From NCBI GenBank assembly GCA_003820375.1, contig RPQH01000008.1:8567-72566 (forward strand): a DNA stretch of 64,000 nt, written 5' to 3'. This DNA comes from Ignavibacteriota bacterium (GTDB lineage Bacteria > Bacteroidota > Ignavibacteria > Tepidaquicellales > OLB5). Under the pieces are notes generated by a model. It was not told the origin of the DNA. It ran no database searches and was given only the letters and a program-made list of their open reading frames with translations. How positions within the stretch are numbered: the first letter of the stretch is position 1; every line of letters starts with the position of its first letter. This document shows, one piece after another, positions 1 through 64,000 of the stretch. The translations under genes were made by a program, and so were the position numbers.

Positions 1-167
1 TAATGCTTGGCGGTTATTTGGAAAAAAGACCTGTTGTGAAGATTGACTCAATTATTGGGGCATTAAAAAAAGTATTGCCCGAAAGATATCATAATTTACT
101 GCCTGCAAACAGGCAGGCACTTGAAGCCGGACAAGAGCTGGTAAGAAAACAGCTTGTAGTGGCTTAA
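1..167 (+). CDS. 3' end of a CDS cut by the window edge (possibly OFOR gamma-subunit-like)
   Basis: Frame 3 is open from the window edge to TAA at 165-167 (..LLPANRQALEAGQELVRKQLVVA*). The tail pattern N-x2-A-L-x-A-G resembles C-termini of 2-oxoacid:ferredoxin oxidoreductase gamma subunits. Only ~55 codons are visible. Confidence 0.3.
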   Translation, partial: MLGGYLEKRPVVKIDSIIGALKKVLPERYHNLLPANRQALEAGQELVRKQLVVA

Positions 168-179
168 TAAAATCTGATA

Positions 180-209
180 GATTCCATTCCTGTCATGAGG
201 AATGGAATC
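180..209 (+). terminator. Hairpin downstream of the truncated CDS
   Basis: gattccattcc / ggaatggaatc form a perfect 11-bp stem with an 8-nt loop. There is no clean U-tract. Confidence 0.35.
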
Positions 210-261
210 TTAAATAAACATAAATAAAATTTTTTTTATAATTAGCGGAGTTAAAAGAAAA

Positions 262-3200
262 GTGGATAGGAAAAAAGTAACAATTGACGGTAATGAAGCA
301 GCTGCGTATGTTGCTTATAATCTGAACGAGGTTTGTGCAATTTATCCAATCACACCGTCATCCAATATGGGTGAGTGGTGCGATGCCTGGTCAGCAGCAA
401 AAAGGAAGAACCTGTGGGGGGTTATTCCTACCGTAAGCGAATTGCAGAGTGAAGGCGGTGCCTCCGGTGCCGTACATGGCGCTTTACAATCCGGTGCTTT
501 AACAACTACATTTACTGCATCCCAGGGATTACTCCTGATGATCCCGAACATGTTCAAAATTGCAGGAGAACTAACATCAACAGTATTTCATGTTTCAGCA
601 AGGTCTATAGCAGCACAGGCACTTTCAATATTTGGTGACCACAGTGATGTTATGGCTGTACGTTCTACAGGTTTTGCTATGTTTGCTTCCAATTCAATCC
701 AGGAAGTAATGGACTTTGCCTGTATAGCTCAGGCAGCTACTCTTGAAAGCAGAATTCCGTTTCTGCATTTCTTTGATGGTTTCAGGACTTCTCACGAAGT
801 TATGAAAATAGAACAGTTAAGCAATGATGACATGCTGAAAATGATAGATTATGATCTGGTTATTGCCCATAGGAAAAGAGCTTTAACTCCTGATAATCCG
901 GTAATGAGAGGAACGGCACAAAACCCTGATGTTTACTTCCAGGGAAGAGAAACCGTAAATAAATATTATGATGCTTGCCCGGATATAGTACAAAAGCAAA
1001 TGGATAAGTTTGCCGGCATCACAGGCAGACAGTATAAATTATTTGATTATGTAGGCGACCCGGAAGCAGAAAGAGTAATAGTTATGATGGGCTCAGGTGC
1101 TGAAACCGCTCACGAAACTATCGAGTATCTAACTGAAAAGAAAGAGAAAGTCGGACTTATTAAAGTTCGTTTATACAGACCGTTTTCAAACAAGCATTTA
1201 ATGGAAGCCTTGCCCCCGACAGTAAAATCTATTGCTGTATTGGACAGAACCAAAGAGCCCGGCTCTGCAGGCGAGCCTCTGTATCTTGATGTTGTAAATG
1301 CTGTAACTGAAACTTATAACAACGGTGATTTGAAATTACATTCATTCCCGAAAATTACCGGCGGAAGATACGGGTTATCATCAAAGGAGTTCTCTCCTGC
1401 AATGGTAATATCGCTTTTCGATGAAATGAAAAATGAAAGACCGAAAAATCACTTTACAATCGGTATTATTGATGATGTAACAAATACTTCCATCCCATGG
1501 GACCCAAGACTATCAATTGAACCTGAAGAAACATTCAGAGGTAAATTCTATGGATTGGGTGCAGATGGTACGGTTGGTGCAAATAAAAATTCTATAAAAA
1601 TTATCGGTGAAGAAACCGATTTCTTTGCACAGGGTTATTTTGTATATGACTCAAAAAAATCAGGTTCAACAACAACATCACATTTAAGGTTTGGACCGAG
1701 ACCAATCCGTTCAACCTATTTGATAAATAATCCGAAATTCGTTGCCTGCCATCAGCAGGTATTCCTTGAAAAAATGGATATACTTGAAGATGCAGTAAAC
1801 GGAGCAACATTCCTTTTAAATACGCAGATTTCGAAAGATAAAGTTTGGGAATCGCTTCCTGAAAAGATTCAAAAAGATATAATCAAAAAGAATATTAAAT
1901 TTTATATCATTGATGCGTATAAAGTTGCAAATGAAACAGGAATGGGAGTCAGAATCAACTCAATAATGCAGACTTGTTTCTTTGCAATATCGAATATTTT
2001 ACCAAGGGATAAAGCAATTGAATCAATTAAGAAGGCTATTAAAAAGACATATGGCAATAAGGGTGAAAAAATTGTTCAGATGAATTTTGATTCAGTAGAT
2101 AAAACACTTGAGAATTTATTCGAAGTTGAAGTACCTGCAAATGTAACAAGCAGTCTGCAGTTCCTGCCTCCTGTATCAGGTAATGCACCTGAATTTGTGA
2201 AACAATTAACTTCAAGATTAATTGACGGTAAAGGAGATTTCGTACCTGTAAGTTTAATGCCTGCAGACGGAACATATCCTGTTGGAACAGCAGCGTGGGA
2301 AAAAAGAAACATTGGACTTGAAGTTCCTATTTGGGAACAGTCAATTTGTATCCAGTGTAATAAATGCGTAATCGTTTGCCCGCATGCAGCAATAAGGGCA
2401 AAAGTATATGACGAAGCATTATTGAAAGATGCACCTGCAACTTTCCAATCAATGAAATTCAAAGGAAAAGAAATTGGCGAAGGTCATGCTTATACAATAC
2501 AGGTAGCAGTTGAAGACTGCACGGGATGCGGAATTTGTGTTGAAATATGTCCTGCTAAAAATAAAAAAGAAACAAGATTAAAAGCTCTTAACCTTGGTGA
2601 ACAGCTCCCGATAAGAGTCCAGGAAAGAGAAAACCTTGAATTCTTCCTTAATTTGCCTGAGATAGACAGGAATAAATTAAATCATTCTAATATAAAAGAA
2701 TCGCAGTTCCTGCAGCCGTTATTCGAATATTCCGGAGCATGTTCTGGATGCGGTGAAACTCCTTATGTCAAGCTGGCAAGCCAGTTATTCGGGGACAGGA
2801 TGTTAGTTGCAAATGCAACCGGATGTTCATCGATATACGGAGGTAACTTACCTACAACGCCGTGGGCAAAGAACAAAGACGGCAAAGGACCGGCATGGTC
2901 AAATTCATTATTCGAAGATAATGCTGAGTTTGGATTTGGTTTCAGACTTGCAATAGACAGCCATAATGAAAATGCAAAACAGCTTCTTGCAAAATTAGCA
3001 GGTGAAGTTGGCGAAGACCTCGCAAATGAAATCATAAATGCAGAGCAGAAAGATGAACCGGCAATATATGAACAGCGTGAAAGAGTTGAGATATTGAAGA
3101 AGAAGCTTATGGACATGAAATCGGATGAAGCAAAACAGCTTCTATCTATCGCAGATTATCTTGTAAAGAAATCGGTATGGATAATGGGCGGTGACGGCTG

Positions 3201-3885
3201 GGCATATGATATCGGTTACGGCGGATTAGATCATGTTCTTGCATCAGGCAAAAATGTTAATGTTCTTGTACTTGATACTGAAGTATATTCAAATACAGGC
3301 GGACAGATGTCTAAATCAACACCAAGAGGCGCAGTTGCAAAATTCGCAGCAGCTGGAAAACCAATGCCGAAGAAAGACCTTGCAATGCTTGCAGTAAGCT
3401 ATGGTAATATTTATGTGGCAAGAGTTGCAATGGGTGCAAGCGATACACAGACAGTCCGTGCTTTCATGGAAGCTGAAGCATATGACGGACCTTCACTCAT
3501 AATAGCATACAGTCATTGCATTGCTCATGGTATAGATATGATGAAGGGAATGTCAAATCAAAAAGCAGCAGTTGAATCAGGTCATTGGCCTTTATTCAGG
3601 TTCAATCCTGAGCTGGCGGCACAGGGACAGAATCCGTTCAAGCTTGATTCCAAAGCTCCAAAAATCCCCTTAAAGGATTATGCTTATATGGAAACAAGAT
3701 ACAAGATGTTAACCAAGAGCCATCCGGAAGAAGCAGAAAAATTAATGAAATTAGCACAGGAAGATGTAAACGGACGCTGGAAAATGTATGAAGGACTTGT
3801 AGAAGAATATGAAAAGATATCCAAAAACGGTAATGGCGACGGTGCTTTGAAACAAGCAGCAGCAGTAATAAAAAGTAAGATTTAA
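262..3885 (+). CDS. nifJ: Pyruvate:ferredoxin (flavodoxin) oxidoreductase, single-chain
   Basis: 1207-aa ORF with GTG start. It has the YPITPSS motif, two ferredoxin motifs (CIQCNKCVIVCP, CTGCGICVEICP), and the TPP motif GGDGWAYDIGYGG...LDTEVYSNTGGQ. Confidence 0.95.
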   Translation: MDRKKVTIDGNEAAAYVAYNLNEVCAIYPITPSSNMGEWCDAWSAAKRKNLWGVIPTVSELQSEGGASGAVHGALQSGALTTTFTASQGLLLMIPNMFKIAGELTSTVFHVSARSIAAQALSIFGDHSDVMAVRSTGFAMFASNSIQEVMDFACIAQAATLESRIPFLHFFDGFRTSHEVMKIEQLSNDDMLKMIDYDLVIAHRKRALTPDNPVMRGTAQNPDVYFQGRETVNKYYDACPDIVQKQMDKFAGITGRQYKLFDYVGDPEAERVIVMMGSGAETAHETIEYLTEKKEKVGLIKVRLYRPFSNKHLMEALPPTVKSIAVLDRTKEPGSAGEPLYLDVVNAVTETYNNGDLKLHSFPKITGGRYGLSSKEFSPAMVISLFDEMKNERPKNHFTIGIIDDVTNTSIPWDPRLSIEPEETFRGKFYGLGADGTVGANKNSIKIIGEETDFFAQGYFVYDSKKSGSTTTSHLRFGPRPIRSTYLINNPKFVACHQQVFLEKMDILEDAVNGATFLLNTQISKDKVWESLPEKIQKDIIKKNIKFYIIDAYKVANETGMGVRINSIMQTCFFAISNILPRDKAIESIKKAIKKTYGNKGEKIVQMNFDSVDKTLENLFEVEVPANVTSSLQFLPPVSGNAPEFVKQLTSRLIDGKGDFVPVSLMPADGTYPVGTAAWEKRNIGLEVPIWEQSICIQCNKCVIVCPHAAIRAKVYDEALLKDAPATFQSMKFKGKEIGEGHAYTIQVAVEDCTGCGICVEICPAKNKKETRLKALNLGEQLPIRVQERENLEFFLNLPEIDRNKLNHSNIKESQFLQPLFEYSGACSGCGETPYVKLASQLFGDRMLVANATGCSSIYGGNLPTTPWAKNKDGKGPAWSNSLFEDNAEFGFGFRLAIDSHNENAKQLLAKLAGEVGEDLANEIINAEQKDEPAIYEQRERVEILKKKLMDMKSDEAKQLLSIADYLVKKSVWIMGGDGWAYDIGYGGLDHVLASGKNVNVLVLDTEVYSNTGGQMSKSTPRGAVAKFAAAGKPMPKKDLAMLAVSYGNIYVARVAMGASDTQTVRAFMEAEAYDGPSLIIAYSHCIAHGIDMMKGMSNQKAAVESGHWPLFRFNPELAAQGQNPFKLDSKAPKIPLKDYAYMETRYKMLTKSHPEEAEKLMKLAQEDVNGRWKMYEGLVEEYEKISKNGNGDGALKQAAAVIKSKI

Positions 3886-3910
3886 ATAAACATAAGATTG
3901 TCTCAATACG

Positions 3911-3938
3911 GCAGCACAGACACTTTAATCTGTGCTGC
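3911..3938 (+). terminator. Hairpin after nifJ
   Basis: gcagcacaga / tctgtgctgc form a 10-bp stem with an 8-nt loop, 26 nt after the stop. The U-tract is weak. Confidence 0.4.
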
Positions 3939-3989
3939 TTAAATTGAGGCAGTTTCAAAATTTTTTATAGATTTAAAAAATAAAATAAA

Positions 3990-4979
3990 ATGGACCTCAG
4001 CACAACATATCTGGGACTCAAATTAAAGAACCCATTAGTTCCATCAGCATCTCCCCTTTCAAAAAGTATTGGTAAAATAAAAGAAATGGAAGACGCCGGT
4101 GCTTCTGCTATTGTGATGTATTCATTATTCGAAGAGCAGTTGACTCATGACGCACTTGAGCTTCATCATTACACTTCAACTACACAGGATTCTCATGCTG
4201 AAGCAACATCATATTTTCCGGAAGCAGATGATTATCATCTTGGACCTGAAGAATATCTTGAGCATATAAGAAAAGCAAAAGAAGCAGTTGATATACCAAT
4301 TATTGGAAGCTTAAACGGCTCAACACCCGGCGGATGGACAGAATATGCGAAGAAAATAGAACAAGCCGGTGCAGATGCATTAGAGTTGAACATTTATCTG
4401 CTCGCAGCAGACCTGAATAAAACATCTGCTGATATAGAGAAAATATATATTGATATCCTTCGTTCGGTTAAATCAACCGTTTCAATTCCGGTTGCAATGA
4501 AAATAAGCCCTTATTTCAGTTCACTTGCCGGATTTGCAAAACAGCTTGATGATAACGGCGCAGATGGATTAGTTTTATTTAACAGATTTTACCAGCCGGA
4601 TATTGACTTGGAAGCGCTTGAAGTAATTCCGAATGTACTTTTCAGCAATCCGCAGTCAATGAGATTGCCTTTAAGATGGATTGCAATTTTGTATGGCAAA
4701 ATTAAAGCAGATATGGCAGCAACCAGCGGTATTCACAGTGCTGAAGATGTTTTAAAAATGATGATGGTCGGAGCAAATGTAACCCAGATATTTGCAGCGT
4801 TGCATATGTTTGGTACCGGTCATATTAAGAGTTTATTAAATGATATTGAAGACTGGATGGAGAAACATGAATACGAATCTATTGAGCAAATGCGCGGAAG
4901 CATGAGCCATAAATCGGTAGCTAACCCTGCCGCTTTTGAAAGAGCCAATTATATGAAGGCATTAACAACATTTAAATAA
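3990..4979 (+). CDS. Dihydroorotate dehydrogenase-like TIM-barrel flavoprotein
   Basis: 329-aa ORF. Class-1 DHOD-family pattern is present (GSLNG.., GADALELNI, GADGLVLFNR, ATSGI). True substrate is unknown. Confidence 0.7.
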   Translation: MDLSTTYLGLKLKNPLVPSASPLSKSIGKIKEMEDAGASAIVMYSLFEEQLTHDALELHHYTSTTQDSHAEATSYFPEADDYHLGPEEYLEHIRKAKEAVDIPIIGSLNGSTPGGWTEYAKKIEQAGADALELNIYLLAADLNKTSADIEKIYIDILRSVKSTVSIPVAMKISPYFSSLAGFAKQLDDNGADGLVLFNRFYQPDIDLEALEVIPNVLFSNPQSMRLPLRWIAILYGKIKADMAATSGIHSAEDVLKMMMVGANVTQIFAALHMFGTGHIKSLLNDIEDWMEKHEYESIEQMRGSMSHKSVANPAAFERANYMKALTTFK

Positions 4980-4983
4980 GGCA

Positions 4984-5117
4984 ATTTCTAATTGTTAATT
5001 GCGAATTGATTTATCAATTTATCAGATGTGTCAGATTCATCAGATTTTTCAGATTGAATTTTCTTAATGAATCAATTTTTCAAAAAAACCGCAATTAACA
5101 ATTCGAAATTCGAAATT
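4984..5117. repeat. Inverted-repeat element with internal short repeats (no ORF)
   Basis: aattgttaattgcg (4990-5003) is the exact reverse complement of cgcaattaacaatt (5090-5103). tcagat recurs 4 times in the spacer, and the right end carries tcgaaat tcgaaat. Confidence 0.6.
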
Positions 5118-5202
5118 AAATGAGGTGATTAGCAAAAGTTTTTTTAAGATACGTATAAGTTCTTTTTTTTAGAATAGCGTAAAAATACCTGATACTATAC
5201 AA

Positions 5203-6471
5203 TTGAAAAACAGGAATGGTAAAAATTTAAAAAGAGTTAAGCTTCCGGGTAAAGAACTCAAATATCCCGGGATAAGGAGTAATAAAGACGGAAGCGAAGC
5301 TGCCGCATGGGTTGAAACAAACATAACCCAGGGAAGCTGTGCTTATCCTATAACTCCTTCCGATAAAATATACTCTCTTTATAAACTCGCAGCCGCAAAC
5401 GGACAAAAAAATCTCTGGAACGAAAATATAAGCTTCATTGAATCTGATACCGAATATAACTCAGCATCAGCATGTGAAGGTTTCGCACTTGCCGGAGGGA
5501 GAGTATCTAATTTTACTTCCGGGCAAGGCTTAGTATTAATGAAAGAAGTATTATTCACAATCGCAGGCAAGCGTCTGCCCTGTGTTTTTCATGTTGGTGC
5601 AAGAGCATTAACATCTCAAAGTATCAATATTAATGCGGGACATGATGATGTAATGGCAGTTAACGACTCCGGATGGGGAATGCTTTTTGCAAAGAATGTC
5701 CAGGAAGCAGCAGACCTTGCATTAATTGCCAGACGTACTGCAGAAGATTCATTTACACCATTTCTTTGTATACAGGATGGATTTATCACTACTCATAATG
5801 CAGAAGAAATTCTTCTCCCCGAGAAAGAGCTAATGATGGAGTTCATTGATAAACCGGAGAGTAAGCTTGTAAACTTCTTTGATACGGCAAATCCAATTAT
5901 GACTGGGGTTTTGCAGAAGCAAGACAGCTATATGAAGGGCAGAATCGCACAGCGTGATTATTATGAAAAAGTACCCGGCATTTTAAGTAATGTAATGGAA
6001 GAATATTATGGATTAACAGGACGCAGGTACGGTTTGGTTGAAAAATTCATGCTTGATGATGCGGAATATGCAATATTAGGATTAGGAAGCGGAATGGCAA
6101 ATGCAATTTCTGCTGTAAAATGGCTGAGAGAAAAAAATATTAAAGCAGGTGTATTAAATATTACCTGTTACAGACCATTCCCGAAAGATGAAATTATTAA
6201 AGCACTATCACATGTAAAAGGAATTACGGTAATTGAAAGAACCGATAATCCCCTTGCAGGAGATAATCATTTAACAACAGAAATAAAAAGCTCTTTCGCA
6301 GATGCTTTTATAAATAAAAAGATTAAGACCATACCCGGAATATATTCTTGTGTATATGGTCTCGGCGGAAGAGCAATAAACAATAATAATTTTGAAACTA
6401 TCATTAAAAATATGATAGATAATGGTAAAAAGTTCTTTGTAGTAGGAGTAGAACACGGTTTAACGCTGTGA
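5203..6471 (+). CDS. PFOR-like 2-oxoacid:acceptor oxidoreductase, alpha-type subunit
   Basis: 422-aa ORF with TTG start. It is paralogous to nifJ domains I/II in this window (GSEAAAWVETN..AYPITPS versus GNEAAAYVAYN..IYPITPS). Confidence 0.8.
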   Translation: MKNRNGKNLKRVKLPGKELKYPGIRSNKDGSEAAAWVETNITQGSCAYPITPSDKIYSLYKLAAANGQKNLWNENISFIESDTEYNSASACEGFALAGGRVSNFTSGQGLVLMKEVLFTIAGKRLPCVFHVGARALTSQSININAGHDDVMAVNDSGWGMLFAKNVQEAADLALIARRTAEDSFTPFLCIQDGFITTHNAEEILLPEKELMMEFIDKPESKLVNFFDTANPIMTGVLQKQDSYMKGRIAQRDYYEKVPGILSNVMEEYYGLTGRRYGLVEKFMLDDAEYAILGLGSGMANAISAVKWLREKNIKAGVLNITCYRPFPKDEIIKALSHVKGITVIERTDNPLAGDNHLTTEIKSSFADAFINKKIKTIPGIYSCVYGLGGRAINNNNFETIIKNMIDNGKKFFVVGVEHGLTL

Positions 6472-6478
6472 TAAATGC

Positions 6479-6568
6479 ATTCCCGCGAAAGCGGGAATCT
6501 TAACAATGATACGGATGAACAAACGGACATGTCAATAGAGATAAAGAGATTCCCGCTTTCGCGGGAAT
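6479..6568. repeat. REP/MITE-like double-hairpin element
   Basis: attcccgcgaaagcgggaat (6479-6498) and its exact reverse complement attcccgctttcgcgggaat (6549-6568). Each arm is itself a 7-bp GC-rich hairpin. Confidence 0.8.
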
Positions 6569-6580
6569 ATGTTCACATAA

Positions 6581-8062
6581 ATGTTAGAAGAAGAATTAAA
6601 AATAAAGCTTACGCATGAGATTATAGATCCCAACGAATTTGATGAGATCGTAATTGATGCATACAATAACGGCAATGCAGATGAATGCCTTGCTGCTTAT
6701 CATTTTTTTGCCCGCAGTGAAGTTCCGGCAGGTACGGCAGGAAAAAGAAGTGTATGCAGTATTGCCGCGCGGATTCCTTTGTTTAATTCGGCTAACTGCA
6801 CCGGATGCATGGATTGTGTTAATCTCTGTCCCGATAATGCCATTAAAGCTAAAGTTGTACCCGGCAGTGATGTTGAAGATAATATAGATATTTATGCTAA
6901 AGATAATGAGGAAGTGAAACTTTTTAATTTGCAGTTTGCAGTAACGGAAAAGTTCAGTAAAATAGCAAAGAAGAGAAAAGCTGAAGCGGGTAAATTTATA
7001 TTAGCCATAGACCCTGATAAATGTAAGGGTTGCGGTTTATGTGTAAAAATATGTAAAGAATCTGCTTTAAGTACAGTAGAAAAAGATGAAGCAAGGTTAG
7101 ATGAATTATATAATATATTCAATTTTTTCCGGAAATTACCGGATACTGACGCTTTATATATAGATGAAAATGAGCCAAAAGACCTGATGCTGAATCCAGC
7201 TTCTCTATTATATACAGGCGGTACATGCTCATGCAAAGGATGCGGCGAAGCTTCACCAATCAGGATGATGCTTGCTGTAACAGGTGCAAAATACGGCAAA
7301 GAAAATATCGGTATCATAAATGAAACAGGATGTATATTCGAATATTCACTTGAATATCCATATAATCCGTATTTAGTCCCCGTATTAAATTCTTCACATT
7401 CAGGCATCTGGAGCAATGCAATGGGTATAAGAGCAAGATGGAACCAGCAGGAACTGAATGATAAAAAGCTCTGGGTTATTTCAAGGAACAGCAGATTTAC
7501 CGAAAAAGGAATAAATGCTTTATCAAATTTATTAAAAAGCGGCTTAGATATCAAAATATTAATATTAGATAAATTGGGATATGACAACAGGGGGGCTGAA
7601 ATATGCTCTTTATATACTGAAGTTTTCTTTGCCCAGACAGTAACATCAAATATAGACCATTTTTACAGGGCAATAATAGCCGCAAACGAGTTTAAAGGTC
7701 CGGCAGTAATAAATATTTATGCTGCATGCCAGCCGGAACATGGCATTGCAGATGATAAAAGCCAGGAACAAGCACAGCTTGCTGTAGAATCAAGAGCATT
7801 TCCTATGTTTATTTATGACCCGCGAAAAGGAAAGACTATTAAAGAAAGACTATCTCTGAAGGGTAATCCTGCAATCAAAGACGATTGGTACAGAAATCCC
7901 AATACTGACGAAATAACGGACTTTATATATTATGCAAGAAACGAAGGACGATTTTCAAATATGTTTGAAAAAGACGGAAGTCCTAAACCGGCAATATTAA
8001 AATTGTCAGAGGACCGGATTAAAAACTGGAATATGCTGCAAAAACTTGCAAGTACAAGATAA
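6581..8062 (+). CDS. PFOR-like oxidoreductase, ferredoxin + TPP-fold (beta-type) subunit with degenerate TPP motif
   Basis: 493-aa ORF. It carries CTGCMDCVNLCP and CKGCGLCVKICK 4Fe-4S motifs and CKGCGEASP..NETGC as in nifJ (CSGCGETP..NATGC). The GDG...NTGGQ motif is replaced by SRNS...DNRGAE. Confidence 0.75.
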   Translation: MLEEELKIKLTHEIIDPNEFDEIVIDAYNNGNADECLAAYHFFARSEVPAGTAGKRSVCSIAARIPLFNSANCTGCMDCVNLCPDNAIKAKVVPGSDVEDNIDIYAKDNEEVKLFNLQFAVTEKFSKIAKKRKAEAGKFILAIDPDKCKGCGLCVKICKESALSTVEKDEARLDELYNIFNFFRKLPDTDALYIDENEPKDLMLNPASLLYTGGTCSCKGCGEASPIRMMLAVTGAKYGKENIGIINETGCIFEYSLEYPYNPYLVPVLNSSHSGIWSNAMGIRARWNQQELNDKKLWVISRNSRFTEKGINALSNLLKSGLDIKILILDKLGYDNRGAEICSLYTEVFFAQTVTSNIDHFYRAIIAANEFKGPAVINIYAACQPEHGIADDKSQEQAQLAVESRAFPMFIYDPRKGKTIKERLSLKGNPAIKDDWYRNPNTDEITDFIYYARNEGRFSNMFEKDGSPKPAILKLSEDRIKNWNMLQKLASTR

Positions 8063-8162
8063 TCTATCTTTAATTTTTCTTTTAATTTAACTGCTGTGTA
8101 TCCTGATTGAATAAAATTAATCTATCAGGGAATTTATAATTCCTTTTTGAAAGGATAGCAAC

Positions 8163-9374
8163 ATGAAAAATCTGTTTGCAGACAGAATGGAGAATGTCCC
8201 AGCATCTTTTATCCGTGAAATACTTAAATTCACACAAAGTAAAGATGTAATCTCTTTTGCAGGAGGGTTACCAAATCCTGCATTCTTTCCGGTTGAAGAT
8301 ATAAAAAAATCTGCTGTAAAAGTGCTGGAAGCCGATGGAACCAGGGTTTTGCAATATGCAGAAACCGAAGGCCATCTACCCTTAAGGGAATATATAAGCG
8401 ATTATATGCTGAGGAGAAAGAACCTTAAAGTACCTGTAGAAGAAATTCAAATCACAAACGGTTCACAGCAGGCAATAGCACTAATTTGTAAAACATTTCT
8501 TAACAAAGGTGAAACCGTAGTACTTGAAAGACCTTCGTACCTTGGTGCTATTCAGGCAATTTCATTTTATGAGCCTGAATTCCATACTGTTGAGCTTGAA
8601 GACGACGGCATAAATATAGAAGAGCTTGAAAGTACACTTGAAGCTCACCCGGCAAAATTATTTTACTCCGTTCCAAATTTTAATAACCCGTCTGGAATTA
8701 CCTGGTCACTTGAAAAAAGACAGGAAGTTGCAAGGATTCTATCTAACCATGAAATGATATATTTTGAAGATGACCCATATTACGAAGTACGGTATGAAGG
8801 CGAGCATTTACCTTCAGTAAAATCTTTTTACGATAAAAATGTAATATTAACAAGTTCATTTTCAAAAATGGTTGCTCCCGGTTTCAGAATAGGATGGATA
8901 TGTGCACAGAAAGACCTGATGGAAAAAATCGTAATATCAAAACAGGCTGCTGACCTGCAGCCGGGAACATTTGCTCAAAGAGTTCTGCACCAATACCTGA
9001 CAGATTACAATATAGAAAATCATCTTGTCAAGATAAGAGAAACTTACAAGAGGCAGAAAGATAAAATGGTAGAAATGATGAAGCAGGAGCTTCCGGAAGA
9101 AGTAAAATTTACGAATCCGCAGGGAGGAATGTTCCTTTGGGCAACCATGCCTGAAAATGCATCCTGCAGAGACGTGCTCAGTATTACCATTGAAAAGAAA
9201 GTAGTCTTTGTACCCGGTGATACATTTTACGTAGACGGCAAAGGATTTAATTGTATGAGGTTGAATTTCTCAAATTCACCGGAAGAGAAAATTGTAAAAG
9301 GTGTAAAAATATTAGCTGACGCCATGAAAGAAGTAATTGCCAAACATAATAAATTAAAAACTGTACCAGTTTAA
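8163..9374 (+). CDS. PLP-dependent aminotransferase, class I/II
   Basis: 403-aa ORF. SFSKMVAPGFRIGW is the PLP-lysine motif, and NPxG (NNPSG) is upstream. Confidence 0.85.
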   Translation: MKNLFADRMENVPASFIREILKFTQSKDVISFAGGLPNPAFFPVEDIKKSAVKVLEADGTRVLQYAETEGHLPLREYISDYMLRRKNLKVPVEEIQITNGSQQAIALICKTFLNKGETVVLERPSYLGAIQAISFYEPEFHTVELEDDGINIEELESTLEAHPAKLFYSVPNFNNPSGITWSLEKRQEVARILSNHEMIYFEDDPYYEVRYEGEHLPSVKSFYDKNVILTSSFSKMVAPGFRIGWICAQKDLMEKIVISKQAADLQPGTFAQRVLHQYLTDYNIENHLVKIRETYKRQKDKMVEMMKQELPEEVKFTNPQGGMFLWATMPENASCRDVLSITIEKKVVFVPGDTFYVDGKGFNCMRLNFSNSPEEKIVKGVKILADAMKEVIAKHNKLKTVPV

Positions 9375-9404
9375 AAAAGTTAAATTAAGAAAGGAAATCT
9401 TACA

Positions 9405-11702
9405 ATGATTCGCAAACAGGATGCATTAGATTACCATTCACAGGGAAGACATGGAAAAATAGAGGTTGTTTCTACTAAACCATGTGCAACTCAAAGAGAC
9501 CTGTCTTTGGCTTACACTCCGGGAGTTGCAGATCCGTGTAAAGAGATTGAAGCAAATCCGGATGATGCTTATCTGTATACTGCAAAAGGTAATCTTGTAG
9601 CAGTAATCAGTAACGGTACTGCAGTGCTGGGGCTTGGCGATATTGGAGCACTTGCAGGCAAACCTGTAATGGAAGGTAAAGGAGTTTTATTCAAAAGATT
9701 TGCTGATATTGATGTGTTCGATATAGAGCTGGACACTCATGACCCGGATGAGATAATTAAAGCTGTAAAGCTTCTTGAGCCGACATTCGGAGGCATTAAT
9801 CTGGAAGATATCAAAGCTCCGGAATGCTTCTACATCGAAGAAAAGCTGAAGGAAATTATGAAGATTCCTGTTTTCCATGATGACCAGCATGGTACAGCAA
9901 TTATAAGCGGTGCTGCTTTATTGAATTCATGTGAGATTACAAATAAGAAGATGGCTGAGATAAGAGTGGTTTTCAGCGGAGCCGGTGCTGCGGGTATTGC
10001 TTGTGCTAAGCTATATGAATCTCTTGGAGTGAAGCGTGAGAATATGATGCTTGTTGATACCAAAGGTATTGTGTACAAAGGCAGAAAAGAAGGCATGAAT
10101 AAATATAAAGAGTATTTTGCAGTTGAAACTGAAAAAAGAACTCTTGCTGATGCAATGAAGGGTGCTGATGTATTCTGCGGTGTCTCGGCTAAAGGTATAG
10201 TATCAAAAGAGATGATAAAATCAATGGCAGATTATCCTGTAGTTTTTGCAATGGCAAATCCTGACCCTGAAATTACATATGAAGATGCAACCAGTGCAAG
10301 AGACGATATAATTATGGCTACAGGACGCTCTGATTATCCAAACCAGGTTAACAATGTACTTGGATTCCCGTTCATTTTCAGGGGTGCTCTCGATGTTAGA
10401 GCAACAACTATCAATGAACCGATGAAGATTGCCGCTTCATATGCTCTTGCAAATCTGGCAAAAGAAGATGTTCCTGATTCTGTTATCCGTGTTTACGGCG
10501 GAAAGAGAATTGAATTCGGAAAGCACTATATTATTCCAAAGCCATTCGATCCGCGTGTACTGTTCTGGGAAGCTGCCGCTGTAGCAAAAGCTGCAATGGA
10601 TACAGGTGTTGCTCAGGTACCGTTAAAAGACATGGAGAAATATATTGACAGTCTTGAAGCACGTCTGGGCAAATCAAGGGAAGTTATGAGATTCTTCATA
10701 CATGAAGCACAGCACGGTCCGAAGAAGATAGTATTTCCAGAGGGTGAAGAAGACCATATCCTGCGTGCAGTACAGATTATTCTTGATGAAAAAATTGCCA
10801 AACCTATAGTACTGGGAAGCAGGACATTAATTAATGCAAGAATAAAAGAGCTTGGACTTGACCTGACAGGTGCTGAAATAATTAATCCTTCTAAATCCGA
10901 AAAGTATAACGAATATGCTTTGAAGTTCTATGATATAAGAAAAAGAAAAGGTATAACAAAAGCAGATGCCGACAGGATGACAAAGACGCATAACATTTTC
11001 GGAATGATGATGGTGCATGAAAATGATGCAGACGGTTTGATTTCAGGAGTAACACAGCATTACCCGGATACGGTAAGACCGGCATTGCAGATAATCGGTA
11101 AAGAAGATGGTGTTACAAATATTGCCGGCTTGTATATGATGGTATTCAAGAACCAGAATATTTTCATAACAGACCCGACAGTAAATATAGACCCATCAGT
11201 TGAACAGCTAGCCAGCATTGCACTACTCGCTGCTGAAAAGTTAAAGCAATTTGATATTGAACCGAGGATTGCAATGTTATCATTCAGTAATTTTGGAAGC
11301 ACAACTCACCCGCTATGCGAAAAAGTCCGTAAAGCAACAGAGCTTGTAAAGAAGATTGCCCCGGCACTTATTGTAGACGGTGAGATGATGGCTGATACAG
11401 CTACATCGACTGAAATATTGAATGATTTTTATCCGTTCTCTTCACTGCATGATAAAGCTAATTTACTTGTTTGTCCTGACCTTACATCTGCAAATATAGC
11501 TTACAAGCTGTTAGCTAATTTAGGCGGTGCTGTTGCAATCGGACCAATACTGCTTGGAATTAAAAAACCTGTTTACTTATTAGGTCCCGGTAATACTGTT
11601 AATGATATAGTAAACATTACAGCAATGGCAGTATATGAAGCACAGAGAAAGAGTACAGCATCAAAAGATACAACACGCAAGAAATTCGCGTTTTCAAATT
11701 AA
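9405..11702 (+). CDS. maeB: NADP-dependent malic enzyme (malic enzyme + PTA-like domain)
   Basis: 765-aa ORF. The N-terminal malic-enzyme/NAD(P)-binding part ([26 protein letters not shown]) is followed by a ~330-aa phosphate-acetyltransferase-like C-terminal domain. Confidence 0.9.
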
Positions 11703-11722
11703 CCTTTAGCTATTTATACCTG

Positions 11723-11757
11723 AACAGCGGCAGATAATTTCTACCGCTGTTTTTTTA
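11723..11757 (+). terminator. Rho-independent terminator after maeB
   Basis: aacagcgg / ccgctgtt stem followed by a T-run (ttttttt). Confidence 0.7.
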
Positions 11758-11797
11758 TATCTAATTGTATATTTTTAACAAATTTAAAACTTATATT

Positions 11798-12070
11798 ATG
11801 GAAAAAACTATATTAATAATATTAATAGGTACAAGAAAAGAATCTGCAGTAACAGTACAGCAAGTGTTAACTGCATGGGGATGTATAATTAAAACAAGGT
11901 TAGGGCTTCATGACGGAGTGCTTGAAAACTGCACAAACCAGGGCACAGTAATTTGTGAGCTTTGCGGAACAAAAGAACAGAATGAAGAACTTGCTCACAA
12001 GATTAAAGTGATACAGGGAGTTTCATCTGAGCTTGTAACGGTAGGACTGGAAGAGCCAATTAAGAATTAA
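11798..12070 (+). CDS. TM1266-like small ACT/NikR-C-like protein (putative iron-only hydrogenase system regulator)
   Basis: The ORF track starts at TTG 11765, but ATG 11798 (MEKTILIILIGTRKESAVTVQQVL..RLGLHDG..VICELCG...IQGVSSELV) matches the length and pattern of the TM1266 family as I recall it. Confidence 0.5.
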   Translation: MEKTILIILIGTRKESAVTVQQVLTAWGCIIKTRLGLHDGVLENCTNQGTVICELCGTKEQNEELAHKIKVIQGVSSELVTVGLEEPIKN

Positions 12071-12077
12071 AATCTTT

Positions 12078-12138
12078 GGAGTGCAGTAACCGTGTTACTG
12101 CTATAACATTATTTGCAGTAACACGGTTACTGCACTCC
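12078..12138. repeat. 24-bp perfect inverted repeat (likely bidirectional terminator palindrome)
   Basis: ggagtgcagtaaccgtgttactgc (12078-12101) pairs with gcagtaacacggttactgcactcc (12115-12138) across a 13-nt loop. Each arm is also a self-hairpin. Confidence 0.8.
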
Positions 12139-12144
12139 ATACAC
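12115..12144 (+). repeat. 30-bp direct repeat, left copy
   Basis: gcagtaacacggttactgcactccatacac is identical to 13501-13530. Confidence 0.9.
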
Positions 12145-12172
12145 GCTTTCCGTACTGCCAGTGTCACTTATA

Positions 12173-12204
12173 AAATAGTGAAATGGTGAAATAGTGAAAT
12201 AGTG
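12173..12204. repeat. Octamer tandem repeat (4 units)
   Basis: aaatagtg aaatggtg aaatagtg aaatagtg. Confidence 0.8.
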
Positions 12205-12287
12205 ATTAACAGGGAGTCCTGACAGACCAGAGAGATTTTCAATTAATCCAATGCTTTTTAAATCTTCAATTTCCGAAGGAGCTCGTA

Positions 12288-12351
12288 CTGCCAGTGTTTC
12301 TCCTGGATGTTTTGTAATTATAGAATTAATAAAAATCGATGACACTGGCAG
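12288..12351. repeat. Long-loop hairpin of the CTGYCAGTGT family
   Basis: ctgccagtgt (12288-12297) pairs with acactggcag (12342-12351). A third direct copy, gtactgccagtgtcac, lies at 12152-12167. Confidence 0.6.
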
Positions 12352-12816
12352 AATATGGAAGTACAGGATCCTTTGTTATTTGAAGGAGGGTTAATCATAA
12401 ATCTTATTTAATAATATTCATCACCGGTTAATTGGAGTTTTCAAGGGGTATGCTGTTAATCTCAATCTGGAGTTGTTTATAAAAATAATTACATAATATC
12501 AGTTCATAATTATATATATCAGTAACACCTTGTCTGTGTTCAATTGTAAATCCTCCATTCATCTTAAGCTGACGCTTGCCTGCCTGCCTCAGGCAGGTGT
12601 CTGGTGAATTTTTGTTAATCTAAGTTCTTTCTTTCCCTATCATATTCATCAATTAATCTAAGCTAATCCACATTGTCAAACTAACACCTGACACTGCCCT
12701 GTAATTTTTCAACCTTCCAACCTGTCATTCTTCATTAATTATGACCCCTTGACTGTCTTCAATTATCAATCTTCACCTTTGCGGTCTTAGCGGCTTGGCG
12801 TGGTGGTATATCGGCA

Positions 12817-13467
12817 AAAATTCAGAGTTGGGTTCAAAACAGTGCTAAGTTGGGTTCAAGTTGTGTCGGAGTTGGTATCAAGTTGGTATCAAGTTGGGTT
12901 ATCGTTTTTGGAAAACAGGGGTTAACTCATAGCAGTATAAGCAAATAACTCCGTCAGAAATGTGAGATTTTTGATTTAAGATTTGCGATTTTGAGCCAGA
13001 ATCGCTAATTTTTCATCAAAAAAAAAACTTCACTATATCATTAACCATTATCGCTATGGGAAAAATTTGGTAGCAAATATTTGTCGCTGTTGTTGGGGAG
13101 TTAAAGTAATACTTGAAGTTCATCCGTTTCAATTCCTGACACACCCCTTCCGCTTCGCTCCCTCCCCTCTCGAGAGGGGAATTCTTACCTCTTTATTTAT
13201 CCATGAGCTGAAATTGCTCAAAAAAGCACACTAAACACTCAATACACTCTAAGCACTCCACACACTCCAAACTATTTTTAGTTAAAACTTGACAATAAGC
13301 AATTACTATATTAAATTATACTGATAGTGCTTATATAGCTATATAAGCATAAATAACCGTTCTTTGTTAATATCGAAATGATATAAAGCATGTCGTAATA
13401 TTGTTCGAAAATGCTGCTAACGGATTTGGTTAGATTTTGGAGGGTTCAAAAAAATATGCACTGAAAA
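12817..13467 (+). repeat. ~0.65-kb non-coding repeat, copy 1
   Basis: Aligns along its length with 32584-33223 in the same orientation. The first ~470 nt are very similar by eye and the last ~170 nt are patchy. The track shows no ORF of 60 aa or more. Confidence 0.9.
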
Positions 13468-13500
13468 GTGCATATATATGTAAATCTACCTATTGTTATA

Positions 13501-13530
13501 GCAGTAACACGGTTACTGCACTCCATACAC
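13501..13530 (+). repeat. 30-bp direct repeat, right copy
   Basis: Identical to 12115-12144. It abuts the stop of the TonB-dependent receptor gene. Confidence 0.9.
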
Positions 13531-13531
13531 T

Positions 13532-15913
13532 CTACCAGCTCAATCCAATTTTTGCAAAGAAATTTCTGCCGGGTTCTTGTGTAATTGTTCCCCTGTTAGT
13601 TGATAAATGATTTCTGTATTCTTTGTCAAGAATGTTTTCTATTCCGCCATACAAATTTATTTTCACTCCGCTGAATTTGATAGGCATACTTTGTACATAT
13701 AAGTTTAGTGTAACATACCCGGGAGTTTCAACTTCGCCTGCTGCAATTTTATTTTGCCTGGCAAAAAACATTACAGAGAAATCTAAGTTAGCATATTTAC
13801 CGGCAGCAGCTTTTAATCCAATTGAACCGTTTAACGGCGGTATCTGAGGCAGGTCTAAATCGTTTTCAATATCTCTTCCTCTTACATAAGATACTGTGCT
13901 GTAAAACACAAACTTTTTGTAGAAATTATATTCAAGGTTAGCATCAAAGCCATAGAACCTGGATTTTCCGGCATTGGTCTTTATCATTGCCTGCCTGTTT
14001 TCATATGTACCCGGTATTTCAATCACCAAGTCATTTATTGTATTTAAAAAACCGCTTCCTGTAAACTTGATAACAGGATTAAACACTTTAAATCCTGCAT
14101 CCAGGAATATCCCGTTTTCCGGATTTAAATCAGGATTACCCAGTCTTACAAGGCTGCCAAGATCAATGTACTGGTATCTTTCTTCCAGCGAAGGCGAGCG
14201 GAATGAACGTGCCGCATTAAAGGTGATACTTACATCATTATATAAAGCATACATTGCACCAACATTGGCACTCCACGAAATATCATCTTCGGCTGCAGAA
14301 TTCCAAATGATTTTTTGTCCTGCCGGAGTCCAGTTCCATCCTGTATCATTGGTTATTGTATATTCGGGATTATAAGCAATGTCATTAGTCACTTTTATCT
14401 GGTCAATTCTTCCGCCGATATTTATTTTTAATTTATCTTTGAACAATCTTATTTCATCCTGTGCAAATGCCCCAATGCTCCTGTATGATGAAATCGGTAT
14501 CGGCCTCTCCCCTGTTACCTGTTTTATAGTTTTAATTACAACCGTTCCGGTCGAATCATAATCTTCAATTACCTGTTCTCTTGTTCTCCTGCTGTCGAGG
14601 TCTCTTTGCCATGCATCAAATCCTGCAATTACAAAGTTATACTTTCCCAGCAGCCAGCCCGATTGAAGTGAAAATCCTTTTGTATTGTGGTCTGCCTGCG
14701 GTTTTATGTTTAATACACTCACTTTTTTCTTTAATACATTTCCTGCATAAACCTTTTGCACAATGTGCGGAATATTTTCCACATCCCTGAAAATATACTG
14801 GTAATAAAATTTTGCAGAAACATCTTTAAGTATTTTTGAGATTTGAGATATTTTATACTCCGCACTTAACAAGCTTCTTTCTTCCTTCGGGTAAGTGACA
14901 AGAGCATTATTAGGAAATAGAGGGTACCCGCCGGGAATCCCGACATCTTTTGCAAGATAATACTGGTAATTGATTTTTATTTCATTATTCCTGAAAGGAT
15001 TAACACCGAGTACACCCGAAAAATAATTATCTTTAAAGCCGCTGTTATTAATTTCACTGTTTGGTGTTTTGATATTACCGGCTTTTCTCATTGTTCCGTT
15101 TAGCTTCAGGAACCATCTTTCGGCACCTGCATATAGAAGAAGGTTGCCGCCTGTGCTGTTGTTTACACTGTTGTAATCGCTTAATATTTTGCCGCTGAAA
15201 GTAAACTTGCCTGCATACAGATTGCTCTTTGTAATTATATTTACAACTCCGCCCAATGCTCCCGTGCCGTACAGAGATGACATACCGCCTTTGATTATTT
15301 CAATCCTCTCAATATCGTTAATATCAAAAAGTGATAACCTTGCTGATATATCCGTAGCGGTTTCTATCCTGTTGCCGTCTACAAGTGTAACAATGCTTGA
15401 ACGGTTCATTCCTCTTATGTTAATATCCGTTGCCCAGATTCCGTCCCGTGTTAATGTAACTCCTGCTTTATTTTTCATTAAGTCCGAAGCAGAAACCGGG
15501 TTTCTCTGTGTTATCTCAGAATTATCCACCACCTCAACAGGAAGCGGAATGTTTTTTAATTGTTGTTCATGTCTAAAACTTGTTACAATTATTTCGCCAA
15601 GAGTTATTGATGACTGGTCAATCTTGAATTGAACTCTCAATACTGTATCGGGCAAAACATTTAATGTAAAAGTTTCCTTCTTGTATCCAAGATAAGAAAC
15701 CATAACATCATACTTACCGGCGGGTAAATCCTGAATAAGGAAATGCCCGATTTTATCAGTAAAAACCTTATAATCCAGATTTGATATATAAATAGCTGCA
15801 TCCTGCAATCCTTGTTCTGTATTTGCATCAGTAACATTTCCGCTAATAGCGCCGGTTTGTGCATAGCCAAAATTAATCGCAAATAATAGAAATAAAATTG
15901 GAAGTATTTTCAT
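13532..15913 (-). CDS. TonB-dependent outer-membrane receptor with CarboxypepD_reg-like N-domain
   Basis: 793-aa ORF with a signal peptide. It has a carboxypeptidase-regulatory-like domain (ISGNVTD...YDVMVSYLGYK), a plug region, and a beta-barrel ending in an aromatic residue (..KIGLSW). Confidence 0.9.
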   Translation of the reverse strand: MKILPILFLLFAINFGYAQTGAISGNVTDANTEQGLQDAAIYISNLDYKVFTDKIGHFLIQDLPAGKYDVMVSYLGYKKETFTLNVLPDTVLRVQFKIDQSSITLGEIIVTSFRHEQQLKNIPLPVEVVDNSEITQRNPVSASDLMKNKAGVTLTRDGIWATDINIRGMNRSSIVTLVDGNRIETATDISARLSLFDINDIERIEIIKGGMSSLYGTGALGGVVNIITKSNLYAGKFTFSGKILSDYNSVNNSTGGNLLLYAGAERWFLKLNGTMRKAGNIKTPNSEINNSGFKDNYFSGVLGVNPFRNNEIKINYQYYLAKDVGIPGGYPLFPNNALVTYPKEERSLLSAEYKISQISKILKDVSAKFYYQYIFRDVENIPHIVQKVYAGNVLKKKVSVLNIKPQADHNTKGFSLQSGWLLGKYNFVIAGFDAWQRDLDSRRTREQVIEDYDSTGTVVIKTIKQVTGERPIPISSYRSIGAFAQDEIRLFKDKLKINIGGRIDQIKVTNDIAYNPEYTITNDTGWNWTPAGQKIIWNSAAEDDISWSANVGAMYALYNDVSITFNAARSFRSPSLEERYQYIDLGSLVRLGNPDLNPENGIFLDAGFKVFNPVIKFTGSGFLNTINDLVIEIPGTYENRQAMIKTNAGKSRFYGFDANLEYNFYKKFVFYSTVSYVRGRDIENDLDLPQIPPLNGSIGLKAAAGKYANLDFSVMFFARQNKIAAGEVETPGYVTLNLYVQSMPIKFSGVKINLYGGIENILDKEYRNHLSTNRGTITQEPGRNFFAKIGLSW

Positions 15914-15959
15914 ATAGAAATAGATTATTAACTTCTTTAATCAAATTATCTGACATTAA

Positions 15960-16012
15960 CACCTCACTCCCCAGCCCTCCATCCACATGGAGAAGGCACG
16001 GGGACTGAGGTG
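15960..16012. repeat. GC-rich imperfect palindromic (REP-like) hairpin
   Basis: cacctcactcccc...ggggactgaggtg outer arms enclose ctccat..atggag. It lies in the divergent promoter region. Confidence 0.6.
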
Positions 16013-16101
16013 CTTCAATACAAAATTAACCCGATTTTTAATCTTAAAAAATGATTAAAATCATTAAAAAACGGACTAATTTTTATTAATTTTGTATAGT
16101 T

Positions 16102-17523
16102 ATGATAAACAATACATCAGGAAAAAGGGAATACATTCTACTTACTTTAACGGTCTGTATTGTGCATTTCCTGCTTGGATTAGACATAAATATTGTTTCT
16201 GTCTCACTGCCTACCATATCACAAAGCTTTAATATAACTCCGGCATCAGCCTCAAAAGTTGTATGGATATATTTTCTTGTGCTCACATGTTTTCTTCCGT
16301 TATCGGGAAAGCTTGGTGACCAGTTCGGATTTAAGAAGCTTTATTTACTCGGGATATTCACTTTTCTTGCAGGTGCTGTGTTATGCGGTTTGTCCACATC
16401 ATTTGAAATGCTTGTTGCTTTCCGTATTCTACAGGCAGCAGGAGGTGCAATTTTATTTTCAATCACTCCTGCAATAATTTCTTCTTATCTGCCTGAAGGA
16501 ATGAAAGGAAAAGCATTCGGAATTAATTATGCATTTGTTGCACTTGGGGGAGTAGTGGGCAGAGCTTTCAGCGGTTATTTACTCGATGCATATGGATGGA
16601 GCTCAATATTTTTTATAAATATTATTCCGGGAATTGCTGCATTAGTTCTTGCTTTAAGATATATACCATCAGTCTCTCCCTCAAATAAAAAAGTATTTTT
16701 TGATGTGCTGGGTTCAATTTATATTTTCATAGGATTATTTTTCCTGCTTTTTGCCATTAACAACGGGCAGCAAATGGGATGGATGAATCAATACATAACG
16801 ACATCGTTTATAATAGCTGCAGTATTTATATACTTATTCATTAAGAGGGAAATTGATATTCCTGCACCATTATTTAATCTGAATTACTTAAAAAAGAAAA
16901 AATTCTCGTTCCCGCTAATTTCTTTTTCAGTTGTTTACATTGTTACCAACGGAATGGTTTTTTTATTCCCCTTCTACCTGCAATGGATAAAAAGCTTATC
17001 TAAACAGGAAACCGGATTGCTTATGACTATTCCATCTGTTATGCAGATTGTAAGCGGTTTTTTTGGCGGATATTTATCAGATAAAAAAAGCATAAGGATA
17101 ATTTGTACATACGGAATTATATTAACTTTTCTTTCTTATTTATTCTTCTATTTCCTGGATTCTTCTTCTGATATATTACTCATTATTGCTTCACTATCAC
17201 TTTTCGGAATTGCAATCGGTACATTTATACCTGCCAATACAAACAGGATAATGTCTTATGCAGGAATTGAAGAAAAAGGAAGTATCTCGGCATTAATGCT
17301 GACAGTTGTTAGAACAGGCTCAGCACTTGGAGTGTGTTTTTTTGCCGCAATACTATCGGTTTATATTCCGCAGGCAAATCCAATTACAGCAAATGTTCCA
17401 ATGAACATAATGGAATCAGGTTTTAAAGCAGTGTTTCTGTTTGGAACGATAGTGTGTTTGATTGGGATATATTTTGCAGTAAGATCGGAAGAGAAAGAGG
17501 TTAATCAGTATGAGGTATTATAA
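16102..17523 (+). CDS. MFS transporter (DHA2/EmrB-like, ~14 TMS)
   Basis: 473-aa hydrophobic ORF. The motif LSGKLGDQFGFKK sits after TM2, and the length fits the 14-TMS drug:H+ antiporter class. Confidence 0.85.
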   Translation: MINNTSGKREYILLTLTVCIVHFLLGLDINIVSVSLPTISQSFNITPASASKVVWIYFLVLTCFLPLSGKLGDQFGFKKLYLLGIFTFLAGAVLCGLSTSFEMLVAFRILQAAGGAILFSITPAIISSYLPEGMKGKAFGINYAFVALGGVVGRAFSGYLLDAYGWSSIFFINIIPGIAALVLALRYIPSVSPSNKKVFFDVLGSIYIFIGLFFLLFAINNGQQMGWMNQYITTSFIIAAVFIYLFIKREIDIPAPLFNLNYLKKKKFSFPLISFSVVYIVTNGMVFLFPFYLQWIKSLSKQETGLLMTIPSVMQIVSGFFGGYLSDKKSIRIICTYGIILTFLSYLFFYFLDSSSDILLIIASLSLFGIAIGTFIPANTNRIMSYAGIEEKGSISALMLTVVRTGSALGVCFFAAILSVYIPQANPITANVPMNIMESGFKAVFLFGTIVCLIGIYFAVRSEEKEVNQYEVL

Positions 17524-18886
17524 TCACAAAACTTGTGCCGCATCCTTTTTCATCAGCTAGTTTTGAAGGGCTTTTTACATCAACACTCCATCCGTGCTGT
17601 TCAACAATTTCTTTTACTATCGAGAGACCAAGACCTGTGCCTTCGTATCCTTTGTGCTTAATGTTAGTAGTTCTATAGAATTGCCTGAATATTTTCTGAA
17701 GCTCATTTTCGGGTATACCTATACCGTTATCGCTTACTTCCACTATTATATTGTTATTTTCATCTTCGTTTACTTCAACCAAAACCTTTCCTTCGTTAAA
17801 TGTATATTTCACAGCATTGCCAATCAGGTTTGAAAGTGCAAGGTCAAGAAGGACTTCATCTGCTGATACTTTATATTTCAGGATACGGTTATCGGTAAAT
17901 ACCAGGTTAATATTTTTTGAATGAGCATTTGCGCTTTTTTGTTCTATTGCTTTGCAAATAACCGCTTCAAGCTCCAGCGGTTCTTTTTTAATATTTTCAA
18001 GCAGCTTAAGCTTTGACATCTTCAATATATCACTTATAATTTCTATTCCTTCATCAAGGCGTTTTAATGTTCTTGTGAGCTTTTCTTCAACCTGCGGAGA
18101 AACCGGACCTAAATAATTATTGAGTATTATCTGAAGATATAATTGAGCCGCAACAATAGGTGACTTAATCTCATGAACAACAGCTATTGTATATTTTTGC
18201 TTTGCAGCTTCTGCTTCAAAAAGCTTATCCAGTGTACGCTGTAATTCTTCTTCCCTCTTATATAATTCACGGGCTATGCTGTTTGCTATAAAAATACTCA
18301 CGCCCATCATAAAGCTGAAACATGACGCGTATATAATAAAAAGATTTACATTTCCTCTTACGTCAGGAAACTTCAAACCTGAAATAAACAAAGTATTAAA
18401 CGCACCTGTAAATTGAAGATACCCTGTGATAGCATATATTATTATTATCAACCCAATCAACGGATATATAACCTTACCGGGCATATATAAACTGCCAATA
18501 ATTGCATGGAATATAAAGAACATTGCAAATGGGCTGATTATACCCCCTGTCACATAACAGACAAAAGATAATACTATTAAATCGGCAATAATCTGAATGA
18601 AGGCAAACAGGAAGGGATTAAAAAATTTATCTTCGTCAAGAGTAACTTTTTTCTGGACAGAATTGAATATTAAATTATATCCAAGCATTAATAGAGCAGC
18701 ACCGGTCAAAGAAAATAATTGAACCCGGCTAAGTCCGGCTTGCAGCAAAAACTCAAGTAATAATATCAAGCCTATCAGCATCCCAAACGCACCGAACCTC
18801 AGCTTTATGAACCATAAATTTCTTCTATAAATAAACCTCCAGTAAGGTTTAAATTTAAGTGTCCAATTTATTATAAAAGATTTCAT
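17501..18886 (-). CDS. Membrane sensor histidine kinase
   Basis: 461-aa ORF with a multi-TM N-terminal half, H-box VHEIKSPIV, and N/G boxes (GNAVKYT, DNGIGIP, GTGLGLSIV). Its 3' end overlaps the MFS gene by 23 nt (convergent). Confidence 0.85.
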   Translation of the reverse strand: MKSFIINWTLKFKPYWRFIYRRNLWFIKLRFGAFGMLIGLILLLEFLLQAGLSRVQLFSLTGAALLMLGYNLIFNSVQKKVTLDEDKFFNPFLFAFIQIIADLIVLSFVCYVTGGIISPFAMFFIFHAIIGSLYMPGKVIYPLIGLIIIIYAITGYLQFTGAFNTLFISGLKFPDVRGNVNLFIIYASCFSFMMGVSIFIANSIARELYKREEELQRTLDKLFEAEAAKQKYTIAVVHEIKSPIVAAQLYLQIILNNYLGPVSPQVEEKLTRTLKRLDEGIEIISDILKMSKLKLLENIKKEPLELEAVICKAIEQKSANAHSKNINLVFTDNRILKYKVSADEVLLDLALSNLIGNAVKYTFNEGKVLVEVNEDENNNIIVEVSDNGIGIPENELQKIFRQFYRTTNIKHKGYEGTGLGLSIVKEIVEQHGWSVDVKSPSKLADEKGCGTSFVIIIPHTD

Positions 18887-18899
18887 GATATAACAAATA

Positions 18900-18931
18900 T
18901 AACAAAAGCCGGAGATAGAATCCCCGGCTTT
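18900..18931 (-). terminator. Terminator after hydA
   Basis: On the minus strand: aagccgg / ccggctt stem followed by tttgtt. Confidence 0.55.
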
Positions 18932-18944
18932 AATAAATTATTAA

Positions 18945-20837
18945 TTAAGCTATGTATTTTCCTCTTTTTACATAATGCGTATGCAGCAGCTTATGAGAAA
19001 GCTTGCCGCATGGACCGTCTGTTAAGAATTTTTCATAAAGCATCTTAACATAAGGATTTTCATGTGATTTTCTTACAGTCAATCTTTCTTCTTCGGAATA
19101 AATTGCCTGCGCACGTTTTGTCCTAATTTCTTCACTAGTAGGAATTGGCTGACCGCCGCCGCCGATACATCCGCCCGGGCATGCCATTATCTCTATAAAA
19201 TGAACATCGTTCAATTCACCACGCTTTAACATTTCCATAACCAACTTTGCGTTTGCTGTTCCATGTGCTACGATAAATTTTACTTCAACGCCTTCAAGGA
19301 ATTTCCATTCTTCTCTTACGTTTTCTAATTTTACCGATGCCTGTTTTATTCCTTCAAATCCCCTGCATGGCTCAATATTTAAATTCTTGAAGGGTACTTC
19401 CCTGCCGGTTACCAGCTCATATACTGTTCTCAAAGCAGCTTCCATTACACCACCTGTTGCACCGAATATAAGTCCTGCACCTGAAGCTTCACCAAACGGG
19501 CTGTCAAATGTAGTTTCGGGCATTTCGGGTAAATAGATACCTGCTTCTTTTATCATCTTTGCCATTTCTCTTGTAGTCAAACCGTAATCAACATCTTTAA
19601 ATCCTGATGAATTCATCTCAGGCCTGTTGCATTCAAATTTCTTTGCTGCACATGGCATTAAAGCAACCGATACAACATCTGCCGGATCAATACCTGCCTG
19701 CTTGGCATAAAATGTTTTGATAATTGCACCAAACATTTGCTGAGGTGATTTAGCACTTGACATATGGTCAAGATACTGAGGATAAAAATGCTCAATATAT
19801 TTCACCCAACCCGGTGAGCATGATGTAAACTGCGGCAGCCTTACATTCGGGTCTTTATCAACCAATGCTGATTTTAACCTTAGAAGTAATTCTGTTCCTT
19901 CTTCCAATATGGTTAAGTCAGCAGTGAAGTTAGTATCAAATACTGCATCAAAACCAATTCTCTTTAAAGCAGTGTTTAGCTGTCCTGTCATCGAGTGTCC
20001 TGCACCAAGTCCAAATTCCTCGCCTATTGCCGCACGGGGAGAAGGTGCAGTCTGTATTACAACATGTTTCTTCGGGTCATCGATTGCTGACCATATTTCA
20101 TCAGACGGGTCATTTGCATGAAGTGCAGCAGTCGGGCACCTGTTGATACACTGACCGCAATTGATACAAATCACATCAGCAAGAGGTTTATCCATAAATG
20201 TGCTGATATGTGTCTGGTCACCGCGGTGCACTGCTTCAAGCACGCCAACTTCCTGTAAGTCGATACAGGTTCTTACACAGCGTTTGCAAAGAACACATTT
20301 GCTCATATCTCTTATTACCGAAAGTGAAGATTTATCTGTTTCATATTTCGGTTTTGTAACGTGACCGAAAGTATATTTATCCACACCATATTCTTCAGCA
20401 AGCTTTTGAAGTTCGCAGTTCTGGTTCCTGATACAGCTGTAGCATTCGCCGTAGTGTTCACTCAGTAATAAATCAATTATATTCTTTCTTGCTTTTCTTA
20501 CTGTTGGAGTAGATGTTTTTATTTTTATAGGTGATGTAATCGGGAAAGCACATGCTGCCTGTAAGGTTCTTATACCTTCAACCTCGACAACGCATACACG
20601 GCAAACACCGGCCACACAAAGGTCTTCATGATGGCATAATGTAGGTACATGTATCTGGTTAATTTTACATGCTTCAAGAATAGTTGTACCAAAAGGTACG
20701 CTTACTTTCTTTTCATTAATTTCAACACTAATGCTTCCGCCAATTGTATTCAGGTCTTCCTGTTTTTGTATTGTGTGCCCTTTCTGGCTTAAAGGGCTTC
20801 TTGATGTACTGCTTTTATCTGACATACTTGCCTCCAT
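18945..20837 (-). CDS. hydA: [FeFe]-hydrogenase catalytic subunit (multimeric NADH-type, M3-like architecture)
   Basis: 630-aa ORF. It has a 2Fe-2S N-domain, the His-ligated motif HYGECYSCIRNQNC, and two CxxCxxCxxxCP motifs. H-cluster motifs are FTSCSPGW (variant L1), MPCAAKKFE (L2) and EIMACPGGCIGGGGQP (L3). Confidence 0.92.
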   Translation of the reverse strand: MEASMSDKSSTSRSPLSQKGHTIQKQEDLNTIGGSISVEINEKKVSVPFGTTILEACKINQIHVPTLCHHEDLCVAGVCRVCVVEVEGIRTLQAACAFPITSPIKIKTSTPTVRKARKNIIDLLLSEHYGECYSCIRNQNCELQKLAEEYGVDKYTFGHVTKPKYETDKSSLSVIRDMSKCVLCKRCVRTCIDLQEVGVLEAVHRGDQTHISTFMDKPLADVICINCGQCINRCPTAALHANDPSDEIWSAIDDPKKHVVIQTAPSPRAAIGEEFGLGAGHSMTGQLNTALKRIGFDAVFDTNFTADLTILEEGTELLLRLKSALVDKDPNVRLPQFTSCSPGWVKYIEHFYPQYLDHMSSAKSPQQMFGAIIKTFYAKQAGIDPADVVSVALMPCAAKKFECNRPEMNSSGFKDVDYGLTTREMAKMIKEAGIYLPEMPETTFDSPFGEASGAGLIFGATGGVMEAALRTVYELVTGREVPFKNLNIEPCRGFEGIKQASVKLENVREEWKFLEGVEVKFIVAHGTANAKLVMEMLKRGELNDVHFIEIMACPGGCIGGGGQPIPTSEEIRTKRAQAIYSEEERLTVRKSHENPYVKMLYEKFLTDGPCGKLSHKLLHTHYVKRGKYIA

Positions 20838-22032
20838 TCTTTCCCGGATTGAATATCTCGTCCTTAAAATTATCTAAAATTGAAATGAAAGCATTAGGGC
20901 TTGATTGTCCCAGGCCGCACTTGGAAGCAACCTGCATTGTTTTTCCAAGCTCTTTTAGTTGATTAATGTAAGAGAATGTAAATTTATTATTCTCTATCAT
21001 TTCGATACCTTCAAGAAGCTTCACATTACCAATTCTGCAGGGAGTACATTGCCCACAGGATTCTTCAACAAAGAACTCCATAAAATTTTTCAAAATATGG
21101 AGCATGTTCCTGCTCTTATTAAATATCATTATAGAACCACCCGTAGCAACATCTTCATAAGATATGGTTCTATCGAATTGTGATTCAGGAATGCAGATGC
21201 CGGAAGCACCTCCAACCTGTACAGCTTTTGTATCTTTAGCACCTACTATAGTAAGCAGGTCACTAATTTTAATTCCCCATGGCAGTTCATATACGCCCGG
21301 TTTTTCACAATCACCGGATATGGAGAATAATTTAGAGCCGGATGATTTCCCGGTTCCCTGTTTTGCAAACCACTCTCCGCCTTTTACCAATATTTTCGGA
21401 ACGGAAGCTAGAGTTTCGACATTATTCACAGATGTTGGTTTGCCCATAAATCCTGTATTAACCGGGTAAGGAGGACGGTTCCTTGCTTCACCGCGGTTAC
21501 CTTCAAGTGATTCTATTAAAGCTGTTTCTTCTCCGCATACATAAGCTCCTGAACCCATGCGGATAATGATATCAAAGTTAAAGTCTTTTTTCCCCAGTAT
21601 GTTTTTTCCTAAAAGGTTATCTTCACGCATTTTCTTTAAGTAGTCTTCAAGAAAACTAAGCATGTATTCGTATTCACCTCTTAAGTATACTATTCCTTTT
21701 TGTGCTCCAACAGTATATCCGCCGATAACCATGCCGTCAAATACTATTTCAGGATATTCTGTTAAAAGAACGCGGTCTTTGAAAGTACCCGGTTCTCCCT
21801 CGTCAGCATTGCAAACAATATATTTAATATCAGACTTTGCGGCAGCCGTGAGCATCCATTTTGTAGCAGTTGGGAATCCGGCACCGCCTCTGCCTTTTAA
21901 TTTCGATATTTTTAACTCGTATAAAATATCTTCTCTTCCAAGCTTTAGAGCTTTCTCGATACCTTCGCCTCTTTTATAAGAAGAGAAAAGTACCTTGCCT
22001 TCTCTTTGTGTTTTTTTATATACAGATTCCAT
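20815..22032 (-). CDS. hydB: NuoF-like NADH-binding flavoprotein subunit, short form
   Basis: 405-aa ORF with GRGGAGFPT (FMN site) and ESCGQCTPCR (N3-type 4Fe-4S). It has no N-terminal 2Fe-2S domain and no C-terminal 2x[4Fe-4S] domain. Confidence 0.9.
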   Translation of the reverse strand: MESVYKKTQREGKVLFSSYKRGEGIEKALKLGREDILYELKISKLKGRGGAGFPTATKWMLTAAAKSDIKYIVCNADEGEPGTFKDRVLLTEYPEIVFDGMVIGGYTVGAQKGIVYLRGEYEYMLSFLEDYLKKMREDNLLGKNILGKKDFNFDIIIRMGSGAYVCGEETALIESLEGNRGEARNRPPYPVNTGFMGKPTSVNNVETLASVPKILVKGGEWFAKQGTGKSSGSKLFSISGDCEKPGVYELPWGIKISDLLTIVGAKDTKAVQVGGASGICIPESQFDRTISYEDVATGGSIMIFNKSRNMLHILKNFMEFFVEESCGQCTPCRIGNVKLLEGIEMIENNKFTFSYINQLKELGKTMQVASKCGLGQSSPNAFISILDNFKDEIFNPGKNGGKYVR

Positions 22033-22506
22033 TTATTTTATTTCATTAAGTATTTCAACAGCTTTTTCAGGTGTTAAGCGGGTAAAAACCCTGTCATTCA
22101 CCATCATTGCCGGTCCCTGGTCGCACATACCGAGACAATTTGTATATTCAAGTGTTATCTTTTTATCCGGTGTTGTTTCACCGAACGATATTCCAAGCTC
22201 TCTTGTAATAGCGGATTCAACATTTTCTTTGCCTGAAATATCACAGATTATAGTTCTGCACAACCTCACGATATTTCTGCCCCTTGGCTTAGAGTGTAAG
22301 AAAGAATAAAACGTAACTACACTGTAAACCTCAACAGGATGAATATCAAGCTGAAGTGCTATTTCCTGCATTGCGAAATCAGGTACATACCTGTATTTCC
22401 TTTCCACTGCCTGCAGGATAGGCAGCAGAGATGACCTGTCCTTACCGTATTGCTCAACAAGCCGTTCTATCTCTTCGGTTAAAGATGTTCTTTCCGAAAC
22501 TAGCAT
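22033..22506 (-). CDS. hydC: NuoE-like thioredoxin-fold 2Fe-2S subunit
   Basis: 157-aa ORF with Cys pattern CRTIIC...CLGMC. Confidence 0.9.
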   Translation of the reverse strand: MLVSERTSLTEEIERLVEQYGKDRSSLLPILQAVERKYRYVPDFAMQEIALQLDIHPVEVYSVVTFYSFLHSKPRGRNIVRLCRTIICDISGKENVESAITRELGISFGETTPDKKITLEYTNCLGMCDQGPAMMVNDRVFTRLTPEKAVEILNEIK

Positions 22507-22886
22507 ACTTGCTCCTTAGATTTTTTTAACAGATTTTCAACTTTACTAATTAGCTGTGCCGGTGAAATCGGTTTTTCAACAAAATCATCAACAGGAACCA
22601 TTTCACTCTTGCCAAAATCCATACCAACGGTCTTGGAAATTGATGTGTACATAATGATCGGAGTAGTGATTTTTTCTTTTCTTAACCTCTGGGCAAGAAA
22701 GAAGCCATCATCCGGTTCATCCATCATAACATCAAGAATTATAAGATCCGGGGTTTTTTCCTTAATTAAATTGTATGCGTCAGTAGGATTACCTGCGGTA
22801 ATAACCTCATATCCCTTAGCCGATAAAACGAGGGTGCTTGCATCGCGGATATCGGGGTCATCGTCTATTATTGCTATTAAAGCCAT
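22500..22886 (-). CDS. Single-domain (CheY-like) response regulator, first gene of the [FeFe]-hydrogenase operon
   Basis: 128-aa ORF with IIDDDPD...LIILDVMM receiver signature. It overlaps hydC by 7 nt. Confidence 0.85.
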   Translation of the reverse strand: MALIAIIDDDPDIRDASTLVLSAKGYEVITAGNPTDAYNLIKEKTPDLIILDVMMDEPDDGFFLAQRLRKEKITTPIIMYTSISKTVGMDFGKSEMVPVDDFVEKPISPAQLISKVENLLKKSKEQVC

Positions 22887-23042
22887 TTGACCTCCATTTA
22901 TTTACAATACAAAATTACTCACTCCTAACCCCATAAACAATGAGATAAATCATGTTTTTATGTCGGTATATATTATGCATTTATTATTAACTTGAAAGGC
23001 AGGGATTTTTGAGCTAAATTAATTTAATTATGATATCTTAAT

Positions 23043-25031
23043 ATGGGAAAGATATCCACAAAAAGTATTCAGTCACAGTTAATACTGTACTTCACAATTG
23101 CAATTCTTGTACCTGTTATTGTAATAAGCATAATTGCATCTAAGTTCATCTATAACGAAATTACCAACCGTGCCGAAAGCAAAAGTATTTCCGACCTGAA
23201 CTCAGCGGGTGAAATTTATAATCACCGGATATCACAAATTGAAAGCATAACCCGCTTAACCGCAGGCAGAAGCTTTATTATCTCATCTCTGATTGAAAAT
23301 AAAGCCGATACTTTATACAAGGAGCTTCACACCATCCTTCAGAACGAAAAGCTTGATATATTCACTATAGTTGACAAAAACGGCAAGGTTATATGCCGCG
23401 GCAGAAATTCATTCAATTCGGGTGATTATATAACTTCCGATAAATTTATCAAAAGAGTTCTTGAAACAAAAAGCACGGTATCGGGAACCGATATTGTAAG
23501 CCCGGATGAATTGAAAAAAGAAGCATTCGAGCTGGCTGACAGGGCTTATATGGAAGTGAAGCCAACCCTCATGTCAAGGGAAAGGTCTGAAAAATTCGAG
23601 AAAAACGGTATGATGATGAAGTCAGCCTCTCCGTTGTTTGATAAGAATAAGAATATCGTCGGCGTACTGATGTCAGGTGTTCTTTTGAACAGGAATTACG
23701 ATATAGTAGATAAAATTAATAATGTTGTTCATGAAAACGAAGTGTATAAAGGGCAGGATATTGGGACTGTAACAATATTTGAATACGATGTGCGTATTGC
23801 AACCAATGTTAAAAACGAAGACGGTTCGTATGCTGTTTCAACACTTGTTTCGGAAGAAGTGTATGACGAGGTAATCCTTGCCGGGCAAAAGTGGATTGGT
23901 GATGCGTTTGTGGTTAATTCCTGGTATGTATCCGCTTACAAACCGATTAGAGATATTAATGACAGGGTTATCGGTATCTTATATGTGGGAATTTTAAAAC
24001 AGCCGTTCAATGACCTTCTGCTTAATACGATATTAATATTTTCCTCAATAGCAATTGTTACGGGTATAATAATATTTTTCGTAGCGGTGATGTTTGCAAA
24101 AAAGATATCAGCCCCTCTGCGCAAGCTGGAAGAATGGGCAAAACAAATAGCGGACGGTACGTATAAATCCAATATAGCTATTAAAGCGCCGCGTGAGATA
24201 GAAAGCCTTTCTTTGTCGCTAAATTTAATGGCAAAACAGCTTGAACAGGAAAAGTTTGAGCTTGAGAACTGGGCTGAAACTCTTGAGAATAAGGTTAACC
24301 AGAGAACAGAGGAATTAAAGAGGATAAATGACCAGCTTTTCAGGTCAGAGAAGCTTGCATCAATTGGTAAGCTTGCCGCAGGCGTTGCTCACGAGATAAA
24401 TAATCCGCTCACAGGCGTACTGACCAACAGCAGCTTAATGCTTGAAGACCTTGAAGAAAATGACCCGCGAAGAGAAGATTTGCAGGTTGTGGTTAACGAA
24501 ACCATAAGATGCAGGGAAATCGTAAAACGCCTGCTTGATTTTGCCCGGCAGACCAAGCCGCAGAAAAAAATGACCGACCTGAATGCCCTGATAGAGAATA
24601 TTATTCTGCTTGTCAGAAATCAAAGTGCTTTCAGGAATATCATTATCAAAAAAGTACTGGATACTTCTATTCCGCAAATAATGGTTGATGCAGACCAGAT
24701 ACAGCAGGTTTTTATCAATTTCATTCTGAATGCCTCGGAAGCTATGCCAAATGGCGGTCAGCTTGTAGTTAATACATCATTAAACCATGCCCGGGATTAT
24801 ATTGAAATTAAGTTTTCCGACAGCGGCTGCGGTATTTCGGAGAAGGATAAAAGAAGAATTTTTGACCCGTTCTTTACCACAAAACAGCAGGGCACGGGAT
24901 TGGGATTATCGATTAGCCACGGAATAATAGAGAGACATGGAGGAAAAATTATTTTAGACAGTGAATTGGGAAAAGGTACATGTTTCACAATATTTATGCC
25001 GGTAAACTATAACAGTGATATTGATGATTGA
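23043..25031 (+). CDS. Sensor histidine kinase with periplasmic Cache-like domain and HAMP
   Basis: 662-aa ORF with two TM segments flanking a ~290-aa extracytoplasmic domain. H-box is AHEINNPLTG; the ATPase part carries GTGLGLSISHGI. Confidence 0.85.
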   Translation: MGKISTKSIQSQLILYFTIAILVPVIVISIIASKFIYNEITNRAESKSISDLNSAGEIYNHRISQIESITRLTAGRSFIISSLIENKADTLYKELHTILQNEKLDIFTIVDKNGKVICRGRNSFNSGDYITSDKFIKRVLETKSTVSGTDIVSPDELKKEAFELADRAYMEVKPTLMSRERSEKFEKNGMMMKSASPLFDKNKNIVGVLMSGVLLNRNYDIVDKINNVVHENEVYKGQDIGTVTIFEYDVRIATNVKNEDGSYAVSTLVSEEVYDEVILAGQKWIGDAFVVNSWYVSAYKPIRDINDRVIGILYVGILKQPFNDLLLNTILIFSSIAIVTGIIIFFVAVMFAKKISAPLRKLEEWAKQIADGTYKSNIAIKAPREIESLSLSLNLMAKQLEQEKFELENWAETLENKVNQRTEELKRINDQLFRSEKLASIGKLAAGVAHEINNPLTGVLTNSSLMLEDLEENDPRREDLQVVVNETIRCREIVKRLLDFARQTKPQKKMTDLNALIENIILLVRNQSAFRNIIIKKVLDTSIPQIMVDADQIQQVFINFILNASEAMPNGGQLVVNTSLNHARDYIEIKFSDSGCGISEKDKRRIFDPFFTTKQQGTGLGLSISHGIIERHGGKIILDSELGKGTCFTIFMPVNYNSDIDD

Positions 25032-26430
25032 TACAAAAGCCGAAATTTTAATAGTAGATGATGAATTAGTGATTTGCAAAAGCTGCGAAAAGATATTCAA
25101 ACGCTCAGGACATAACACAACTTATGCAACGGGAGGTGTAGAGGCTTTAAATATCCTCGAGACCCGCGAGTTTGATGTTGTGTTCACAGACCTGAAAATG
25201 ATGGATATGGGCGGAATGGAAGTGCTCAGAACCGTTAGGCAGAAATACCCCGATACTCTTGTCGTAATAATAACAGGTTATGCTACCATTGCTTCTGCAG
25301 TTGAAACCATGCGGTACGGTGCATTCGATTACCTGCCGAAACCCTTTACTCCTGCTGAGCTTATTGCCGTGCTGAATAAAGCACTTGAGAAAAGAAAGAT
25401 TATAAAGATAACATCGAATAAATATAATTACTGCCATGAAACAGGATTCGAAGGATTAATAGGCAGAAGCAAAGAGATGTGCGAAGTTTATGACATGATA
25501 AGAAAAGTCGGGGAAACCGACAGTACTGTATTAATTATCGGAGAAAGCGGAACAGGAAAAGACCTAACTGCAAAAGCAATTCACAATGTTAGCAAAAGGA
25601 AAAATGAAAAGTATATTCCGATAGATGTATCTACACTTTCATCCGGCATACTGGAAAGTGAATTGTTTGGTCATGTGAAGGGTGCCTTTACAGGTGCTTA
25701 TACTAGCAAAGAGGGATTGTTCGAAGCGGCAGATAAAGGAACGGTATTTCTTGATGAGATTGGTAACCTGCCTTTGGAAACTCAATCACGCTTACTACGG
25801 GTGCTTCAGCAGAAAGAAATTATTCCCGTTGGCAGTACTGATGTAAAAAAAGTTGATGTAAGATTAATATTTGCTACAAACAGTGACCTGAAACAGCTTG
25901 TAATGAGCAATAAGTTCAGGGAAGACCTATACTATAGAATAAATGTATTCCCCATTAAGCTGCCGCCATTGAGAGTAAGAAGAGAAGATATCCCCGATCT
26001 TGCCCTGCATTTTCTCAGGCATTACTGTGTTTTATCGGAGCGGGTAGTACCGGAAATGGATGTTGAAGCAATGGAGATACTAATGAATTTCCACTGGCCG
26101 GGTAATGTAAGAGAGCTTGAACATACTATGGAGCGTTTAACAATACTTTCTGATGGTCCGGTAATCACACCTGCACATGTATCAGCTGCAATATATAAAG
26201 CAGATGCGCCGATGAAATCAGCCCCAAGGACAGTTGAAGAGCTTAAACAGATTAAGAAACAGATGAGAGATTATTCCATACAGGAAATTGAGAAGATGTT
26301 TATAATAGATGCATTGATGCGAAACAACTGGAACATCTCGCAAGCCGCGCGAGAAGTAAACATGCAGCGTCCAAACTTCCAGGCATTGATGAAGAAGTAT
26401 GGAATAAAGAAACCTGTTACCGGCGTGTAA
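25015..26430 (+). CDS. Sigma-54-dependent response regulator (NtrC family)
   Basis: 471-aa ORF with a receiver domain, an AAA+ domain (GESGTGKD and the GAFTGA loop) and a C-terminal Fis-type HTH. Confidence 0.92.
   Translation: MILMIDTKAEILIVDDELVICKSCEKIFKRSGHNTTYATGGVEALNILETREFDVVFTDLKMMDMGGMEVLRTVRQKYPDTLVVIITGYATIASAVETMRYGAFDYLPKPFTPAELIAVLNKALEKRKIIKITSNKYNYCHETGFEGLIGRSKEMCEVYDMIRKVGETDSTVLIIGESGTGKDLTAKAIHNVSKRKNEKYIPIDVSTLSSGILESELFGHVKGAFTGAYTSKEGLFEAADKGTVFLDEIGNLPLETQSRLLRVLQQKEIIPVGSTDVKKVDVRLIFATNSDLKQLVMSNKFREDLYYRINVFPIKLPPLRVRREDIPDLALHFLRHYCVLSERVVPEMDVEAMEILMNFHWPGNVRELEHTMERLTILSDGPVITPAHVSAAIYKADAPMKSAPRTVEELKQIKKQMRDYSIQEIEKMFIIDALMRNNWNISQAAREVNMQRPNFQALMKKYGIKKPVTGV
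26360..26414 (+). repeat. 55-nt direct repeat, copy 1 (functional 3' end of the sigma-54 regulator gene)
   Basis: 51 of 55 nt are identical to 28227-28281. Confidence 0.9.
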
Positions 26431-26570
26431 ATATTGATGCTTTTAAGCATCAATATAGGTATAAAATGAGCATATTGTAGCCTTTACGCTACATTACATC
26501 TTGCAATTCTACATAATATTTTATATATTAACAGCATAAAAGCTTTCAACATATAAAATAACCGGTTATT

Positions 26571-26915
26571 GTGATAACAAGAAGAAATAGAAACTGGGAA
26601 GAAATGGCTGATCCTGCCGTTGTTAAAGAAATTGGAAATGCTTTAAAACAGATGCGGCTCAATGTAAACCTTTCTCAGGAACAGCTTGCAAAGAAATCCG
26701 GATTGGACAGAACTACAATAAGCCGTATAGAATCAGGCAGAGCTGCAACATTACTTTCACTGGTACAAATATTACGTGCATTAGATAAGCTAAACATAAT
26801 GAACATATTCGTTCAGGAACCGGAGATTAGTCCCATAAAATTATTAAAGCTTCAGGAAAAAAAACGTCAAAGAGCATATCACCATAAATCTAAAGAAACA
26901 GGAAACAATAAATGA
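26571..26915 (+). CDS. hipB: HipB-like XRE-family HTH antitoxin
   Basis: 114-aa ORF with an HTH (LSQEQLAKKSGLDRTTISRIESG). It overlaps hipA by 4 nt. Confidence 0.8.
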   Translation: MITRRNRNWEEMADPAVVKEIGNALKQMRLNVNLSQEQLAKKSGLDRTTISRIESGRAATLLSLVQILRALDKLNIMNIFVQEPEISPIKLLKLQEKKRQRAYHHKSKETGNNK

Positions 26916-28204
26916 ATACTGTTGCAAGAGTAAATATATGGGGTATGATGGTCGGGGCTATTGCGTGGCGTGATGAAACAGGATATGCAGTTTTTGAATT
27001 TGACCCTGACTTCATTAAAAAGGGAGTAAACTTAGCCCCATTAAAAATGCCATTAGAGGAAGCATTAAATGGAAGAATGATTTATTCATTCCCTGAATTA
27101 AATAATACTACATTTAAAGGATTACCGGGAATGTTGGTTGAAAGTTTGCCTGACAGATTTGGAAATACGATTATTGATGCATGGCTTGCACGCCGGGGAG
27201 GAGAACAAAATTTTAATTCTGTAGAAAGGTTATGTTATATTGGTAAAAGAGGGATGGGAGCTCTTGAGTTTGAACCGGTAATTCCGTTAATAGATGATGT
27301 TTCGGAATCAATTCAAATAAGTGAACTTGTTAACCTGACCAAAGAAATACTTAATGAAAGAAAAGATCTCGCTGTTAATATCCACGATGAAACAACAGAT
27401 GGATTATTGAAAATAATAAGAGTCGGAACATCGGCGGGAGGCAACAGAGCGAAAGCAATTATTGCATATAATGAAAACACCGGTGATGTCCGTTCCGGAC
27501 AGATTGACGGATTAAAGGACTATAGCTATTGGATTATAAAATTTGATGGTATTAATGATAAAGAATTAGGTGATCCGAAAGGTTATTGCAAAATTGAATA
27601 TGCATATTACCTTATGGCGACAGATTGCGGAATAATTATGACTGAATGTAAAACGCTGAATGAAAACCACCGCACTCACTTTATGACAAAAAGGTTTGAC
27701 CGTGACGGAATAAATAAGATTCATATGCAGTCTTTATGTTCGATAGCACATTTTGATTTCAACTTAGCAGGAGCATATTCGTATGAACAGGCATTTCAAA
27801 TAATGCGAAAGCTGAAACTGCAATATAGTGACCATGAACAATTGTACAGGAGAATGGTATTTAATGTAATAGCAAGAAATCAGGATGATCATACTAAGAA
27901 CATTTCTTTTCTAATGGATAAAGCAGGAAAATGGGGTTTATCACCTGCATATGATGTAACTTATGCTTACAACCCTGATAATATTTGGCTGCGTTCACAT
28001 CAAATGTCAATAAATGGAAAACGGGATGATATAACCGGGAATGATTTAATTGAAGTCGCTGAAAATATGAATATAAAAAAGCCGAAAGAAATTATACAGA
28101 TTGTTTTGGAAACGGTTTCCTGCTGGCGTGAGTATGCAAAAAAAGCAAATGTTAATGCAGAACATCAAAAAAAGATTTATAATGCTTTACAATTGAAAAT
28201 ATAG
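26912..28204 (+). CDS. hipA: HipA-family serine/threonine kinase toxin
   Basis: 430-aa ORF with the catalytic motif QDDHTKNISF and HipA N-terminal coupling-domain features. Confidence 0.9.
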   Translation: MNTVARVNIWGMMVGAIAWRDETGYAVFEFDPDFIKKGVNLAPLKMPLEEALNGRMIYSFPELNNTTFKGLPGMLVESLPDRFGNTIIDAWLARRGGEQNFNSVERLCYIGKRGMGALEFEPVIPLIDDVSESIQISELVNLTKEILNERKDLAVNIHDETTDGLLKIIRVGTSAGGNRAKAIIAYNENTGDVRSGQIDGLKDYSYWIIKFDGINDKELGDPKGYCKIEYAYYLMATDCGIIMTECKTLNENHRTHFMTKRFDRDGINKIHMQSLCSIAHFDFNLAGAYSYEQAFQIMRKLKLQYSDHEQLYRRMVFNVIARNQDDHTKNISFLMDKAGKWGLSPAYDVTYAYNPDNIWLRSHQMSINGKRDDITGNDLIEVAENMNIKKPKEIIQIVLETVSCWREYAKKANVNAEHQKKIYNALQLKI

Positions 28205-28226
28205 AAAAATTATCCTGTAGATTTAT

Positions 28227-28281
28227 ACATGCAGCGTCCAAACTTCCAGGCCTTGATGAAGAAGCATACAATAAAGAAACC
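28227..28281 (+). repeat. 55-nt direct repeat, copy 2 (orphan copy of the regulator 3' end)
   Basis: Would encode MQRPNFQALMKKHTIKKPAATK*, against MQRPNFQALMKKYGIKKPVTGV* in the live gene. Confidence 0.9.
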
Positions 28282-28520
28282 AGCAGCAACCAAATAATTA
28301 ATATACACACATTCCGTTATCCCGGGTAACGAAAACGCATTATTTTACCCTAACCTATTGAAAAATAATATGTTTATAATTATATTGCGACATACAGAAT
28401 TTCTTGTTCTGTTCTGCATCGAAAACTACTAGAACAAACTTCACTCGATACAGGACGTATTGTGGTTGCGTCTTGGAGAATCTTTAGCAACTGAAAAATA
28501 TTTTTTTATAAAACATTGAA

Positions 28521-30287
28521 ATGGAGACAGATTTATTTATGAAAAGTTTCATCTTTTCACTGTTTATAATATTTATATATTCTATTCAATTTTATTGCCA
28601 ATGGCAACCGGATGTAAGATTAACAAATAATAATTATGGTTCCGGTACGTCTATAAACAATGCCAAAAATATAGCTTCTTATGGAAATATTATACATGTT
28701 GTTTGGAATGATGGACGTAATGGTTATGATGATATATATTATAAACGCTCAACAAATAGTGGTCTAAACTGGGGGGAAGACATAAGATTAACTACTGATC
28801 CAAACAGCTCACAGGGAGCTTCAATAGCTGTATCTAACCAATACGTGCATGTTGTATGGAGAGATTATAGAGATGGACATCATGAAATATATTATAAACG
28901 TTCAATCGATGGAGGTATAACATGGCAAACAGATGTTCGACTAACTAACACATTGTACGATTCTATGGATCCCTCTTTAGCATTATTGGATTCAGTCCTG
29001 CATGTAGTTTGGCACACTAATCGTGATGGAGGTCTGGAAATTTATTATAAAAAATCAACAAATAATGGGGTGAACTGGGGGGCAGATAATAGATTAACAA
29101 ACAATTCAGCAATTTCAGCCTATCCTTCAATTGTAGCATATGGTTCATATGTTCACGTTGCATGGTATGATGAACGTGACAATAATAAGGAGATATATTA
29201 TAAAAAATCAACCAATACCGGTATAAATTGGGAATCTGACTTAAGACTAACCTATGACACAGCGAACTCGATGTATTCATCTATATCAGCGTCAGGCAAT
29301 AACATCTTTGTTGCTTGGGGTGATAATAGAAATGGGAACTATGAGATATATGGTATAAAGTCGACCAATAATGGCATTAACTGGTCAAATGATATTAGGT
29401 TAACTAATAATTCCAGTATCTCCAATTTTCCCAATATTGTAATTTCAGATAATATTTTTCATGTCGTGTGGCATGATTTCAGGGATGGAAATTACGAAAT
29501 ATATTATAAACGATCTACTAGTGCCGGTTTAAACTGGGAGTCAGATTACAGGTTAACAAATGCTTCTGATATTTCAGAATTTGCATCAGTATGCTTATTA
29601 AATACATCTGTAAATATAGTTTGGATGGATTATAGGGATAATAATCCGGAAATTTATTATAAACAAAACCCAACAGGTAATATAATAGTGATACCGCCAC
29701 CTGCACCAAATCTTATAGCTCCTCTAAATAATTCGACCGGACAATCATTAACACCATTGATGGATTGGGGAGATGTAACAAGCGCTATAAGTTACAGAAT
29801 CCAGATAACAACAACTGATTCTACAGCATTTTCAACAACAGTTTTTGATTCAAGTGGTATTACATCATCACAAGTTACAGTACCTTCAGGAAAACTTCAA
29901 AATAATACAAAGTATTGGTGGAGAGTTAATGCTCAAAATGCAGCAGGTGCCGGTCCGTGGTCAGTTGTTTGGAATTTTAGAACATTATTTTTAGGAATAG
30001 TAAAGGATAATGAAATACCTAAAGAATTTAAGCTATATCAGAATTATCCAAATCCCTTCAATCCAACAACACAAATTGAGTTTTCTATTCCCAAAAACAA
30101 TATTCATGTCAATATAATAGTATATGATGTATCAGGAAAAATTGTATCTATATTAGTAAATGAAAAACTAAATGCAGGTACTTATAAAGTAGATTTTAAT
30201 GGAGAAAGTTTAGCAAGCGGGGTTTGTTTTTACAAACTGGAAACTGAAGGATTTGTTGAGACGAAAAGAATGGTAATTTTAAAATAA
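28521..30287 (+). CDS. Secreted BNR/Asp-box repeat protein with FN3-like and T9SS C-terminal sorting domains
   Basis: 588-aa ORF with a signal peptide (probable start M7 at 28539). About 7 repeats of YYK[RK]S.N.G.NW follow, then a C-terminal NYPNPFNP..YDVSGK T9SS domain. Confidence 0.8.
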   Translation: METDLFMKSFIFSLFIIFIYSIQFYCQWQPDVRLTNNNYGSGTSINNAKNIASYGNIIHVVWNDGRNGYDDIYYKRSTNSGLNWGEDIRLTTDPNSSQGASIAVSNQYVHVVWRDYRDGHHEIYYKRSIDGGITWQTDVRLTNTLYDSMDPSLALLDSVLHVVWHTNRDGGLEIYYKKSTNNGVNWGADNRLTNNSAISAYPSIVAYGSYVHVAWYDERDNNKEIYYKKSTNTGINWESDLRLTYDTANSMYSSISASGNNIFVAWGDNRNGNYEIYGIKSTNNGINWSNDIRLTNNSSISNFPNIVISDNIFHVVWHDFRDGNYEIYYKRSTSAGLNWESDYRLTNASDISEFASVCLLNTSVNIVWMDYRDNNPEIYYKQNPTGNIIVIPPPAPNLIAPLNNSTGQSLTPLMDWGDVTSAISYRIQITTTDSTAFSTTVFDSSGITSSQVTVPSGKLQNNTKYWWRVNAQNAAGAGPWSVVWNFRTLFLGIVKDNEIPKEFKLYQNYPNPFNPTTQIEFSIPKNNIHVNIIVYDVSGKIVSILVNEKLNAGTYKVDFNGESLASGVCFYKLETEGFVETKRMVILK

Positions 30288-30421
30288 ATAACTTAAAAGA
30301 AGCTAAAAAATAAAATTACATTATTAGCCATAGCGTTACACTCTATAATATCATTAAAGTTTTCCCAAAAAATTAATTACGGTTAAATATACCGTAATAT
30401 TAAAAACCTTAGGAGGTATAT

Positions 30422-31192
30422 ATGAAATTATTTCTTCAAACAATTATTATTCTTGCAGTCCTGATTTCTACGGGCGTAACTTATTCACAGCAATATGAAG
30501 ATGTGGTCTATTTAAAAGACGGAAGTATTATTCACGGCACTATTATCGAACAGGTTCCGAATGTATCAGTTAAAATAAAGACAAAAGATGGAAATGTTTT
30601 TGCCTACAAGTATGAAGATATACAGAAATTTACAAAAGAGGAAGTAAAAGGAAGCTTGTATTCGTATGAAGAAAACACAAAATATGGTAACGATGGTTTC
30701 CGCTCAGGTAAATTTTTATTAGGTTTAAAAGCCGGGTATGGTGATTGGGGAAGCTTAACATATGGAATAAATTTTGAAATAGGGGTCTCTAATAATTATG
30801 GTATAGCATTGGACGTAGCATATACTTCCTGGGAAGAAGGACCTTATACTGGGAGTGTATATAACTCACATACTAATGAGTACGAAGATTATTCATATAG
30901 ATATGATTATAATTTAATCGGTGGATTGCTAAGTATGTCTTATCATTTTAGTCCCGGTAAAAAATTAGATTTATATGCTAAGGCAGGAGCTGGTTATTTC
31001 TATATTGATGCCAGTACTAAATGGTTACAGCAGCCTAATTCAGGTTATTTTTCTACTATTGGTGCCGAGGCTTCCGGTGTTGGTTATGGAGGTCAGGCAG
31101 GTATGAATTATTTCTTAACTAAAAATATTGGATTATCACTTTCAGCAGGATGGCCGTTTTATGCCAGCGGTGGTGTAACATTTAAGTTTTAA
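30422..31192 (+). CDS. Outer-membrane beta-barrel (porin-family) protein
   Basis: 256-aa ORF with an RBS (aggaggt), a signal peptide, a Gly/Tyr-rich alternating pattern and a terminal F. Confidence 0.65.
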   Translation: MKLFLQTIIILAVLISTGVTYSQQYEDVVYLKDGSIIHGTIIEQVPNVSVKIKTKDGNVFAYKYEDIQKFTKEEVKGSLYSYEENTKYGNDGFRSGKFLLGLKAGYGDWGSLTYGINFEIGVSNNYGIALDVAYTSWEEGPYTGSVYNSHTNEYEDYSYRYDYNLIGGLLSMSYHFSPGKKLDLYAKAGAGYFYIDASTKWLQQPNSGYFSTIGAEASGVGYGGQAGMNYFLTKNIGLSLSAGWPFYASGGVTFKF

Positions 31193-31259
31193 AAAATAAT
31201 AATATATTGTTTCTCTCCTTCCCAAATTTTACAATGGGAAGGAGTGTTTTAATAAACCC

Positions 31260-32495
31260 TCACTTTACCAGCACCATACGTCTCGTTTTCATGTAACTGC
31301 CTGCTTTAATCGTATAAAGATATATTCCGCTTGGATAATTTGATGCATCCCATATAATAGAGTAACTCCCTGCATTTCGCATCTGATTTACTAATACAGC
31401 AATTTCTCTTCCCATAACATCATATATAGAAAGCTTAACATCACTGCTCATTGCTAATTGATAATTGATAATTGTTACAGGATTAAACGGATTGGGGTAA
31501 TTCTGATACAGTTCGTAATCTAATGGAATATTATTGCTGACAGGTTCTATTCCTGTTTGTGTTCCGCCATTGGTTGATTTATATATTGTACCTGTTCCTG
31601 TATTTGATGCAGCTGCAAGCCAGCCGGTGCTCTGGTTTATAAAATCAACCGAATTAAAAGCTGTATTATTTAAATTAAATTGCACGGTCCATGTGTTGCC
31701 GCCATTGGTGGATTTGGAAACACCGCCAATTCCCGTACCTGAAGTTCCTGCAAGCCACCCGGTATTATTATCTATAAAATGAATTGAATTAAATCCATTA
31801 CCACTCATAGTATATTGTGTATTCCACGTATTTCCACCGTTTGTGGATTTAAAAATCCTGCCAAAACCGGAGCTTGATTTTGTTGCTAACCAGCCCGTGT
31901 TCTGGTTTATAAAGAAAACTGAATTAAATGCTGTATCAATTAAAACATATTGTGAATTCCATGTGTTACCGCCATTGGTGGATTTTTCTATTTCGCCTAT
32001 AAATCCCGAACTTGATATATTTGTCCTCCATCCTGTATTTTGGTCAATAAAGTAAACCGAAGTAACGGTGTAAGATGCCCATAATTGAATGGTCCAGGTG
32101 TTTCCACCGTTTGTAGATTTATATAATCCACCGGTTCCATTGCCCGATTTAGTTGCTAACCAGCCTGTACTTTGATTAAGAAAGAAAACCGATTTAAAAG
32201 CAGTATCTGTAGAAAAACACAGTGTATTCCATGTATTTCCACCGTTTGTAGATTTATATAATGTTCCCGTACTTGTACCTGATGAGACAGCAAGCCATCC
32301 GGTATTTATATCAATAAAGTGTACTGAATTAAATGATGCATTATTTGAAGTGTACTGTACTGTCCATTGACTGTATAAAATTGTTACCTGAAATAAAACG
32401 AACAATGATAAAAGTACCTTTGCGGCAGGTTTCATAATTTCTGTATTAATAAAATTTATTATGGTGAGCTGCAATATAAATTGATTTTTCATCAA
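31260..32495 (-). CDS. Secreted BNR/Ycf48-like propeller-repeat protein with T9SS C-terminal domain
   Basis: 411-aa ORF (probable start MKPAAKV at 32435). It has 7 repeats of KSTNGGNTW and a C-terminal NYPNPFNP domain. Confidence 0.8.
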   Translation of the reverse strand: MMKNQFILQLTIINFINTEIMKPAAKVLLSLFVLFQVTILYSQWTVQYTSNNASFNSVHFIDINTGWLAVSSGTSTGTLYKSTNGGNTWNTLCFSTDTAFKSVFFLNQSTGWLATKSGNGTGGLYKSTNGGNTWTIQLWASYTVTSVYFIDQNTGWRTNISSSGFIGEIEKSTNGGNTWNSQYVLIDTAFNSVFFINQNTGWLATKSSSGFGRIFKSTNGGNTWNTQYTMSGNGFNSIHFIDNNTGWLAGTSGTGIGGVSKSTNGGNTWTVQFNLNNTAFNSVDFINQSTGWLAAASNTGTGTIYKSTNGGTQTGIEPVSNNIPLDYELYQNYPNPFNPVTIINYQLAMSSDVKLSIYDVMGREIAVLVNQMRNAGSYSIIWDASNYPSGIYLYTIKAGSYMKTRRMVLVK

Positions 32496-32583
32496 TATAT
32501 ATTCACTTAAATTTTATACTCAAATAATTTATTGGGAATCATTATAGTGACAAATCCTGCATTTTTACTGACAATTTTTCTCT

Positions 32584-33223
32584 AAAATCAGAGTTGGGTT
32601 CAAAACAAGTCGGAGATGGGTTAAAGTTGTGTCGGAGTTGGGTTCAAGTTGGTATCAAGTTGGGTTATCGTTTATCAAAAACAGGGGTTAACTCATTGCA
32701 GTATAAGGAGATAACGCCGTCAGAAATGCGAGATTTTTGATTTAAGATTTGCGATTTTGAGCCGGAATAGCCAATTTTTCATCAAAAAAAAACTTCACTA
32801 TATCATTAACCATTATCGCTATGGGAAAAATTTGGCAGCAAATATTTGTCGCTGATGTTGGAGAGTTAAAGTATTACTTGAAGGTATTTCCGGTTCATTA
32901 TCAAACACACCCCTTCCGCTTCGCTCCCTCCCCTCTCGAGAGGGAAATCCTTACCTCTTTATTTATCTATTGATTAAAATTGCTTAAAAAGCACTCTAAA
33001 CACTCTATACACACTAAGCATTCTATACACACCAATCTATTTTTAAATAAAACTTGACAAACACAAATATCGTAAATACATTTGTATAGTGATAAATATT
33101 ATCACTTAATACAGTTCTTTAATAATATAGAGATGGTTTACAGCATGTCGTAATATAGCTGTAAAATGATGCTCACGAATTTGGTTAGATTTTGAAATGT
33201 TGAAAAAAATATGCACTGAAAAA
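32584..33223 (+). repeat. ~0.65-kb non-coding repeat, copy 2
   Basis: Colinear with 12817-13467. It begins 88 nt upstream of the minus-strand T9SS gene start. Confidence 0.9.
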
Positions 33224-33234
33224 TACCCTAAGGA

Positions 33235-33360
33235 CAATTAGCAATGAACAATTAGCAATGAACAATTAGCAATGAACAATGAGCAATGAACAATTAGCAA
33301 TGAACAATGAACAATGAACAATAAGCAATGAACAATGATCAATGAACAATTATCAATGAA
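33235..33360. repeat. Heptamer tandem array (18 units of CAATNRN)
   Basis: caattag caatgaa alternation with variants caatgag, caataag, caatgat and caattat. Confidence 0.9.
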
Positions 33361-33659
33361 GAGCTTAAGAGCCGGAAGTGAAGAGTAGATGATATATAGT
33401 GAATAAATAATGACTCCGGGTGTGTTCTATTGAAAATCCTGCAAATCTGTCTGCCTTTGGTGGAAGCTTCGGCGCAGGGAGGATCTTCGACTTACCTCGC
33501 ATAGACGCCCAACTCAAGACTCCTGGTTCACGACTCATTTTATACACCTGTATATTTTTTTTATACGGTTTTCGTTATTTCTCTTTTTTTTAATTATCTT
33601 CATACCGCAAAATTCTACTTAAATGCACATTTTGTTGAATCTGACAGGTAATTCTGATA

Positions 33660-33675
33660 TGGCACGGCAATTGCT
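33660..33675 (+). promoter_or_regulatory. Sigma-54 (-24/-12) promoter
   Basis: TGGCACGGCAATTGCT matches TGGCAC-N5-TTGCW exactly. It lies 44 nt upstream of ATG 33719, with an aaaggaga RBS in between. Confidence 0.75.
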
Positions 33676-33718
33676 TTAGTTATATACAGAATTAAAAACC
33701 AAAGGAGAACACAAAAAA

Positions 33719-34897
33719 ATGATTACCGAAAAAATATTAGTAGTAGACGATGAAGCAACAGTCTGCTCAAGCATACAAAAAATATTAACCAAAAGAGGTT
33801 ATTCAGTAGATAACTCATTGAATGCGGATGACGCAATATTAAAAATAAAAAATAATAAATTTGACCTCGTAATAACAGATTTAATGATGCCGGGAACAGA
33901 TGGAATGGAACTGCTCCAGATTATTAAACAGCATTATCCTGAGCTTGATGTTATCGTTATTACCGGTTATGCATCAATAGATACAGCAGTAAAAGCAACA
34001 AAGCTGGGAGCAATGGATTACCTTCCAAAGCCGTTTACCCCTGAAGAGCTCACCGAGATAACCAAAAGAGCTATAGAAAAGAGGAAAATGAATGTATCAA
34101 AAAAAGCTGAACCGAAGTCAAAGATAAAACCGGCTTTGAAAAAGAATGACAACATCGATATAGATATGCCGTTCAGCGAAAGTGAAGTTGAATCTCACAC
34201 TTCAAAAGAGTTTGTTGATAAGCTTTCAAGGTCCGATATTCCCCAGCAAAAGAAACCTGCAAAGAAAACCGAATTCTGCAATTCCGGACAGCGTGAATGC
34301 AGACGCCTTGTACTTGAAGGAAGAGAATGCACCGGTGAATGCCCGATAGTAAAGAAAGAAAGAGAAAGAGCAGCTAAAGCAACAGGAAAAACATTTGTTC
34401 ATACTGACGATATAATTGATGTGGATATGCCATTCAACTATTCAGAAGTTGAAAGAATTATGGGAAGCGATTACATTAACTGCATGGACAGGTCTGAAAT
34501 ACCGAGAGCCGGGTTATTCGGAAGAGATTCAAATGCAAAGCATAATGTGCTTGTTGTTGACGACGAACCGATAGTATGCCACAGCTTAAGGAAAATATTG
34601 ACAAAGCAATCATGCTCAGTTGAAGAAGCATTCGATGTTGATGCAGCACTTTTGAAAATGAGACTGAACAAATACGACCTAATATTCTTAGACCTCAAGA
34701 TGCCAAAAAGCGATGGCATGGAACTGTTGAAGTCAATAAAGAATCTTTACCCCGAAATTCCTGTAGTTATGATATCGGGTTATGCATCAATCAAGACGGC
34801 AGTAGAAGCAACCAGAGAAGGTGCATTCAACTTTATTCCCAAGCCGTTTACACCCGAAGAGCTTAAAGTTGTAACCAGAGAAGCACTGGCTGCATAA
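33719..34897 (+). CDS. Dual-receiver response regulator (REC-linker-REC) with Cys-rich linker
   Basis: 392-aa ORF with two receiver domains (VVDDE...DLMMPG; VVDDE...DLKMPK). The linker carries the duplicated motif D[IV]DMPF..SEVE...RS[DE]IP and C-x6-C-x9-C-x3-C. Confidence 0.85.
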   Translation: MITEKILVVDDEATVCSSIQKILTKRGYSVDNSLNADDAILKIKNNKFDLVITDLMMPGTDGMELLQIIKQHYPELDVIVITGYASIDTAVKATKLGAMDYLPKPFTPEELTEITKRAIEKRKMNVSKKAEPKSKIKPALKKNDNIDIDMPFSESEVESHTSKEFVDKLSRSDIPQQKKPAKKTEFCNSGQRECRRLVLEGRECTGECPIVKKERERAAKATGKTFVHTDDIIDVDMPFNYSEVERIMGSDYINCMDRSEIPRAGLFGRDSNAKHNVLVVDDEPIVCHSLRKILTKQSCSVEEAFDVDAALLKMRLNKYDLIFLDLKMPKSDGMELLKSIKNLYPEIPVVMISGYASIKTAVEATREGAFNFIPKPFTPEELKVVTREALAA

Positions 34898-34924
34898 ATA
34901 AAATATACACATAACTTTTTATTA

Positions 34925-34959
34925 AAAAAGCTGCGGGTAATCGCAGCTTTTTGTTTTTT
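34925..34959 (+). terminator. Rho-independent terminator
   Basis: aaaaagctgcg / cgcagcttttt stem with a 6-nt loop and a T-run. Confidence 0.8.
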
Positions 34960-35054
34960 CAAGCATTTAGGGATAAATATTTTCTTTGCATAATATTCTT
35001 TTTCTTTTTATATTTGAACAAGACAAAAAGGTCTTATTATCATAATATACTGAA

Positions 35055-35492
35055 ATGTTTTATTCCCGTTATTGCGAATACGTAATTAGAGCCCTGTCCT
35101 ACTTGTCACAATACCAACAAGAGAACAAATACATTATGGCCCGGGAAGTGGCTGATAAGACCGGTATCCCCTATCATTTTCTCTCAAAGATATTCCAGGA
35201 CCTTACAACGACCAGATGGGTACAATCTAAAAAAGGAAAGAACGGCGGTTTCATGCTTGCAGCAGACGGCAGTTCGCTCTCTTTATTAGAAATTATCAAG
35301 TGGAGTGACGGTATTCATAATTTCAATCAATGCATTCTTGGCGACAAAGTTTGCGGTGAAGATTTTGAATGCAGCGTTCACAGAAAATGCTGCCGTTTGA
35401 GGCTTGAGATAGCTGATTTTTTTGAGAAGATGACAATAGGTGAATTTTCGGAAATAAGGAGTGAGACACTGGGACAAAAACAGTTGAATTAG
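35055..35492 (+). CDS. Rrf2-family transcriptional regulator
   Basis: 145-aa ORF with an N-terminal wHTH (YVIRALSYLS...). The C-terminal Cys residues (CILGDKVCGEDFEC) are compatible with Fe-S binding. Confidence 0.8.
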   Translation: MFYSRYCEYVIRALSYLSQYQQENKYIMAREVADKTGIPYHFLSKIFQDLTTTRWVQSKKGKNGGFMLAADGSSLSLLEIIKWSDGIHNFNQCILGDKVCGEDFECSVHRKCCRLRLEIADFFEKMTIGEFSEIRSETLGQKQLN

Positions 35493-35597
35493 AAATGCTA
35501 CAGTTGATTTGGAGACTGGTTTTTACTGCTGAATTTTGATACGATGATGAGTTAATCTTTTTAGAATACGTGGGTTGATTCTCTTTTATTGTTTACG

Positions 35598-36179
35598 ATG
35601 AAGACAATTATTTTAGGAATGGGAAACACCCTGATAAGTGACGATGGGATAGGGATTGTTACATTGCGTTACCTGGAGAAAGTTTTAAGCCATTGCAAAG
35701 AAATTACCTTCTGCGAGACATCATGGGGTGGATTTAGAATCATAGACTTACTTGAGGGTTTTGATTATGCCGTTGTAATTGATTCAATTAAAACCGGAAA
35801 TAAGCCGACAGGTTCTATATACCATTATAAGCCTACAGATTTACTGCCTACACTGCGTTTAACTTCATACCACGATATAAATTTCATTACGGCATTAAGG
35901 CTTGCAGAGTCAATAAATGCAAAAGTCCCGTCCGATATAGACATTTTCGCCATCGAAGTTGAAGATAACCGCAGCATAAATGAAACAATCAATCCAACGT
36001 TGTGGAACAGCATCAAAGAATGCTCACAAGTCATTGCCGATAAATTATTCGAGAAAAACATTATTACATTTAAAATTCCTGCTGAAGAGTTTATTGGAAT
36101 AAAATCAGTTGATGAACTGGATTTATTATATCCCGAAAAAACAGCAGACAGAATAGAAACCGGATTAATTAACAATTAA
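35598..36179 (+). CDS. Hydrogenase maturation endopeptidase (HycI/FrhD/HoxW family) with C-terminal extension
   Basis: MKTIILGMGNTLISDDGIGI signature. The ORF track begins at TTG 35589; ATG 35598 is preferred. Confidence 0.8.
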   Translation: MKTIILGMGNTLISDDGIGIVTLRYLEKVLSHCKEITFCETSWGGFRIIDLLEGFDYAVVIDSIKTGNKPTGSIYHYKPTDLLPTLRLTSYHDINFITALRLAESINAKVPSDIDIFAIEVEDNRSINETINPTLWNSIKECSQVIADKLFEKNIITFKIPAEEFIGIKSVDELDLLYPEKTADRIETGLINN

Positions 36180-36192
36180 GAAAAATAAAGGA

Positions 36193-36876
36193 ATGAAAAC
36201 CGAGTCTGTACAATTACCAGGTAAATTATCAAAAAGAGAAGAAGATCTGAGATCTTCATTCCTGAAACAACTGGAAACAATACCGAACAGCGAAAAGATA
36301 AAATCCTGCATACAGTGCGGCACATGCACGGGTTCATGCCCGGTATCATATGCCATGGATATTTCGCCAAGAGAGATAATTGCATTGTTCAGGGCAGGAG
36401 ACCTTGAAACCCTTTTGAACAGCAAGTCTATCTGGATATGCGCATCATGCTATTCATGCCAGACAAGATGCCCCTCATTAATAAAAGTTACCGATATAAT
36501 GTATGCTTTGAAACGGCTTGCAATGGAAAAAGGCATATTCCCGAAGAAATTCCCTGCTCCTGCACTTTCAGAGACATTCGTAAAAGTTATGAATAACTAT
36601 GGACGGCTTCATGAGCCATTGCTTATTGTAAGATTTTTACTCAAGACTACTCCGTTCAAATTGCTTAATATGATGCCTTTGAGCCTGAAAATGGCAAAAA
36701 GAAAAAGAGTTGCTTATGTCCCTTCAAAAATAAAAGGACTTGAAGGATTTAAGAAGATAATAAAAAAAGCAGAGTTGATGGATTCTCCAAAGGAACTGCT
36801 GGAACCTCAATATTTGAAAGGTTCAGTTGGATACAGTGCTATTGCCAAAGAAACAGTAATGGAATCTAAAAAATAA
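36193..36876 (+). CDS. hdrC: Heterodisulfide reductase subunit C-like
   Basis: 227-aa ORF with CIQCGTCTGSCP and CASCYSCQTRCP motifs. Confidence 0.85.
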   Translation: MKTESVQLPGKLSKREEDLRSSFLKQLETIPNSEKIKSCIQCGTCTGSCPVSYAMDISPREIIALFRAGDLETLLNSKSIWICASCYSCQTRCPSLIKVTDIMYALKRLAMEKGIFPKKFPAPALSETFVKVMNNYGRLHEPLLIVRFLLKTTPFKLLNMMPLSLKMAKRKRVAYVPSKIKGLEGFKKIIKKAELMDSPKELLEPQYLKGSVGYSAIAKETVMESKK

Positions 36877-36890
36877 ATTAAGTTAATCAA

Positions 36891-37766
36891 ATGGATTATA
36901 CATATTACCCGGGCTGCAGTTTAGAATCAGCTCATAAAAGTTACAGCGATTCTGTTAAAAAAGTTTTTAAACATCTCGATTGTAATCTGATAGAATTGGA
37001 AGATTGGAATTGCTGCGGTGCAACTGCATATATGGGTGTAAAAGAAACCCTGTCATTTGCAATTTCTGCAAGAAACCTTGCACTTGCCGAAAAACATAAA
37101 AGAGATGTTATTGCTCCCTGCAGCGCATGTTATACAGTGTTAAGTAAAACCAACAGGTATTTAAAACAGCTTCCTGATTTTCACCAGAAAGTAAATGAAT
37201 GCCTGAAAGAAGCAGGTCTGCAGTATAATCTGACGGCTAGTGTAAGACATCCCCTTGATGTGCTGATAAATGATATAGGACTTGATAAGATAAAAGAGAA
37301 ATGTGTAAGAAGCCTTAAAGGATTGAAGATTGCTAACTATTACGGATGCCAGCTTGTAAGACCCGAAAGAGGATTTGATGACAGGGAAGTGCCCATGACA
37401 ATGGACAATTTATTTGAAGCATGCGGCGCTGAAAATGTTTATTATCCCTTTAAAGTAAAATGCTGCGGCGGTATGCTGATGACTACTTATGAAGACATTG
37501 CTTTGAAATTATCAAAAGAAATAATTGCATCGGCAGTAGAAAACAAAGCTGATTGTATTGTAACAACGTGCCCGCTTTGCCAGATGAATCTTGAAGCTTA
37601 CCAGGATTTGATTAATAAACATTACAACACGAATTATGACATGCCGGTATTTTTCTTCACCCAGGTTCTGGGAATGGCATTTGGATTTGATGAAAAAGAA
37701 CTTGGAATAGATACACTTTTAACTAAAGGAATTAAATTAAACGGTTTAACAACCATACATAATTAA
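36891..37766 (+). CDS. hdrB: Heterodisulfide reductase subunit B-like (two CCG domains)
   Basis: 291-aa ORF with CCG motifs DWNCCGA and KVKCCGG plus CPLC. Confidence 0.85.
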   Translation: MDYTYYPGCSLESAHKSYSDSVKKVFKHLDCNLIELEDWNCCGATAYMGVKETLSFAISARNLALAEKHKRDVIAPCSACYTVLSKTNRYLKQLPDFHQKVNECLKEAGLQYNLTASVRHPLDVLINDIGLDKIKEKCVRSLKGLKIANYYGCQLVRPERGFDDREVPMTMDNLFEACGAENVYYPFKVKCCGGMLMTTYEDIALKLSKEIIASAVENKADCIVTTCPLCQMNLEAYQDLINKHYNTNYDMPVFFFTQVLGMAFGFDEKELGIDTLLTKGIKLNGLTTIHN

Positions 37767-37772
37767 TATAAC

Positions 37773-38639
37773 ATGGACAACAAATTGTCAACAAACGGTT
37801 CACCAAACGGAGAAATAAGAATAGGTTTCTTTATCTGCCACTGCGGTGTAAATATTTCTACTATTGTTAATGTAGCTGAAGTAAGAGATTATGTAGCCAC
37901 ACTTCCGCACGTTGTTGTATCGAAAGATTATAAGTTCATGTGTTCAGACCCGGGGCAGGAAATAATAATAAATGCCGTAAAGACCAATAAGCTTAACAGG
38001 GTTGTAGTAGCAGCATGTTCACCATTGATGCATGAAGGAACATTCAGAGGTGCCTGTGAAAAAGCGGGAATCAATAAATTTTTATTCCAGATGGCAAATA
38101 TCCGTGAACATTGTTCATGGGTTCATGACGATAAAATTCGTGCAACGGAAAAAGCCAAAGCACTTGCACATGCGGCAGTGAAACGCGTTTCGTTCCATGT
38201 ACCGATGACCGTAAAAAAAGCAAAGGTTAATCCTGATACATTAATAGTAGGCGGAGGAATCTCTGGTATACAGGCAGCACTGGATATAGCTGATTCAGGC
38301 AACAATGTTTACCTGGTGGAAAGAGAACCTTCTATCGGCGGTAAGATGGCTTTGTTCGATAAGACATTCCCAACACTTGACTGCTCTGCTTGTATCTTAA
38401 CGCCTAAGATGGTATCGGTAGGACACAGGGATACAATAAAGTTATATACATGGAGTGAAGTTGTTGCAGTTTCGGGATTTTTAGGAAACTTTAAAGTAAC
38501 AATTAAAAAGAAAGCCCGGTATGTGGATACAGATAAATGCACAGGATGCGGACAATGCTGGAGCCACTGCCCTGCTACGAGATTCCCGTCAAAAAGACAG
38601 GTATTCTTTGGTGATAAACTGATTAACGAAAAAAGATAA
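37773..38639 (+). CDS. hdrA: HdrA N-terminal fragment (N-terminal Cys domain + first part of FAD domain + first half of inserted ferredoxin domain)
   Basis: 288-aa ORF with FICHCG, ACSPLMHE, IREHCSW, the FAD dinucleotide motif LIVGGGISGIQAALDIADSG, and CTGCGQCWSHCP. It stops about 20 codons later. Confidence 0.8.
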   Translation: MDNKLSTNGSPNGEIRIGFFICHCGVNISTIVNVAEVRDYVATLPHVVVSKDYKFMCSDPGQEIIINAVKTNKLNRVVVAACSPLMHEGTFRGACEKAGINKFLFQMANIREHCSWVHDDKIRATEKAKALAHAAVKRVSFHVPMTVKKAKVNPDTLIVGGGISGIQAALDIADSGNNVYLVEREPSIGGKMALFDKTFPTLDCSACILTPKMVSVGHRDTIKLYTWSEVVAVSGFLGNFKVTIKKKARYVDTDKCTGCGQCWSHCPATRFPSKRQVFFGDKLINEKR

Positions 38640-39041
38640 ATGTTACTAAAAGAAATAAAAGAACTGCTTAAATGCAATTGGTATTCTTCAGAAGAATTAC
38701 TGAATAAAGAAATACAATATTGCTTTGCAGCAGACTTAATGAGCGATGTATTAAGATACGGACGCACAGGTTCGCTTTTGATGACCGGCTTAACGAGCAA
38801 TCAAATACTTCAGGTTGCAGAGATACTTGACCTTAGCGGGATAATTTTTGTAAGAGGCAAAAAACCCGATGAAAATATAATAGCTACTGCAGAATTAAGG
38901 AAAATACCATTACTTTCAACTAATTTACTTTTATTTGACTCATGCGGTATACTGTACGCTCAAGGATTACGGGGAGGTAAAAGCAACCTGATGGAAAACG
39001 ATGAACCAAAGAGCAATGTACAGTCAATCGTTCACGATTAA
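38640..39041 (+). CDS. DRTGG domain protein
   Basis: 133-aa ORF whose ATG directly abuts the hdrA-N stop. It has the LMSDVL..GRTGSLLMTG pattern. Confidence 0.7.
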   Translation: MLLKEIKELLKCNWYSSEELLNKEIQYCFAADLMSDVLRYGRTGSLLMTGLTSNQILQVAEILDLSGIIFVRGKKPDENIIATAELRKIPLLSTNLLLFDSCGILYAQGLRGGKSNLMENDEPKSNVQSIVHD

Positions 39042-39441
39042 AGGCGGCGATTTCATAAATGCCGGTACGGTATCGGTTAGAATTAAACGGTTACTGAAAG
39101 AAATAGGCTTAAAACCGGATATAATTTATAGAGCAGCAATTTGCTGTTACGAAGCTGAAATGAATGTGGTCATGTATGCAAACGAGGCAACACTGGATTT
39201 TACGATTACTGTAGAAAATATTACTGTAAAATTATCGGATAAGGGACCGGGAATAAAAAATATAGAGCTCGCAATGAAGGAAGGATATTCGACTGCTACG
39301 GAAAAAATGAGAGAGATGGGTTTTGGCGCAGGAATGGGATTACCAAATATTAAAAATAATGCTGATGTATTCGAGATTGAGTCAGAGATTGCAAAGGGAA
39401 CTATCATCAGCTTTAAGATAAACTTAAATGGAAAGCATTAA
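39001..39441 (+). CDS. Anti-sigma-factor-type GHKL ATPase / serine kinase-like protein
   Basis: 146-aa ORF with HATPase_c-like motifs (DKGPGI, GFGAGMGLPN). Confidence 0.7.
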   Translation: MNQRAMYSQSFTIKGGDFINAGTVSVRIKRLLKEIGLKPDIIYRAAICCYEAEMNVVMYANEATLDFTITVENITVKLSDKGPGIKNIELAMKEGYSTATEKMREMGFGAGMGLPNIKNNADVFEIESEIAKGTIISFKINLNGKH

Positions 39442-40765
39442 TAACGGGAATTCGGGTCATTCAATATATTTCGATCCATCGAAATGTAACGGAGATATGG
39501 CTTGCCTCAGGATTTGCCCTGTAGAAGCTATCAGAGTCCGTAACAGAAAATCATATATGCTTCCGGAGAAATGTATTGATTGCGGTGTATGCGTGCAGGC
39601 ATGCAAATCAAAAGCAATTATTCCTTTAACCAATTCATTTACTGACCTCTCAAGCTTTAAATATACGATTGCAATTCCTTCGCTATCCATTTACAGCCAG
39701 TTTGACAGGCACATTACTCCTGATGTAATACTATCGGCGCTTAAGAAGATAGGTTTTAATGAAGTTGTTGATATAACTAAAGCTTGTGTAACCGTTTACA
39801 AAGCTATAAAAAAATATCTCAATGATAACAAAGGAAGAAAACCGCTTATATGCACATTTTGTCCAACTTGTTTGCGTCTAATTCACACAAAATATCCCGA
39901 GTTAATCCAGCATGTAATACCTGTTATCTCACCGATAGAGTTGGCAGCACGCGAAGCAAGAATTGAATATGCAAAAAGATACAGGGTAAAAAAGGAAGAA
40001 ATCGGAATCATTTACATAACACCATGCCCTTCCAGGTTAGCATTAATATCACAGGAAGATGAAAATTATTATCCAAGCTTTGACGGTGCAATTCCTATTA
40101 CAGATATTTATAACAGCCTTTACGCAGCTATTAATACTACATTAAAAGACAGGCATAACGGAACAGAGCATTTTGCAATGAACGGCTTTGGGCTGCATTT
40201 CGGATACCTGGGCGGACTCAGCTATATGCTCGGCACAAATAATCATATAACAATTTCGGGAATAAACAATGTACAGTTCCTGCTAGATGAAATTGACAAA
40301 GGAAAATTAAGCAATATAGAGTTTGTAGAAATGAACTCATGCCAGGAAGCATGTACCGGTGGCTCATTGGTTGTTGAAAACGCATACATGGCAGTAAATA
40401 AAATGAAATATCTTATTGATGAATTTGGGGAAAAGAAACTGCCCATCGGCAAAAAAGATGATACAGATATTAATTCGGTTTATTCGGATTCAATTTTCCC
40501 TTCTATAAACGGGGAACAAAATAATGTTGACCTTGAAGATGCAATAGGAAAGATATCAAAACGGAATGAAATATATTCACAGCTAATGAAAATAAACTGC
40601 AGTGCATGCGGTTCACCGACATGCATGAGCTTTGCAGAAGATGTTGTGCACGATGAAGCCAATATGAATGACTGCATATTTGTTCAGAATGAAGAGTTAA
40701 AGCATAAGTTAAAAGAAAAGATAATGACAATTCTTGAATTACAGCAAAAGCTTAACGAAAAATGA
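39428..40765 (+). CDS. [FeFe]-hydrogenase-like (H-cluster domain) putative sensory protein with N-terminal 2x4Fe-4S and C-terminal 4-Cys domain
   Basis: 445-aa ORF. Ferredoxin motifs are CNGDMACLRICP and CIDCGVCVQACK. Degenerate H-domain motifs are CTFCPTC (L1-like), TPCPSR (L2-like, no Lys) and EMNSCQEACTGG (L3-like). C-terminal CSACGSPTCMSFAE. Confidence 0.75.
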   Translation: MESINNGNSGHSIYFDPSKCNGDMACLRICPVEAIRVRNRKSYMLPEKCIDCGVCVQACKSKAIIPLTNSFTDLSSFKYTIAIPSLSIYSQFDRHITPDVILSALKKIGFNEVVDITKACVTVYKAIKKYLNDNKGRKPLICTFCPTCLRLIHTKYPELIQHVIPVISPIELAAREARIEYAKRYRVKKEEIGIIYITPCPSRLALISQEDENYYPSFDGAIPITDIYNSLYAAINTTLKDRHNGTEHFAMNGFGLHFGYLGGLSYMLGTNNHITISGINNVQFLLDEIDKGKLSNIEFVEMNSCQEACTGGSLVVENAYMAVNKMKYLIDEFGEKKLPIGKKDDTDINSVYSDSIFPSINGEQNNVDLEDAIGKISKRNEIYSQLMKINCSACGSPTCMSFAEDVVHDEANMNDCIFVQNEELKHKLKEKIMTILELQQKLNEK

Positions 40766-41097
40766 AATTAAAAGAATTAACAGAGAAATGCGGGCTGGAA
40801 ACCGTTAACGGCTTTGCTGATGAAAATAAAGAAATAGCCGGTGCTTATTCAAGTGACCTCCTGAGCGATGTAATTGCCAATGCAAAAAAAGATTTTGTCT
40901 GGATAACATTGCAGACTCATTTAAATATAATTGCAGTAGCAGCACTGAAAGAGCTTGCAGCTATAATAATAGTAAATAATAAAGAAATAGACAAAGATAC
41001 ATTACAAAAAGCGGAAGAAGAAAAAGTTACTCTTTTAAGAACAGGATTAAATACTTTTCAGATAAGCGGAAAAATTTATGAGTGCGGTATTCATTAA
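40762..41097 (+). CDS. DRTGG domain protein
   Basis: 111-aa ORF with the LLSDVI pattern. It is paralogous to 38640-39041. Confidence 0.65.
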   Translation: MKLKELTEKCGLETVNGFADENKEIAGAYSSDLLSDVIANAKKDFVWITLQTHLNIIAVAALKELAAIIIVNNKEIDKDTLQKAEEEKVTLLRTGLNTFQISGKIYECGIH

Positions 41098-41111
41098 AAA
41101 CAAAATGTTTA

Positions 41112-41825
41112 ATGAAAATAAAAGCAGATATCCATATTCATACATGCTTATCACCTTGTGCAGATATATTAATATCGCCAAAAAGAATAGTGGAAAAGGC
41201 ATTTAATACAGATTTAAATATGATTTTTATAACAGACCATAATTCACTTAATAATGCAGAAGCGGCAATCAAAGCTGCCCGGTATTATCCATCGCTTGCA
41301 GTTTACCCCGGTATGGAAATCACTTCAAGAGAGGAAGTTCACATACTCGGACTTTTCGGAAATATGGCTGATGCTCTAAGCACAGAAGAAGTAATTACAA
41401 CTTACCTGCCTGATGCAGTAAGTGATTCTGAATACCGTGAGCAAATCATAGCAAATGAGTTTGATGAAGTTGAAGGGTTCTGTTTAAAATCATTATTCAA
41501 TGCAGTAAATATTAAGACTGAAGATATAATAAAACTTATACACAATAATAACGGAATTGCAGCAGCGGCACATATAGACAGGCCAAGCTTTTCAATAATA
41601 AGCCAATTAGGGTTTATTCCGGATGATATAGGATTTGATGCATTGGAGATTTCACCAAACCTTGATATAGAAAAAGCAAAAGAAAAATATCCTGAATACT
41701 TAGGAAAATATAAATTCTTAAGAGGTTCCGATTCTCATTCATTGAATTGGATAGGTTCCGTTTACACTGAGTTTGAAGGTAAAAATAATACCTTTGGAGA
41801 GTTTGCACAGTATTTAATTTCCTGA
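41112..41825 (+). CDS. PHP-domain phosphoesterase
   Basis: MKIKADIHIHTCLSPC..FITDHN..AAHIDR metal-binding His/Asp pattern. The ORF track start at 41082 overlaps the upstream gene; ATG 41112 is preferred. Confidence 0.75.
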   Translation: MKIKADIHIHTCLSPCADILISPKRIVEKAFNTDLNMIFITDHNSLNNAEAAIKAARYYPSLAVYPGMEITSREEVHILGLFGNMADALSTEEVITTYLPDAVSDSEYREQIIANEFDEVEGFCLKSLFNAVNIKTEDIIKLIHNNNGIAAAAHIDRPSFSIISQLGFIPDDIGFDALEISPNLDIEKAKEKYPEYLGKYKFLRGSDSHSLNWIGSVYTEFEGKNNTFGEFAQYLIS

Positions 41826-41827
41826 TA

Positions 41828-42367
41828 ATGCAGGATATTTCATTACATATACTTGATATAGCTGAAAATTCAATCAAAGCAGGTGCAAATTTTATTGAGA
41901 TAGCGATAAACGAAGATACAGAGAAAAATTCTTTGACAATTGAAATAAGAGACAACGGAAAAGGAATGAGCAGCGAGATGGCTGCTAAAGTGAAGGACCC
42001 GTTTACAACATCAAGGACAGAAAGAAAAGTAGGTTTAGGGCTTTCACTTCTTGAACAGGCAGCAATAGCAGCAGGAGGAAAAGTAACGGTTGAATCTGAA
42101 GAAGGAAAAGGCACAACGGTAAAAGCAGAATTCATGTATGATCATATAGACAGGAAACCGATGGGAAAAATTACTGATACTCTTATTTCGTTATTATCTA
42201 ATGAAAATAATATAGATATCAAATACACTCATAAAAAGAACACAGGTGAATTTGAATTTGTCAGCACACAATTAAAAAGTTTATTAGGATTAAATTCCTT
42301 AAAAGACAGCAAAGTGTTAATTGTACTTAAAGAAATTATAAACTCCAAATTAGAAGAAATATCATAG
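41828..42367 (+). CDS. GHKL (histidine-kinase-like) ATPase domain protein
   Basis: 179-aa ORF with LHILDIAENSIKAGA (N-box), DNGKGM and GLGLSLL. Confidence 0.75.
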   Translation: MQDISLHILDIAENSIKAGANFIEIAINEDTEKNSLTIEIRDNGKGMSSEMAAKVKDPFTTSRTERKVGLGLSLLEQAAIAAGGKVTVESEEGKGTTVKAEFMYDHIDRKPMGKITDTLISLLSNENNIDIKYTHKKNTGEFEFVSTQLKSLLGLNSLKDSKVLIVLKEIINSKLEEIS

Positions 42368-42375
42368 GAGAAAAA

Positions 42376-42828
42376 ATGGAAGCTGATGTTATCGACAAAA
42401 TAATAGAGAAACATCCTAAAGAGCCATCATCAATTATACAGGTACTTCTTGATGTTCAAAGTGAACTGTATTATTTACCCGAAGATGTTCTTAAATACGT
42501 TTCCGCTGAATTAAAAGTACCTATAAGCAGAACTTACAATCTTGCTACGTTTTATAAAGCATTCAGCTTAAAGCCAAAAGGCAAACATCCTATTTCAGTT
42601 TGTACGGGTACTGCCTGTTACGTTGAAGGTGCTGATAAATTAATGGAGCAGTTTGAAAGAGAATTGGGTATAAAAGACGGGGAGACAACTGCTGACAAGA
42701 AATTCAGCTTAGAAAGTGTAAGATGTCTTGGCTGCTGCGGATTAGCACCTGTAGTAACAGTAGGCAAGAACTTACATGGCAAGCTGCCGTCTTCAAAAGT
42801 TGGTAAAATTTTAAAACAATATAAATAA
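42376..42828 (+). CDS. NuoE/HydC-like 2Fe-2S subunit
   Basis: 150-aa ORF with CTGTAC...CLGCCGLAP. Confidence 0.9.
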   Translation: MEADVIDKIIEKHPKEPSSIIQVLLDVQSELYYLPEDVLKYVSAELKVPISRTYNLATFYKAFSLKPKGKHPISVCTGTACYVEGADKLMEQFERELGIKDGETTADKKFSLESVRCLGCCGLAPVVTVGKNLHGKLPSSKVGKILKQYK

Positions 42829-42836
42829 AAAGTAAA

Positions 42837-43226
42837 ATGGCTTCAAAAATATCAATCGAAGACTTAGCCAAAATAAGGAAAGAGACATTGAGAACGATGA
42901 ACCTGAGAGAAGGTTCAGGAAAAGTTAAGATGAATGTGCATATGGGTACATGCGGTATTGCAGCAGGAGCAAGGAAAATCCTCGAGGCAGTACTGAGCGA
43001 GGTTGAAACACGCGGGCTAAATGATATAATAGTAACAAATTCCGGCTGTGCAGGGCTTTGCAGCCAGGAACCTATGATGACTGTAGAGGTCTATAACGAA
43101 CCGGCACCGGTTAAATATGTTTCTCTTACACCGGAAAAGGTTAAAAAGATTTTTGATTCACACGTTTTAAAAGGTGAAATAGTAAAAGAATATGCACTCG
43201 CTTTAGGCAGCGAGACAACGGTATAA
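42837..43226 (+). CDS. Thioredoxin-like [2Fe-2S] ferredoxin
   Basis: 129-aa ORF with MGTCGIAAGA...GCAGLCSQEP. Confidence 0.8.
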   Translation: MASKISIEDLAKIRKETLRTMNLREGSGKVKMNVHMGTCGIAAGARKILEAVLSEVETRGLNDIIVTNSGCAGLCSQEPMMTVEVYNEPAPVKYVSLTPEKVKKIFDSHVLKGEIVKEYALALGSETTV

Positions 43227-43252
43227 AGTTTTTTAACTAAAGGAGTAAATAA

Positions 43253-45079
43253 ATGGCATACAGAACATATTTAATGGTATGCGCGGGTACTGGATGTGTA
43301 GCCAATAACTCGATGAAAATTAAAGAAAAGCTGGAAGATGAATTACTTAAACGGGGAATTCATAATGAGGTCAGTGTAGTAACAACAGGATGCAACGGCT
43401 TCTGTGCTGCAGGACCTCTGATGGTTGTACAACCCGATGGAGTATTTTACCAGCTTTTAAAAGAGAGCGATATTCCACTGCTTGTAGAAGAGCATTTCAT
43501 AAAAGGACGGCCGGTAAAGAAATTAATGTACACTCCTCCCAAGGAGAAGTCGTCTATCCCGAAAATGTCAGACATCCCCTTCTTTGCTAACCAAACTTTG
43601 ATTGCATTGAAAAACAGGGGCCTGATTGACCCGGAAAAAATTGACGAATACATTGCAAGAGGCGGTTATGAGGCCCTTGCAAAAGTATTAACTACAATGA
43701 CATCTGAAGAGGTAATAAAAGAGATTAAAGATTCCGGTTTACGCGGCAGAGGAGGCGGAGGATTCCCAACAGGTATTAAATGGGAAACCTGTAAGAGAAT
43801 GGAAGCTGATACAAGGTATGTTATCTGTAATGCAGATGAGGGTGACCCCGGTGCATTCATGGATAGAAGCATTATTGAATCAGACCCTCATGCAGTTTTA
43901 GAAGGAATGTGTATAGGTGCATTTGCCATCGGTGCTTCTGACGGATATATCTATATCAGGAATGAATACCCTATTGCACTGCAAAGATTGCAGGTAGCAA
44001 TTAAGCAGGCACGTGAATACGGTCTTCTGGGGAAGAACATATTCGGTACAGATTTCAGCTTTGATGTCAGGATAGTCAGAGGAGCCGGAGCATTCGTTTG
44101 CGGTGAATCAACTGCACTCATGGCATCAATAGAAGGCAAGCCGGGCGAACCGAGAGCTAAATATGTTCATACGGTTGAAAAAGGACTTCACGATAAGCCG
44201 ACATGTCTTAATAATGTTGAGACATGGGCTAATGTTGCACAGATAATAACCAGAGGTGCTTCATGGTTCTCAAGCATAGGTACCGGAGATGTCTCCGAAG
44301 ATGCATGGGGCGGAAGTAAAGGTACAAAAGTATTTTCACTTTCAGGTAAAGTAAATAACACCGGATTAATAGAAGTACCGATGGGTATATCACTCCGCCA
44401 GATAATTTATGATATAGGCGGCGGAATAAAAGACGGAAAGAAATTTAAAGCTGTACAGACAGGCGGACCATCAGGCGGATTTATTCCTGAAAGCCTGCTT
44501 GACCTGCCGGTTGATTATGAAGAACTGACTAGAGTCGGCTCTATGATGGGTTCCGGAGGTATGGTTGTTACCGATGAGGATAACTGCATGGTTGAAATGG
44601 CAAAATATTTTCTCAGCTTCACACAGGCTGAATCATGCGGAAAATGTATTCCATGCAGGGAAGGTACAAAGAGAATGCTGGATATACTTGAAAAAATAAC
44701 AACCGGTGAAGGCACTGAAGAAGATCTTGTATTGCTTGAAGAGCTTTCATACATGGTTGTTGACTCATCGCTGTGTGCTTTAGGCGGTTCAGCACCGAAC
44801 CCGGTATTGACTACCTTAAAATATTTCAGAGATGAATACGAGACTCACGTAAGAGATAAAAAGTGTCCTGCTCACTGCTGCAAAGCTTTAATAAAGTACT
44901 CGATCGATCCGAATATATGCGTAGAAAAAGGACATGGCTGCGGTGTATGTTCAAAGAGCTGTCCTGACGGAGCAATAATAGGTGAATCAAAACAGGTACA
45001 CTATATTGACCTGATGAAATGCGGAAAATGCGGCATATGTTATGACTCGTGTAAGTTTAATGCAATTTATATTGAATAA
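43253..45079 (+). CDS. NuoF/HydB-like flavoprotein, long form (N-terminal 2Fe-2S + FMN/NADH + C-terminal 2x4Fe-4S)
   Basis: 608-aa ORF. N-terminal CAGTGC..GCNGFCAAGP, then GRGGGGFPTG and ESCGKCIPCREG. The C-terminus carries CVEKGHGCGVCSKSCP and CGKCGICYDSC. Confidence 0.9.
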   Translation: MAYRTYLMVCAGTGCVANNSMKIKEKLEDELLKRGIHNEVSVVTTGCNGFCAAGPLMVVQPDGVFYQLLKESDIPLLVEEHFIKGRPVKKLMYTPPKEKSSIPKMSDIPFFANQTLIALKNRGLIDPEKIDEYIARGGYEALAKVLTTMTSEEVIKEIKDSGLRGRGGGGFPTGIKWETCKRMEADTRYVICNADEGDPGAFMDRSIIESDPHAVLEGMCIGAFAIGASDGYIYIRNEYPIALQRLQVAIKQAREYGLLGKNIFGTDFSFDVRIVRGAGAFVCGESTALMASIEGKPGEPRAKYVHTVEKGLHDKPTCLNNVETWANVAQIITRGASWFSSIGTGDVSEDAWGGSKGTKVFSLSGKVNNTGLIEVPMGISLRQIIYDIGGGIKDGKKFKAVQTGGPSGGFIPESLLDLPVDYEELTRVGSMMGSGGMVVTDEDNCMVEMAKYFLSFTQAESCGKCIPCREGTKRMLDILEKITTGEGTEEDLVLLEELSYMVVDSSLCALGGSAPNPVLTTLKYFRDEYETHVRDKKCPAHCCKALIKYSIDPNICVEKGHGCGVCSKSCPDGAIIGESKQVHYIDLMKCGKCGICYDSCKFNAIYIE

Positions 45080-45090
45080 AGGAGAACAAC

Positions 45091-46854
45091 ATGATAAAAT
45101 TAACTATAGACGGAAAACAACTCGAGGTTTTTGAAGATACCTCTATATTAAAAGCTGCGGAAAAAGCTGGTATTTGGATACCTACTATGTGTCATTGTGA
45201 TTACATAGAACCATATGGTGTATGCCGTCTTTGCAGTGTTGAGGTGGTAAAAGGAAAAAGAAGCCGTATTGTAACTGCCTGCAACTATCCCGTCAGGGAA
45301 GGGCTTACGGTCAGAACAAACTCCGAAAGAGTAAAATGGATAAGAAAAATCATTATGGAGCTTATGCTTTCACGCTGGCCTAATGTTCCCGCTGTAAAGG
45401 AAATGGCTGAACAGCTTGGTATATCCAAACCAAGATTTGAAAGCAAAGAAAAAGATGAAGCTGAAGATGCATGTATATTATGCGGTATGTGCGTTAATGT
45501 TTGCAATGACCTTGTAGGTAAAGGCGTACTCGGATTTTCGAAAATGGGAATTGAAAGAGAAGTTGTTCTTCCTTACAATGAACGCTCGGAAGAATGTATC
45601 GCATGCGGTGCATGCGCTTATGTTTGCCCGACCAAGCATATTAAAGTTAAATCACTTGAATATGAAAGAGGAGCAATACAGGACTGGAGCCTAGCATCCA
45701 AAACTGCAATTTATGTTCCTACCATGCAGGCTGTACCAAGAGTACCGACTATCGATGAGGCATCCTGTATCAACAAGCAAACCGGCGGATGTAAAGCATG
45801 TCAAACATACTGCGAGCCGGGAGCTATAAATTATGATATGAAAGATGAAGAAATCGAGGTCGAAGTTGGACAGATACTGATTACTACAGGATACCAGCTT
45901 ATGGACCTGACAAAGATGCCGCAGTTTGGTTACGGGCGTCTTGATAATGTATATTCATCACTTGATTTTGAACATATGCTTAACTCAACCGGACCGACTA
46001 ACGGTACAATTCAGTGTAAAGACGGCTCAGTTCCAAGAGCAGTTGGTATTATTCACTGCATTGGTTCAAGAGATGAAAATTATCACAAATACTGCTCAAG
46101 AGTATGCTGTATGTATGCTCTGAAATTTGCACATCTTATTAAAGACAGAACAACAGCAGAAGTATATCAATTCTATATTGATATGAGGGCATTTGGAAAA
46201 GGGTATGAAGAATTCTACAAGAGACTGCTTGATGAAGGAGTAAACATGATAAGAGGTAAAGTCGGAGAAGTAACCGAATGCAGGGTTGACGGCGAAAAGC
46301 CATTCCTGAAAGTTGCATGTGAAGATACACTAATAGGAAAATTCAGGGAAATTCCGCTTGATATGGTAATCCTGTGTCCTGCAATAGAATCGAATGCAGA
46401 CTCATCGGATTTGAAAAAGATATTCTCAATCAGCCAGAGTCCTGATAAATTCTTCCTCGAAAGACATCCAAAGCTTGACCCGATGTCAACAATGACAGAC
46501 GGAATATTTATAGCAGGGTGTGCCCAGGGACCGAAGGATATTCCGGATTCGGTTGCACAGGCATCAGGAGCCGCAGCAAAGATATTATCACTTATTTCAG
46601 TTGGTGAAGTTGCAGTTGATCCTATCAAAGCTGAAATAGTTGAAGAACGCTGCAGCGGATGCCGTATCTGTAATAACCTGTGTCCGTACGGTGCTATATC
46701 ATATATTGATGAAAAGAAAATATCCTTCATTAATGATATGTTATGCAAAGGATGCGGAACATGTGTAGCTGCATGCCCGTCATCAGTAATTACAGGCAAA
46801 GGATTCACAGATGCACAGATAATGGCAGAAATTGAAGGCTTATTGGCTATATAA
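45091..46854 (+). CDS. Fusion protein: HydA/NuoG-type 2Fe-2S + 2x4Fe-4S N-domain joined to the C-terminal two-thirds of HdrA
   Basis: 587-aa ORF. Residues 1-~190 resemble the N-terminus of hydA in this window (IDGK..ILKAA..IPTMCH..GVCRLCSVEV; CILCGMCVNVC; CIACGACAYVCP). The rest continues HdrA exactly where 37773-38639 stops (KTAIYVPTMQAVP..C..CKACQTYC..ILITTGY..IHCIGSRD..CSRVCC..IFIAGCAQGPKDI..CSGCRICNNLCP..CKGCGTCVAACP). Confidence 0.85.
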   Translation: MIKLTIDGKQLEVFEDTSILKAAEKAGIWIPTMCHCDYIEPYGVCRLCSVEVVKGKRSRIVTACNYPVREGLTVRTNSERVKWIRKIIMELMLSRWPNVPAVKEMAEQLGISKPRFESKEKDEAEDACILCGMCVNVCNDLVGKGVLGFSKMGIEREVVLPYNERSEECIACGACAYVCPTKHIKVKSLEYERGAIQDWSLASKTAIYVPTMQAVPRVPTIDEASCINKQTGGCKACQTYCEPGAINYDMKDEEIEVEVGQILITTGYQLMDLTKMPQFGYGRLDNVYSSLDFEHMLNSTGPTNGTIQCKDGSVPRAVGIIHCIGSRDENYHKYCSRVCCMYALKFAHLIKDRTTAEVYQFYIDMRAFGKGYEEFYKRLLDEGVNMIRGKVGEVTECRVDGEKPFLKVACEDTLIGKFREIPLDMVILCPAIESNADSSDLKKIFSISQSPDKFFLERHPKLDPMSTMTDGIFIAGCAQGPKDIPDSVAQASGAAAKILSLISVGEVAVDPIKAEIVEERCSGCRICNNLCPYGAISYIDEKKISFINDMLCKGCGTCVAACPSSVITGKGFTDAQIMAEIEGLLAI

Positions 46855-46895
46855 TAAAAGATTTAAGAGAAATATAATTTAATATTCATATTATA

Positions 46896-47327
46896 ATGGA
46901 AACTCAAATAAAATCAAAAGAGAATTTTAATCCAAGGATAGTTGCCTTTCTTTGCAACTGGTGTACATACACAGGTGCAGACCTTGCAGGTGTAGCACGC
47001 ATGAAATCTTCACCAAGTGTCCGTGTAATAAGGACCATGTGCAGCGGAAGAGTTGACCCTACATTTGTTTTAAAAGCGTTCAAGATGGGAGCTGACGGAG
47101 TTATGATAGGCGGATGCCACATCGGAGACTGTCATTATTCAGAAGGTAATTTTAAAACATTGAGAAGGGTGGAATTTCTTAAGATAATGCTGAAGGATTT
47201 TGGTATTGACCCCAAAAGATTACGGCTTGAATGGATATCTGCTTCGGAAGGTGATAAATATGCTCATGTTACAAATGAGTTCGAGAAGGAACTGAGAGAA
47301 CTGGGACCATTAGTATTACAGGAGTAA
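46896..47327 (+). CDS. mvhD: MvhD/FlpD-like hydrogenase delta subunit
   Basis: 143-aa ORF with FLCNWCTY..GADLAG..CSGRVDP..GGCHIGDCHY. Confidence 0.9.
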   Translation: METQIKSKENFNPRIVAFLCNWCTYTGADLAGVARMKSSPSVRVIRTMCSGRVDPTFVLKAFKMGADGVMIGGCHIGDCHYSEGNFKTLRRVEFLKIMLKDFGIDPKRLRLEWISASEGDKYAHVTNEFEKELRELGPLVLQE

Positions 47328-47540
47328 TTCCCAAATACCAAAGCAAAGAATAATAAATAAAAATGAACCACAAAGACACTAAGCAAAAGAGAAATTGAAT
47401 TATTAAGTAAAGATGTTGAATTGATAAAAACAGTCTTACATGAACAATATTTAACTTAGCAGCTTTGTGACTTAGCAGTAAAAGATGTTTGAAAGATATT
47501 GAAATTTAAAAAATAGAAGTAAATTTAAAATTACAAAATC

Positions 47541-48527
47541 ATGTCTAAACCAAAACTTGCATTATATTGGGCTTCATCTTGCGGCGGATGTGAGATAGCT
47601 GTAGTAGATCTGGAAGCAAAAATTCTTGATGTAGCCGGTTTCTTTGAAATTGTGTTATGGCCTTGTGTAATGGATTTTAAATATAAAGATATTGAAGCAC
47701 TGCCTGACGGCGATATTACACTCTGCCTGTTCAACGGAGCAATAAGAACTTCCGAGAATGAACATCTTGCAAAAATGCTCAGGGCAAAATCTAAAGTAAT
47801 GGTTGCTTTCGGCTCATGTGCAGGTGACGGAGCTATTCCTTCATTAGCTAATTTCTACGATAAGGACTCTATATACGAATACGTTTTCAAAACATGTCCT
47901 TCACTGGAAGAATCATCCAGGGGTGTTTATCCGGAGACTAAAACTACTATGCCCGAGGGTGAAATCGAAATACCGGTCTTCTGGGAAACGGTAAAAACAC
48001 TTGACCAGGTGATTGATGTTGATTATTATATTCCCGGCTGCCCGCCGCAGACATTTCAGATAGCAGCAGCAGTTGAAGCTGTAATTGATATTCTGCAGAA
48101 CGGTAAGCCGCTTCCTCCAAAGGGAACAGTATTAGGTGCCGGAGATAAAACATGCTGTGATGACTGCACCAGAGTAAAGAGCGAAAAGAAGATAAAAAAA
48201 TTCTACAGGCCGCAGGATATAATTACTGATCCCGAACAATGCCTGCTGGAGCAGGGTATTGTTTGCATGGGACCTGCTACACGCAATGGATGTGAAGCAT
48301 TATGCATGAAAGCAAACATGGGATGCAGAGGATGTTACGGACCTCCTGAAGGTGTGCTTGACCAGGGTGCCAAGATGGTTTCTGCTTTAAGCTCGGTCAT
48401 TGACGCTCAGAATCCTGAAGACGCAAAGAAAATAATAGATACCATTGCAGATCCGCTTGGTACATTTTACAGGTTTTCAATGGCTTCATCAATATTAAGA
48501 AGAGTACAGAAAAAAAATAACAAGTAA
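47541..48527 (+). CDS. mvhG: [NiFe]-hydrogenase small subunit (group 3, Mvh/F420-non-reducing type)
   Basis: 328-aa ORF with WASSCGGCEI, PGCPP and a C-terminal CMGPATRNGCEALC..GCRGCYGP. Confidence 0.88.
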   Translation: MSKPKLALYWASSCGGCEIAVVDLEAKILDVAGFFEIVLWPCVMDFKYKDIEALPDGDITLCLFNGAIRTSENEHLAKMLRAKSKVMVAFGSCAGDGAIPSLANFYDKDSIYEYVFKTCPSLEESSRGVYPETKTTMPEGEIEIPVFWETVKTLDQVIDVDYYIPGCPPQTFQIAAAVEAVIDILQNGKPLPPKGTVLGAGDKTCCDDCTRVKSEKKIKKFYRPQDIITDPEQCLLEQGIVCMGPATRNGCEALCMKANMGCRGCYGPPEGVLDQGAKMVSALSSVIDAQNPEDAKKIIDTIADPLGTFYRFSMASSILRRVQKKNNK

Positions 48528-48545
48528 ACTTTATTATCTAATACA

Positions 48546-50021
48546 ATGAGACAAATAAAAATTGACCCAGTAACAAGATTAGAAGGACATGGCAAAATAG
48601 ACATTTTTGTAAATGATGAGGGTAACGTTGAGAATTGTTATTTTCAGGTTCCCGAGTTAAGAGGATTCGAGAAATTTGCCCAGGGACGCCCGGTAGAAGA
48701 AATGCCAAGAATAACGACAAGAATTTGCGGTGTATGCCCTGAAGCTCATCATATGGCAGCCGCCAAAGCATGTGATGCTGTCTATAAAGTAAAAATTCCT
48801 TCTGCAGGAAAAAAACTGAGAGAACTGCTTTATAATGTATTTTATACAACCGACCATACGGTTCACTTTTATGCACTTGGCGGACCGGATTTTGTTGTTG
48901 GTCCCGATGCTCCTGCAGCAGAAAGAAACATTATTGGTGTGATAAACAAAGTAGGTTTGGAAGTAGGCGGCAAGGTAATAAAGCTCAGGTCTATGTGCCA
49001 GGAGATAATCCAGATGCTCGGCGGAAAGAAAATCCACCAGGTTGCAGCTATTCCCGGCGGCGTATCAAGAGGAATTAACAACGAAGAAAGAGATAAGATT
49101 AAAGAATATTCTAAATATTTTGTGGATTTCGGACAATTTACTTTTAAGATATTCGAAGACATAGTTCTGAAGAACAAAGCATATGTTGATATGATACTTT
49201 CCGACCCGTTTGTACATAAGACATATTACATGGGAATGGTAGATGAGAATAACCAGGTAAACTTCTACGATGGAAAAGTTAAGGTTGTTGATCCTGACGG
49301 AAACGAATTCTGCAAATACAGTCCAGAAGATTATCTAAAGCATATTACTGAACATACTGAGAAATGGAGCTATTTAAAATACCCGTATCTTAAGAACGTG
49401 GGATGGAAGGGATTTGTTGACGGAAAAGACAGCGGTGTTTACCGTGCAACCCCTCTTTCAAGATTGAACGTTACAAATGGAATGCCCACTCCCCTTGCTC
49501 AGGCAGAATATGAAAAATATTTTGAGACATTAACAGGCGACAAGTCAGGAAAGAAACCGGTTCACCACACACTTGCAACACACTGGGCAAGAATAATCGA
49601 GCTTCAGTATGCAGCAGAGAAGGTTGTGGAATTGATTAATGACCCTGAGATAACTTCACCTGATTACAGAGCTATTCCAACTGAAATTCCTACCGAAGGA
49701 ATTGGAATAGTAGAAGCTCCAAGAGGAACTTTGACACATCATTACAAAACCGATGAAAGAGGAATTGTAACTGAAGCCAACTTAATTGTTGGAACAACAA
49801 ACAACCATGCTGCAATTTCAATGTCAATTAAAAAAGCAGCACAGGGATTAATACACAAAGGTGTTGAAATTACCGATGGTGTATTGAACAGGATAGAAAT
49901 GGCATTCAGAGCATATGACCCGTGTTTCGGATGTGCAACACATTCCTTACCGGGAGAGATGCCGATAGAACTAAATATAAGAAATTCTGAAGGCGAGATA
50001 ATACAGACAGCTAAGAGATAA
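48546..50021 (+). CDS. mvhA: [NiFe]-hydrogenase large subunit (group 3, Mvh type)
   Basis: 491-aa ORF. N-terminal RICGVCPEAHH and C-terminal DPCFGCATH are followed by a 25-aa cleavable extension. Confidence 0.92.
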   Translation: MRQIKIDPVTRLEGHGKIDIFVNDEGNVENCYFQVPELRGFEKFAQGRPVEEMPRITTRICGVCPEAHHMAAAKACDAVYKVKIPSAGKKLRELLYNVFYTTDHTVHFYALGGPDFVVGPDAPAAERNIIGVINKVGLEVGGKVIKLRSMCQEIIQMLGGKKIHQVAAIPGGVSRGINNEERDKIKEYSKYFVDFGQFTFKIFEDIVLKNKAYVDMILSDPFVHKTYYMGMVDENNQVNFYDGKVKVVDPDGNEFCKYSPEDYLKHITEHTEKWSYLKYPYLKNVGWKGFVDGKDSGVYRATPLSRLNVTNGMPTPLAQAEYEKYFETLTGDKSGKKPVHHTLATHWARIIELQYAAEKVVELINDPEITSPDYRAIPTEIPTEGIGIVEAPRGTLTHHYKTDERGIVTEANLIVGTTNNHAAISMSIKKAAQGLIHKGVEITDGVLNRIEMAFRAYDPCFGCATHSLPGEMPIELNIRNSEGEIIQTAKR

Positions 50022-50065
50022 ATTTAATAACTTTACATTAACTTTTTTTGTTAATATTATAAGAG

Positions 50066-50251
50066 TTGAAATTTCAGGCATTGGTAAAATTATTGGAAAA
50101 AGATGGATGGTTTATGGTCAGGCAAAAAGGAAGTCATAGACAATACCATCATCCGGCAAAAAAGGGTACTGTTACAATTGCCGGTAAGCCAAATGATGAC
50201 GTACCAACAGGTACATTAAACAATATATTAAAACAAGCACAACTGAAATAA
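50066..50251 (+). CDS. hicA: HicA mRNA-interferase toxin
   Basis: 61-aa ORF with TTG start and KLLEKDGW..VRQKGSHRQYHHP signature. Confidence 0.85.
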   Translation: MKFQALVKLLEKDGWFMVRQKGSHRQYHHPAKKGTVTIAGKPNDDVPTGTLNNILKQAQLK

Positions 50252-50252
50252 C

Positions 50253-50474
50253 ATGGAATATCTTATAATAATAGAAAAATCAAAGACCGGATATAGCGCT
50301 TATCCACCCGACTTACCAGGTGTAGGAGTAACCGGAAAGACAAAAAAATTAGTACTTGCACTTATAAAAGAAGCCATAGAATTCCATTTAGAAGATATTT
50401 ATTCAAGCGGGAAAAAAATTCCTAAACCTAAAAATGAGGCTGCTACTGTTACAGTAAAAATTAAGGCTGCATAG
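50253..50474 (+). CDS. hicB: HicB antitoxin
   Basis: 73-aa ORF starting 1 nt after hicA. YSAYPPDLPGVGVTG..EAIEFHLE is the UPF0150/HicB N-domain pattern. Confidence 0.8.
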   Translation: MEYLIIIEKSKTGYSAYPPDLPGVGVTGKTKKLVLALIKEAIEFHLEDIYSSGKKIPKPKNEAATVTVKIKAA

Positions 50475-50503
50475 TAACTCATTTAGCTAAAAAATTATTT
50501 CTA

Positions 50504-50573
50504 CTGTCAGTGTCTCTTTACCGATTTACTTTAACAAGAAAATTGAAATAAAGAACACTGACAGATTTTTTTT
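50504..50573 (+). terminator. Long-loop hairpin + T-run (CTGYCAGTGT family)
   Basis: ctgtcagtgt (50504-50513) pairs with acactgacag (50555-50564), followed by atttttttt. Confidence 0.5.
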
Positions 50574-50728
50574 AAACTCTTCTGCTGTCTTTATTTATAC
50601 CAGTCCGTCAAGTTTGATAAGAAACAATATCAGACCTTTATTATTAGGCTCTATAAATGAGTTTTTCTCTAAATTATTTGTTCATATTTTTGTATAAGAA
50701 TAATTCACATATATAAATTATAATATAA

Positions 50729-51208
50729 ATGGCCGCACATCCCAAAATTTCTGTAATAGCGCTGGGGAACGACAAAATGGGCGATGATGCTGCAGCATTG
50801 ATTGCAGCAAGAGACCTTCAAAAAAAATACGGCTCACAAATAACAGTTTTAGAAATTCCGGTTGCCGGGTTTGGATTGTTTGATAAGATAAAGGATTACG
50901 ATAAGGTTTTAATACTTGATTCAATATCAACAAATCATAACAAGCCGGGCACAATCATAAAGCTTCACAAAAGTGATATAACCAAAATCCTTTCATGGTC
51001 ACCCCATTATGTTGGCATGCCTGAGATATTTAAGTTTGCCGAACAGATGCAGATAAGATTTCCTGAGGACCTGCAAATACTTGCCGTAAAGATAGAAGAC
51101 CCTTACCGCATTGGAGAAGGAATGAGCGAAAGTGTAAAAAGTAAATTGCCTGAAATGGTTAATAAGGCATCTCAGATTGTGGATGAGTGGCTGGAAGAGC
51201 AAGAATAA
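50729..51208 (+). CDS. Hydrogenase maturation endopeptidase (HyaD/HoxW/FrhD family)
   Basis: 159-aa ORF with VIALGNDKMGDDAAALIAA signature. Confidence 0.85.
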   Translation: MAAHPKISVIALGNDKMGDDAAALIAARDLQKKYGSQITVLEIPVAGFGLFDKIKDYDKVLILDSISTNHNKPGTIIKLHKSDITKILSWSPHYVGMPEIFKFAEQMQIRFPEDLQILAVKIEDPYRIGEGMSESVKSKLPEMVNKASQIVDEWLEEQE

Positions 51209-51211
51209 AAA

Positions 51212-51502
51212 TTATTTATAAATATTTCCTCTGAAATCAATTCCCAGAATTAAAATTTCTTTAAGTTTACTGTCGTATTTAAAAATAATTCGAATTTACC
51301 CGACTCTTAATCTTAAATATCCTTCCCAGGTTCCCTTTAATCTTTTAATATCCAGTTCTTTTATAGGAAGGATACTAAATTCCGAAATATAATTATTAAG
51401 AAATATTATCTTCTCCTTTATCTTGCTTTTCTCTTTATTTGTAATCGAATCTAAAAATTTTAATGATGAATCACTAAATTTAACTTTTAACCCATTATCC
51501 AT
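51212..51502 (-). pseudogene. RelE/ParE-family toxin gene interrupted by an in-frame TAA
   Basis: The 68-codon ORF ends ..GYLRLRVG*. The same frame continues IRIIFKYDSKLKEILILGIDFRGNIYK*, reconstituting the family pattern RxRxG-x-xRIIF...I..I..R...Y. Confidence 0.6.
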
Positions 51503-51699
51503 TTGGTCATGTCTTTAAATTTCTTGGAGTCATAGTCTTTGGGCTCCCCAAACCTTTTAATTATATCATCCATTTCCTTTTTACTTACAGTAGGAAGTAA
51601 TATCTCTAAAAGTTTATTTCTTTCTTCATTAATTACAGATCTCACACTATCAGTAATTAATTGCATTAATTCAGATTTATTTATATTAATCTTATCCAT
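51487..51699 (-). CDS. Putative antitoxin upstream of the RelE-like gene
   Basis: 70-aa ORF overlapping the toxin start by 16 nt. No family was recognised; the call rests on position. Confidence 0.4.
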   Translation of the reverse strand: MDKININKSELMQLITDSVRSVINEERNKLLEILLPTVSKKEMDDIIKRFGEPKDYDSKKFKDMTKWIMG

Positions 51700-51990
51700 T
51701 CGATATTGTTTCTTAAAAAATAGAAAAAAAATTCAAAATAAAACACCTATTTGTATTGACAATATTGGTAACATTTTTCAATTCTTTATTGTCTCAACCA
51801 GTACTGCTGTTGTTGAATTTTCCTTTATAACCTTTTATTTCTTTCTAAAAATTACGGATATCTCTATAACCGGCATATTTATAATACTTTACAGCAACTA
51901 TATATCTTTAATCTAACGTTACAAACATGACATAAATCATAGGTAAAAAACAGCTTATTTCTTATTTTTGTACATACAAATTGTGTCATC

Positions 51991-52350
51991 ATGCATGAAC
52001 TTTCTATTGCACAAAACATACTTGAGATAGTGCATCAATACGTGCCGGCTGAAGAGCTTGAGAACGTTGAATTTGTTAAAGTGAAGGTCGGTGAAGTGGC
52101 AGGTGTTGTAACCGACTCTCTCACTTTTGGATTTGAAGCTATTACTGCAGGAACATCTCTTAACAATGCAAAACTTGCCGTCGAAAATATTCCGTTTAAA
52201 GTACAATGCAATTTATGCAGTAAAATATTTTCCAATGAATTTGGAATTACAATTTGTCCATTATGCAATAGTTCAAACACAAAAATTTTATCGGGCATGG
52301 AACTTCAGGTAACTGAAGTTCTGCTCAAAGAAAATGAAGAAGAACAATGA
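51991..52350 (+). CDS. hypA: Hydrogenase nickel-insertion protein HypA
   Basis: 119-aa ORF with MHELSIAQNILE and CNLC...CPLC zinc site. Confidence 0.92.
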   Translation: MHELSIAQNILEIVHQYVPAEELENVEFVKVKVGEVAGVVTDSLTFGFEAITAGTSLNNAKLAVENIPFKVQCNLCSKIFSNEFGITICPLCNSSNTKILSGMELQVTEVLLKENEEEQ

Positions 52351-52997
52351 GTGTAATAACAATTGAAAGAAAAGTCCTTGAAAAAAATGATGAAATAGCA
52401 TCACAGAACAGGGCGCTGTTAAAAGAGAATAAAATATTTACAATCAATCTTGTAAGCTCTCCCGGCTCAGGAAAGACATCATTGCTTGAAAAAACTTTTG
52501 AGCATTTTTCTGGTAAAGTAAAAACAGCAGTAATAGAAGGTGATGTGCAGACAAACCTTGATGCAGAGCGTGTTGCTAAATACAATGTTCCTGTTGTTCA
52601 AATTGTAACAAACGGTGCCTGCCATCTTGAAGCTAAGCTTGTGAAAGATGCATTAGAAAGCTTAAACCTGAAAGACGTCCATTTATTATTTATTGAAAAC
52701 GTAGGGAATCTTGTTTGTCCTGCAGCTTATGACCTGGGTGAGGATATGAAAGTTGTAATCGCAAGCACGACCGAAGGCGACGATAAACCGTTAAAATATC
52801 CGAGAATGTTCCTGAATGCATCAGTTTTGTTAATTAATAAAATTGACCTGCTTCCCTATCTTGACTGCAGTTTAGAAGAGCTTAAGAAGAATGCTCTTTC
52901 GATAAATCCTGCATTGAAAGTATTTACAGTATCCGGCAGGACCGGCAAAGGGGTTAAAGAATGGTGTTCGTGGCTTGAAAGCAATATAATAAAATGA
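52347..52997 (+). CDS. hypB: Hydrogenase nickel-incorporation GTPase HypB
   Basis: 216-aa ORF with SSPGSGKTS P-loop, ENVGNLVCP and NKIDL. Confidence 0.92.
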   Translation: MSVITIERKVLEKNDEIASQNRALLKENKIFTINLVSSPGSGKTSLLEKTFEHFSGKVKTAVIEGDVQTNLDAERVAKYNVPVVQIVTNGACHLEAKLVKDALESLNLKDVHLLFIENVGNLVCPAAYDLGEDMKVVIASTTEGDDKPLKYPRMFLNASVLLINKIDLLPYLDCSLEELKKNALSINPALKVFTVSGRTGKGVKEWCSWLESNIIK

Positions 52998-55276
52998 AGG
53001 AACGTGTTAAAATATCAATTCAGGGTGCTGTACAGGGGGTCGGGTTCCGGCCTTTTGTGTTTAACCTTGCATCCGAATTGCAGCTCAATGGCTGGGTTTT
53101 AAATTCATCCGAAGGAGTTTTTATAGAAGCTGAAGGTGAAAAAGATATATTGGAAAAATTTATTTTCAGGCTGGATAAGGATAAACCTGCTATTTCATTT
53201 ATTCAAAGCTTCGAAAGCTCATTTGTTGATTTCAAAGGTTACACAGATTTCAATATTATTCATAGCGAAAACAACGGAACCAAGACTGCACTAATTTTAC
53301 CTGATATTGCAATTTGCGATAAGTGCCTTGATGAAATTTTTAATTCCACAGATAGAAGATACTTATATCCGTTCACAAACTGCACTAACTGCGGACCACG
53401 GTTTAGTATAATCGAACAGTTGCCATATGACAGGTGCAACACAGCAATGAAGGTTTTTGAGATGTGTGATGAATGCAGAGAAGAGTATGAAAATCCAAAA
53501 GACAGGCGGTTTCACGCACAGCCAAATGCTTGTTCTAAGTGCGGTCCTCACGTTGAGCTGTGGAATAATGATGGCATAATTCTTTCGTTACATCAGGAAG
53601 CAATCGAAGAAACAGTAAAAGCAATTAAGGCGGGAAAGATAGCTGCAGTAAAAGGAATTGGCGGATTTCATTTGATTTGTGACGCAGGAAATGATGATGC
53701 TGTAAAAGAGTTAAGGAAACGTAAACAAAGGGAAGAGAAACCGCTGGCTTTAATGTATCCAAACATTGAAAGAGTTATTGAGGATTGTGAAGTGTCGGAA
53801 TTGGAAAAAAGATTGTTACTTTCTCCCGAATCACCTATTGTATTGCTGAAGAAGAAAGACAAACATACTACATTAGCAGATTCAATAGCTCCGGGAAATC
53901 CATATCTTGGCATAATGCTGCCATACACTCCGCTTCACCATATATTATTAAAAGAGTTTAATCTTCCTGTTGTAGCAACAAGCGGAAATTTATCGGATGA
54001 ACCAATCTGCATTGATAATAATGAAGCATTGGAAAGATTGAAATGTATTGCGGATATATTCCTTGTTCATAACAGGCCGATAAAACGCCATGTGGATGAT
54101 TCGATAGTAAGAGTAATAATGGATAGAGAAATGCTTGTCCGCCGTGCAAGAGGTTATGCTCCACTGCCGGTAAGAATGAATGAATCTATGCCAAAGTTAA
54201 TTGCTGTTGGTGCACATTTAAAAAATACCATTGCAGTTTCGTCAGATAAAAATGTATTTATCTCTCAGCATATTGGTGACCTTGAAACACCCGAAGCATA
54301 TACTGCATTTGAAAACGTTATTGATGACCTGTCAAATATGTATGAGATAAAACCCGAAGCAATTGCCTGTGATATACATCCCGATTACCTTTCTTCAAAG
54401 TATGCTAATTCAAGGGATATTAAGGTAATACCTGTTCAGCATCATTATGCACACATCATTTCATGCATGGCTGAAAATGAAGTTGAGGGTAATGCACTTG
54501 GAGTATCATGGGATGGAACAGGGTTGGGAACCGATGGTACTATATGGGGCGGCGAATTTTTGAAAATAAATGAAGATGGATTTAAAAGATTTGCCCATTT
54601 AGCAACATTCAAATTACCCGGCGGCGATAAAGCTATAAAAGAAATTTGGCGTATTAAAGCCGGAGTATTATATGAGATGTTTGGCGAAGAATGTTTTGAT
54701 AAATATGCATATTTGTTTAAAAATATTAAGGAGAATGAGCTGAATGTTGTTAAGAAAATGCTGATGAATGACATTAACTCTCCTTATACATCCAGTGCAG
54801 GAAGATTGTTTGATGCTGTGGCTTCATTGACAGGAATAAGTGACAAAGCAAATTTCGAAGGACAGGCAGCTATGAATCTGGAGTTTGATATAGGAAATAC
54901 AAAAACAGATGATGTTTACCAGCAAATGGTCATGGAATGTAACAATATGTTAACAATTGATTGGACATTTATGATTGAAGAAATAATAAATGATATCAAA
55001 GAGAAAGATATTCCATACATTTCTGCTAAGTTTCACAATACACTTGCAGAAATTATATTTTCTATAGCTCAATTATCAAATGAAGAAAAAATTGTGTTAT
55101 CAGGCGGATGTTTCCAGAATAAATACTTAACTGAAAAAACAATTAACTTGCTTAAAAATAACGGATTTAAGGTTTATTGGCATCAGAGGGTTCCGCCAAA
55201 TGACGGTGGAATTTCATTAGGACAGTTAACAGCAGCCGCAAAACAAATTAATAAGGAGAAAGAAAAATGTGCTTAG
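52994..55276 (+). CDS. hypF: Carbamoyltransferase HypF
   Basis: 760-aa ORF with an acylphosphatase-like N-terminus, two zinc-finger pairs (CDKC..CTNCGPRF; CDEC..CSKCGP), and YrdC- and Kae1-like domains. Confidence 0.95.
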   Translation: MKERVKISIQGAVQGVGFRPFVFNLASELQLNGWVLNSSEGVFIEAEGEKDILEKFIFRLDKDKPAISFIQSFESSFVDFKGYTDFNIIHSENNGTKTALILPDIAICDKCLDEIFNSTDRRYLYPFTNCTNCGPRFSIIEQLPYDRCNTAMKVFEMCDECREEYENPKDRRFHAQPNACSKCGPHVELWNNDGIILSLHQEAIEETVKAIKAGKIAAVKGIGGFHLICDAGNDDAVKELRKRKQREEKPLALMYPNIERVIEDCEVSELEKRLLLSPESPIVLLKKKDKHTTLADSIAPGNPYLGIMLPYTPLHHILLKEFNLPVVATSGNLSDEPICIDNNEALERLKCIADIFLVHNRPIKRHVDDSIVRVIMDREMLVRRARGYAPLPVRMNESMPKLIAVGAHLKNTIAVSSDKNVFISQHIGDLETPEAYTAFENVIDDLSNMYEIKPEAIACDIHPDYLSSKYANSRDIKVIPVQHHYAHIISCMAENEVEGNALGVSWDGTGLGTDGTIWGGEFLKINEDGFKRFAHLATFKLPGGDKAIKEIWRIKAGVLYEMFGEECFDKYAYLFKNIKENELNVVKKMLMNDINSPYTSSAGRLFDAVASLTGISDKANFEGQAAMNLEFDIGNTKTDDVYQQMVMECNNMLTIDWTFMIEEIINDIKEKDIPYISAKFHNTLAEIIFSIAQLSNEEKIVLSGGCFQNKYLTEKTINLLKNNGFKVYWHQRVPPNDGGISLGQLTAAAKQINKEKEKCA

Positions 55277-55524
55277 CAGTACCGGGTAAGATAATGAGTA
55301 TTACCCAGATTAATGAGTTTGAAAGAATGGGCAAAGTAAACTTCGGAGGCATAACGAAAGACATAAACCTGTCATATGTCCCCGAAGCAAAAGTGGATGA
55401 TTATGTTATTGTTCATGTCGGTTTTGCTCTCAGTGTAGTTGATGAAGAAGAAGCACAAAAAGTTTTTGAATATCTGAAGGAAATGGATGATATTGATGAA
55501 CTAAATGCAGATGAATCGAAATGA
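55267..55524 (+). CDS. hypC: Hydrogenase assembly chaperone HypC
   Basis: 85-aa ORF with N-terminal MCLAVPGKI. Confidence 0.92.
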
Positions 55525-56618
55525 AATACATAGATGAATATAGAGATGCAGTATCCGCAAAGAAACTTGCTAATGCAATAACTGATATTACCACAAAGCA
55601 ATGGACGATCATGGAAATCTGCGGGGGGCAAACTCATTCTATAGTTAAATACGGAATTGATGAACTGCTCCCAAAGCAAATTACACTTGTACATGGACCC
55701 GGATGTCCTGTTTGTGTTACACCTATTGAGATAATTAATAAGGCAATTGAGATAGCTTCAAGAGAAAATGTGATTTTTTGCTCATTTGGCGATATGCTGC
55801 GTGTACCGGGGACAGAAAAGGATTTACTTTCAGTGAAGGCGTCAGGGGGTGATGTAAGAATTGTGTATTCACCTATGGATGCAGTAAAGCTTGCGGAAAG
55901 CAATCCTGACAAGGAAGTTGTATTCTTTGCTGTGGGATTTGAAACAACAGCACCCGCAAACGCAATGGCTGTATATAAGGCAAAAGAGCTTAAATTATCA
56001 AATTTTTCAATCCTGGTATCACATGTTTTAGTACCGCCTGCTATTGAAGCTATCCTTTCAGCACCGAACCACATTGTGCAGGGATTCCTTGCGGCAGGTC
56101 ATGTATGTACTGTTATGGGATATGAGGAGTACTTCCCTATTTCAGAAAAATACAAAGTGCCGATTGTAGTGACTGGTTTTGAACCTGTTGATATTTTACA
56201 TGGAATATATATGTGCATAAAACAGCTTGAAAATGGAAGATATGAGGTTGAAAACCAATATACACGATCTGTGAAAAAAGAAGGAAATACAGGTGCACAA
56301 AGCATAATTAAGAAGGTATTTAGGGTAGTTCATCGCAAATGGCGGGGAGTTGGAGAGATTCCTTACAGCGGATTAGGATTGAATGATGAATATATTGATT
56401 ATGATGCAGAAAGAAGGTTTAATCTGACTGAGATGACTACAGAAGAATCAAAGGACTGTATTGCAGGAGAAATTTTGCAGGGATTTAAGAAGCCTTTTGA
56501 ATGCACTGCTTTTGGCAATAAATGCACACCTGAGTTTCCTATTGGTGCTCCTATGGTTTCATCGGAGGGAGCTTGTGCAGCGTATTACCGTTATCGGAAG
56601 CTGGAGGTTAGAAGTTAG
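55521..56618 (+). CDS. hypD: Hydrogenase maturation factor HypD
   Basis: 365-aa ORF with GPGCPVCV and FETT motifs. The last codons (..EVRS*) are encoded by the gttagaa repeat. Confidence 0.95.
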
Positions 56619-56633
56619 AAGTTAGAAGTTAGA
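56607..56633. repeat. Left arm: heptamer array (gttagaa x ~4)
   Basis: gttagaagttagaagttagaagttaga is the inverted partner of 57033-57062. Confidence 0.85.
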
Positions 56634-56669
56634 TTAAAAGTTTGTTTTTAATATATAACTACAATAAAA

Positions 56670-57032
56670 ATGATAAAGTCCTATAAAGATTTGAATGTAT
56701 ATCAGGCATCTTTTTCTGTAGCTATGGAAATATTTGAATTAACTAAAAAATTTCCAAGAGAAGAAATCTATTCTTTAACAGACCAAATAAGAAGATCTTC
56801 CAGATCTGTTACATCTAACATTGTTGAAGGATGGGCAATGCGGAGATATGAAAACGTTTTTAAAAGACATTTGGTCAATTCCCTCGGTTCCTGTGCTGAG
56901 ACAAGTGTATGGATAGAATTTGCATTTTAGTGTAAATATATAGAAGAAGAAACATTTAACTGCATTATTAATCAATGCAATGAAGTTGGTAAAATGTTGA
57001 ATTCTCTACATGATAATTGGAAATCATTTTAA
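56670..57032 (+). pseudogene. Four-helix-bundle protein (23S rRNA intervening-sequence protein family) with in-frame TAG
   Basis: 86 codons (YKDLNVYQ..REEIYSLTDQIRRSSRSVTSNIVEG..) end at TAG 56928-56930. The same frame continues CKYIEEETFNCIINQCNEVGKMLNSLHDNWKSF* to the family-typical length of ~120 aa. Confidence 0.7.
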
Positions 57033-57062
57033 TCTAACTTCTAACTTCTAGCTTCTAACTTC
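57033..57062. repeat. Right arm: inverted heptamer array
   Basis: tctaacttctaacttctagcttctaacttc is the reverse complement of the gttagaa array, with 1-2 mismatches. Confidence 0.85.
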
Positions 57063-57094
57063 TTATTTGTCGAAAGTTTAAAAGAAAAGAGTAA

Positions 57095-58141
57095 ATGAAA
57101 AATAAAGAATTTATATTATCCTGCCCGGTTGAGATACAAAAATACCCATCTGTTATGATGGCTCATGGCGGGGGCGGAAAGCTTATGCATAATCTCATCG
57201 AAAAGATGTTTATGCCGGAATTCAGCAAAATAGATGCAGGTAAGAGGCATGACTCTGCCGTGATTGATATTTCTTCAAATAAGCTTGCATTTACAACCGA
57301 TTCTTATGTAATCCATCCTTTATTCTTTCCGGGCGGCGATATTGGCTCGCTTGCTGTGCATGGTACGGTAAATGACCTTGCTATGAGCGGTGCTGTTCCC
57401 AAATACATCAGTGCAGGGTTCATCATAGAAGAAGGATTACCGATGGAAACACTATGGAGAATTGTCAATTCCATGAAGGAAACAGCAAAAATCTGCGGTG
57501 TAGAAATAATTACAGGTGATACTAAGGTTGTAGATAAAGGCAAAGGTGATGGAATATTTATTAATACTTCAGGAATTGGCGTTATTGAGCATAATTTGAG
57601 CATAAATCCAGCATCCATTAAAGAAGGAGATGCTATTATTATTAACGGGGATATCGGAAGACACGGTATTGCTATAATGGCAGTCAGAGAAGGGCTTGAG
57701 TTCGAAACGGTAATCGAAAGCGATTCTGCACCTCTTAATAGTATTGTAAATAAGCTAATTAATGAAGGTATCGAAATCCACTGTATGCGTGACCTTACCA
57801 GGGGCGGTTTATCCAGTGCACTTGCCGAAATTGCTGAAGCTTCTAATTTTGGCATAAATATTAATGAAAAGGATATTCCTGTTAGGGAAGATGTGCGGGG
57901 TGCCTGCGAGATACTCGGACTTGACCCGCTTTATGTTGCTAATGAAGGAAGGTTTGTTTTGTTTGTTCCGGAAAAAGATGCGGCTAAAGCATTACAATTA
58001 ATGCAGTTAGAAGAGCCGGCTGTTTCCATGATAGGTACTGTAAATACCAATAATAAAGGCATGGTTACTATGAAGAGCGTTATTGAGGCATCAAGAATTA
58101 TAGACATGCTGAGCGGTGAGCAGCTTCCGAGGATTTGCTGA
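57095..58141 (+). CDS. hypE: Hydrogenase maturation factor HypE
   Basis: 348-aa ORF of the AIR-synthase-like fold with the canonical C-terminus ..PRIC*. Confidence 0.95.
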
Positions 58142-58930
58142 TTTTTGGCGATTTTCGCATAATTTAAATATGCTTATCGCTGATATTTTATGTTTCACGT
58201 GAAACATTTGTATAAAAATTGCGACATTTTTTTACCCAAATTAGCACAATTGGGTAACTTAATACCCTGCTGCTATTAGACTTAACTACTAAAATCATTT
58301 TCTTTAATTTTAAGCTGTATTTGCGGTATTTAGGATGATTTTACTGCAAAAATAATCACGCTATCTGCTTATTTATATAATTGTTATATGGATATTTCGT
58401 ATATTTGAAAACATCATTTATGCATTTTACAACAGAATGATAGCATGATGAACGCAAAATGTTGAATATTGAGTTATATTTAACATAATTGGGTTATGAA
58501 GCTCTCCTCTCATATATAAATCCACCAGACTTGATAAAATGGGGCATAAATGAGAATTATAGGTTACACGGATTAAGATGAAATACAATCAACTGAATAT
58601 AACGCGTAATATTGTCGCAATTTATTAGTAATGAACCTTATGCATTTTCGCAAGTGTTATTCATGCTAAGTCTATAAATACGAATAAGTCCTGAATCCGG
58701 AATAATTTTACAAATAACTTAAAATTTCAATCCATTAAAGAACTCAGGACTTAGTAAGTTTTTTCAATCATCCATTAAGCTTACTAAGTCCTGGGATTAT
58801 TCGTTCATTAACGATTATATCTATCTAAATAATTTTATAAAGAGATAAGAATAACTCTAATCAAAAGACTTAGCAAGAATATCTGTATTACATGCATAAG
58901 GTCGATTAACAATTCAGTTTTTTTTAAAAT

Positions 58931-60589
58931 CTATTTTATTAAAACCAACTTCCTTGTTTCAACAAACTCCCCTGCTTGCAATGAATAAAAATACACACCG
59001 CTTGCAAAATCTCCTGCATTCCAATCAACTTCGTGAATGCCTGCTTCCAGCTTACCGTTTATAAGGGTTGCTACTTCTCTTCCGGTTATATCATAAATTT
59101 TCAATACCACATGTTCCACCCCCCTTGCCCCCCTTTTAGGGGGGATTGAAAAGCGGATGCGGGTTGATGGATTGAAGGGATTGGGATAGTTTTGTGATAA
59201 TTCAAATCTATCAGGTATGTGCGTTGAGCTTGGGTTTGTTCCCACAAACTGAGAATATTTTATTGTTGTGAGCCCCTGTACACTGCTACCTGACACAAAT
59301 ACATTATTAAATTTATCTAAACCAAGAAAGTTCGCATAATCCGTCGATGAATTACTCGGGCTGTTATATATTTGCAGCCATTGCTGAACTCCGGATGAGT
59401 TATATTTAATTGTTGTATAATCCCATCCTGAACCACTTCCGGGTCTGGGACTATTATCACTGAAACCTGTTACATACACGTTATCGTATTTATCAATTTT
59501 TATTGACGAAGGTATATCCAAATTATTATAAGGGTCGTTATACCTCTGTACCCATTGCTGCACTCCGGATGAGTTATATTTAATTGTAGCGAAGTCCCTT
59601 TGTGTACCGGTACCTGTGCTATAGCCAGTTATATATACATTACTGCTGCTATCTACAGCTATTGAAGTGGCCTTATCTTCATATGCGCCTCCGGGTGAAA
59701 AGTATTTTTGGGTCCATATAGAATCACCTGATGAATTGTATTTAATCGTTACAAAATGGGAATTATAACTACTCCCTGTGCAACCGCCGGTTACATAAAT
59801 ATTACCAAGTTTATCCAAAGCTATTGATGTTGTCTCATCAAACCAATTTCCTGTACCATTATATCTTCTTACCCACTGCTCAACACCTGATGAATTATAC
59901 TTTATCGTACAATAATCATTGGATAAGCTATCGATCCAACAGCTTGAACCTGTTATATATACATTACCTAGTCTATCCAGTACTAAAGCAATAGCTCCGT
60001 TAAACTTTTGATAATCATCTATACTGCCTGTATATCTTGTTTCCCATTGTTTCACTCCGGAAGTATTGTATTTTATTGTAACACAATCATATCCTGTATA
60101 ATTATCACCCACACTTTGTCCTGTCACATATGTATTTCCTGAGTCATCGGTTTTAAGTGAAAACGCAATGTCAATTGAATTTCCTGAACCATTGTAAATT
60201 TGTACCCATTGCAGTATACCTGAGGAACTATATTTTATTGTGCAGTAATCACTTGTAGTATAATAAGAATTCCAATTAGTCACACCTGTAATATAAACGT
60301 TACCCCATTTATCCACATCAATTGAATAACCAATATCCATATAGCTGTAAGTACCGTTATATGTCTTTACCCATTGAAGTACACCTGAGGAATTATATTT
60401 AATTGTTATTATATCATGCGAATCTATTAGCCAGCATACTCCAGTAATATATACATTTCCTGAATCATCAATTGCACCTGTATTTGCACTGCTGTTTGGA
60501 TATATTGCCGCCCATTCCTGTGTTACCTGTGCAAGTGATATATTTATTGTACAAAATGAAATAAATAAATAAGTAAAAATCTTTTTCAT
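58931..60589 (-). CDS. Secreted SBBP beta-propeller-repeat protein with T9SS C-terminal domain
   Basis: 552-aa ORF with a signal peptide, ~9 repeats of ..NVY[IV]TG....D[YF].T[IV]KYN.SGV.QW, and a C-terminal NYPNPFNPST domain. Confidence 0.8.
   Translation of the reverse strand: MKKIFTYLFISFCTINISLAQVTQEWAAIYPNSSANTGAIDDSGNVYITGVCWLIDSHDIITIKYNSSGVLQWVKTYNGTYSYMDIGYSIDVDKWGNVYITGVTNWNSYYTTSDYCTIKYSSSGILQWVQIYNGSGNSIDIAFSLKTDDSGNTYVTGQSVGDNYTGYDCVTIKYNTSGVKQWETRYTGSIDDYQKFNGAIALVLDRLGNVYITGSSCWIDSLSNDYCTIKYNSSGVEQWVRRYNGTGNWFDETTSIALDKLGNIYVTGGCTGSSYNSHFVTIKYNSSGDSIWTQKYFSPGGAYEDKATSIAVDSSSNVYITGYSTGTGTQRDFATIKYNSSGVQQWVQRYNDPYNNLDIPSSIKIDKYDNVYVTGFSDNSPRPGSGSGWDYTTIKYNSSGVQQWLQIYNSPSNSSTDYANFLGLDKFNNVFVSGSSVQGLTTIKYSQFVGTNPSSTHIPDRFELSQNYPNPFNPSTRIRFSIPPKRGARGVEHVVLKIYDITGREVATLINGKLEAGIHEVDWNAGDFASGVYFYSLQAGEFVETRKLVLIK
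59115..59146. repeat. GC-rich palindrome embedded in-frame in the T9SS domain
   Basis: cccccc-tttta-gggggg (59128-59144), preceded by a C-run. It encodes PPKRGARGVEH. Confidence 0.75.
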
Positions 60590-60600
60590 GATGTTTTCTT

Positions 60601-62244
60601 TTATTTAAGTAAAACTAATTTCTTCGTATCAATCACTACTCCATCTGAAATCAATGAATAGAAATACACACCGCTTGCAAAATCTCCTGCATTCCAATCA
60701 ACTTCATGTGTGCCGGGAGTGAGCTTATCATTTATGAGAATCGCAACTTCCCTGCCAAGTATATCAAAGATTTTCAGGGACACTATCCCCCCTTTACCAA
60801 AGGGGGGACTAAGGGGGGTTTCCGGAATTTCAAACTTTATCTTTGTTGATGGATTGAATGGATTGGGATAGTTTTGTGATAATTCAAATCTATCCGGTAT
60901 GTTAGATGAGATTGGATTTGCACCAACAAACTGTGAATATTTTATTGTTACCAATTTTCTATTATAATTATTATATAAATGACTCGTCCCGGTTACATAT
61001 ACATTACCTGTTTTATCGATTGCCATTGAAGTTGCTACATCTACAGAGGTGGAATCACCATTATAAATTTGCGCCCATTGTAGGATACCTGATGAATTAA
61101 ATTTCACTGTGCAAAAGTCATTAATAGTATTAGTGGAAGATAATAATCCTGTTAAATAAATATTCCCCAACTTATCCATTGAACTGGCAAGTGGCTTACC
61201 AGATCCATAAAATGTAGGTGCATTATATACAGCAACCCATTGCTGAACACCTGATGTGTTATATTTGACTGTAGCGTAGCCGCGTTCTCCCTGTATTGAA
61301 ACGTTATTCCCCGATACATATGCGTTACCCAGCGTATCTACTATCATAGTAGATGCAATATCAGACATATTAGCTGGATCTTTGTACAATTTCACCCATT
61401 GTTGTACTCCGGACTTATCATATTTAATTGTACAATAATCAAATCCTATTTGACCGAGGCTTCCTCCAGTTACATAAACATTGCTATTAAAATCAACACC
61501 AATAGCATAGGTATTTTCCCAACTCGAATCATATATCCTAGCCCATTGAAAAACACCTGATGAATTGTATTTAACTGTACAATAGTCATAATAATTATTA
61601 TTAAAACCGCAGCTACCGCATATAAATACATTACCTGCGGTATCTATTGCTAATGCAGTACTCCATTCATTACCTATAATATCGTATGGTTGTGCCCATT
61701 GCTGAACACCTGATGTGTTATACTTAATAGTGTAAAATCCACGACCGGATGCAAGGCTATAACTATCTCCTGCTACATATATATTTCCTTTTTTGTCTAT
61801 TTTTACATCAGTAGGCCAATCCGAATTATTACCTGGTCCGTTAAATCTTTGTACCCACTGTTGAATACCCGAAGAATTGTATTTTATAGTACAGAAATCC
61901 TCCATTGTCCCTATACCAATACTGCTTCCTGTTACATATATATTACCGGATTTATCAATTGCCATAGCTGTTACCTTATCGGCTGAATCAGCCGGTGAAT
62001 TATAATATGTTACCCATTGCTGAATACCTGATGGACTGTATTTAATAATACAGTAGTCTGTTTGAGTACCCGGATTTATTTTACTGCATGATATATATAT
62101 ATTTCCCGCAGAGTCAGTTACTAAAAATGCATTATCAGAAGATAATGGTCCATTGAATATTTGTAACCACTCCTGTGTTACCTGTGCAAGTGATATATTT
62201 ATTGTACAAAATGAAATAAATAAATAAGTAAAAATCTTTTTCAT
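60601..62244 (-). CDS. Secreted SBBP beta-propeller-repeat protein with T9SS C-terminal domain (paralog)
   Basis: 547-aa ORF with the same repeat type. Its first 26 residues are identical to those of 58931-60589. Confidence 0.8.
   Translation of the reverse strand: MKKIFTYLFISFCTINISLAQVTQEWLQIFNGPLSSDNAFLVTDSAGNIYISCSKINPGTQTDYCIIKYSPSGIQQWVTYYNSPADSADKVTAMAIDKSGNIYVTGSSIGIGTMEDFCTIKYNSSGIQQWVQRFNGPGNNSDWPTDVKIDKKGNIYVAGDSYSLASGRGFYTIKYNTSGVQQWAQPYDIIGNEWSTALAIDTAGNVFICGSCGFNNNYYDYCTVKYNSSGVFQWARIYDSSWENTYAIGVDFNSNVYVTGGSLGQIGFDYCTIKYDKSGVQQWVKLYKDPANMSDIASTMIVDTLGNAYVSGNNVSIQGERGYATVKYNTSGVQQWVAVYNAPTFYGSGKPLASSMDKLGNIYLTGLLSSTNTINDFCTVKFNSSGILQWAQIYNGDSTSVDVATSMAIDKTGNVYVTGTSHLYNNYNRKLVTIKYSQFVGANPISSNIPDRFELSQNYPNPFNPSTKIKFEIPETPLSPPFGKGGIVSLKIFDILGREVAILINDKLTPGTHEVDWNAGDFASGVYFYSLISDGVVIDTKKLVLLK
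60785..60822. repeat. GC-rich palindrome embedded in-frame in the T9SS domain (variant)
   Basis: cccccc-tttaccaaa-gggggg followed by actaagggggg. It encodes ETPLSPPFGKGGI. Confidence 0.75.
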
Positions 62245-62255
62245 GATGTTTTCTT

Positions 62256-64000
62256 TTATTTAAGTAAAATAAGTTTCTTTGTATCAATCACCACACCATC
62301 AGCAATTAATGAATAAAAATACACACCGCTTGCAAAATCTCCTGCATTCCATTCCACTTCATGCGTGCCTGCTTCAAGATTGCCGTTTATAAGGGTTGCT
62401 GCTTCTCTTCCGGTTATATCATAAATTTTCAATACCACATGTTCCACCCCCCTTGCCCCCCTTATAGGGGGGATTGAAAAACTAATGTGAGTGGATGGAT
62501 TGAAGGGATTGGGATAGTTTTGAGAAAGAGAAAAATTTTCAGGTATTTTATTATTTGTATTAATGTTGCCAGTAATTCCATTAAATAGTATTCGCCAGAC
62601 ACTATAATTCGTACCCGTTACCAGGTAACCATTATTTACACTGAATGAATATGCGCTTAAATTTGGAGGTAAGTCATTATTCAAAGAAATCCAGTTTATT
62701 CCATTGTTTGTTGAATAGTAAATACCGTGAGATTCAGTGCCCGCAAATACAGTATTGCTATACACATAAAGTGATTTAACTCTTTGCTTTGTTAAACTTG
62801 TTGAGATCCAATTTTGTCCATTATCATATGAAATACTTATTCCGGTACTTCCTCCGGCATAAATAATATTATTATTGGCAGCTATCGCCCATATATATTG
62901 ATTGTTTAAAACTGGTTGACTCCAATTTGTCCCATTGTTTGATGATATAAATAATCCTGTACTGGTACCTGCAAATACATTACTATTATTTGCTGCAAGT
63001 GAATAAACAGATTGAAATTGACCTGTTGATATCCAATTTACTCCATTATTAGTAGAACGATTTACCTGGTGATAGTCACCTGCAAAAACATCATTACCTT
63101 TAATTTTCAGTGAATGAACAGGAGTGCTTAAAGCTGTTTTAGACCAGTTTATACCGTTATTTGTTGAAATATATACACCAACATGGCTAAATGTATCAGA
63201 TGCCCATACACCTGCATATAAATTATTACCGTTGACTGCAAATGAAGAAACATCATAATCAAAATTTAACGGATACCAGTTTGCTCCATAATCAGATGAC
63301 CTGTATGTTGCTCCAATAAAGGATAAACCTGAAGCAGCAAACATGTAATTATCTTTTGATACAATAGAATTTACAGTCCGGAAATTCATACTTGTTTGTA
63401 CCCAATTCTGACCGTTATTAGATGACTTTAAAACGCCTAATTGGGATGAGCCGGCTAAAATAGTATTGTTCACAGGTAATAAAGCATAGAAGCTGTTATA
63501 ATTAATATTATTCTGAGTCCAGTTTAAGCCATTGTTAGTTGAGACAAATAGTCCGGAATAATTTGTTCCTGCGATAATATTATTATCGATTGGAATTACA
63601 CTATTAACATTTTTATCGATTAAACCAAGTGGTATCCAATTTTCACAGTAATTTGTAGAATATAATAATCCATGCGTATTGGTTCCTGCAAGAATCCTAC
63701 TTCCATAATCAACAAGTGTGTTAATATCACTAATATAATAGTTAACAGGAATCCAGTTTGCTCCATTATTTGATGAACGGAATGTACCCCCACCTGTTCC
63801 CTGAAAAAGATATTCATCTTTTACCAACAAAGAATGAATCTCATAAAACGATTGACCTTGAGTCCAATTTAATCCGTAATCTGTTGATATATAAAATCCA
63901 TTACCTCCGGCAAATACATAATTATTTTTTATTGCTATAGAAAATATATATAGATTATTAACGCTTGTCTGAATCCAGTTTGAACCATTATTTGTGGATA
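62256..64000 (-). CDS. Secreted BNR/Ycf48-like repeat protein with T9SS C-terminal domain; 5' end beyond the window
   Basis: The frame stays open upstream of the track's Met (63830) to the window edge (..STNNGSNWIQTS..). It has many S.NNG.NW repeats and a C-terminal NYPNPFNPST domain. Confidence 0.8.
   Translation of the reverse strand, partial: STNNGSNWIQTSVNNLYIFSIAIKNNYVFAGGNGFYISTDYGLNWTQGQSFYEIHSLLVKDEYLFQGTGGGTFRSSNNGANWIPVNYYISDINTLVDYGSRILAGTNTHGLLYSTNYCENWIPLGLIDKNVNSVIPIDNNIIAGTNYSGLFVSTNNGLNWTQNNINYNSFYALLPVNNTILAGSSQLGVLKSSNNGQNWVQTSMNFRTVNSIVSKDNYMFAASGLSFIGATYRSSDYGANWYPLNFDYDVSSFAVNGNNLYAGVWASDTFSHVGVYISTNNGINWSKTALSTPVHSLKIKGNDVFAGDYHQVNRSTNNGVNWISTGQFQSVYSLAANNSNVFAGTSTGLFISSNNGTNWSQPVLNNQYIWAIAANNNIIYAGGSTGISISYDNGQNWISTSLTKQRVKSLYVYSNTVFAGTESHGIYYSTNNGINWISLNNDLPPNLSAYSFSVNNGYLVTGTNYSVWRILFNGITGNINTNNKIPENFSLSQNYPNPFNPSTHISFSIPPIRGARGVEHVVLKIYDITGREAATLINGNLEAGTHEVEWNAGDFASGVYFYSLIADGVVIDTKKLILLK
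62445..62474. repeat. GC-rich palindrome embedded in-frame in the T9SS domain
   Basis: cccccc-ttata-gggggg (62456-62472). It encodes PPIRGARGVEH. Confidence 0.75.

Follow-up and report, generated by a model that had tools for sequence, protein, structure and literature searches.

The window analysed here, a 64,000-nucleotide stretch of Ignavibacteriota DNA, contains an operon which, on balance, probably encodes a single cytoplasmic Mvh-Hdr-Bfu complex with the Bfu at the low-potential exit of HdrA, the H2-oxidising direction being weakly favoured. The complex would be built of three modules: an Mvh-type [NiFe] hydrogenase with the MvhD adaptor (genes 15-17), an FAD module of the HdrABC type (genes 2-4 and the C-terminal half of gene 14), and, attached to the BfuA-like N-terminal domain of gene 14, an FMN module of the HydBC/BfuBC type (genes 11 and 13). 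HdrA would reassemble from two polypeptides, with the BfuA domain spliced in at the cut. That the subunits are joined in one complex is suggested by their sequences.

The operon comprises 17 ORFs on the + strand (35598-50021), all present at the coordinates listed below, with intergenic distances from -41 (overlap) to +213 nt. Pfam and NCBIfam profile searches of all 17 ORFs bore out both the gene identities and the order proposed in the initial annotation, and recovered the domains named there. The start of gene 1 is the ATG at 35598, in agreement with the initial annotation, the upstream TTG at 35589 proposed by the ORF lister being less likely. The conserved unit is slightly bigger than the 17 genes, as it includes an Rrf2 regulator on the 5' side, and a second maturation protease and the hyp genes (hypA, hypB, hypF, hypD, and hypE) on the 3' side. 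The Rrf2 gene directly precedes the operon in most Ignavibacteria loci (L001, L002, L005, L006, L007, and L076). A terminator scan detected no strong terminator within the operon and a strong one just 5' of it; the hairpin at 34925..34952 probably marks where the unit begins on its 5' side. The features are as follows.

34925..34952, +, terminator-like hairpin, 12-bp stem and T-run, closing the upstream response-regulator gene
35055..35492, +, Rrf2-family regulator (Pfam Rrf2, E = 2e-23)
35598..36179, +, gene 1, [NiFe]-hydrogenase maturation endopeptidase (TIGR00072, 77.8 bits, above cutoff; Pfam HycI)
36193..36876, +, gene 2, HdrC-like, two CxxCxxCxxxCP motifs for 2x[4Fe-4S]
36891..37766, +, gene 3, HdrB (Pfam CCG, E = 4e-28, two stretches)
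37773..38639, +, gene 4, N-terminal half of HdrA (HdrA2 profile positions 1-256)
38640..39041, +, gene 5, DRTGG-domain protein of the accessory cassette (domain search)
39001..39441, +, gene 6, SpoIIAB-like Ser-kinase/anti-sigma-type ATPase of the accessory cassette (HATPase_c_2)
39428..40765, +, gene 7, putative sensory [FeFe]-hydrogenase-like protein of M2e/group-D type (Fe_hyd_lg_C and PF04060)
40762..41097, +, gene 8, second DRTGG-domain protein of the accessory cassette (domain search)
41082..41825, +, gene 9, PHP-family phosphoesterase of the accessory cassette (domain search)
41828..42367, +, gene 10, stand-alone GHKL/HATPase_c protein of the accessory cassette (Pfam HATPase_c, E = 7e-18)
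42376..42828, +, gene 11, BfuC/HydC, NuoE/HoxE-like [2Fe-2S] protein (PF01257, E = 3e-51)
42837..43226, +, gene 12, small thioredoxin-like [2Fe-2S] ferredoxin, HydD-like (profile search)
43253..45079, +, gene 13, BfuB/HydB, long NuoF (full-length match to 7T2R_B, 7Q4V_B, and 8A6T_B)
45091..46854, +, gene 14, BfuA::HdrA-C fusion (Fer2_4/Fer4 and HdrA2 profile positions 239-640)
46896..47327, +, gene 15, MvhD [2Fe-2S] adaptor (FlpD, E = 1e-52)
47541..48527, +, gene 16, [NiFe] small subunit, MvhG/VhuG-like (profile search)
48546..50021, +, gene 17, [NiFe] large subunit, group-3 Mvh/HydL-like, VhuA-like (7T2R_D, 396 bits; 5ODC_F, 387 bits)
50729..51208, +, second hydrogenase maturation protease (profile search)
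51991..58141, +, hypA, hypB, hypF, hypD, and hypE for [NiFe]-site maturation (profile search)

Gene 17 has intact RICGVC and DPCFGCATH motifs and a C-terminal extension for proteolytic maturation, and gene 3 displays the Cys pattern C9...C41C42...C77xxC80 and C153...C191C192...C227xxC230. Also found in the window are genes for PFOR and a second 2-oxoacid:ferredoxin oxidoreductase.

The inserted ferredoxin domain of HdrA has two Cys motifs, and the cut falls cleanly between them. Gene 4 covers residues 3-258 of HdrA 5ODC_A (E = 3e-95) and codes for the N-terminal cluster domain and the start of the thioredoxin-reductase FAD domain (GGGISG, DCSAC), and residues 201-585 of gene 14 match residues 276-653 of HdrA 8RVU_a. 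Of the two Cys motifs at the cut, the first lies in gene 4 (C256/259/262/266) and the second in gene 14 (C226/234/237/241), neither being duplicated or lost at the split. Residues 1-~190 of gene 14 form a type-2 BfuA domain of the WorA/BamI type with the clusters A1 [2Fe-2S], A2, and A4 [4Fe-4S] (nomenclature after PMC12318220 and PMC9304861); comparison with WorA 9MQX_A, its best match, revealed the absence of the His-ligated A3 (His/Cys segment). Residues ~201-587 constitute the C-terminal half of HdrA, i.e., the remainder of the FAD domain with the CSRVCC cluster site, and a C-terminal 2x[4Fe-4S] region. Judged from their sequences, genes 4 and 14 are complementary halves of one HdrA, which agrees with their description in the initial annotation as an hdrA N-fragment and an HdrA-C fusion. 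Two database proteins are of interest in this respect: P0171, in which the HdrA N-part, BfuA, and the HdrA C-part form an unsplit single chain with BfuA as an insertion, and P0154, in which the fusion is extended by MvhD. An FAD site spread over two polypeptides is unusual. AlphaFold2, run on the two joined halves in single-sequence mode, reached a pLDDT of only 33.

The fusion of BfuA to the HdrA C-half provides direct evidence for a common assembly of the HydBC/Bfu module with the HdrA FAD module. The earlier proposal that these two, HdrBC, and the [NiFe] dimer act together is supported. Electrons may pass between HdrA and Bfu via the fusion, a covalent link being no proof that HA6 and A4 lie within electron-transfer distance. 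The Bfu side itself appears complete: the NuoF-like protein of gene 13, previously suspected to be of the HydBC type, has as its best PDB matches NiFe-HydB 7T2R_B (807 bits) and FeFe-HydB 7Q4V_B (793 bits), and comprises an N-terminal Trx-like [2Fe-2S] domain, an FMN/NADH domain, SLBB, an N3-type [4Fe-4S] site, a C-terminal 2x[4Fe-4S] domain, and a conserved His/Cys hinge (H532, C538, C542/543). By these features gene 13 is a full bifurcating-type HydB/BfuB, and they are kept across the loci at 56-86% identity.

The comparison took in 14 loci (Ignavibacteriota, Sumerlaeota, Desulfobacterota, and unclassified MAGs); every carrier found is a MAG. The cluster Cys motifs of both HdrA halves are conserved in the 14 loci, and the same junctions occur in the assemblies of eight other Ignavibacteria species and in five more distant MAGs. 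The synteny search thus found the gene order recurring in independent assemblies, in Ignavibacteria and beyond: seven of the other Ignavibacteria species have the complete 17-gene order, the eighth locus (L003) reaches the contig edge after gene 14, and a Sumerlaeota MAG has the order too, but with a disrupted hydrogenase end. In L008 and L011 the core reads HdrC-HdrB-HdrA_N-NuoE-NuoF-fusion-MvhD-small-large. L013 has the split-HdrA/Bfu (NuoEF) core with neither MvhD nor a hydrogenase, which means that the core can serve other partners or have Bfu as its electron donor. The fusion protein is represented by more than 120 full-length clusters at 90% identity (586-615 aa, nearly all 586-589). The HdrA N-fragment likewise has more than 120, all of 284-296 aa except for two partial entries. 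With dN/dS of about 0.03-0.2 in all 17 genes, the junction segment included, both HdrA halves are, by this sequence measure, under strong purifying selection.

Genes 5-10, together with gene 12, appear to make up a regulatory cassette that can be exchanged and was taken over from operons of the HydABC type. The cassette is absent from L008 and L011, both of which keep the core; in L009 and L010 HydS is replaced by CBS domains, the CBS pair of L009 being fused to the gene 6 ATPase, and the gene 12 ferredoxin moves together with the cassette block. The comparison indicates that the sensor cassette is accessory, dispensable for the architecture, and outside the catalytic core. Gene 7 codes for a 2x[4Fe-4S] region and an H-domain in which the four cluster Cys are present and TFCP stands where TSCCP would be expected; a domain search detected no PAS domain in it. 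Its C-terminal Cx2Cx4Cx16C motif is that of TamHydS, an M2e-type protein encoded with ATPase genes upstream of bifurcating HydABC (PMC8163306); the link drawn earlier between the H-cluster-like and ATPase genes and HydABC operons is documented for that protein. The cassette probably works as a kinase/phosphatase switch, with HydS providing the input by sensing H2 or the redox state. Compared with its counterparts in L009 and L010, NuoF shows 73-74% identity, versus 54% for the flanking HdrA halves, and this discordance of the cassette-NuoF block supports a mosaic origin of the operon, as originally supposed.

Each module resembles a known system. All six subunit types of the methanogen MvhADG-HdrABC (PDB 5ODC, 8RVU; group 3c) are present in Mvh/Hdr-like form: the HdrA halves match 5ODC_A/8RVU_a over nearly the full length at ~55-60% identity (estimated by eye) with all cluster and FAD motifs, and HdrB has two CCG motifs. 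The NCBIfam equivalog cutoffs for the Mvh/Hdr families are nevertheless not reached (VhuA 396 vs 800, HdrB 217 vs 345), the host is a non-methanogenic bacterium, HdrA is divided between two genes, its inserted ferredoxin domain harbouring BfuA, and there is an extra FMN module of the NuoE/NuoF type. The characterised NiFe-HydABCSL of Acetomicrobium mobile (NiFe-Bfu; PDB 7T2R/7T30), the source of the best PDB matches of both gene 13 and gene 17 (807 and 396 bits), likewise places a group-3 [NiFe] dimer on a bifurcating HydBC core. It lacks MvhD and HdrABC, however, and its HydA has the His-ligated A3, electron entry from HydSL, and an additional C-terminal domain with A5, whereas gene 14 is devoid of A3 and carries the HdrA C-half instead. 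Gene 7 shares the architecture of TamHydS from the [FeFe] HydABC(D) operons with M2e/group-D HydS (Thermoanaerobacter mathranii), and lies between kinase-like ATPases, 5' of NuoE, the small ferredoxin, and NuoF, as TamHydS lies upstream of HydABC (PMC8163306); here the fusion and the Mvh-type hydrogenase replace the catalytic [FeFe] HydA.

The only characterised complex pairing HydBC/Bfu-type and HdrA-type modules is benzoyl-CoA reductase II, Bam[(BC)2DEFGHI]2 (BCRII, Bam-Bfu; bioRxiv 10.64898/2026.04.10.717634), composed of the Bfu BamGHI, the HdrA-type BamE, the MvhD-like BamF, and the HdrBC-like BamD. BamI and the N-terminal domain of gene 14 both have one [2Fe-2S] and two [4Fe-4S] clusters. 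In BCRII electrons come in through the Bfu, which passes them to BamF and the C-terminal ferredoxin domain, and the tungsten active site is reached by way of the inserted ferredoxin domain. Here it is the inserted ferredoxin domain to which the Bfu is fused, with the [NiFe] hydrogenase on the MvhD side; BamB/BamC and a fused HdrA dimer are missing, and HdrB retains both CCG motifs. The literature search found no paper describing or characterising an Mvh-Hdr-Bfu enzyme of this composition, in keeping with the initial annotation, and a paper on Ignavibacteria MAGs lists genes of this kind under MvhADG/HdrABC with no further distinction. In the suggestion of two bifurcating flavin sites in one assembly, the subunit composition and wiring have no known precedent; the concept of two bifurcation modules in one complex had already been shown for BCRII in the 2026 preprint.

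The inserted ferredoxin domain is the low-potential output in both HdrA and BamE (bioRxiv 10.64898/2026.04.10.717634); in canonical Hdr the electrons leaving there go to ferredoxin. BfuA would therefore sit at the low-potential exit of HdrA, and the electron chain would run FAD -> HA5/HA6 -> A4 -> A2 -> A1 -> BfuB. In the weakly favoured direction, H2 would be oxidised at the [NiFe] site and electrons would reach the HdrA FAD via MvhG and MvhD; the high-potential electron would go through HdrC and HdrB to a disulfide-type acceptor, and the low-potential one into the Bfu module, to be split between NAD+ and ferredoxin. Serial bifurcation counts against this scheme, as each H2 would reduce less ferredoxin than in a plain Mvh-Hdr system. 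A considerably less probable but serious alternative is the same complex run in reverse, with fermentation NADH and reduced ferredoxin confurcated by BfuBC and passed via the fusion and HdrA to H2; it would be the [NiFe] counterpart of H2-evolving HydABC, with HdrBC as a second-electron source or sink, or a thiol-based control branch. H2 production would be favoured by the fermentative lifestyle, since Ignavibacteria MAGs were reconstructed as fermenters shedding NADH and reduced ferredoxin as H2 (the MAG paper), by PFOR and the second oxidoreductase, and by the HydS-type cassette with a HydD-like ferredoxin, typical of fermenters' HydABC operons; Bfu enzymes are also reversible according to the literature. 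On the other hand, entry at the HdrA FAD from the low-potential arm needs a high-potential donor acting at the same time, here the oxidation of thiols at HdrB, which leaves a fermenter no net electron sink. Moreover, L008 and L011 retain the same core with no cassette, and the characterised Mvh-Hdr complexes oxidise H2.

It is improbable that the Bfu is a plain NAD(H) diaphorase and the enzyme an H2:NAD+/disulfide oxidoreductase or an NADH-dependent Hdr, with the HdrA FAD as the sole bifurcation site, if any. NADH-linked Hdr systems of the Flx-Hdr type are known, and the L013 core, having neither hydrogenase nor MvhD, fits NADH as the Hdr donor, but gene 13 keeps every feature separating bifurcating HydB/BfuB from NuoF/HoxF, i.e., the His/Cys hinge, a Trx-like [2Fe-2S] domain at the N-terminus, and a 2x[4Fe-4S] domain for ferredoxin binding at the C-terminus, besides scoring 807 bits against a bifurcating HydB of known structure. 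The interrupted HdrA reading frame and the differing history of the cassette-NuoF block and its flanks could also point to an assembly chimera, a decaying hdrA with an inserted HydBC cassette, or separate enzymes sharing an operon. This is very unlikely and effectively refuted by the comparative data: the junctions recur in 13 or more independent assemblies, which span several phyla, each half forms more than 120 clusters whose length is fixed except in a few partial or mis-started entries, both halves and the junction have dN/dS values far lower than 1, all the cofactor motifs are intact, the split persists in L008 and L011 in the absence of the cassette, and P0171 is an unsplit single-chain relative.

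If the Mvh-Hdr-Bfu reading and the favoured direction are true, the enzyme would perform two serial bifurcations, expected to be reversible, and two distinct electron-bifurcating machines are apparently hard-wired into one enzyme of uncultured Ignavibacteria.

The operon comprises 17 consecutive ORFs on the + strand, extending from 35598 to 50021 with spacings of -41 to +213 nt, the widest at 47328-47540. Searches with Pfam and NCBIfam profiles reproduced the gene list and gene order of the initial annotation, and a start-site check placed the beginning of gene 1 at the same ATG. Genes 1-17, as assigned by these profiles, and their flanks are as follows:

34925-34952: strong terminator-like hairpin, 5' of the Rrf2 regulator gene
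35055-35492: Rrf2 regulator, directly upstream of the operon
35598-36179, + strand: gene 1, maturation protease, 194 aa from ATG 35598
Gene 2, + strand: HdrC
Gene 3, + strand: HdrB, two CCG domains
Gene 4, + strand: HdrA N-part
Gene 5, + strand: DRTGG protein
Gene 6, + strand: SpoIIAB-like ATPase
Gene 7, + strand: protein with Fe_hyd_lg_C and PF04060 domains
Gene 8, + strand: DRTGG protein
Gene 9, + strand: PHP protein
Gene 10, + strand: GHKL ATPase
42376-42828, + strand: gene 11, NuoE/HoxE-type protein (BfuC, [2Fe-2S]; PF01257, 174 bits)
Gene 12, + strand: small thioredoxin-like 2Fe-2S ferredoxin
Gene 13, + strand: NuoF, 608 aa, with an additional 2Fe-2S at the N-terminus and a 2x4Fe-4S domain at the C-terminus
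Gene 14, + strand: 587 aa, N-terminal Fer2_4/Fer4 domain followed by the HdrA C-part
Gene 15, + strand: MvhD [2Fe-2S] adaptor (PF02662 FlpD, 177 bits)
Gene 16, + strand: [NiFe] small subunit
Gene 17, + strand: [NiFe] large subunit
50729-51208: second hydrogenase maturation protease, downstream of the operon
After the second protease: hypA, hypB, hypF, hypD and hypE

A terminator scan found no strong terminator-like site in the operon interior, and the base composition is even throughout the region. A sigma-70 promoter scan, whose model is ill-suited to the host phylum, gave 63 sites versus 64 in shuffled sequence, and an Rfam search of the window returned zero matches. The one [NiFe] large-subunit gene is bracketed by the two maturation endopeptidase genes, of which the upstream one is the longer and has a weak Pfam HycI score; in the more distant homologous loci L008-L011 the only protease gene detected follows the large-subunit gene. 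A HicB-like antitoxin ORF of 73 aa (50253-50474) lies between the large-subunit gene and the second protease.

The HdrA subunit is divided between two genes. On the NCBIfam HdrA2 profile (777 positions) genes 4, 14 and 15 abut in order, gene 4 covering positions 1-256, residues 166-584 of gene 14 positions 239-640, and gene 15 (MvhD) positions 640-773. Residues 14-268 of gene 4 align with residues 3-258 of 5ODC_A (E = 3e-95), and residues 201-585 of gene 14 with residues 276-653 of 8RVU_a. In the alignments, the Cys motifs of the inserted ferredoxin domain of HdrA correspond to 5ODC residues about 245-258 and 288-304. The first motif (C256, C259, C262, and C266 followed by Pro) is found at the C-terminus of gene 4, before a 22-residue tail, and the second (C226, C234, C237, C241) in gene 14; the cut therefore falls cleanly between the halves of the inserted ferredoxin domain, at a position where the thioredoxin-reductase fold of canonical HdrA is already interrupted. 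The two halves keep the FAD fingerprint GGGISG, the DCSAC pair, the CSRVCC cluster site, and both motifs of the C-terminal ferredoxin domain. HMM alignments had suggested motifs II and III of gene 14 as the inserted ferredoxin domain; this reading was rejected because motifs I and II align gap-free to the ferredoxin domain of WorA, and because gene 4 provides the missing HdrA motif. Insertion of the cassette of genes 5-10 was likewise rejected as the cause of the split, since HdrA is split also in L008 and L011, which have no cassette. An AlphaFold2 model of concatenated genes 4 and 14, built with no alignment given, had a pLDDT of 33.

The N-terminal part of gene 14 (residues 1-187) is most similar to WorA (9MQX_A, 134 bits), the small BfuA subunit of the tungsten aldehyde oxidoreductase WorABCSL, and next to HydA1 of the bifurcating [FeFe] hydrogenase 8A6T. 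It contains the [2Fe-2S] Cys ligands and two CxxCxxCxxxC motifs, and there is no Cys or His in residues 64-127, where HydA has the His-ligated cluster A3. Judged by these ligands, it is a predicted type-2-like BfuA with clusters A1, A2, and A4, and without A3 or A5; in the Bfu (HydABC-type bifurcating family) nomenclature both WorA and BamI are type-2 BfuA (PMC12318220, PMC9304861). The HdrA C-half occupies the position where [FeFe] HydA carries its H-domain.

Over its whole length gene 13 can be aligned with bifurcating HydB/BfuB subunits of known structure, namely 7T2R_B (807 bits), 7Q4V_B (793 bits), 8A6T_B (723 bits), and 9MQX_B (719 bits). Its BfuB features are complete: an N-terminal Trx-like [2Fe-2S] domain, the FMN/NADH domain, the N3-type [4Fe-4S] site, and the C-terminal 2x[4Fe-4S] domain, with the hinge His/Cys (Zn or B2 site) conserved relative to 7T2R_B, 7Q4V_B, and 8A6T_B. 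The Bfu papers tell bifurcating NuoF homologues from non-bifurcating ones by the N-terminal 2Fe-2S domain, the ferredoxin domain at the C-terminus, and the His/Cys hinge. Gene 17 has the motifs RICGVC (residues 59-64) and DPCFGCATH (459-467), the latter followed by a 24-residue tail. It scores about equally with the A. mobile NiFe-HydL (396 bits) and MvhA (5ODC_F, 387 bits), its top NCBIfam match is VhuA, under the equivalog cutoff, and it probably represents a group-3, Mvh-like enzyme. The two CCG motifs of HdrB and the two [4Fe-4S] motifs of HdrC are both present; in this Ignavibacteriota MAG neither protein reaches its NCBIfam equivalog cutoff.

The split and the fusion are widely conserved. 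The gene 14 fusion, whose window copy is RPI19135.1 from an Ignavibacteriae MAG, is represented by more than 120 clusters (90% identity) at 69% identity or higher, all with full query coverage and 586-615 aa long (nearly all 586-589), carried mostly by Ignavibacteria and Bacteroidota MAGs. The gene 4 fragment also forms more than 120 clusters, of 284-296 aa except for two partial entries. A scan with one genome per species gave 76 loci, and subsequent mapping of gene order by tblastn synteny distinguished four arrangements of the operon. The full 17-gene order occurs in seven other Ignavibacteria species (L001, L002, L004-L007, and L076), and in L003 it is followed up to gene 14, where the contig ends. 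The order is the same in a Sumerlaeota MAG (L012), save for a disrupted hydrogenase end. L008 and L011 keep the core without genes 5-10 and 12, while L009 and L010 have a variant cassette in which a CBS pair fused to a SpoIIAB-like kinase replaces the HydS-like gene 7. In a Desulfobacterales locus, L013, the order is HdrA_N-NuoE-NuoF-fusion, with no MvhD or hydrogenase, and HdrA_N is fused to two receiver domains. The cluster-binding motifs of both HdrA halves are kept in 14 of 14 loci. Pairwise dN/dS against L001, L007, L002, and L005 is 0.03-0.2 for each gene with estimable dS, including the gene 14 junction, these values being rough upper bounds owing to the saturation of dS.

Several of these loci have peculiarities of their own. 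In L012 (12325-18146) the small-subunit match is broken over two frames, and the genes of the small and large subunits are separated by those of an HtrA-like protease and a PDZ protein (13310-17121); in L001 (8161-9985) the NuoF match is broken over two frames. The two-frame matches reflect either assembly frameshifts or decay in those genomes. In L013 (5804-7543) the two REC domains are in frame with the HdrA N-half, NuoE, NuoF and the fusion then follow, and the surroundings encode a GAF histidine kinase, a sigma-54 activator and a REC-PAS kinase. A double-REC protein is encoded just upstream of the operon also in the window (33719-34897) and in several other loci. The REC proteins and fusions hint at phospho-control of the complex or at a sensory use of its core. 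Another Bfu-plus-HdrA set, found in an Anaerolineales locus (L073, 1-6863), consists of NuoF, a small stand-alone BfuA and an unsplit HdrA::MvhD fusion, together with an FrhB/FdhB-like protein, a GXGXG protein and a glutamate-synthase-type FMN protein.

Among 1.84 billion representatives at 50% identity, about a dozen distinct clusters, numbered between P0142 and P0254, match gene 14 from residue 1 into the HdrA part. P0154 is a triple fusion, with MvhD added to BfuA::HdrA-C, and P0145 and P0150 (about 1,090 aa) have a second HdrA-like module. P0171 combines in a single chain the HdrA FAD N-part, motif 1, an acidic linker, the BfuA domain, motif 2, and the HdrA C-part. It is a natural unsplit version, in which BfuA sits inside the inserted ferredoxin domain, and it shows that genes 4 and 14 belong together as a single unit. 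Several BfuA::HdrA-C clusters stop at about residue 505, without the C-terminal ferredoxin domain.

The operon was initially annotated as a mosaic, which agrees with the discordant identities among L008-L011. NuoF is 73-74% identical to that of the window in L009/L010 and 56-57% in L008/L011, whereas the HdrA halves (genes 4 and 14) show 54-55% and 52-56%, and the large subunit 67% and 66-68%, respectively. When PDB entries are ranked, the window NuoF is closest to HydB of NiFe and FeFe hydrogenases, and the L008 NuoF to WorB. The discordance and this ranking suggest that the block of the cassette, NuoE, the small ferredoxin, and NuoF was exchanged, plausibly from a HydABC-type operon, and that the split-HdrA/Bfu/Mvh core is the older part. 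In Ignavibacteria the identity of NuoE to the window copy is erratic (87% in L001, 49-55% in L003-L007) where that of NuoF is steady at 70-86%, which suggests a separate replacement or fast evolution of the small subunit.

Gene 7 contains two N-terminal [4Fe-4S] motifs (Pfam Fer4 x2), Fe_hyd_lg_C, and PF04060, and no PAS domain. Its H-domain keeps the four cluster Cys, the proton-relay Cys is absent, TFCP replacing TSCCP, and the C-terminal Cx2Cx4Cx16C motif is formed by C391, C394, C399, and C416. By this architecture, which is that of TamHydS, gene 7 is a putative sensory [FeFe] hydrogenase (HydS) of the M2e/group D class. TamHydS itself is a putative sensory [FeFe] hydrogenase of M2e type, the class being defined in PMC8163306, and is reported to be encoded upstream of a bifurcating HydABC, beside a kinase-like ATPase (PMC8163306). 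The same paper is the sole source that bears out the earlier view of the accessory genes as companions of HydABC operons, a literature search for DRTGG/PHP cassettes in hydrogenase operons having yielded nothing usable. HydEFG is not encoded in the window. In L009 (4680-5627) and L010 the HydS-like gene is missing and the SpoIIAB-like kinase bears an N-terminal CBS pair instead; the cassette therefore resembles a signalling module with exchangeable input domains.

The operon shares features with several known systems. MvhADG-HdrABC, whose high-potential acceptor is CoM-S-S-CoB, has the same six subunit types, but with HdrA as a single polypeptide and without an NADH module; here the HdrA domains are complete but distributed over genes 4 and 14, with BfuA between them. 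NiFe-HydABCSL (type 3 NiFe-Bfu) matches the operon in its HydBC core and resembles it in the large subunit; however, it is without Hdr or MvhD, and its HydA uses cluster A3, which contacts HydS, and has a C-terminal alpha/beta domain with A5, whereas the C-terminal part of gene 14 is HdrA. The class II benzoyl-CoA reductase (BCRII, Bam-Bfu) unites the same two types of bifurcation modules in one complex, but there Bfu is the input, via the C-terminal ferredoxin domain, and a tungsten enzyme is attached to the inserted ferredoxin domain. An ORF and Pfam search revealed no AOR-type gene (the tungsten-pterin BamB/BamC module) in or beside the operon. Moreover, BamE is a fused double HdrA, unlike the single, split HdrA of the operon, and BCRII runs confurcation then bifurcation, whereas the series proposed here is bifurcation on bifurcation. 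Yet another, different combination is seen in the archaeal [FeFe]/[NiFe] hybrid hydrogenases. To our knowledge, only four module types of flavin-based electron bifurcation are known, and before the 2026 BCRII preprint no enzyme had been shown to chain two bifurcation modules.

The operon as initially annotated is real, conserved, and correctly read. A full-text literature search, whose coverage did not extend to the review of HdrA modules by Appel et al. (2021), found no split HdrA fused to BfuA and no Hdr-Bfu-Mvh operon, in line with the initial statement that no characterised enzyme of this subunit composition is known. One Ignavibacteria MAG paper lists 'group 3c MvhADG/HdrABC' and '[FeFe] group A hydrogenase'. 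Since its modules, and even the idea of chaining them, are already known, the operon is not categorically new; it is an undescribed variant, widely distributed among uncultured bacteria, whose distinctive wiring is fixed genetically.

Outside the operon, the window has genes for a pyruvate:ferredoxin oxidoreductase of 1,207 aa, for a second 2-oxoacid:ferredoxin oxidoreductase-like enzyme in two parts, and for a malic enzyme::phosphotransacetylase fusion (262-3885, 5203-8062, 9405-11702). They provide reduced ferredoxin and NAD(P)H, which fits a host that lives anaerobically by fermentation. An FCB-group (Ignavibacteriota) origin is in keeping with a gene for a HipA-type toxin kinase and with several proteins that carry T9SS sorting domains at the C-terminus (Por_Secre_tail; 26912-28204, 28521-32495, 58931-63830).

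Physical coupling of the Hdr and Bfu modules is well supported by the fusion and its conservation, and homology together with the fusion leads to a hypothetical electron wiring. According to the BCRII preprint (bioRxiv 10.64898/2026.04.10.717634), low-potential electrons from the bifurcating FAD leave HdrA and the HdrA-like BamE through the inserted ferredoxin domain, and the input side is the C-terminal ferredoxin domain with MvhD or BamF. Given the canonical MvhD and [NiFe] genes and BfuA inside the inserted ferredoxin domain, the most economical path would lead from H2 via the [NiFe] centre, MvhG, and MvhD to the HdrA FAD. The high-potential branch would then pass via HdrC and HdrB to a putative disulfide-type acceptor, and the low-potential one via the inserted-domain clusters HA5/HA6 and the BfuA clusters A4, A2, and A1 to BfuB/BfuC, reducing NAD+ and ferredoxin. 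The complex could be a four-substrate hydrogenase, common but overlooked, with HdrA-type FAD and Bfu-type FMN bifurcations in series via the low-potential arm of HdrA, a tentative reading that we regard as possible rather than probable.

As to the working direction, a fermentative context favours H2 evolution, in agreement with the pyruvate:ferredoxin and second 2-oxoacid oxidoreductases of the window, the metabolic reconstructions of Ignavibacteria (MAG paper), and the presence of the HydS cassette. However, a bifurcating HdrA running in reverse requires thiol oxidation as a co-donor, and H2 oxidation is weakly favoured. Our own estimate, based on standard potentials, is that H2 oxidation with NAD+ as a co-acceptor would remain exergonic at H2 pressures that stall plain Mvh-Hdr, at the price of less reduced ferredoxin per H2.

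The operon is a second, independent combination of HdrA and Bfu, with a different attachment point and a hydrogenase as the partner, and since the gene fusion fixes the wiring, it offers an unusually clean natural test case for the passage of low-potential electrons from HdrA to Bfu. If the serial scheme is true, the enzyme could oxidise H2 even where its partial pressure is too low for plain Mvh-Hdr or, alternatively, generate electrons more negative than ordinary ferredoxin, and it would be common among uncultured Ignavibacteria and in some other phyla, yet overlooked. In hydrogenase surveys and MAG papers its genes would be filed as ordinary 'group 3c Mvh/Hdr', and the HydS-like gene may be scored as '[FeFe] hydrogenase'; such work would therefore misjudge the H2 metabolism of a lineage widespread in sediment and groundwater, and likewise its NAD(H)/ferredoxin balance.

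Follow-up and report, generated by a model that had tools for sequence, protein, structure and literature searches.

The hdrA gene of an Ignavibacteriota bacterium is cut in two exactly within its inserted ferredoxin domain, and bfuC, bfuB, and bfuA, the genes of a second, NADH/ferredoxin-linked electron-splitting module (Bfu), are encoded in the break. This arrangement lies in the 64,000-nucleotide stretch of DNA analysed here (the window; Table 1), and no published description of such a split-HdrA/Bfu layout was found in the literature. We consider the chances about even that the locus encodes an MvhAGD–HdrABC–BfuABC complex in which the low-potential branch of the HdrA FAD is wired via the split inserted ferredoxin domain into Bfu.

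Table 1. Features of the split-hdrA locus, in window coordinates.
Coordinates	Strand	Feature	Basis or remark
35055..35492	+	Rrf2-family transcriptional regulator	Pfam PF02082, E 2e-23
35589..36179	+	Putative hydrogenase maturation protease, HycI-like (weak)	L001 ortholog
36193..36876	+	HdrC, two [4Fe-4S] clusters	Fer4_8/Fer4_17 domains
36891..37766	+	HdrB, both CCG motifs (non-cubane cluster sites)	Match to 8rvv_B
37773..38639	+	HdrA N-fragment	N-terminal Cys domain, GxGxxG FAD beta-alpha-beta with CSxC motif
38538-38573	+	First CxxCxxCxxxCP of inserted ferredoxin domain, in HdrA N-fragment	Followed by 21-residue conserved tail
38640..39041	+	DRTGG-domain protein, putative regulatory accessory	Pfam PF07085
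39001..39441	+	HATPase_c_2, anti-sigma-factor-like Ser/Thr kinase, putative regulatory accessory	Pfam PF13581/PF02518; NCBIfam spIIAB-like, weak
39428..40765	+	[FeFe]-hydrogenase-like sensor-type protein	2x[4Fe-4S], partial H-domain, PF04060 Fe-S domain; TFCP in place of TSCCP motif
40762..41097	+	Second DRTGG-domain protein, putative regulatory accessory	Pfam
41082..41825	+	PHP-domain phosphoesterase, putative regulatory accessory	Pfam
41828..42367	+	Histidine-kinase-like ATPase, putative regulatory accessory	Pfam, NCBIfam
42376..42828	+	BfuC / NuoE-type [2Fe-2S] subunit	Pfam PF01257, E 3e-51, full length
42837..43226	+	Small thioredoxin-like [2Fe-2S] protein, extra subunit	Pfam PF01257, partial
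43253..45079	+	BfuB / long NuoF	Pfam; end-to-end match to solved bifurcating HydB/BfuB
45091..45660	+	BfuA-type leader, fusion residues 1-190	[2Fe-2S] A1 and 2x[4Fe-4S] (A2, A4), without His-ligated A3
45661..46854	+	Linker (about residues 181-203), then HdrA C-fragment	Match to solved HdrA
45766-45813	+	Second ferredoxin motif Cx7CxxCxxxC, in HdrA C-fragment	
46896..47327	+	MvhD, [2Fe-2S] adaptor	Pfam PF02662, E 1e-52
47541..48527	+	MvhG-type [NiFe]-hydrogenase small subunit	Pfam PF01058; conserved position
48546..50021	+	MvhA-type [NiFe]-hydrogenase large subunit	7t2r_D, E 2e-117; MvhA 5odc_F, E 1e-114

The two open reading frames described in the initial annotation (37773-38639 and 45091-46854) were both recovered. 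The first (288 aa) aligns over residues 14-268 with residues 11-266 of the solved HdrA 8rvu_a (E 2e-96) and ends 21 codons past the first CxxCxxCxxxCP motif in the inserted ferredoxin domain, in agreement with the split location originally given; the next gene begins with ATG immediately after its TAA stop. The second (587 aa) matches HdrA residues 276-653 over its residues 201-585 (E 3e-111), covering what remains of the TrxR-like FAD domain as well as the 2x[4Fe-4S] ferredoxin domain at the C-terminus. Splicing residues 1-270 of the former in silico to residues 197-587 of the latter yielded a 661-aa protein that gave a single uninterrupted alignment to the solved HdrA (14-659 with 11-653, E 8e-210), with only two indels, a gap of 3 residues where the pieces join and 5 residues inserted in the second ferredoxin motif. 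Consequently, the two pieces tile one HdrA without loss or overlap, as had been proposed.

A single-genome disruption of hdrA would look like a truncated frame ending soon after a conserved motif, in which case the 288-aa product would be a non-functional remnant, or an artefact of frameshift or misassembly, and the downstream genes would work alone. This reading is already contradicted and retains hardly any credibility, since hundreds of independent assemblies carry the short form as a rule, with constant length and 66-100% identity. Among the best 120 matches of the N-fragment almost all measure 284-296 aa, with identity down to 66%, and the best 120 matches of the fusion protein measure 586-615 aa at an identity of at least 69%. 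Moreover, the N-fragment keeps all cysteines and the GxGxxG in the alignment to solved HdrA, its 21-residue tail is kept across phyla, 22 loci have it fused to NuoE, and the distal half lacks a separate FAD-binding beta-alpha-beta according to both Pfam and the match to solved HdrA. Frameshift and misassembly, which the initial annotation had named as potential refutations, are thus at odds with the constant length, the retained motifs, and the wide conservation. Both proteins represent large conserved families, and the split is no local accident, frameshift, or pseudogene.

The 17-gene order is identical in metagenome locus L001, at 71% identity, and is repeated in Ignavibacteria, Bryobacterales, other Acidobacteriota, 'Eubacteriales' MAGs, and Aminicenantes. 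A scan of species-representative genomes, from which 80 loci were kept, detected the leader::HdrA-C fusion spanning the junction in 63 of them, distributed over at least 15 phyla including archaea, and the implied peculiarity of one genome can therefore be set aside. Together with metagenome loci L001 and L002, these genomes supplied 57 fusion loci with enough flank to inspect the upstream genes, 52 of which encode an HdrA N-piece, NuoE, and NuoF upstream of the fusion; the HdrA Rossmann piece that precedes nuoE-nuoF there ends right after CxxCxxCxxxC[P/L]. Adjacent N-piece and NuoE were not found in five full-flank loci (L008, L026, L041, L048, and L060). In 22 loci the N-piece and NuoE even share a single reading frame, joined by a linker of approximately 15-40 aa. 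The recurrence of these upstream genes and fusions defines a conserved core, HdrA_N(::)BfuC – BfuB – BfuA::HdrA_C, and the layout is an old, fixed, and widespread design across bacterial and archaeal phyla. All traceable members of the family are MAGs.

The nine-gene cassette noted at first does separate the two halves here (DRTGG, HATPase, [FeFe]-hydrogenase-like, DRTGG, PHP, HATPase, NuoE, small 2Fe-2S, and NuoF, in that order), but the constant separator is only nuoE-nuoF. The six DRTGG, kinase, PHP, and hydrogenase-like genes are located elsewhere or missing in many relatives, the location of the first DRTGG gene (38640..39041) varying between them, and these genes are best regarded as movable regulatory accessories outside the enzyme. 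A DRTGG-kinase-PHP-hydrogenase-like regulatory set upstream is typical of electron-bifurcating [FeFe] hydrogenase operons. The gene for the small [2Fe-2S] protein, which we take to be HndB-like, is present in some related loci and missing from others. At the proximal end, a strong terminator-like hairpin (34925-34952) precedes the Rrf2 gene, which is the first gene after it and, judged by this position, is possibly the start of the transcription unit. The product of 35589..36179 had no Pfam match at E<=1e-5, but its L001 ortholog at the same position carries PF01750 HycI, and BLASTP similarity across loci is 34-59%. The position of HdrC is conserved in type I loci. HdrB matches the solved HdrB 8rvv_B over its full length (residues 1-275 with 1-279, E 5e-49) and retains the CC-G and CxxC cysteines in that alignment, with NCBIfam TIGR03288 scoring 217 bits, under its cut-off.

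The leader of the fusion protein contains Fer2_4 (residues 1-78) and a 2x[4Fe-4S] domain (128-182), and Pfam did not detect the His-ligated cluster domain PF10588, which is present in the window's own HydA (18945-20837, minus strand); this part of the initial description stands. The leader shares homology with the N-terminus of HydA (8a6t_A, E 2e-31). Residues 2-187 match NuoG/HydA-type N-terminal modules, with 9mqx_A, the BfuA of a tungsten-oxidoreductase Bfu enzyme, as the best solved match (E 4e-37), and the non-Hdr leader relatives sampled in the same genome scan were free BfuA proteins of approximately 250 aa, BfuA::AFOR, and BfuA::GcvH, with no [FeFe] hydrogenase among them. On these two grounds a truncated or decapitated HydA was ruled out, and the leader is a Type-2 BfuA, as in the Bfu enzymes with tungsten oxidoreductase and benzoyl-CoA reductase. 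Type 2 BfuA is defined by the clusters A1, A2, and A4 and the absence of A3, and exchanges electrons via A4 (PMC9304861). Eight sequences that are 41-67% identical all retain the 16 cluster cysteines found in the leader and second ferredoxin motif, and between the last BfuA cluster motif and QAVP every fusion has a spacer of 30-41 aa. The proposed recombination of a hydrogenase operon into hdrA accordingly needs restating: insertion of a bfuCBA operon, rather than of a HydA operon without its H-domain, would explain the origin well, provided that it happened long ago, and it may have happened more than once.

BfuB combines an N-terminal 2Fe-2S Trx-like domain, an FMN/NAD(H) site, a [4Fe-4S] cluster, and a C-terminal 2x[4Fe-4S] ferredoxin domain, and matches the subunits of NiFe-Bfu (PDB 7T2R; 7t2r_B, E 1e-241) and Wor-Bfu (PDB 9MQX; 9mqx_B, E 4e-215) end to end, as well as 7q4v_B and 8a6t_B. 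With the Type 2 Bfu enzymes (Schut et al. 2022, PMC9304861) the locus shares the cluster set of BfuA, but here half of HdrA, joined to BfuA, takes the place of the third partner. No Hdr-type class was found in the main text and one supplementary file of that classification. The NuoE / small 2Fe-2S / long NuoF set is also that of HydABC/HndABCD [FeFe] hydrogenases, from which the locus differs by a BfuA-like protein that has neither the H-cluster domain nor the His-ligated cluster and whose checked relatives are non-hydrogenases. The same insertion site of HdrA is used by variants with an NfnB-like domain (ANME-1; HdrL of Desulfobacterium; PMC9012536), where an NAD(P)H-linked flavoprotein module is added as a single domain and the polypeptide stays intact, whereas here a three-subunit insertion at gene level splits HdrA.

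All six subunit types and their relative gene order are shared with MvhAGD-HdrABC of hydrogenotrophic methanogens (PDB 5ODC, 8RVU), the HdrA pieces being collinear over 643 residues and HdrB likewise with both CCG sites. Here, however, HdrA is made as two polypeptides, BfuCBA is encoded in the break and covalently attached, and the host is a bacterium without the methanogenic heterodisulfide. In Mvh-Hdr, low-potential electrons exit to ferredoxin via the inserted ferredoxin domain (PMC9012536), a domain that also feeds the low-potential output of class II benzoyl-CoA reductase (bioRxiv 10.64898/2026.04.10.717634). We propose that three known modules form one multi-subunit redox complex: MvhAGD as an Mvh-type [NiFe] hydrogenase, HdrBC with the two-polypeptide HdrA as a heterodisulfide-reductase module, and BfuC, BfuB, BfuA, and the small 2Fe-2S protein as a complete NuoEF-type bifurcating set. 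The FAD fold and the two inserted-domain [4Fe-4S] clusters would each be built from both HdrA polypeptides, and the Bfu module would have to adjoin the inserted ferredoxin domain. The initial reading of a reconstituted HdrA with an Fe-S wire to the NuoF-like subunit is supported by the N-piece::NuoE fusions and by the joining of C-piece and leader in every fusion locus, a classical signature of physically interacting partners, and physical assembly of the complex is very probable. Upon bifurcation at the HdrA FAD, the high-potential electron would pass through HdrC/HdrB to a disulfide, and the low-potential electron, instead of reaching free ferredoxin, would run through the split inserted ferredoxin domain and the BfuA cluster chain to BfuBC, where NAD+ and ferredoxin would be reduced with it. 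Wiring of the inserted domain to BfuA A4 is somewhat favoured, and the direction and stoichiometry of electron flow are proposed tentatively.

Among characterised systems, class II benzoyl-CoA reductase, BamBCDEFGHI of Geobacter metallireducens (bioRxiv 10.64898/2026.04.10.717634), comes closest. It is the only one in which a HydBC/Bfu-type module (BamGHI) is coupled to an HdrA-type protein (BamE), and it shares with the locus an MvhD adaptor (BamF) and a subunit resembling HdrBC (BamD). The tungsten BamBC module is replaced here by a [NiFe] hydrogenase, HdrA is single instead of a fused dimer, and HdrB is canonical, whereas BamD has a degenerate distal cluster. In the same complex the N-terminal bundle of BamG touches BamI, and BamI, which is free-standing there whereas BfuA is fused into the inserted ferredoxin domain, docks at the C-terminal ferredoxin domain/BamF on the FAD input side and not at the inserted domain, which argues against wiring through the latter. 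By analogy with this coupling, the only Bfu-HdrA one resolved experimentally, Bfu could be a confurcating input that turns NADH and reduced ferredoxin into mid-potential electrons for BfuA, the C-terminal ferredoxin domain/MvhD, and the HdrA FAD, leaving the hydrogenase as an alternative donor or H2-evolving outlet and the covalent link as a mere tether. The 30-41-residue tether is in principle long enough and may be compatible with that docking geometry; furthermore, type II relatives encode BamE-like double HdrA proteins whose first modules group with Bam-like first modules (NJ, bootstrap 100/100), and many of them have no neighbouring hydrogenase or other obvious donor, so that Bfu may be donor rather than acceptor in such loci. 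Against this stands that both ends of the Bfu block are joined to the two halves of one small ferredoxin domain, which places the A4-containing domain of BfuA and the N-terminus of BfuC beside it. Moreover, MvhAGD, an established FAD donor, is always present in type I loci, and if Bfu and HdrA ran in this order with HdrBC and free ferredoxin as outputs, ferredoxin would be cycled at no net gain. For this locus a confurcating Bfu is rather unlikely.

Less probable again is a hub without energetic coupling, in which the HdrA FAD and clusters merely link hydrogenase, NAD(H), and disulfide, as a NAD-linked, Hox-like hydrogenase or NADH:disulfide reductase. Many NuoF- and HdrA-containing complexes of non-methanogens are thought not to bifurcate (PMC5861303), and MvhA is equally near its large-subunit counterpart in the NAD-linked NiFe-Bfu enzyme. 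Nevertheless, the reconstituted HdrA has every cluster motif of bifurcating HdrA. BfuB, for its part, has kept its full length, and its nearest matches are proven bifurcating HydB/BfuB subunits; the second NuoF in the window, short at 405 aa, exemplifies the reduced form. If the bifurcating MvhAGD–HdrABC–BfuABC model is true, with the built-in Bfu probably replacing free ferredoxin as low-potential acceptor, the locus would probably encode a hydrogenase complex with two coupled electron-splitting sites.

The HdrA equivalent encoded in the window consists of two polypeptides that together tile a single HdrA, as the initial annotation had proposed. The proximal part is a 288-aa protein (N-fragment) that aligned with residues 11-266 of the solved HdrA 8rvu_a (E 2e-96), and the distal part belongs to a 587-aa protein (the fusion), which covered HdrA residues 276-653 (E 3e-111) behind a 190-residue leader. 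Splicing of both pieces in silico (661 aa) yielded one uninterrupted alignment to HdrA residues 11-653 (E 8e-210), with no indels other than a gap of 3 residues where the pieces join and 5 extra residues in the second ferredoxin motif. The break is located directly past the first CxxCxxCxxxCP of the inserted ferredoxin domain, leaving this first motif (CTGCGQCWSHCP) in the N-fragment and the second motif (C226-x7-C-x2-C-x3-C241) in the fusion, where it is invariant in eight diverse homologs. The TrxR-like FAD domain is likewise divided over the two polypeptides, with GGGISG and LDCSAC in the N-fragment and the remainder at approximately residues 250-505 of the fusion. Moreover, the N-terminal Cys-rich [4Fe-4S] domain is present in the N-fragment (residues 14-148, aligned with HdrA 11-145), with the cysteines of CHCG, MCSDPG, and AACSP kept, and the C-terminal 2x[4Fe-4S] ferredoxin domain corresponds to fusion residues 516-568. 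The two ORFs are 6.4 kb apart and do not form a continuous HdrA polypeptide of ~650 aa; the NCBIfam HdrA models gave 365 and 424 bits for the two pieces, far under their cut-offs of 1100-1400, and matched complementary ranges (1-256 and 239-640). No dedicated model for split HdrA pieces was encountered in the NCBIfam scan. Structure prediction of the spliced N+C chimera, from sequence without an alignment, gave a mean pLDDT of 34 and a pTM of 0.23, values too low for a usable model.

A sequencing frameshift or misassembly at the junctions, raised in the initial annotation as an alternative to a genuine split, was rejected because the stop codon of the N-fragment directly precedes the next ATG and because the short form is kept in every relative. 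Among the best 120 homologs of the N-fragment nearly all are 284-296 aa, with identities down to 66%, and the top 120 for the fusion measure 586-615 aa, with identities of at least 69%. The exact proteins of the window are also found in a public MAG labelled Ignavibacteriae bacterium (RPI19135.1).

The two parts of HdrA belong to a cluster in which the genes are closely packed or overlapping (see the table), and which is followed, downstream of mvhA, by a second HycI and by hypB/F/D. A promoter/terminator scan detected a strong terminator-like hairpin just upstream of the cluster and no comparable hairpin inside it, and promoter-like sites occurred at chance level only. The gap between mvhD and mvhG (214 nt, AT-rich) is the sole sizeable intergenic space of the operon and has no Rfam match; the Rfam scan returned no matches in the whole window. 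The gene preceding the terminator encodes two receiver domains separated by a ~150-aa Cys-containing linker, and Pfam recognised no output domain in its product. MvhA (E 1e-114 to 5odc_F), MvhG (PF01058), and MvhD (PF02662) are encoded together beside the hdr genes, and by these matches the hydrogenase is assigned to the Mvh-type [NiFe] enzymes (putatively group 3c). HdrB aligned over its full length with 8rvv_B, with CC(G/P)A, CxxC, YGC, CCG, and CPxC conserved.

Positions of features in the window and in related loci (L numbers)
Feature	Sequence	Position	Strand	Content
Gene before terminator	window	33719-34897		
Terminator-like hairpin	window	34925-34952		
Gene cluster	window	35055-50021	+	
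Cluster, 5' part	window		+	Rrf2 regulator, weak HycI-like protease, HdrC, HdrB, HdrA N-fragment (288 aa)
N-fragment	window	37773-38639	+	
N-fragment tail	window	38574-38636	+	
Cluster, middle	window		+	DRTGG, anti-sigma-like HATPase, [FeFe]-hydrogenase-like protein (445 aa), DRTGG, PHP, HATPase
First DRTGG	window	38640-39041	+	
First HATPase	window	39001-39441	+	called from first ATG
Hydrogenase-like protein	window	39428-40765	+	
Cluster, next part	window		+	NuoE, small thioredoxin-like 2Fe-2S protein, NuoF (608 aa), fusion (587 aa)
Fusion	window	45091-46854	+	
Cluster, 3' part	window		+	MvhD, MvhG, MvhA
mvhD-mvhG gap	window	47328-47540		
Separate [FeFe]-hydrogenase operon	window	17501-22886	-	
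Response regulator	window	22500-22886	-	
NuoE	window	22033-22506	-	
Short NuoF	window	20815-22032	-	405 aa, without extra Fe-S domains
HydA	window	18945-20837	-	630 aa, with His-cluster domain and small-subunit domain
Histidine kinase	window	17501-18886	-	
Insertion before mvhD	L001	11782-12889		
NuoF-type/FAD protein	L002	96-1685		529 aa
Locus without N-piece	L008	8301-12171		
Pieces with in-frame stop	L013	793-1239		
	L014	6208-6681		
	L018	7099-7539		
BfuA::AFOR_C	L056	9995-11980		
	L075	9395-11428		
	L081	2487-4502		
BfuA::GcvH	L080	9986-11314		

The genes between the two HdrA parts include those of a Bfu module. BfuC is a NuoE-type 2Fe-2S subunit (PF01257 over its full length, E 3e-51). 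BfuB is the 608-aa NuoF, in which Pfam detected an N-terminal 2Fe-2S Trx-like domain, the FMN/NAD site, a [4Fe-4S] domain, and a C-terminal 2x[4Fe-4S] domain; its residues 2-605 aligned with residues 3-594 of 7t2r_B (E 1e-241), and it also aligned end to end with the BfuB/HydB subunits 7q4v_B, 8a6t_B, and 9mqx_B, which like 7t2r_B are proven to bifurcate. The first 187 residues of the fusion match NuoG/HydA-type N-terminal modules, with Fer2_4 and one 2x[4Fe-4S] domain detected by Pfam, and their best solved match is 9mqx_A, the BfuA of a tungsten-oxidoreductase Bfu enzyme. The His-ligated cluster domain (PF10588) was detected by Pfam in the HydA of the window and not in the fusion, in agreement with the initial annotation, and neither the fusion nor the eight checked non-Hdr relatives of its leader contain the H-cluster domain (PF02906). 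By published definition, a Type-2 BfuA has the clusters A1 ([2Fe-2S]), A2, and A4, and lacks A3 (His-ligated) and A5 (PMC9304861), and by its predicted domains the leader is a Type-2 BfuA in this sense. The non-Hdr relatives of the leader sampled from the genome scan are free BfuA of ~250 aa, BfuA::AFOR, and BfuA::GcvH proteins, and no hydrogenase was found among them. The homology of the leader to the HydA-type N-terminus therefore stands. A better description than the earlier one, as part of a [FeFe]-hydrogenase operon without H-domain, is offered by its Type-2 BfuA identity and these relatives. The BfuA::AFOR_C tungsten-oxidoreductase fusions (L056, L075, L081) are each encoded right after nuoE-nuoF. 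In the same position, L080 encodes a Type-2 BfuA joined to a glycine-cleavage H-protein (lipoyl carrier) domain. The Hdr-like systems of sulfur oxidisers use lipoate-binding proteins, and by this analogy the L080 fusion hints that a lipoyl disulfide could be a Bfu substrate.

The window also contains a separate [FeFe]-hydrogenase operon, for which the short NuoF suggests a non-bifurcating, NADH-linked type. Recent local recombination with this operon was rejected, because its 405-aa NuoF and its HydA with His-cluster domain are of a different type. The hydrogenase-like protein of the regulatory set, the six genes between hdrA_N and nuoE, retains the four Cys that hold the H-cluster, has TFCP in place of TSCCP with loss of the proton-relay Cys, and carries a C-terminal PF04060 Fe-S domain like that of the CODH/ACS gamma subunit; it resembles a sensor more than a catalyst. 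The first DRTGG and HATPase ORFs overlap by 41 nt when called from the first ATG, and the true start of the HATPase gene may lie further downstream.

The distribution of this design was determined in a scan of one genome per species (GTDB), using a junction-spanning alignment of fusion residues 1-270 as query. At least 575 relatives were confirmed and 80 loci were kept for mapping, for which the window proteins were mapped onto the ORFs. The BfuA::HdrA-C fusion is encoded in 63 of these 80 loci, and additionally in L001 and L002. Among the loci kept, carriers belong to Ignavibacteria, Acidobacteriota (Bryobacterales, Terriglobia, Thermoanaerobaculia, Aminicenantes), Chloroflexota, Desulfobacterota, and Planctomycetota, further to Spirochaetota, Verrucomicrobiota, Zixibacteria, Armatimonadota, Gemmatimonadota, Cloacimonadota, and Fibrobacterota, and, among archaea, to Altiarchaeales and Thermoplasmata. 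Cluster members of the six proteins checked included no cultured carrier, all being MAGs. An HdrA piece that ends just after the first ferredoxin motif and is followed by nuoE-nuoF was found in 52 of the 57 loci with sufficient upstream sequence. In the five others (L008, L026, L041, L048, L060) the adjacent N-piece and NuoE are missing. In L008, on an Anaerolineae chromosome, neither nuoE nor an hdrA N-piece lies in the 10 kb upstream; its fusion and mvhD are located behind a NuoF without N-terminal 2Fe-2S domain, and an ABC transporter is encoded on the other strand. The remaining four resemble L008, and the full set is present in its close relatives (L012, L021, L024, L028, L043).

Three layouts were recognised. 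Type Ia, that of the window, reads hdrCB – hdrA_N – six regulatory genes – nuoE – fdx – nuoF – fusion – mvhDGA, and is carried by Ignavibacteria, Bryobacterales, other Acidobacteriota, 'Eubacteriales' MAGs, and Aminicenantes. Type Ib is the same minus the regulatory genes (e.g., L011, L034, L066). Type II (e.g., L010, L013, L022) consists of a short Rossmann-only piece, often fused to NuoE, followed by nuoF, a ~1090-aa protein in which BfuA::HdrA-C precedes a complete second HdrA, and mvhD. Several type II loci (L022, L030, L038-40, L042, L061, L069) have a five-gene regulatory set, without the hydrogenase-like protein, between nuoF and the fusion. It follows from these layouts that the conserved core is hdrA_N – bfuC – bfuB – bfuA::hdrA_C, and that the regulatory genes are accessory genes of variable position. 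On the 307-kb contig of L001 (fusion 71% identical) the 17-gene order is kept, the only difference being that a 58-aa ORF and a radical-SAM gene separate the fusion from mvhD. The contig of L002 (fusion 51% identical) ends upstream of a gene for a 529-aa protein composed of a NuoF-type 4Fe-4S region and a GltD/NfnB-like FAD/NAD(P)H domain, with the fusion and mvhDGA downstream. This protein would be a different NAD(P)H module carried by the same scaffold. One in-frame stop each, with homology on both sides, interrupts the short Rossmann piece of HdrA and MvhD in Desulfobacterota and some further type II loci (L013, L014, L018, L020, L044, L061, L071, L077), as expected for candidate selenocysteine (TGA) codons. 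An exhaustive profile-free search recovered the same N-terminal architecture in clusters just 34-51% identical. The related protein cluster P0270 has an unsplit form, in which the Rossmann piece and first motif are followed by an acidic linker, a BfuA-like module, the second motif, and the HdrA remainder; its neighbours are an AFOR and a second HdrA-like gene.

Fusions at both sides of the break tell which parts touch. In 22 loci (L010, L022, L030-L033, L035, L038-L040, L042, L045, L047, L050, L057-L059, L061, L065, L068, L069, L078) NuoE is preceded in the same reading frame by the HdrA Rossmann piece, in some cases including the N-terminal domain and in others lacking it, and the two are joined by a linker of ~15-40 residues that often lacks methionine. 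On the other side, the spacer between the last BfuA cluster motif and the HdrA QAVP motif measures 30-41 residues in every fusion and includes an HdrA-derived PSEFDxGL segment (LGPxxAI in type I), and therefore the insertion point is identical everywhere. The tail of the N-fragment has no counterpart in canonical HdrA, yet it is conserved across phyla; free-standing N-pieces share the motif P-x-x-R-x-[IL]-x-x-G-x-x-x-[ILV], seen in the window and in L001, L003-L007, L011, L012, L016, L017, L027, L028, L034, L037, L046, L049, L051, and L066. One clade of free-standing N-pieces has a further ~35-aa extension beyond the tail. A possible role of the tail is that of a strand docking to BfuA or BfuC.

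A neighbour-joining (NJ) tree was constructed from 301 columns of the HdrA core, and bootstrap values were determined for a 63-taxon subset from which four outliers had been removed beforehand. Type I formed a clade (87/100), located beside canonical single HdrA in the full 120-sequence tree. Type II is by itself not monophyletic, its first modules grouping with unsplit Bam-like first modules (100/100). Within the limits of the crude NJ method, this topology suggests that the split-with-Bfu design is present in at least two HdrA lineages, via repeated insertion, module exchange, or re-fusion. The simplest origin would be that a bfuCBA operon was inserted within the reading frame of hdrA, which made both fusions at once; in the lineage of the window the 5' fusion would have been separated later, with the regulatory set inserted at that spot. 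Across 46 loci, the identities to the proteins of the window rise and fall together (r ~0.5-0.7), as would fit a cluster inherited as a unit, and the placement of the operon in the tree does not track taxonomy, which points to its lateral transfer.

The window locus is grouped with the coupled Bfu-HdrA bifurcation systems, of which class II benzoyl-CoA reductase (Bam) is the known example to compare. The latter has a tungsten AFOR-type BamB and BamC, whereas the ORFs of the window cluster encode no AFOR domain, and its BamE is a fused double HdrA, whereas the window has one HdrA equivalent and double forms occur only in the type II relatives. In HdrA enzymes the FAD is the site of bifurcation. 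In the Bam enzyme the output module likewise receives its low-potential electrons through the inserted ferredoxin domain, BamGHI (Bfu) acts as the confurcating input, and the N-terminal bundle of BamG touches BamI (bioRxiv 10.64898/2026.04.10.717634). Electron exchange in Type-2 BfuA proceeds via A4 (PMC9304861). Both the BfuA end that bears A4 and the BfuC N-terminus are linked to halves of a single small ferredoxin domain, one to each, so that Bfu would have to lie beside this domain. Judged by the encoded proteins, a physical complex would very probably be assembled, and the clusters of the inserted domain would probably, with less assurance, be wired to A4 of BfuA, the most economical route running from the FAD via the inserted-domain clusters and A4 to A2, A1, and BfuB. 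MvhAGD could then be the donor and HdrBC the high-potential sink of a two-stage bifurcation, and the direction in which H2 and a disulfide are used to reduce NAD+ and ferredoxin is put forward tentatively. The main rival is Bam-like wiring with Bfu as the input, which is favoured for type II loci without a hydrogenase. The main model, with Bfu receiving electrons, would in its most complete form be a tandem bifurcation, in which the low-potential branch of the HdrA flavin is hard-wired into Bfu through the two-polypeptide ferredoxin domain, disulfide-pulled H2 oxidation reduces NAD+ and ferredoxin simultaneously in an order reverse to the confurcation-then-bifurcation of benzoyl-CoA reductase, and the design has originated two or more times, a complete bfuCBA operon having entered the same loop in two different HdrA lineages; this scheme as a whole is rather doubtful.

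The accessible part of the published Bfu classification includes Bam-Bfu and has no Hdr-fused class and no Ignavibacteria (PMC9304861), and genome papers call such genes only "NuoEFG" beside "HdrA/MvhD" (PMC4046663, PMC12142623, PMC13343851). A survey of archaeal fusions noted HdrA-HdrA-MvhD fusions and not BfuA::HdrA-C, and public names of the fusion are "4Fe-4S dicluster domain-containing protein" or "HdrA-like polyferredoxin". No account of a split HdrA enclosing a Bfu module turned up in the literature searched, which extended to HdrA-NuoG fusions, Hdr-type Bfu enzymes, the Hdr of Ignavibacteria, and the DRTGG/PHP cassette; an earlier mention may exist.

Flavin-based electron bifurcation is the way in which strict anaerobes obtain low-potential reductant, and four bifurcating module types are known. 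To our knowledge, an enzyme that couples two of these types (Bfu and HdrA) in series was first shown only in 2026. A different and far more widespread coupling of Bfu and HdrA is already encoded in the genomes of Ignavibacteria, Acidobacteriota, Chloroflexota, Desulfobacterota, Planctomycetota, several candidate phyla, and archaea. The proposed Mvh-Hdr-Bfu supercomplex is a defined target for structural biology and enzymology, with the prediction that the inserted ferredoxin domain should pass electrons to the A4 cluster of BfuA. More generally, the locus exemplifies how a multi-subunit module can be placed into the loop of another enzyme at the operon level, leaving the host protein as two fragments that must rebuild a flavin site and two iron-sulfur clusters. 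Finally, the design accounts for orphan "NuoEFG" and "truncated HdrA" annotations in such genomes, and scoring HdrA, NuoEF, and group 3c hydrogenases as separate items in metabolic reconstructions will lead to a misreading of the hydrogen and NADH metabolism of these organisms.

Follow-up and report, generated by a model that had tools for sequence, protein, structure and literature searches.

A portable six-gene cassette with a group D-type putative sensory [FeFe]-hydrogenase homologue inside an Hdr-Mvh [NiFe] operon

Six plus-strand open reading frames occupy positions 38640-42367 of the 64,000-nt stretch of DNA from an Ignavibacteriota MAG analysed here (the window), and we are confident that they represent a portable cassette encoding, in this order, a DRTGG protein, a SpoIIAB-like GHKL ATPase, the putative sensory [FeFe]-hydrogenase homologue HydS, a second DRTGG protein, a PHP phosphoesterase and a further GHKL ATPase (Table 1). 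The ORF list and Pfam searches with all six proteins bear out the coordinates and domain assignments given in a first-pass annotation of this region. A sensor or regulator role of the cassette is probable, and the best overall explanation, which we favour without regarding it as settled, is that it serves as an H2-sensing regulator of the co-expressed enzyme. The literature searched contains no experiments on this HydS or on any of its cassette partners.

Table 1 Features of the window that bear on the HydS cassette and its surroundings.
Feature	Position	Strand	Remark
HydA of trimeric [FeFe] hydrogenase	18945-20837	-	813 bits NF040763 (cut-off 765); 493 bits TIGR02512 (cut-off 406)
HydB-like	20815-22032	-	trimeric [FeFe] hydrogenase
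HydC-like	22033-22506	-	trimeric [FeFe] hydrogenase
sCache-HAMP-HisKA sensor kinase	23043-25031	+	
NtrC-type sigma-54 activator	25015-26430	+	
Sigma-54 -24/-12 element	33660-33674	+	exact motif, 45 nt upstream of REC-REC gene
Double-receiver (REC-REC) protein with Cys-rich linker	33719-34897	+	
Strong terminator	34925-34952	+	precedes Hdr-Mvh operon
Rrf2 regulator	35055-35492	+	probable operon start
Hydrogenase maturation protease	35589-36179	+	upstream part of operon
HdrC	36193-36876	+	
HdrB	36891-37766	+	
N-terminal piece of split HdrA, directly upstream of cassette	37773..38639	+	NCBIfam HdrA2 positions 1-256, 365 bits
DRT1, DRTGG-domain protein, 133 aa, first cassette gene	38640..39041	+	Pfam DRTGG
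ATP1, SpoIIAB-like GHKL ATPase, 146 aa	39001..39441	+	Pfam HATPase_c / HATPase_c_2
HydS, group D / M2e-type putative sensory [FeFe]-hydrogenase homologue, 445 aa, E252-less subclade	39428..40765	+	Pfam Fer4 x2, Fe_hyd_lg_C, PF04060 FeS
DRT2, second DRTGG-domain protein, 111 aa	40762..41097	+	Pfam DRTGG
PHP-family metal-dependent phosphoesterase, 247 aa	41082..41825	+	Pfam PHP + PHP_C
ATP2, GHKL ATPase with C-terminal alpha/beta domain, 179 aa	41828..42367	+	Pfam HATPase_c
HydC/NuoE-like	42376-42828	+	NADH module travelling with cassette
HydD-like 2Fe-2S ferredoxin	42837-43226	+	NADH module travelling with cassette
HydB/NuoF-like	43253-45079	+	NADH module travelling with cassette
HoxU/NuoG-like N-terminus fused to C-terminal HdrA part	45091-46854	+	NCBIfam HdrA2 positions 239-640
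MvhD	46896-47327	+	best NCBIfam match VhuD
[NiFe] small subunit, Mvh/Vhu type	47541-48527	+	best NCBIfam match VhuG
[NiFe] large subunit, Mvh/Vhu type	48546-50021	+	best NCBIfam match VhuA

In HydS, Pfam detects two Fer4 domains, an Fe_hyd_lg_C domain (residues 84-312, 86.6 bits) and a PF04060 FeS domain (residues 388-418). The protein aligns with the window's own HydA at an hhalign probability of 99.1%, the best 50 Foldseek matches of its AF2 model (pLDDT 82.5) are all [FeFe] hydrogenases, and its scores lie far under the NCBIfam cut-offs for catalytic [FeFe] groups. The proposed ligand cysteines align with those of solved [FeFe] hydrogenases and the window HydA, i.e. C145 in CTFCP with TSCCP, C200 in TPCPSR with MPCxxK, and C305 and C309 in EMNSCQEAC with ExMxCxxGC. 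As the first-pass annotation had stated, the TSCCP proton-relay context is missing, Phe144 standing in place of the relay cysteine (C299 position). Both M353 and M497 are replaced, by Thr and Asn, respectively. The L2 lysine (K358) was likewise said to be lacking; it is indeed missing here, with the nuance that the position holds Arg in this HydS and its two nearest relatives and Lys in 287 of 383 family members. The four H-cluster cysteines and the four cysteines of the C-terminal motif, C391-x2-C394-x4-C399-x16-C416, are 99-100% conserved (n=383), and the tail previously described as a coiled coil consists of a single long helix by prediction (residues 417-444), variable across the family.

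Group D, or M2e, is defined by two N-terminal clusters, a Cx2Cx4Cx16C motif, the lack of PAS and of C299, and an exchange of M353 for Ser or Thr (PMC8163306). Judged by architecture and substitutions, HydS belongs with these putative sensory [FeFe] hydrogenases, as does TamHydS, which supports the earlier proposal of a non-catalytic sensory homologue; the class apparently equals the 'C1' of HydDB-based surveys. That a named class (group D / M2e; TamHydS) already existed for the 445-aa protein had been overlooked. TamHydS binds an H-cluster and takes up [2Fe]adt (PMC8163306), its activity is low, and E252 is needed for H2 oxidation, with E252V/D variants retaining <0.01% of activity. The two proteins share the same architecture, but Leu264 occupies the E252 position in HydS. 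Since none of the 80 relatives/loci examined has Glu at this position, H2 reactivity of the clade may be very low or absent. Group D has been proposed as sensory, its signalling partners being explicitly reported as unidentified (PMC13104023), and one organism that carries a group D gene ahead of HydABC has an NADH-dependent hydrogenase activity that responds to H2 pressure (PMC3561251). The sensor family is already known, and it is the helper set described here that provides candidates for the signalling partners of HydS.

An H-cluster with its [2Fe] subcluster is putative in this HydS. The protein could instead keep only the [4Fe-4S] part, like eukaryotic Nar1/IOP1, and act as a redox sensor reporting ferredoxin/NADH poise through the same cassette, which we regard as unlikely. 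The bridging C309 is kept in 378/383 relatives and Lys or Arg is found at the K358 position in 318/383; Pro84 (270/383) and Pro169 (372/383), at positions which we take to be contacts of the CN ligands of the [2Fe] subcluster in group A enzymes, are retained as well, Ser85 less so (161/383). The uptake of [2Fe]adt by TamHydS and the [FeFe] HydA encoded in the same window further speak for a complete H-cluster, whereas the lack of a protonatable residue at either relay position (Phe144, Leu264), the replacement of both methionines, the occurrence of the cassette beside Rnf and alone with no hydrogenase nearby, and the lack of hydE/hydG in the window or near any of the 80 loci fit the redox sensor. 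In a metagenomic study, too, P1-P3 motifs were hardly found among 'C1' proteins, and their role in H2 sensing was doubted (PMC11406978).

As regards H-cluster supply, the HydABC-like [FeFe] hydrogenase at 18945-22506 on the minus strand had been missed in the first-pass annotation. Its HydA exceeds the NCBI curated cut-offs and lies 17 kb away, an argument for H-cluster synthesis in this organism. The earlier statement that hydEFG are not in the window holds: among the 17 not otherwise identified window ORFs of at least 150 aa, neither a radical-SAM CxxxCxxC motif, hence neither hydE nor hydG, nor the P-loop GTPase motif that hydF would carry was present. Around the 80 loci, too, hydEFG were not seen at distances of up to 10 kb. 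Given the HydABC-like enzyme, maturases are probably present elsewhere in the genome, an expectation slightly weakened by the atypical L1 motif, TSCSPGW, of the window HydA.

The cassette genes are separated by gaps of 0, -41, -14, -4, -16 and +2 nt, followed by +8 nt to NuoE, the start of DRT2 overlapping the HydS stop by 4 nt. Strong terminators are lacking between 35055 and 50021, the first one following after 50021. From this and the tight spacing, the HydS gene is almost certainly co-transcribed with the [NiFe]/Hdr operon, as had been proposed together with its embedding there. The [NiFe]/Hdr-embedded arrangement is conserved, its carriers including Ignavibacteria, Aminicenantes, Sumerlaeota, Acidobacteriota and Bacteroidota, among others. 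The same hdrA split occurs in type I loci, and the cassette, the HydC/HydD/HydB-type NADH module and the NuoG-like domain have seemingly been spliced into hdrA as one block.

Of the 600 pattern-matched stretches listed, all from species-representative genomes, 591 encode a HydS relative, which sets a lower bound of 591 species genomes. Relatives of HydS form 712 clusters at 50% identity (E <= 1e-30). Gene order is identical in 80/80 loci examined, all six genes being labelled separately in 61, with median gaps of -4 to +7 nt. Fusions join DRTGG (P0127, P0186) or ATP1 (HATPase_c_2; P0199) to the HydS N-terminus, DRT2 to its C-terminus (P0101, P0140, P0170, P0185, P0217, P0250), DRT1 to ATP1 (L024, L040, L066, L072) and PHP to ATP2 (L067, L073, L076); such independent natural fusions point to a physical linkage of the cassette products. 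The cassette is also found upstream of [FeFe] HydABC, in Haloplasma as cassette-NuoE-Fd-NuoF followed by [FeFe] HydA (L083) and in Syntrophorhabdaceae in a similar order upstream of HydA (L086), upstream of rnfCDGEAB in Caloranaerobacter, and alone (L085). Its occurrence beside HydABC, beside Rnf or by itself argues for a regulator rather than a subunit, and so does a variant in which DRT1 gives way to a receiver domain. We note that the first-pass annotation had overlooked this widespread portable cassette.

The histidine kinase, NtrC-type, sigma-54 and REC-REC system and Rrf2 beside the operon offer transcriptional routes. Through these the HydS set could affect expression rather than activity, comparable to the regulatory [NiFe] hydrogenase with HoxJ and HoxA; we give this a minor chance. 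The kinase-activator pair is conserved next to the operon or cassette at many loci, flanking the operon in L001, L003, L005, L020, L048, L058 and L081, but the kinase carries its own periplasmic Cache sensor, which speaks against this route. Likewise, the motif of the exact -24/-12 element in front of the REC-REC gene is found again ahead of REC-REC orthologues at 12 loci, but the sigma-54 unit seems to stop at the strong terminator before the operon. A receiver domain replaces DRT1 in a variant cassette, and HydDB class C1, where such proteins seem to be reported, is labelled 'histidine kinase-linked'. The cassette itself, however, contains no DNA-binding domain, and such two-component genes are absent near the Haloplasma, Syntrophorhabdaceae, Caloranaerobacter and L085 cassettes.

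In the two ATPases the ATP-binding motifs, and in PHP every metal ligand, are invariant, and the active sites of all three proteins are predicted to be competent. ATP1 has anti-sigma F factor as its best NCBIfam match, its profile matches SpoIIAB structures (E 8e-8), and its N-box (YEAEMN), G1 (D.G.GI) and G2 (GFGAGMGLPN) motifs are invariant. Of the two 'GHKL/anti-sigma-type' ATPases proposed earlier, ATP1 therefore qualifies as SpoIIAB-like, whereas ATP2 (HATPase_c, 65.5 bits, and HATPase_c_3) resembles histidine-kinase CA domains (KinB, 1.8e-14) and MutL. Its AF2 model (pLDDT 84.3) matches N-terminal fragments of MutL, PMS2 and Topo VI-B over the full length (about 180 columns), a HisKA/DHp domain is absent, and H106-x-D-R-x-P-x-G113 is invariant; the GHL (MutL-type) ATPases that it resembles are not protein kinases. 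In the PHP protein the metal-ligand motifs DxHxH, DHN, G.E, H, HxDR and SDxH are all invariant, and the nearest, remote solved relatives are EndoQ, 3e0f, RNase AM-like 7ug9 and 2yb1, i.e. it resembles nucleotide/nucleic-acid phosphoesterases and EndoQ, not protein phosphatases. DRT1 (Pfam DRTGG, 27.2 bits) carries the conserved motifs sDLMSDVL, LLTGL.N.Q and VRGK.P; its paralogue DRT2, which matches DRTGG and weakly Hpr_kinase_N, has invariant Y.sDLLSDV and W.T.Q.H.N. With only ATP1 being SpoIIAB-like, and no STAS, PP2C or sigma factor among the cassette genes, the 'partner-switching-like ATPase/phosphatase set' of the first-pass annotation is not established.

For the H2-sensing regulator we propose the following mechanism. 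HydS would bind H2 at an H-cluster without a nearby proton relay (Phe at the C299, Leu at the E252 position), giving very slow turnover and a change of state instead. The DRTGG proteins may then act as adaptors coupling HydS to ATP1, where binding, hydrolysis or phosphotransfer of ATP would set a switch that the PHP-ATP2 pair resets or outputs. In this manner, the co-expressed NADH-linked, ferredoxin-coupled enzyme could be tuned to H2 pressure. That the switch is specifically of the phospho- or nucleotide type and has its target at the post-translational level is tentative and rather doubtful, post-translational control being inferred from operon position only.

It is improbable that HydS is instead a structural or catalytic subunit, i.e. 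a further subunit for H2 activation or electron entry in a hybrid [FeFe]/[NiFe]-Hdr-NuoEF complex with the small proteins as assembly factors or scaffold: its translationally coupled position among the structural genes, flanked by the hdrA halves and nuoE, the two F-clusters at its N-terminus, which suit electron transfer, known archaeal [FeFe]+[NiFe]+HydBCD hybrids (PMC11216029) and the metabolic role raised for one 'C1' enzyme in a MAG study (PMC8542988) are outweighed by the portability to Rnf and stand-alone settings, the lacking proton pathway, the low activity of the characterised group D enzyme, two ATPases and a phosphoesterase without a role in known hydrogenase complexes, and the fusion of the archaeal hybrids, but not HydS, to the [NiFe] small subunit. 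Equally slim is the prospect that the PHP-ATP2 pair is a MutL/EndoQ-like or RNase AM-like effector that, under HydS control, hydrolyses a nucleotide signal (pAp, oligonucleotide) or processes operon mRNA rather than dephosphorylating protein. The nearest solved PHP relatives (EndoQ, a 5'-3' exoribonuclease, nucleoside bisphosphate phosphatases), the NCBIfam matches to RNase RNM and 3',5'-nucleoside bisphosphate phosphatase, the MutL, PMS2 and Topo VI-B matches of ATP2 and the PHP-ATP2 fusions are in agreement with this, but every match is remote and under family cut-offs, a nucleic-acid-binding domain is lacking, defence-system matches are absent apart from one weak GHKL match, and protein tyrosine phosphatases, too, occur among PHP enzymes. 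Finally, ATG codons at 39016 and 41112 may represent alternative starts of ATP1 and PHP, respectively.

Since the HydS cassette is portable between client enzymes, its domains are of regulatory type and the studied homologue has low activity, we favour a role as sensor or regulator over one as structural subunit. The cassette comprises genes for two DRTGG proteins (DRT1 and DRT2), a SpoIIAB-like GHKL ATPase (ATP1), the [FeFe]-hydrogenase homologue HydS, a PHP phosphoesterase (PHP) and a second GHKL ATPase (ATP2). On its 5' side, the plus-strand array encodes an Rrf2 regulator, a maturation protease, HdrC, HdrB and an N-terminal piece of HdrA. On its 3' side follow a NuoE/HydC-like protein, a HydD-like 2Fe-2S ferredoxin, a NuoF/HydB-like protein and a HoxU/NuoG-like N-terminus joined to the C-terminal part of HdrA, and the array ends with MvhD and the Mvh/Vhu-type [NiFe] small and large subunits. 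No strong terminator was found between 35055 and 50021. The domains, the tight spacing and the continuous plus-strand array bear out the first-pass annotation, which had placed a sensor module inside a [NiFe] hydrogenase operon. Downstream of the [NiFe] subunits lie a second maturation protease and then hypB, hypF, hypD and hypE, the two hydrogenase maturation endopeptidase genes (35589-36179 and 50729-51208) bracketing one [NiFe] operon; the former matches TIGR00072 and has no Pfam match at E 1e-5.

Positions and principal matches of the features discussed (window coordinates; empty cells, nothing recorded)
Feature	Position	Strand	Length	Matches and remarks
Trimeric HydA/HydB/HydC-like [FeFe] hydrogenase	18945-22506	-		HydA 813 bits against a cut-off of 765 (NF040763)
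sCache-HAMP histidine kinase and NtrC-type sigma-54 activator	23043-26430			upstream of the operon
REC-REC unit	33660-34952		392 aa	exact sigma-54 promoter, double-receiver protein, strong terminator
Rrf2-family regulator	35055-35492	+		heads the operon
HdrA, N-terminal part	37773-38639	+	288 aa	own gene
Six-gene cassette	38640-42367	+		six ORFs; gaps 0, -41, -14, -4, -16, +2 nt
DRT1		+	133 aa	Pfam DRTGG
ATP1		+	146 aa	Pfam HATPase_c_2 / HATPase_c
HydS		+	445 aa	Pfam two Fer4, Fe_hyd_lg_C (86.6 bits), PF04060 Fe-S motif
DRT2		+	111 aa	Pfam DRTGG
PHP		+	247 aa	Pfam PHP plus PHP_C
ATP2	41828-42367	+	179 aa	Pfam HATPase_c
HdrA, C-terminal part	45091-46854	+		behind a HoxU/NuoG-like 2Fe-2S/4Fe-4S N-terminus

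HydS (RPI19128.1, from an Ignavibacteriota MAG), annotated to date only as '4Fe-4S dicluster domain-containing protein', is a member of the named, poorly understood group D / M2e kind of [FeFe]-hydrogenase homologue and not a new kind, since it combines two N-terminal clusters, the Cx2Cx4Cx16C motif, the absence of PAS and C299, and a hydroxyl residue at M353, in agreement with the definition of the group by Land et al. 2020 (PMC8163306). The C-terminal motif is matched exactly (C391-x2-C394-x4-C399-x16-C416), and neither Pfam nor NCBIfam detects a PAS domain. Profile alignment of HydS to the window's own HydA gave an hhalign probability of 99.1% (E 1.9e-18), and the top 50 PDB matches of its AlphaFold model (mean pLDDT 82.5, 21 homologues as input) in Foldseek are all [FeFe] hydrogenases, the best with E 1.4e-17 and TMq 0.61.

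As determined by HMMER against solved [FeFe] hydrogenases and by profile against the window HydA, C145 aligns with the [4Fe-4S] ligand of TSCCP in a motif reading CTFCP, with Phe144 in place of the proton-relay cysteine (C299). C200 aligns with the cysteine of MPCxxK in TPCPSR, where the methionine is replaced by Thr198 (M353) and the lysine by arginine (K358), and C305 and C309 align with both cysteines of ExMxCxxGC, in a motif reading EMNSC with asparagine for methionine. Among 383 relatives, the H-cluster cysteines (equivalents of C300, C355, C499 and C503, CpI numbering) are kept in 378-383, the bridging cysteine being near-invariant. The M353 position is threonine in 227 and serine in 128, and the K358 position is lysine in 287 and arginine in 31, the window HydS and its two closest relatives carrying arginine. 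Proline is found at the P231 position in 270 and at the P324 position in 372, and serine at the S232 position in 161. The bridging cysteine, the proline and serine positions and the Lys/Arg at the K358 position favour, on alignment, a real H-cluster site. HydS does not fit the catalytic groups A and B, as it scores far below the NCBIfam cut-offs (95 bits against 450 for FeFe_hydrog_B1; 66.6 against 406 for group A) and its TSCCP, MPCxxK and ExMxC motifs are altered. Together with the Fe_hyd_lg_C match and the aligned ligand cysteines, these scores agree with the earlier description of HydS as an H-domain homologue of the sensory, non-catalytic kind. The eukaryotic Fe-S assembly proteins Nar1/IOP1 are likewise hydrogenase-like, retaining cluster-binding cysteines in an H-domain homologue that is not a hydrogenase. 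Nar1 is, however, not known to have the residues holding the [2Fe] subcluster or a Cx2Cx4Cx16C tail, whereas in the HydS family the K358 position is mostly Lys/Arg, P231 and P324 are mostly represented by proline, and the S232 position is often serine.

The group D (M2e) protein TamHydS of Thermoanaerobacter mathranii, which incorporates the [2Fe] cofactor and shows low activity, is a proposed H2 sensor (PMC8163306, PMC10407848, PMC13104023). The window HydS resembles TamHydS in its pair of N-terminal [4Fe-4S] motifs, the four ligand cysteines of its H-domain, the Cx2Cx4Cx16C tail, the lack of PAS and C299, the hydroxyl residue at M353 and a gene accompanying an NADH-linked multimeric hydrogenase. 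The client differs, being a [NiFe]-Hdr enzyme rather than [FeFe] HydABC, as do the C299 position (Phe in the window HydS, Ala in TamHydS) and the K358 position (Arg and Lys, respectively). A further difference concerns the group-D-specific proton pathway E252 → E289 → S249 → D265 (TamHydS numbering; Cabotaje et al. 2023, PMC10407848), in which E252 was reported as 'exclusive' to group D and as indispensable to H2 oxidation, and both E252 and S249 were described as highly conserved (PMC10407848). In the window HydS this class-defining pair is absent, both positions being leucine (Leu264, in the stretch GYLGGL, and Leu261), with E289 retained as Glu301. Across the family, the E252 column holds glutamate in 182 of 383 members and otherwise mostly Leu, Ile, Gln or Val; in the 80 loci nearest to the window it is never glutamate (0/80). 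By alignment, neither of the known relay positions carries a protonatable side chain in the [NiFe]/Hdr-linked clade, so that turnover should be extremely slow, and H2 binding could still be possible because the cofactor amine is the base. Alternatively, the [2Fe] subcluster may have been wholly lost in this clade. The loss of the E252 relay across the whole clade represents a natural experiment on sensing versus catalysis at the H-cluster.

The maturase genes hydE, hydF and hydG are, as the first-pass annotation stated, not in the window, whose other large ORFs contain no radical-SAM or P-loop motif. The 80 loci have no true HydA within 10 kb, and the only two radical-SAM-like ORFs in that range are unrelated. 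A cluster that the first-pass annotation did not mention, encoding a HydABC-like [FeFe] hydrogenase, lies 17 kb from HydS on the opposite strand. As its HydA passes the NCBI curated cut-offs, H-cluster maturation somewhere in the genome is implied, with the caveat that its L1 motif is unusual, reading FTSCSPGW with serine at the usual site of a [4Fe-4S]-ligand cysteine; L2 and L3 are canonical. The TSCSPGW variant of L1 was noted in Melainabacteria (PMC3787301).

HydS relatives are encoded in at least 591 species genomes, as judged from a scan of one genome per species, and 712 HydS clusters were obtained at E <= 1e-30 when all 1.84 billion representative proteins were scanned by HMM. The 80 best loci were labelled with the window's proteins for comparison of gene order. 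Throughout these loci the order is DRT1-ATP1-HydS-DRT2-PHP-ATP2; the exceptions are truncated contigs, fusions and a few cassettes that are incomplete or rearranged locally (L056, L059, L073 and L076). The median intergenic gaps within the cassette range from -4 to +7 nt. The parts are furthermore tied together by natural fusions that are independent of each other: HydS is followed by DRTGG in six proteins (P0101, P0140, P0170, P0185, P0217, P0250), preceded by DRTGG in two (P0127, P0186) and by HATPase_c_2 in one (P0199), DRT1 is joined to ATP1 at four loci, and PHP to ATP2 at three. Taken as a guide to pairing, the fusions suggest DRT1-ATP1, HydS-DRT2 and PHP-ATP2, of which the first two would possibly be bridged by the paralogues DRT1 and DRT2. 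Both ATPases have invariant ATP-binding motifs, and PHP is invariant at all of its metal ligands. In the literature searched we found no description of the strict six-gene cassette, of its fusions or of an attachment to [NiFe]-Hdr and Rnf systems; nothing relevant was found on DRTGG or PHP combined with hydrogenase, and TM1420-1423 returned only a table in Carere 2012. Identification of the partners of group D HydS was called the critical missing step in a 2026 study (PMC13104023); the cassette and its fusions name five concrete candidates.

ATP1, with invariant ATP-binding motifs, best matches SpoIIAB in NCBIfam, but with 46.5 bits against a cut-off of 135, and its PDB profile match has E 8e-8; it is closest to this partner-switching kinase, its own kinase role being putative. 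Among solved structures, PHP comes nearest to EndoQ, to an RNase AM-like exoribonuclease and to nucleoside bisphosphate phosphatases. The DRT2 profile yields only marginal matches (E about 0.4), which are the DRTGG domain of a CBS-pyrophosphatase and the N-terminal domain of HPr kinase. The ATP2 model (pLDDT 84.3) is matched by N-terminal fragments of MutL, PMS2 and Topo VI-B over about 180 columns, versus only about 100-110 columns for histidine-kinase CA domains, which argues that ATP2 may be an ATP-driven clamp and not a kinase; with its predicted second domain, the whole protein looks more like the N-terminal region of MutL, PMS2 or Topo VI-B than like an isolated kinase CA domain. Just past the Bergerat fold, ATP2 has an invariant, only loosely H-box-like H106-x-D-R-x-P-x-G113. 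We dropped a circularly permuted mini histidine kinase (SHIDRKPLG resembling the HisKA H-box) as the main reading, since only H..P.G is invariant in distant members and the MutL-type fold matches better. Conventional two-component histidine kinases are disfavoured for both ATPases, in which Pfam gives only the ATPase domain and no HisKA/DHp phospho-acceptor domain is present. An anti-phage role of the PHP and GHKL pair is rejected given that PADLOC yields no more than a single weak GHKL match and that the genes are fixed within redox-enzyme operons across phyla.

Most of the 80 loci repeat the arrangement HdrC-HdrB-HdrA(N)-cassette-NuoE-Fd-NuoF-NuoG~HdrA(C)-MvhD-[NiFe], in Ignavibacteria, Aminicenantes, Sumerlaeota, Acidobacteriota, Bacteroidota and others; elsewhere among them the cassette follows [NiFe] small-large-protease or NuoE-Fd-NuoF-HK-RR. 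In the distant member of Haloplasma contractile the order is cassette-NuoE-Fd-NuoF-[FeFe] HydA, with a similar order in a Syntrophorhabdaceae MAG. The cassette is not confined to hydrogenase operons, as it lies directly upstream of rnfCDGEAB in Caloranaerobacter azorensis (L082, 5832-14781), between a SPOR-domain gene and mraZ beside cell-division genes as a five-gene version (L085, 8170-11403), and appears as a receiver-ATP1-HydS trio variant at L084 (8169-10305). In Thermoanaerobacter, Caldicellulosiruptor and Clostridium thermocellum, group D genes were reported to precede bifurcating HydABC (PMC3561251); the window HydS precedes no multimeric [FeFe] hydrogenase of group A, lying inside the [NiFe]-Hdr operon instead. 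Group D-like proteins were apparently reported as 'C1, histidine kinase-linked (putative)' in HydDB-based surveys (PMC5037454, PMC8542988, PMC11406978), and MAG surveys counting such genes as hydrogenases ("C1") may overstate metabolic H2 turnover.

In the window, nine genes separate the two halves of hdrA, a split kept in most of the 80 loci. Comparison of the contexts suggests how it may have arisen: the arrangement looks like an [FeFe] HydABC operon block, consisting of the cassette with HydC, HydD, HydB and the NuoG-like N-terminus of HydA, which appears to have been spliced into hdrA, thereby splitting the gene. The split suggests a chimeric NADH-Hdr-[NiFe] bifurcating complex assembled from HydABC and Hdr-Mvh parts. 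Common to most contexts is an NADH-binding flavin module of the NuoF or RnfC type and not one particular hydrogenase, which points to NADH-linked electron-bifurcating modules as the controlled entity. As the [NiFe]-Hdr context demonstrates, an [FeFe]-type sensor can be joined to a hydrogenase of the other metal class, and also to Rnf. Archaeal hybrid hydrogenases similarly join group F/G [FeFe] and group 3f/3g [NiFe] proteins with HydB/C/D in one cluster with NuoE-, NuoF- and NuoG-like modules (PMC11216029). Their [FeFe] domain is, however, catalytic and fused to the [NiFe] small subunit (PMC11216029), whereas HydS, of the sensory type and with regulatory-looking partners, is encoded separately, eight genes upstream of the small subunit in a cluster that includes Hdr; a hybrid of the archaeal type is rejected accordingly.

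The analysis establishes the anatomy, the conservation and the fusions, whereas each mechanistic step of our working model is inferred. In this model ATP1 would receive the state of HydS via the DRTGG proteins as adaptors, PHP together with ATP2 would reset the switch or give its output, and the co-expressed NADH-linked enzyme would be tuned to H2 pressure. The first-pass annotation proposed post-translational control of the [NiFe]/Hdr enzyme by an [FeFe]-type H2/redox sensor acting via a partner-switching-like set; its observation is confirmed and its interpretation partly supported. In agreement with SpoIIAB-SpoIIAA-SpoIIE and RsbW-RsbV-RsbU, ATP1 is a small, stand-alone GHKL protein with SpoIIAB as its closest solved relative, and adjoining genes encode a phosphoesterase and a small partner protein of the alpha/beta type. 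The remainder of the analogy does not hold, as STAS, PP2C and sigma-factor domains were found neither in the six proteins nor in the immediate neighbours: DRTGG stands instead of STAS and PHP instead of PP2C, no sigma factor serves as target, the cassette adds another GHKL ATPase that differs in type from ATP1, and PHP and ATP2 resemble other families.

Sensory [FeFe] hydrogenases of group C (M2f; HydDB C3) include TmHydS and HfsB of Thermoanaerobacterium, which adjoins a PP2C phosphatase and a kinase (PMC5037454, PMC8924675). They share with HydS an H-domain without the proton-relay cysteine, a C-terminal four-Cys cluster, proposed H2 sensing and a position beside bifurcating hydrogenases with ATPase/kinase and phosphatase genes. 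In contrast to group C, with its PAS domain and Ser/Thr (PP2C-type) phosphatases, the cassette has no PAS and uses two DRTGG proteins, PHP and two GHKL ATPases. We regard it as possible, and on balance rather unlikely, that the six genes form a self-contained, ATP-driven H2 switch of new design, DRTGG-wired and gating several redox machines post-translationally. In such a switch, the [FeFe] H-cluster sensor would act through DRTGG adaptors, replacing STAS, on the SpoIIAB-like ATPase, with reset by the PHP and GHL ATPase pair; gating would extend to NADH-linked, ferredoxin-coupled [FeFe] HydABC, [NiFe]-Hdr-NuoEF and Rnf, and the sensor of the [NiFe]-linked clade, devoid of any proton relay, would be a pure non-turnover H2 detector.

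A transcriptional output of HydS, as in the regulatory [NiFe] hydrogenase system HoxBC/HoxJ/HoxA (HydDB group 2b), is a live rival given the nearby kinase/NtrC activator pair, sigma-54 REC-REC unit and Rrf2 regulator, and is compatible with post-translational control rather than exclusive of it. In both systems a low-activity hydrogenase homologue would serve as H2 sensor for hydrogenase genes, and a histidine kinase, an NtrC-type activator and a sigma-54 promoter also lie beside the window operon, any link to HydS being putative. Differently from HoxBC, the sensor is of the [FeFe] type, the controlled enzyme of the [NiFe] type, the sensor gene lies inside the structural operon, and no PAS-containing kinase is fused or adjacent to HydS. 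An exact TGGCAC-N5-TTGC element stands 45 nt before the double-receiver (REC-REC) gene, and the sigma-54 motif recurs before REC-REC orthologues in 12 loci from several phyla. Given the strong terminator after the REC-REC gene, this unit and the hydrogenase operon are probably separate, and the sigma-54 promoter does not seem to drive the latter. In the REC-REC protein, the linker is rich in cysteine (C187, C194, C204, C208) and motifs of the form D(I/V)DMPF..SEVE are repeated. The Rrf2 regulator, with a C-terminal cysteine cluster (C93, C100, C106, C112, C113) and a gene present in several, not all, related loci, is a candidate for the operon's redox-responsive Fe-S transcription factor. Finally, about 7.3 kb (26430-33719), encoding apparently secreted proteins at 28521-30287 and 30422-31192, separate the NtrC-type regulator gene from the REC-REC gene; this looks like an insertion, as the spacing is only 0.2-0.6 kb in the syntenic Ignavibacteria loci L001, L003, L005 and L048.
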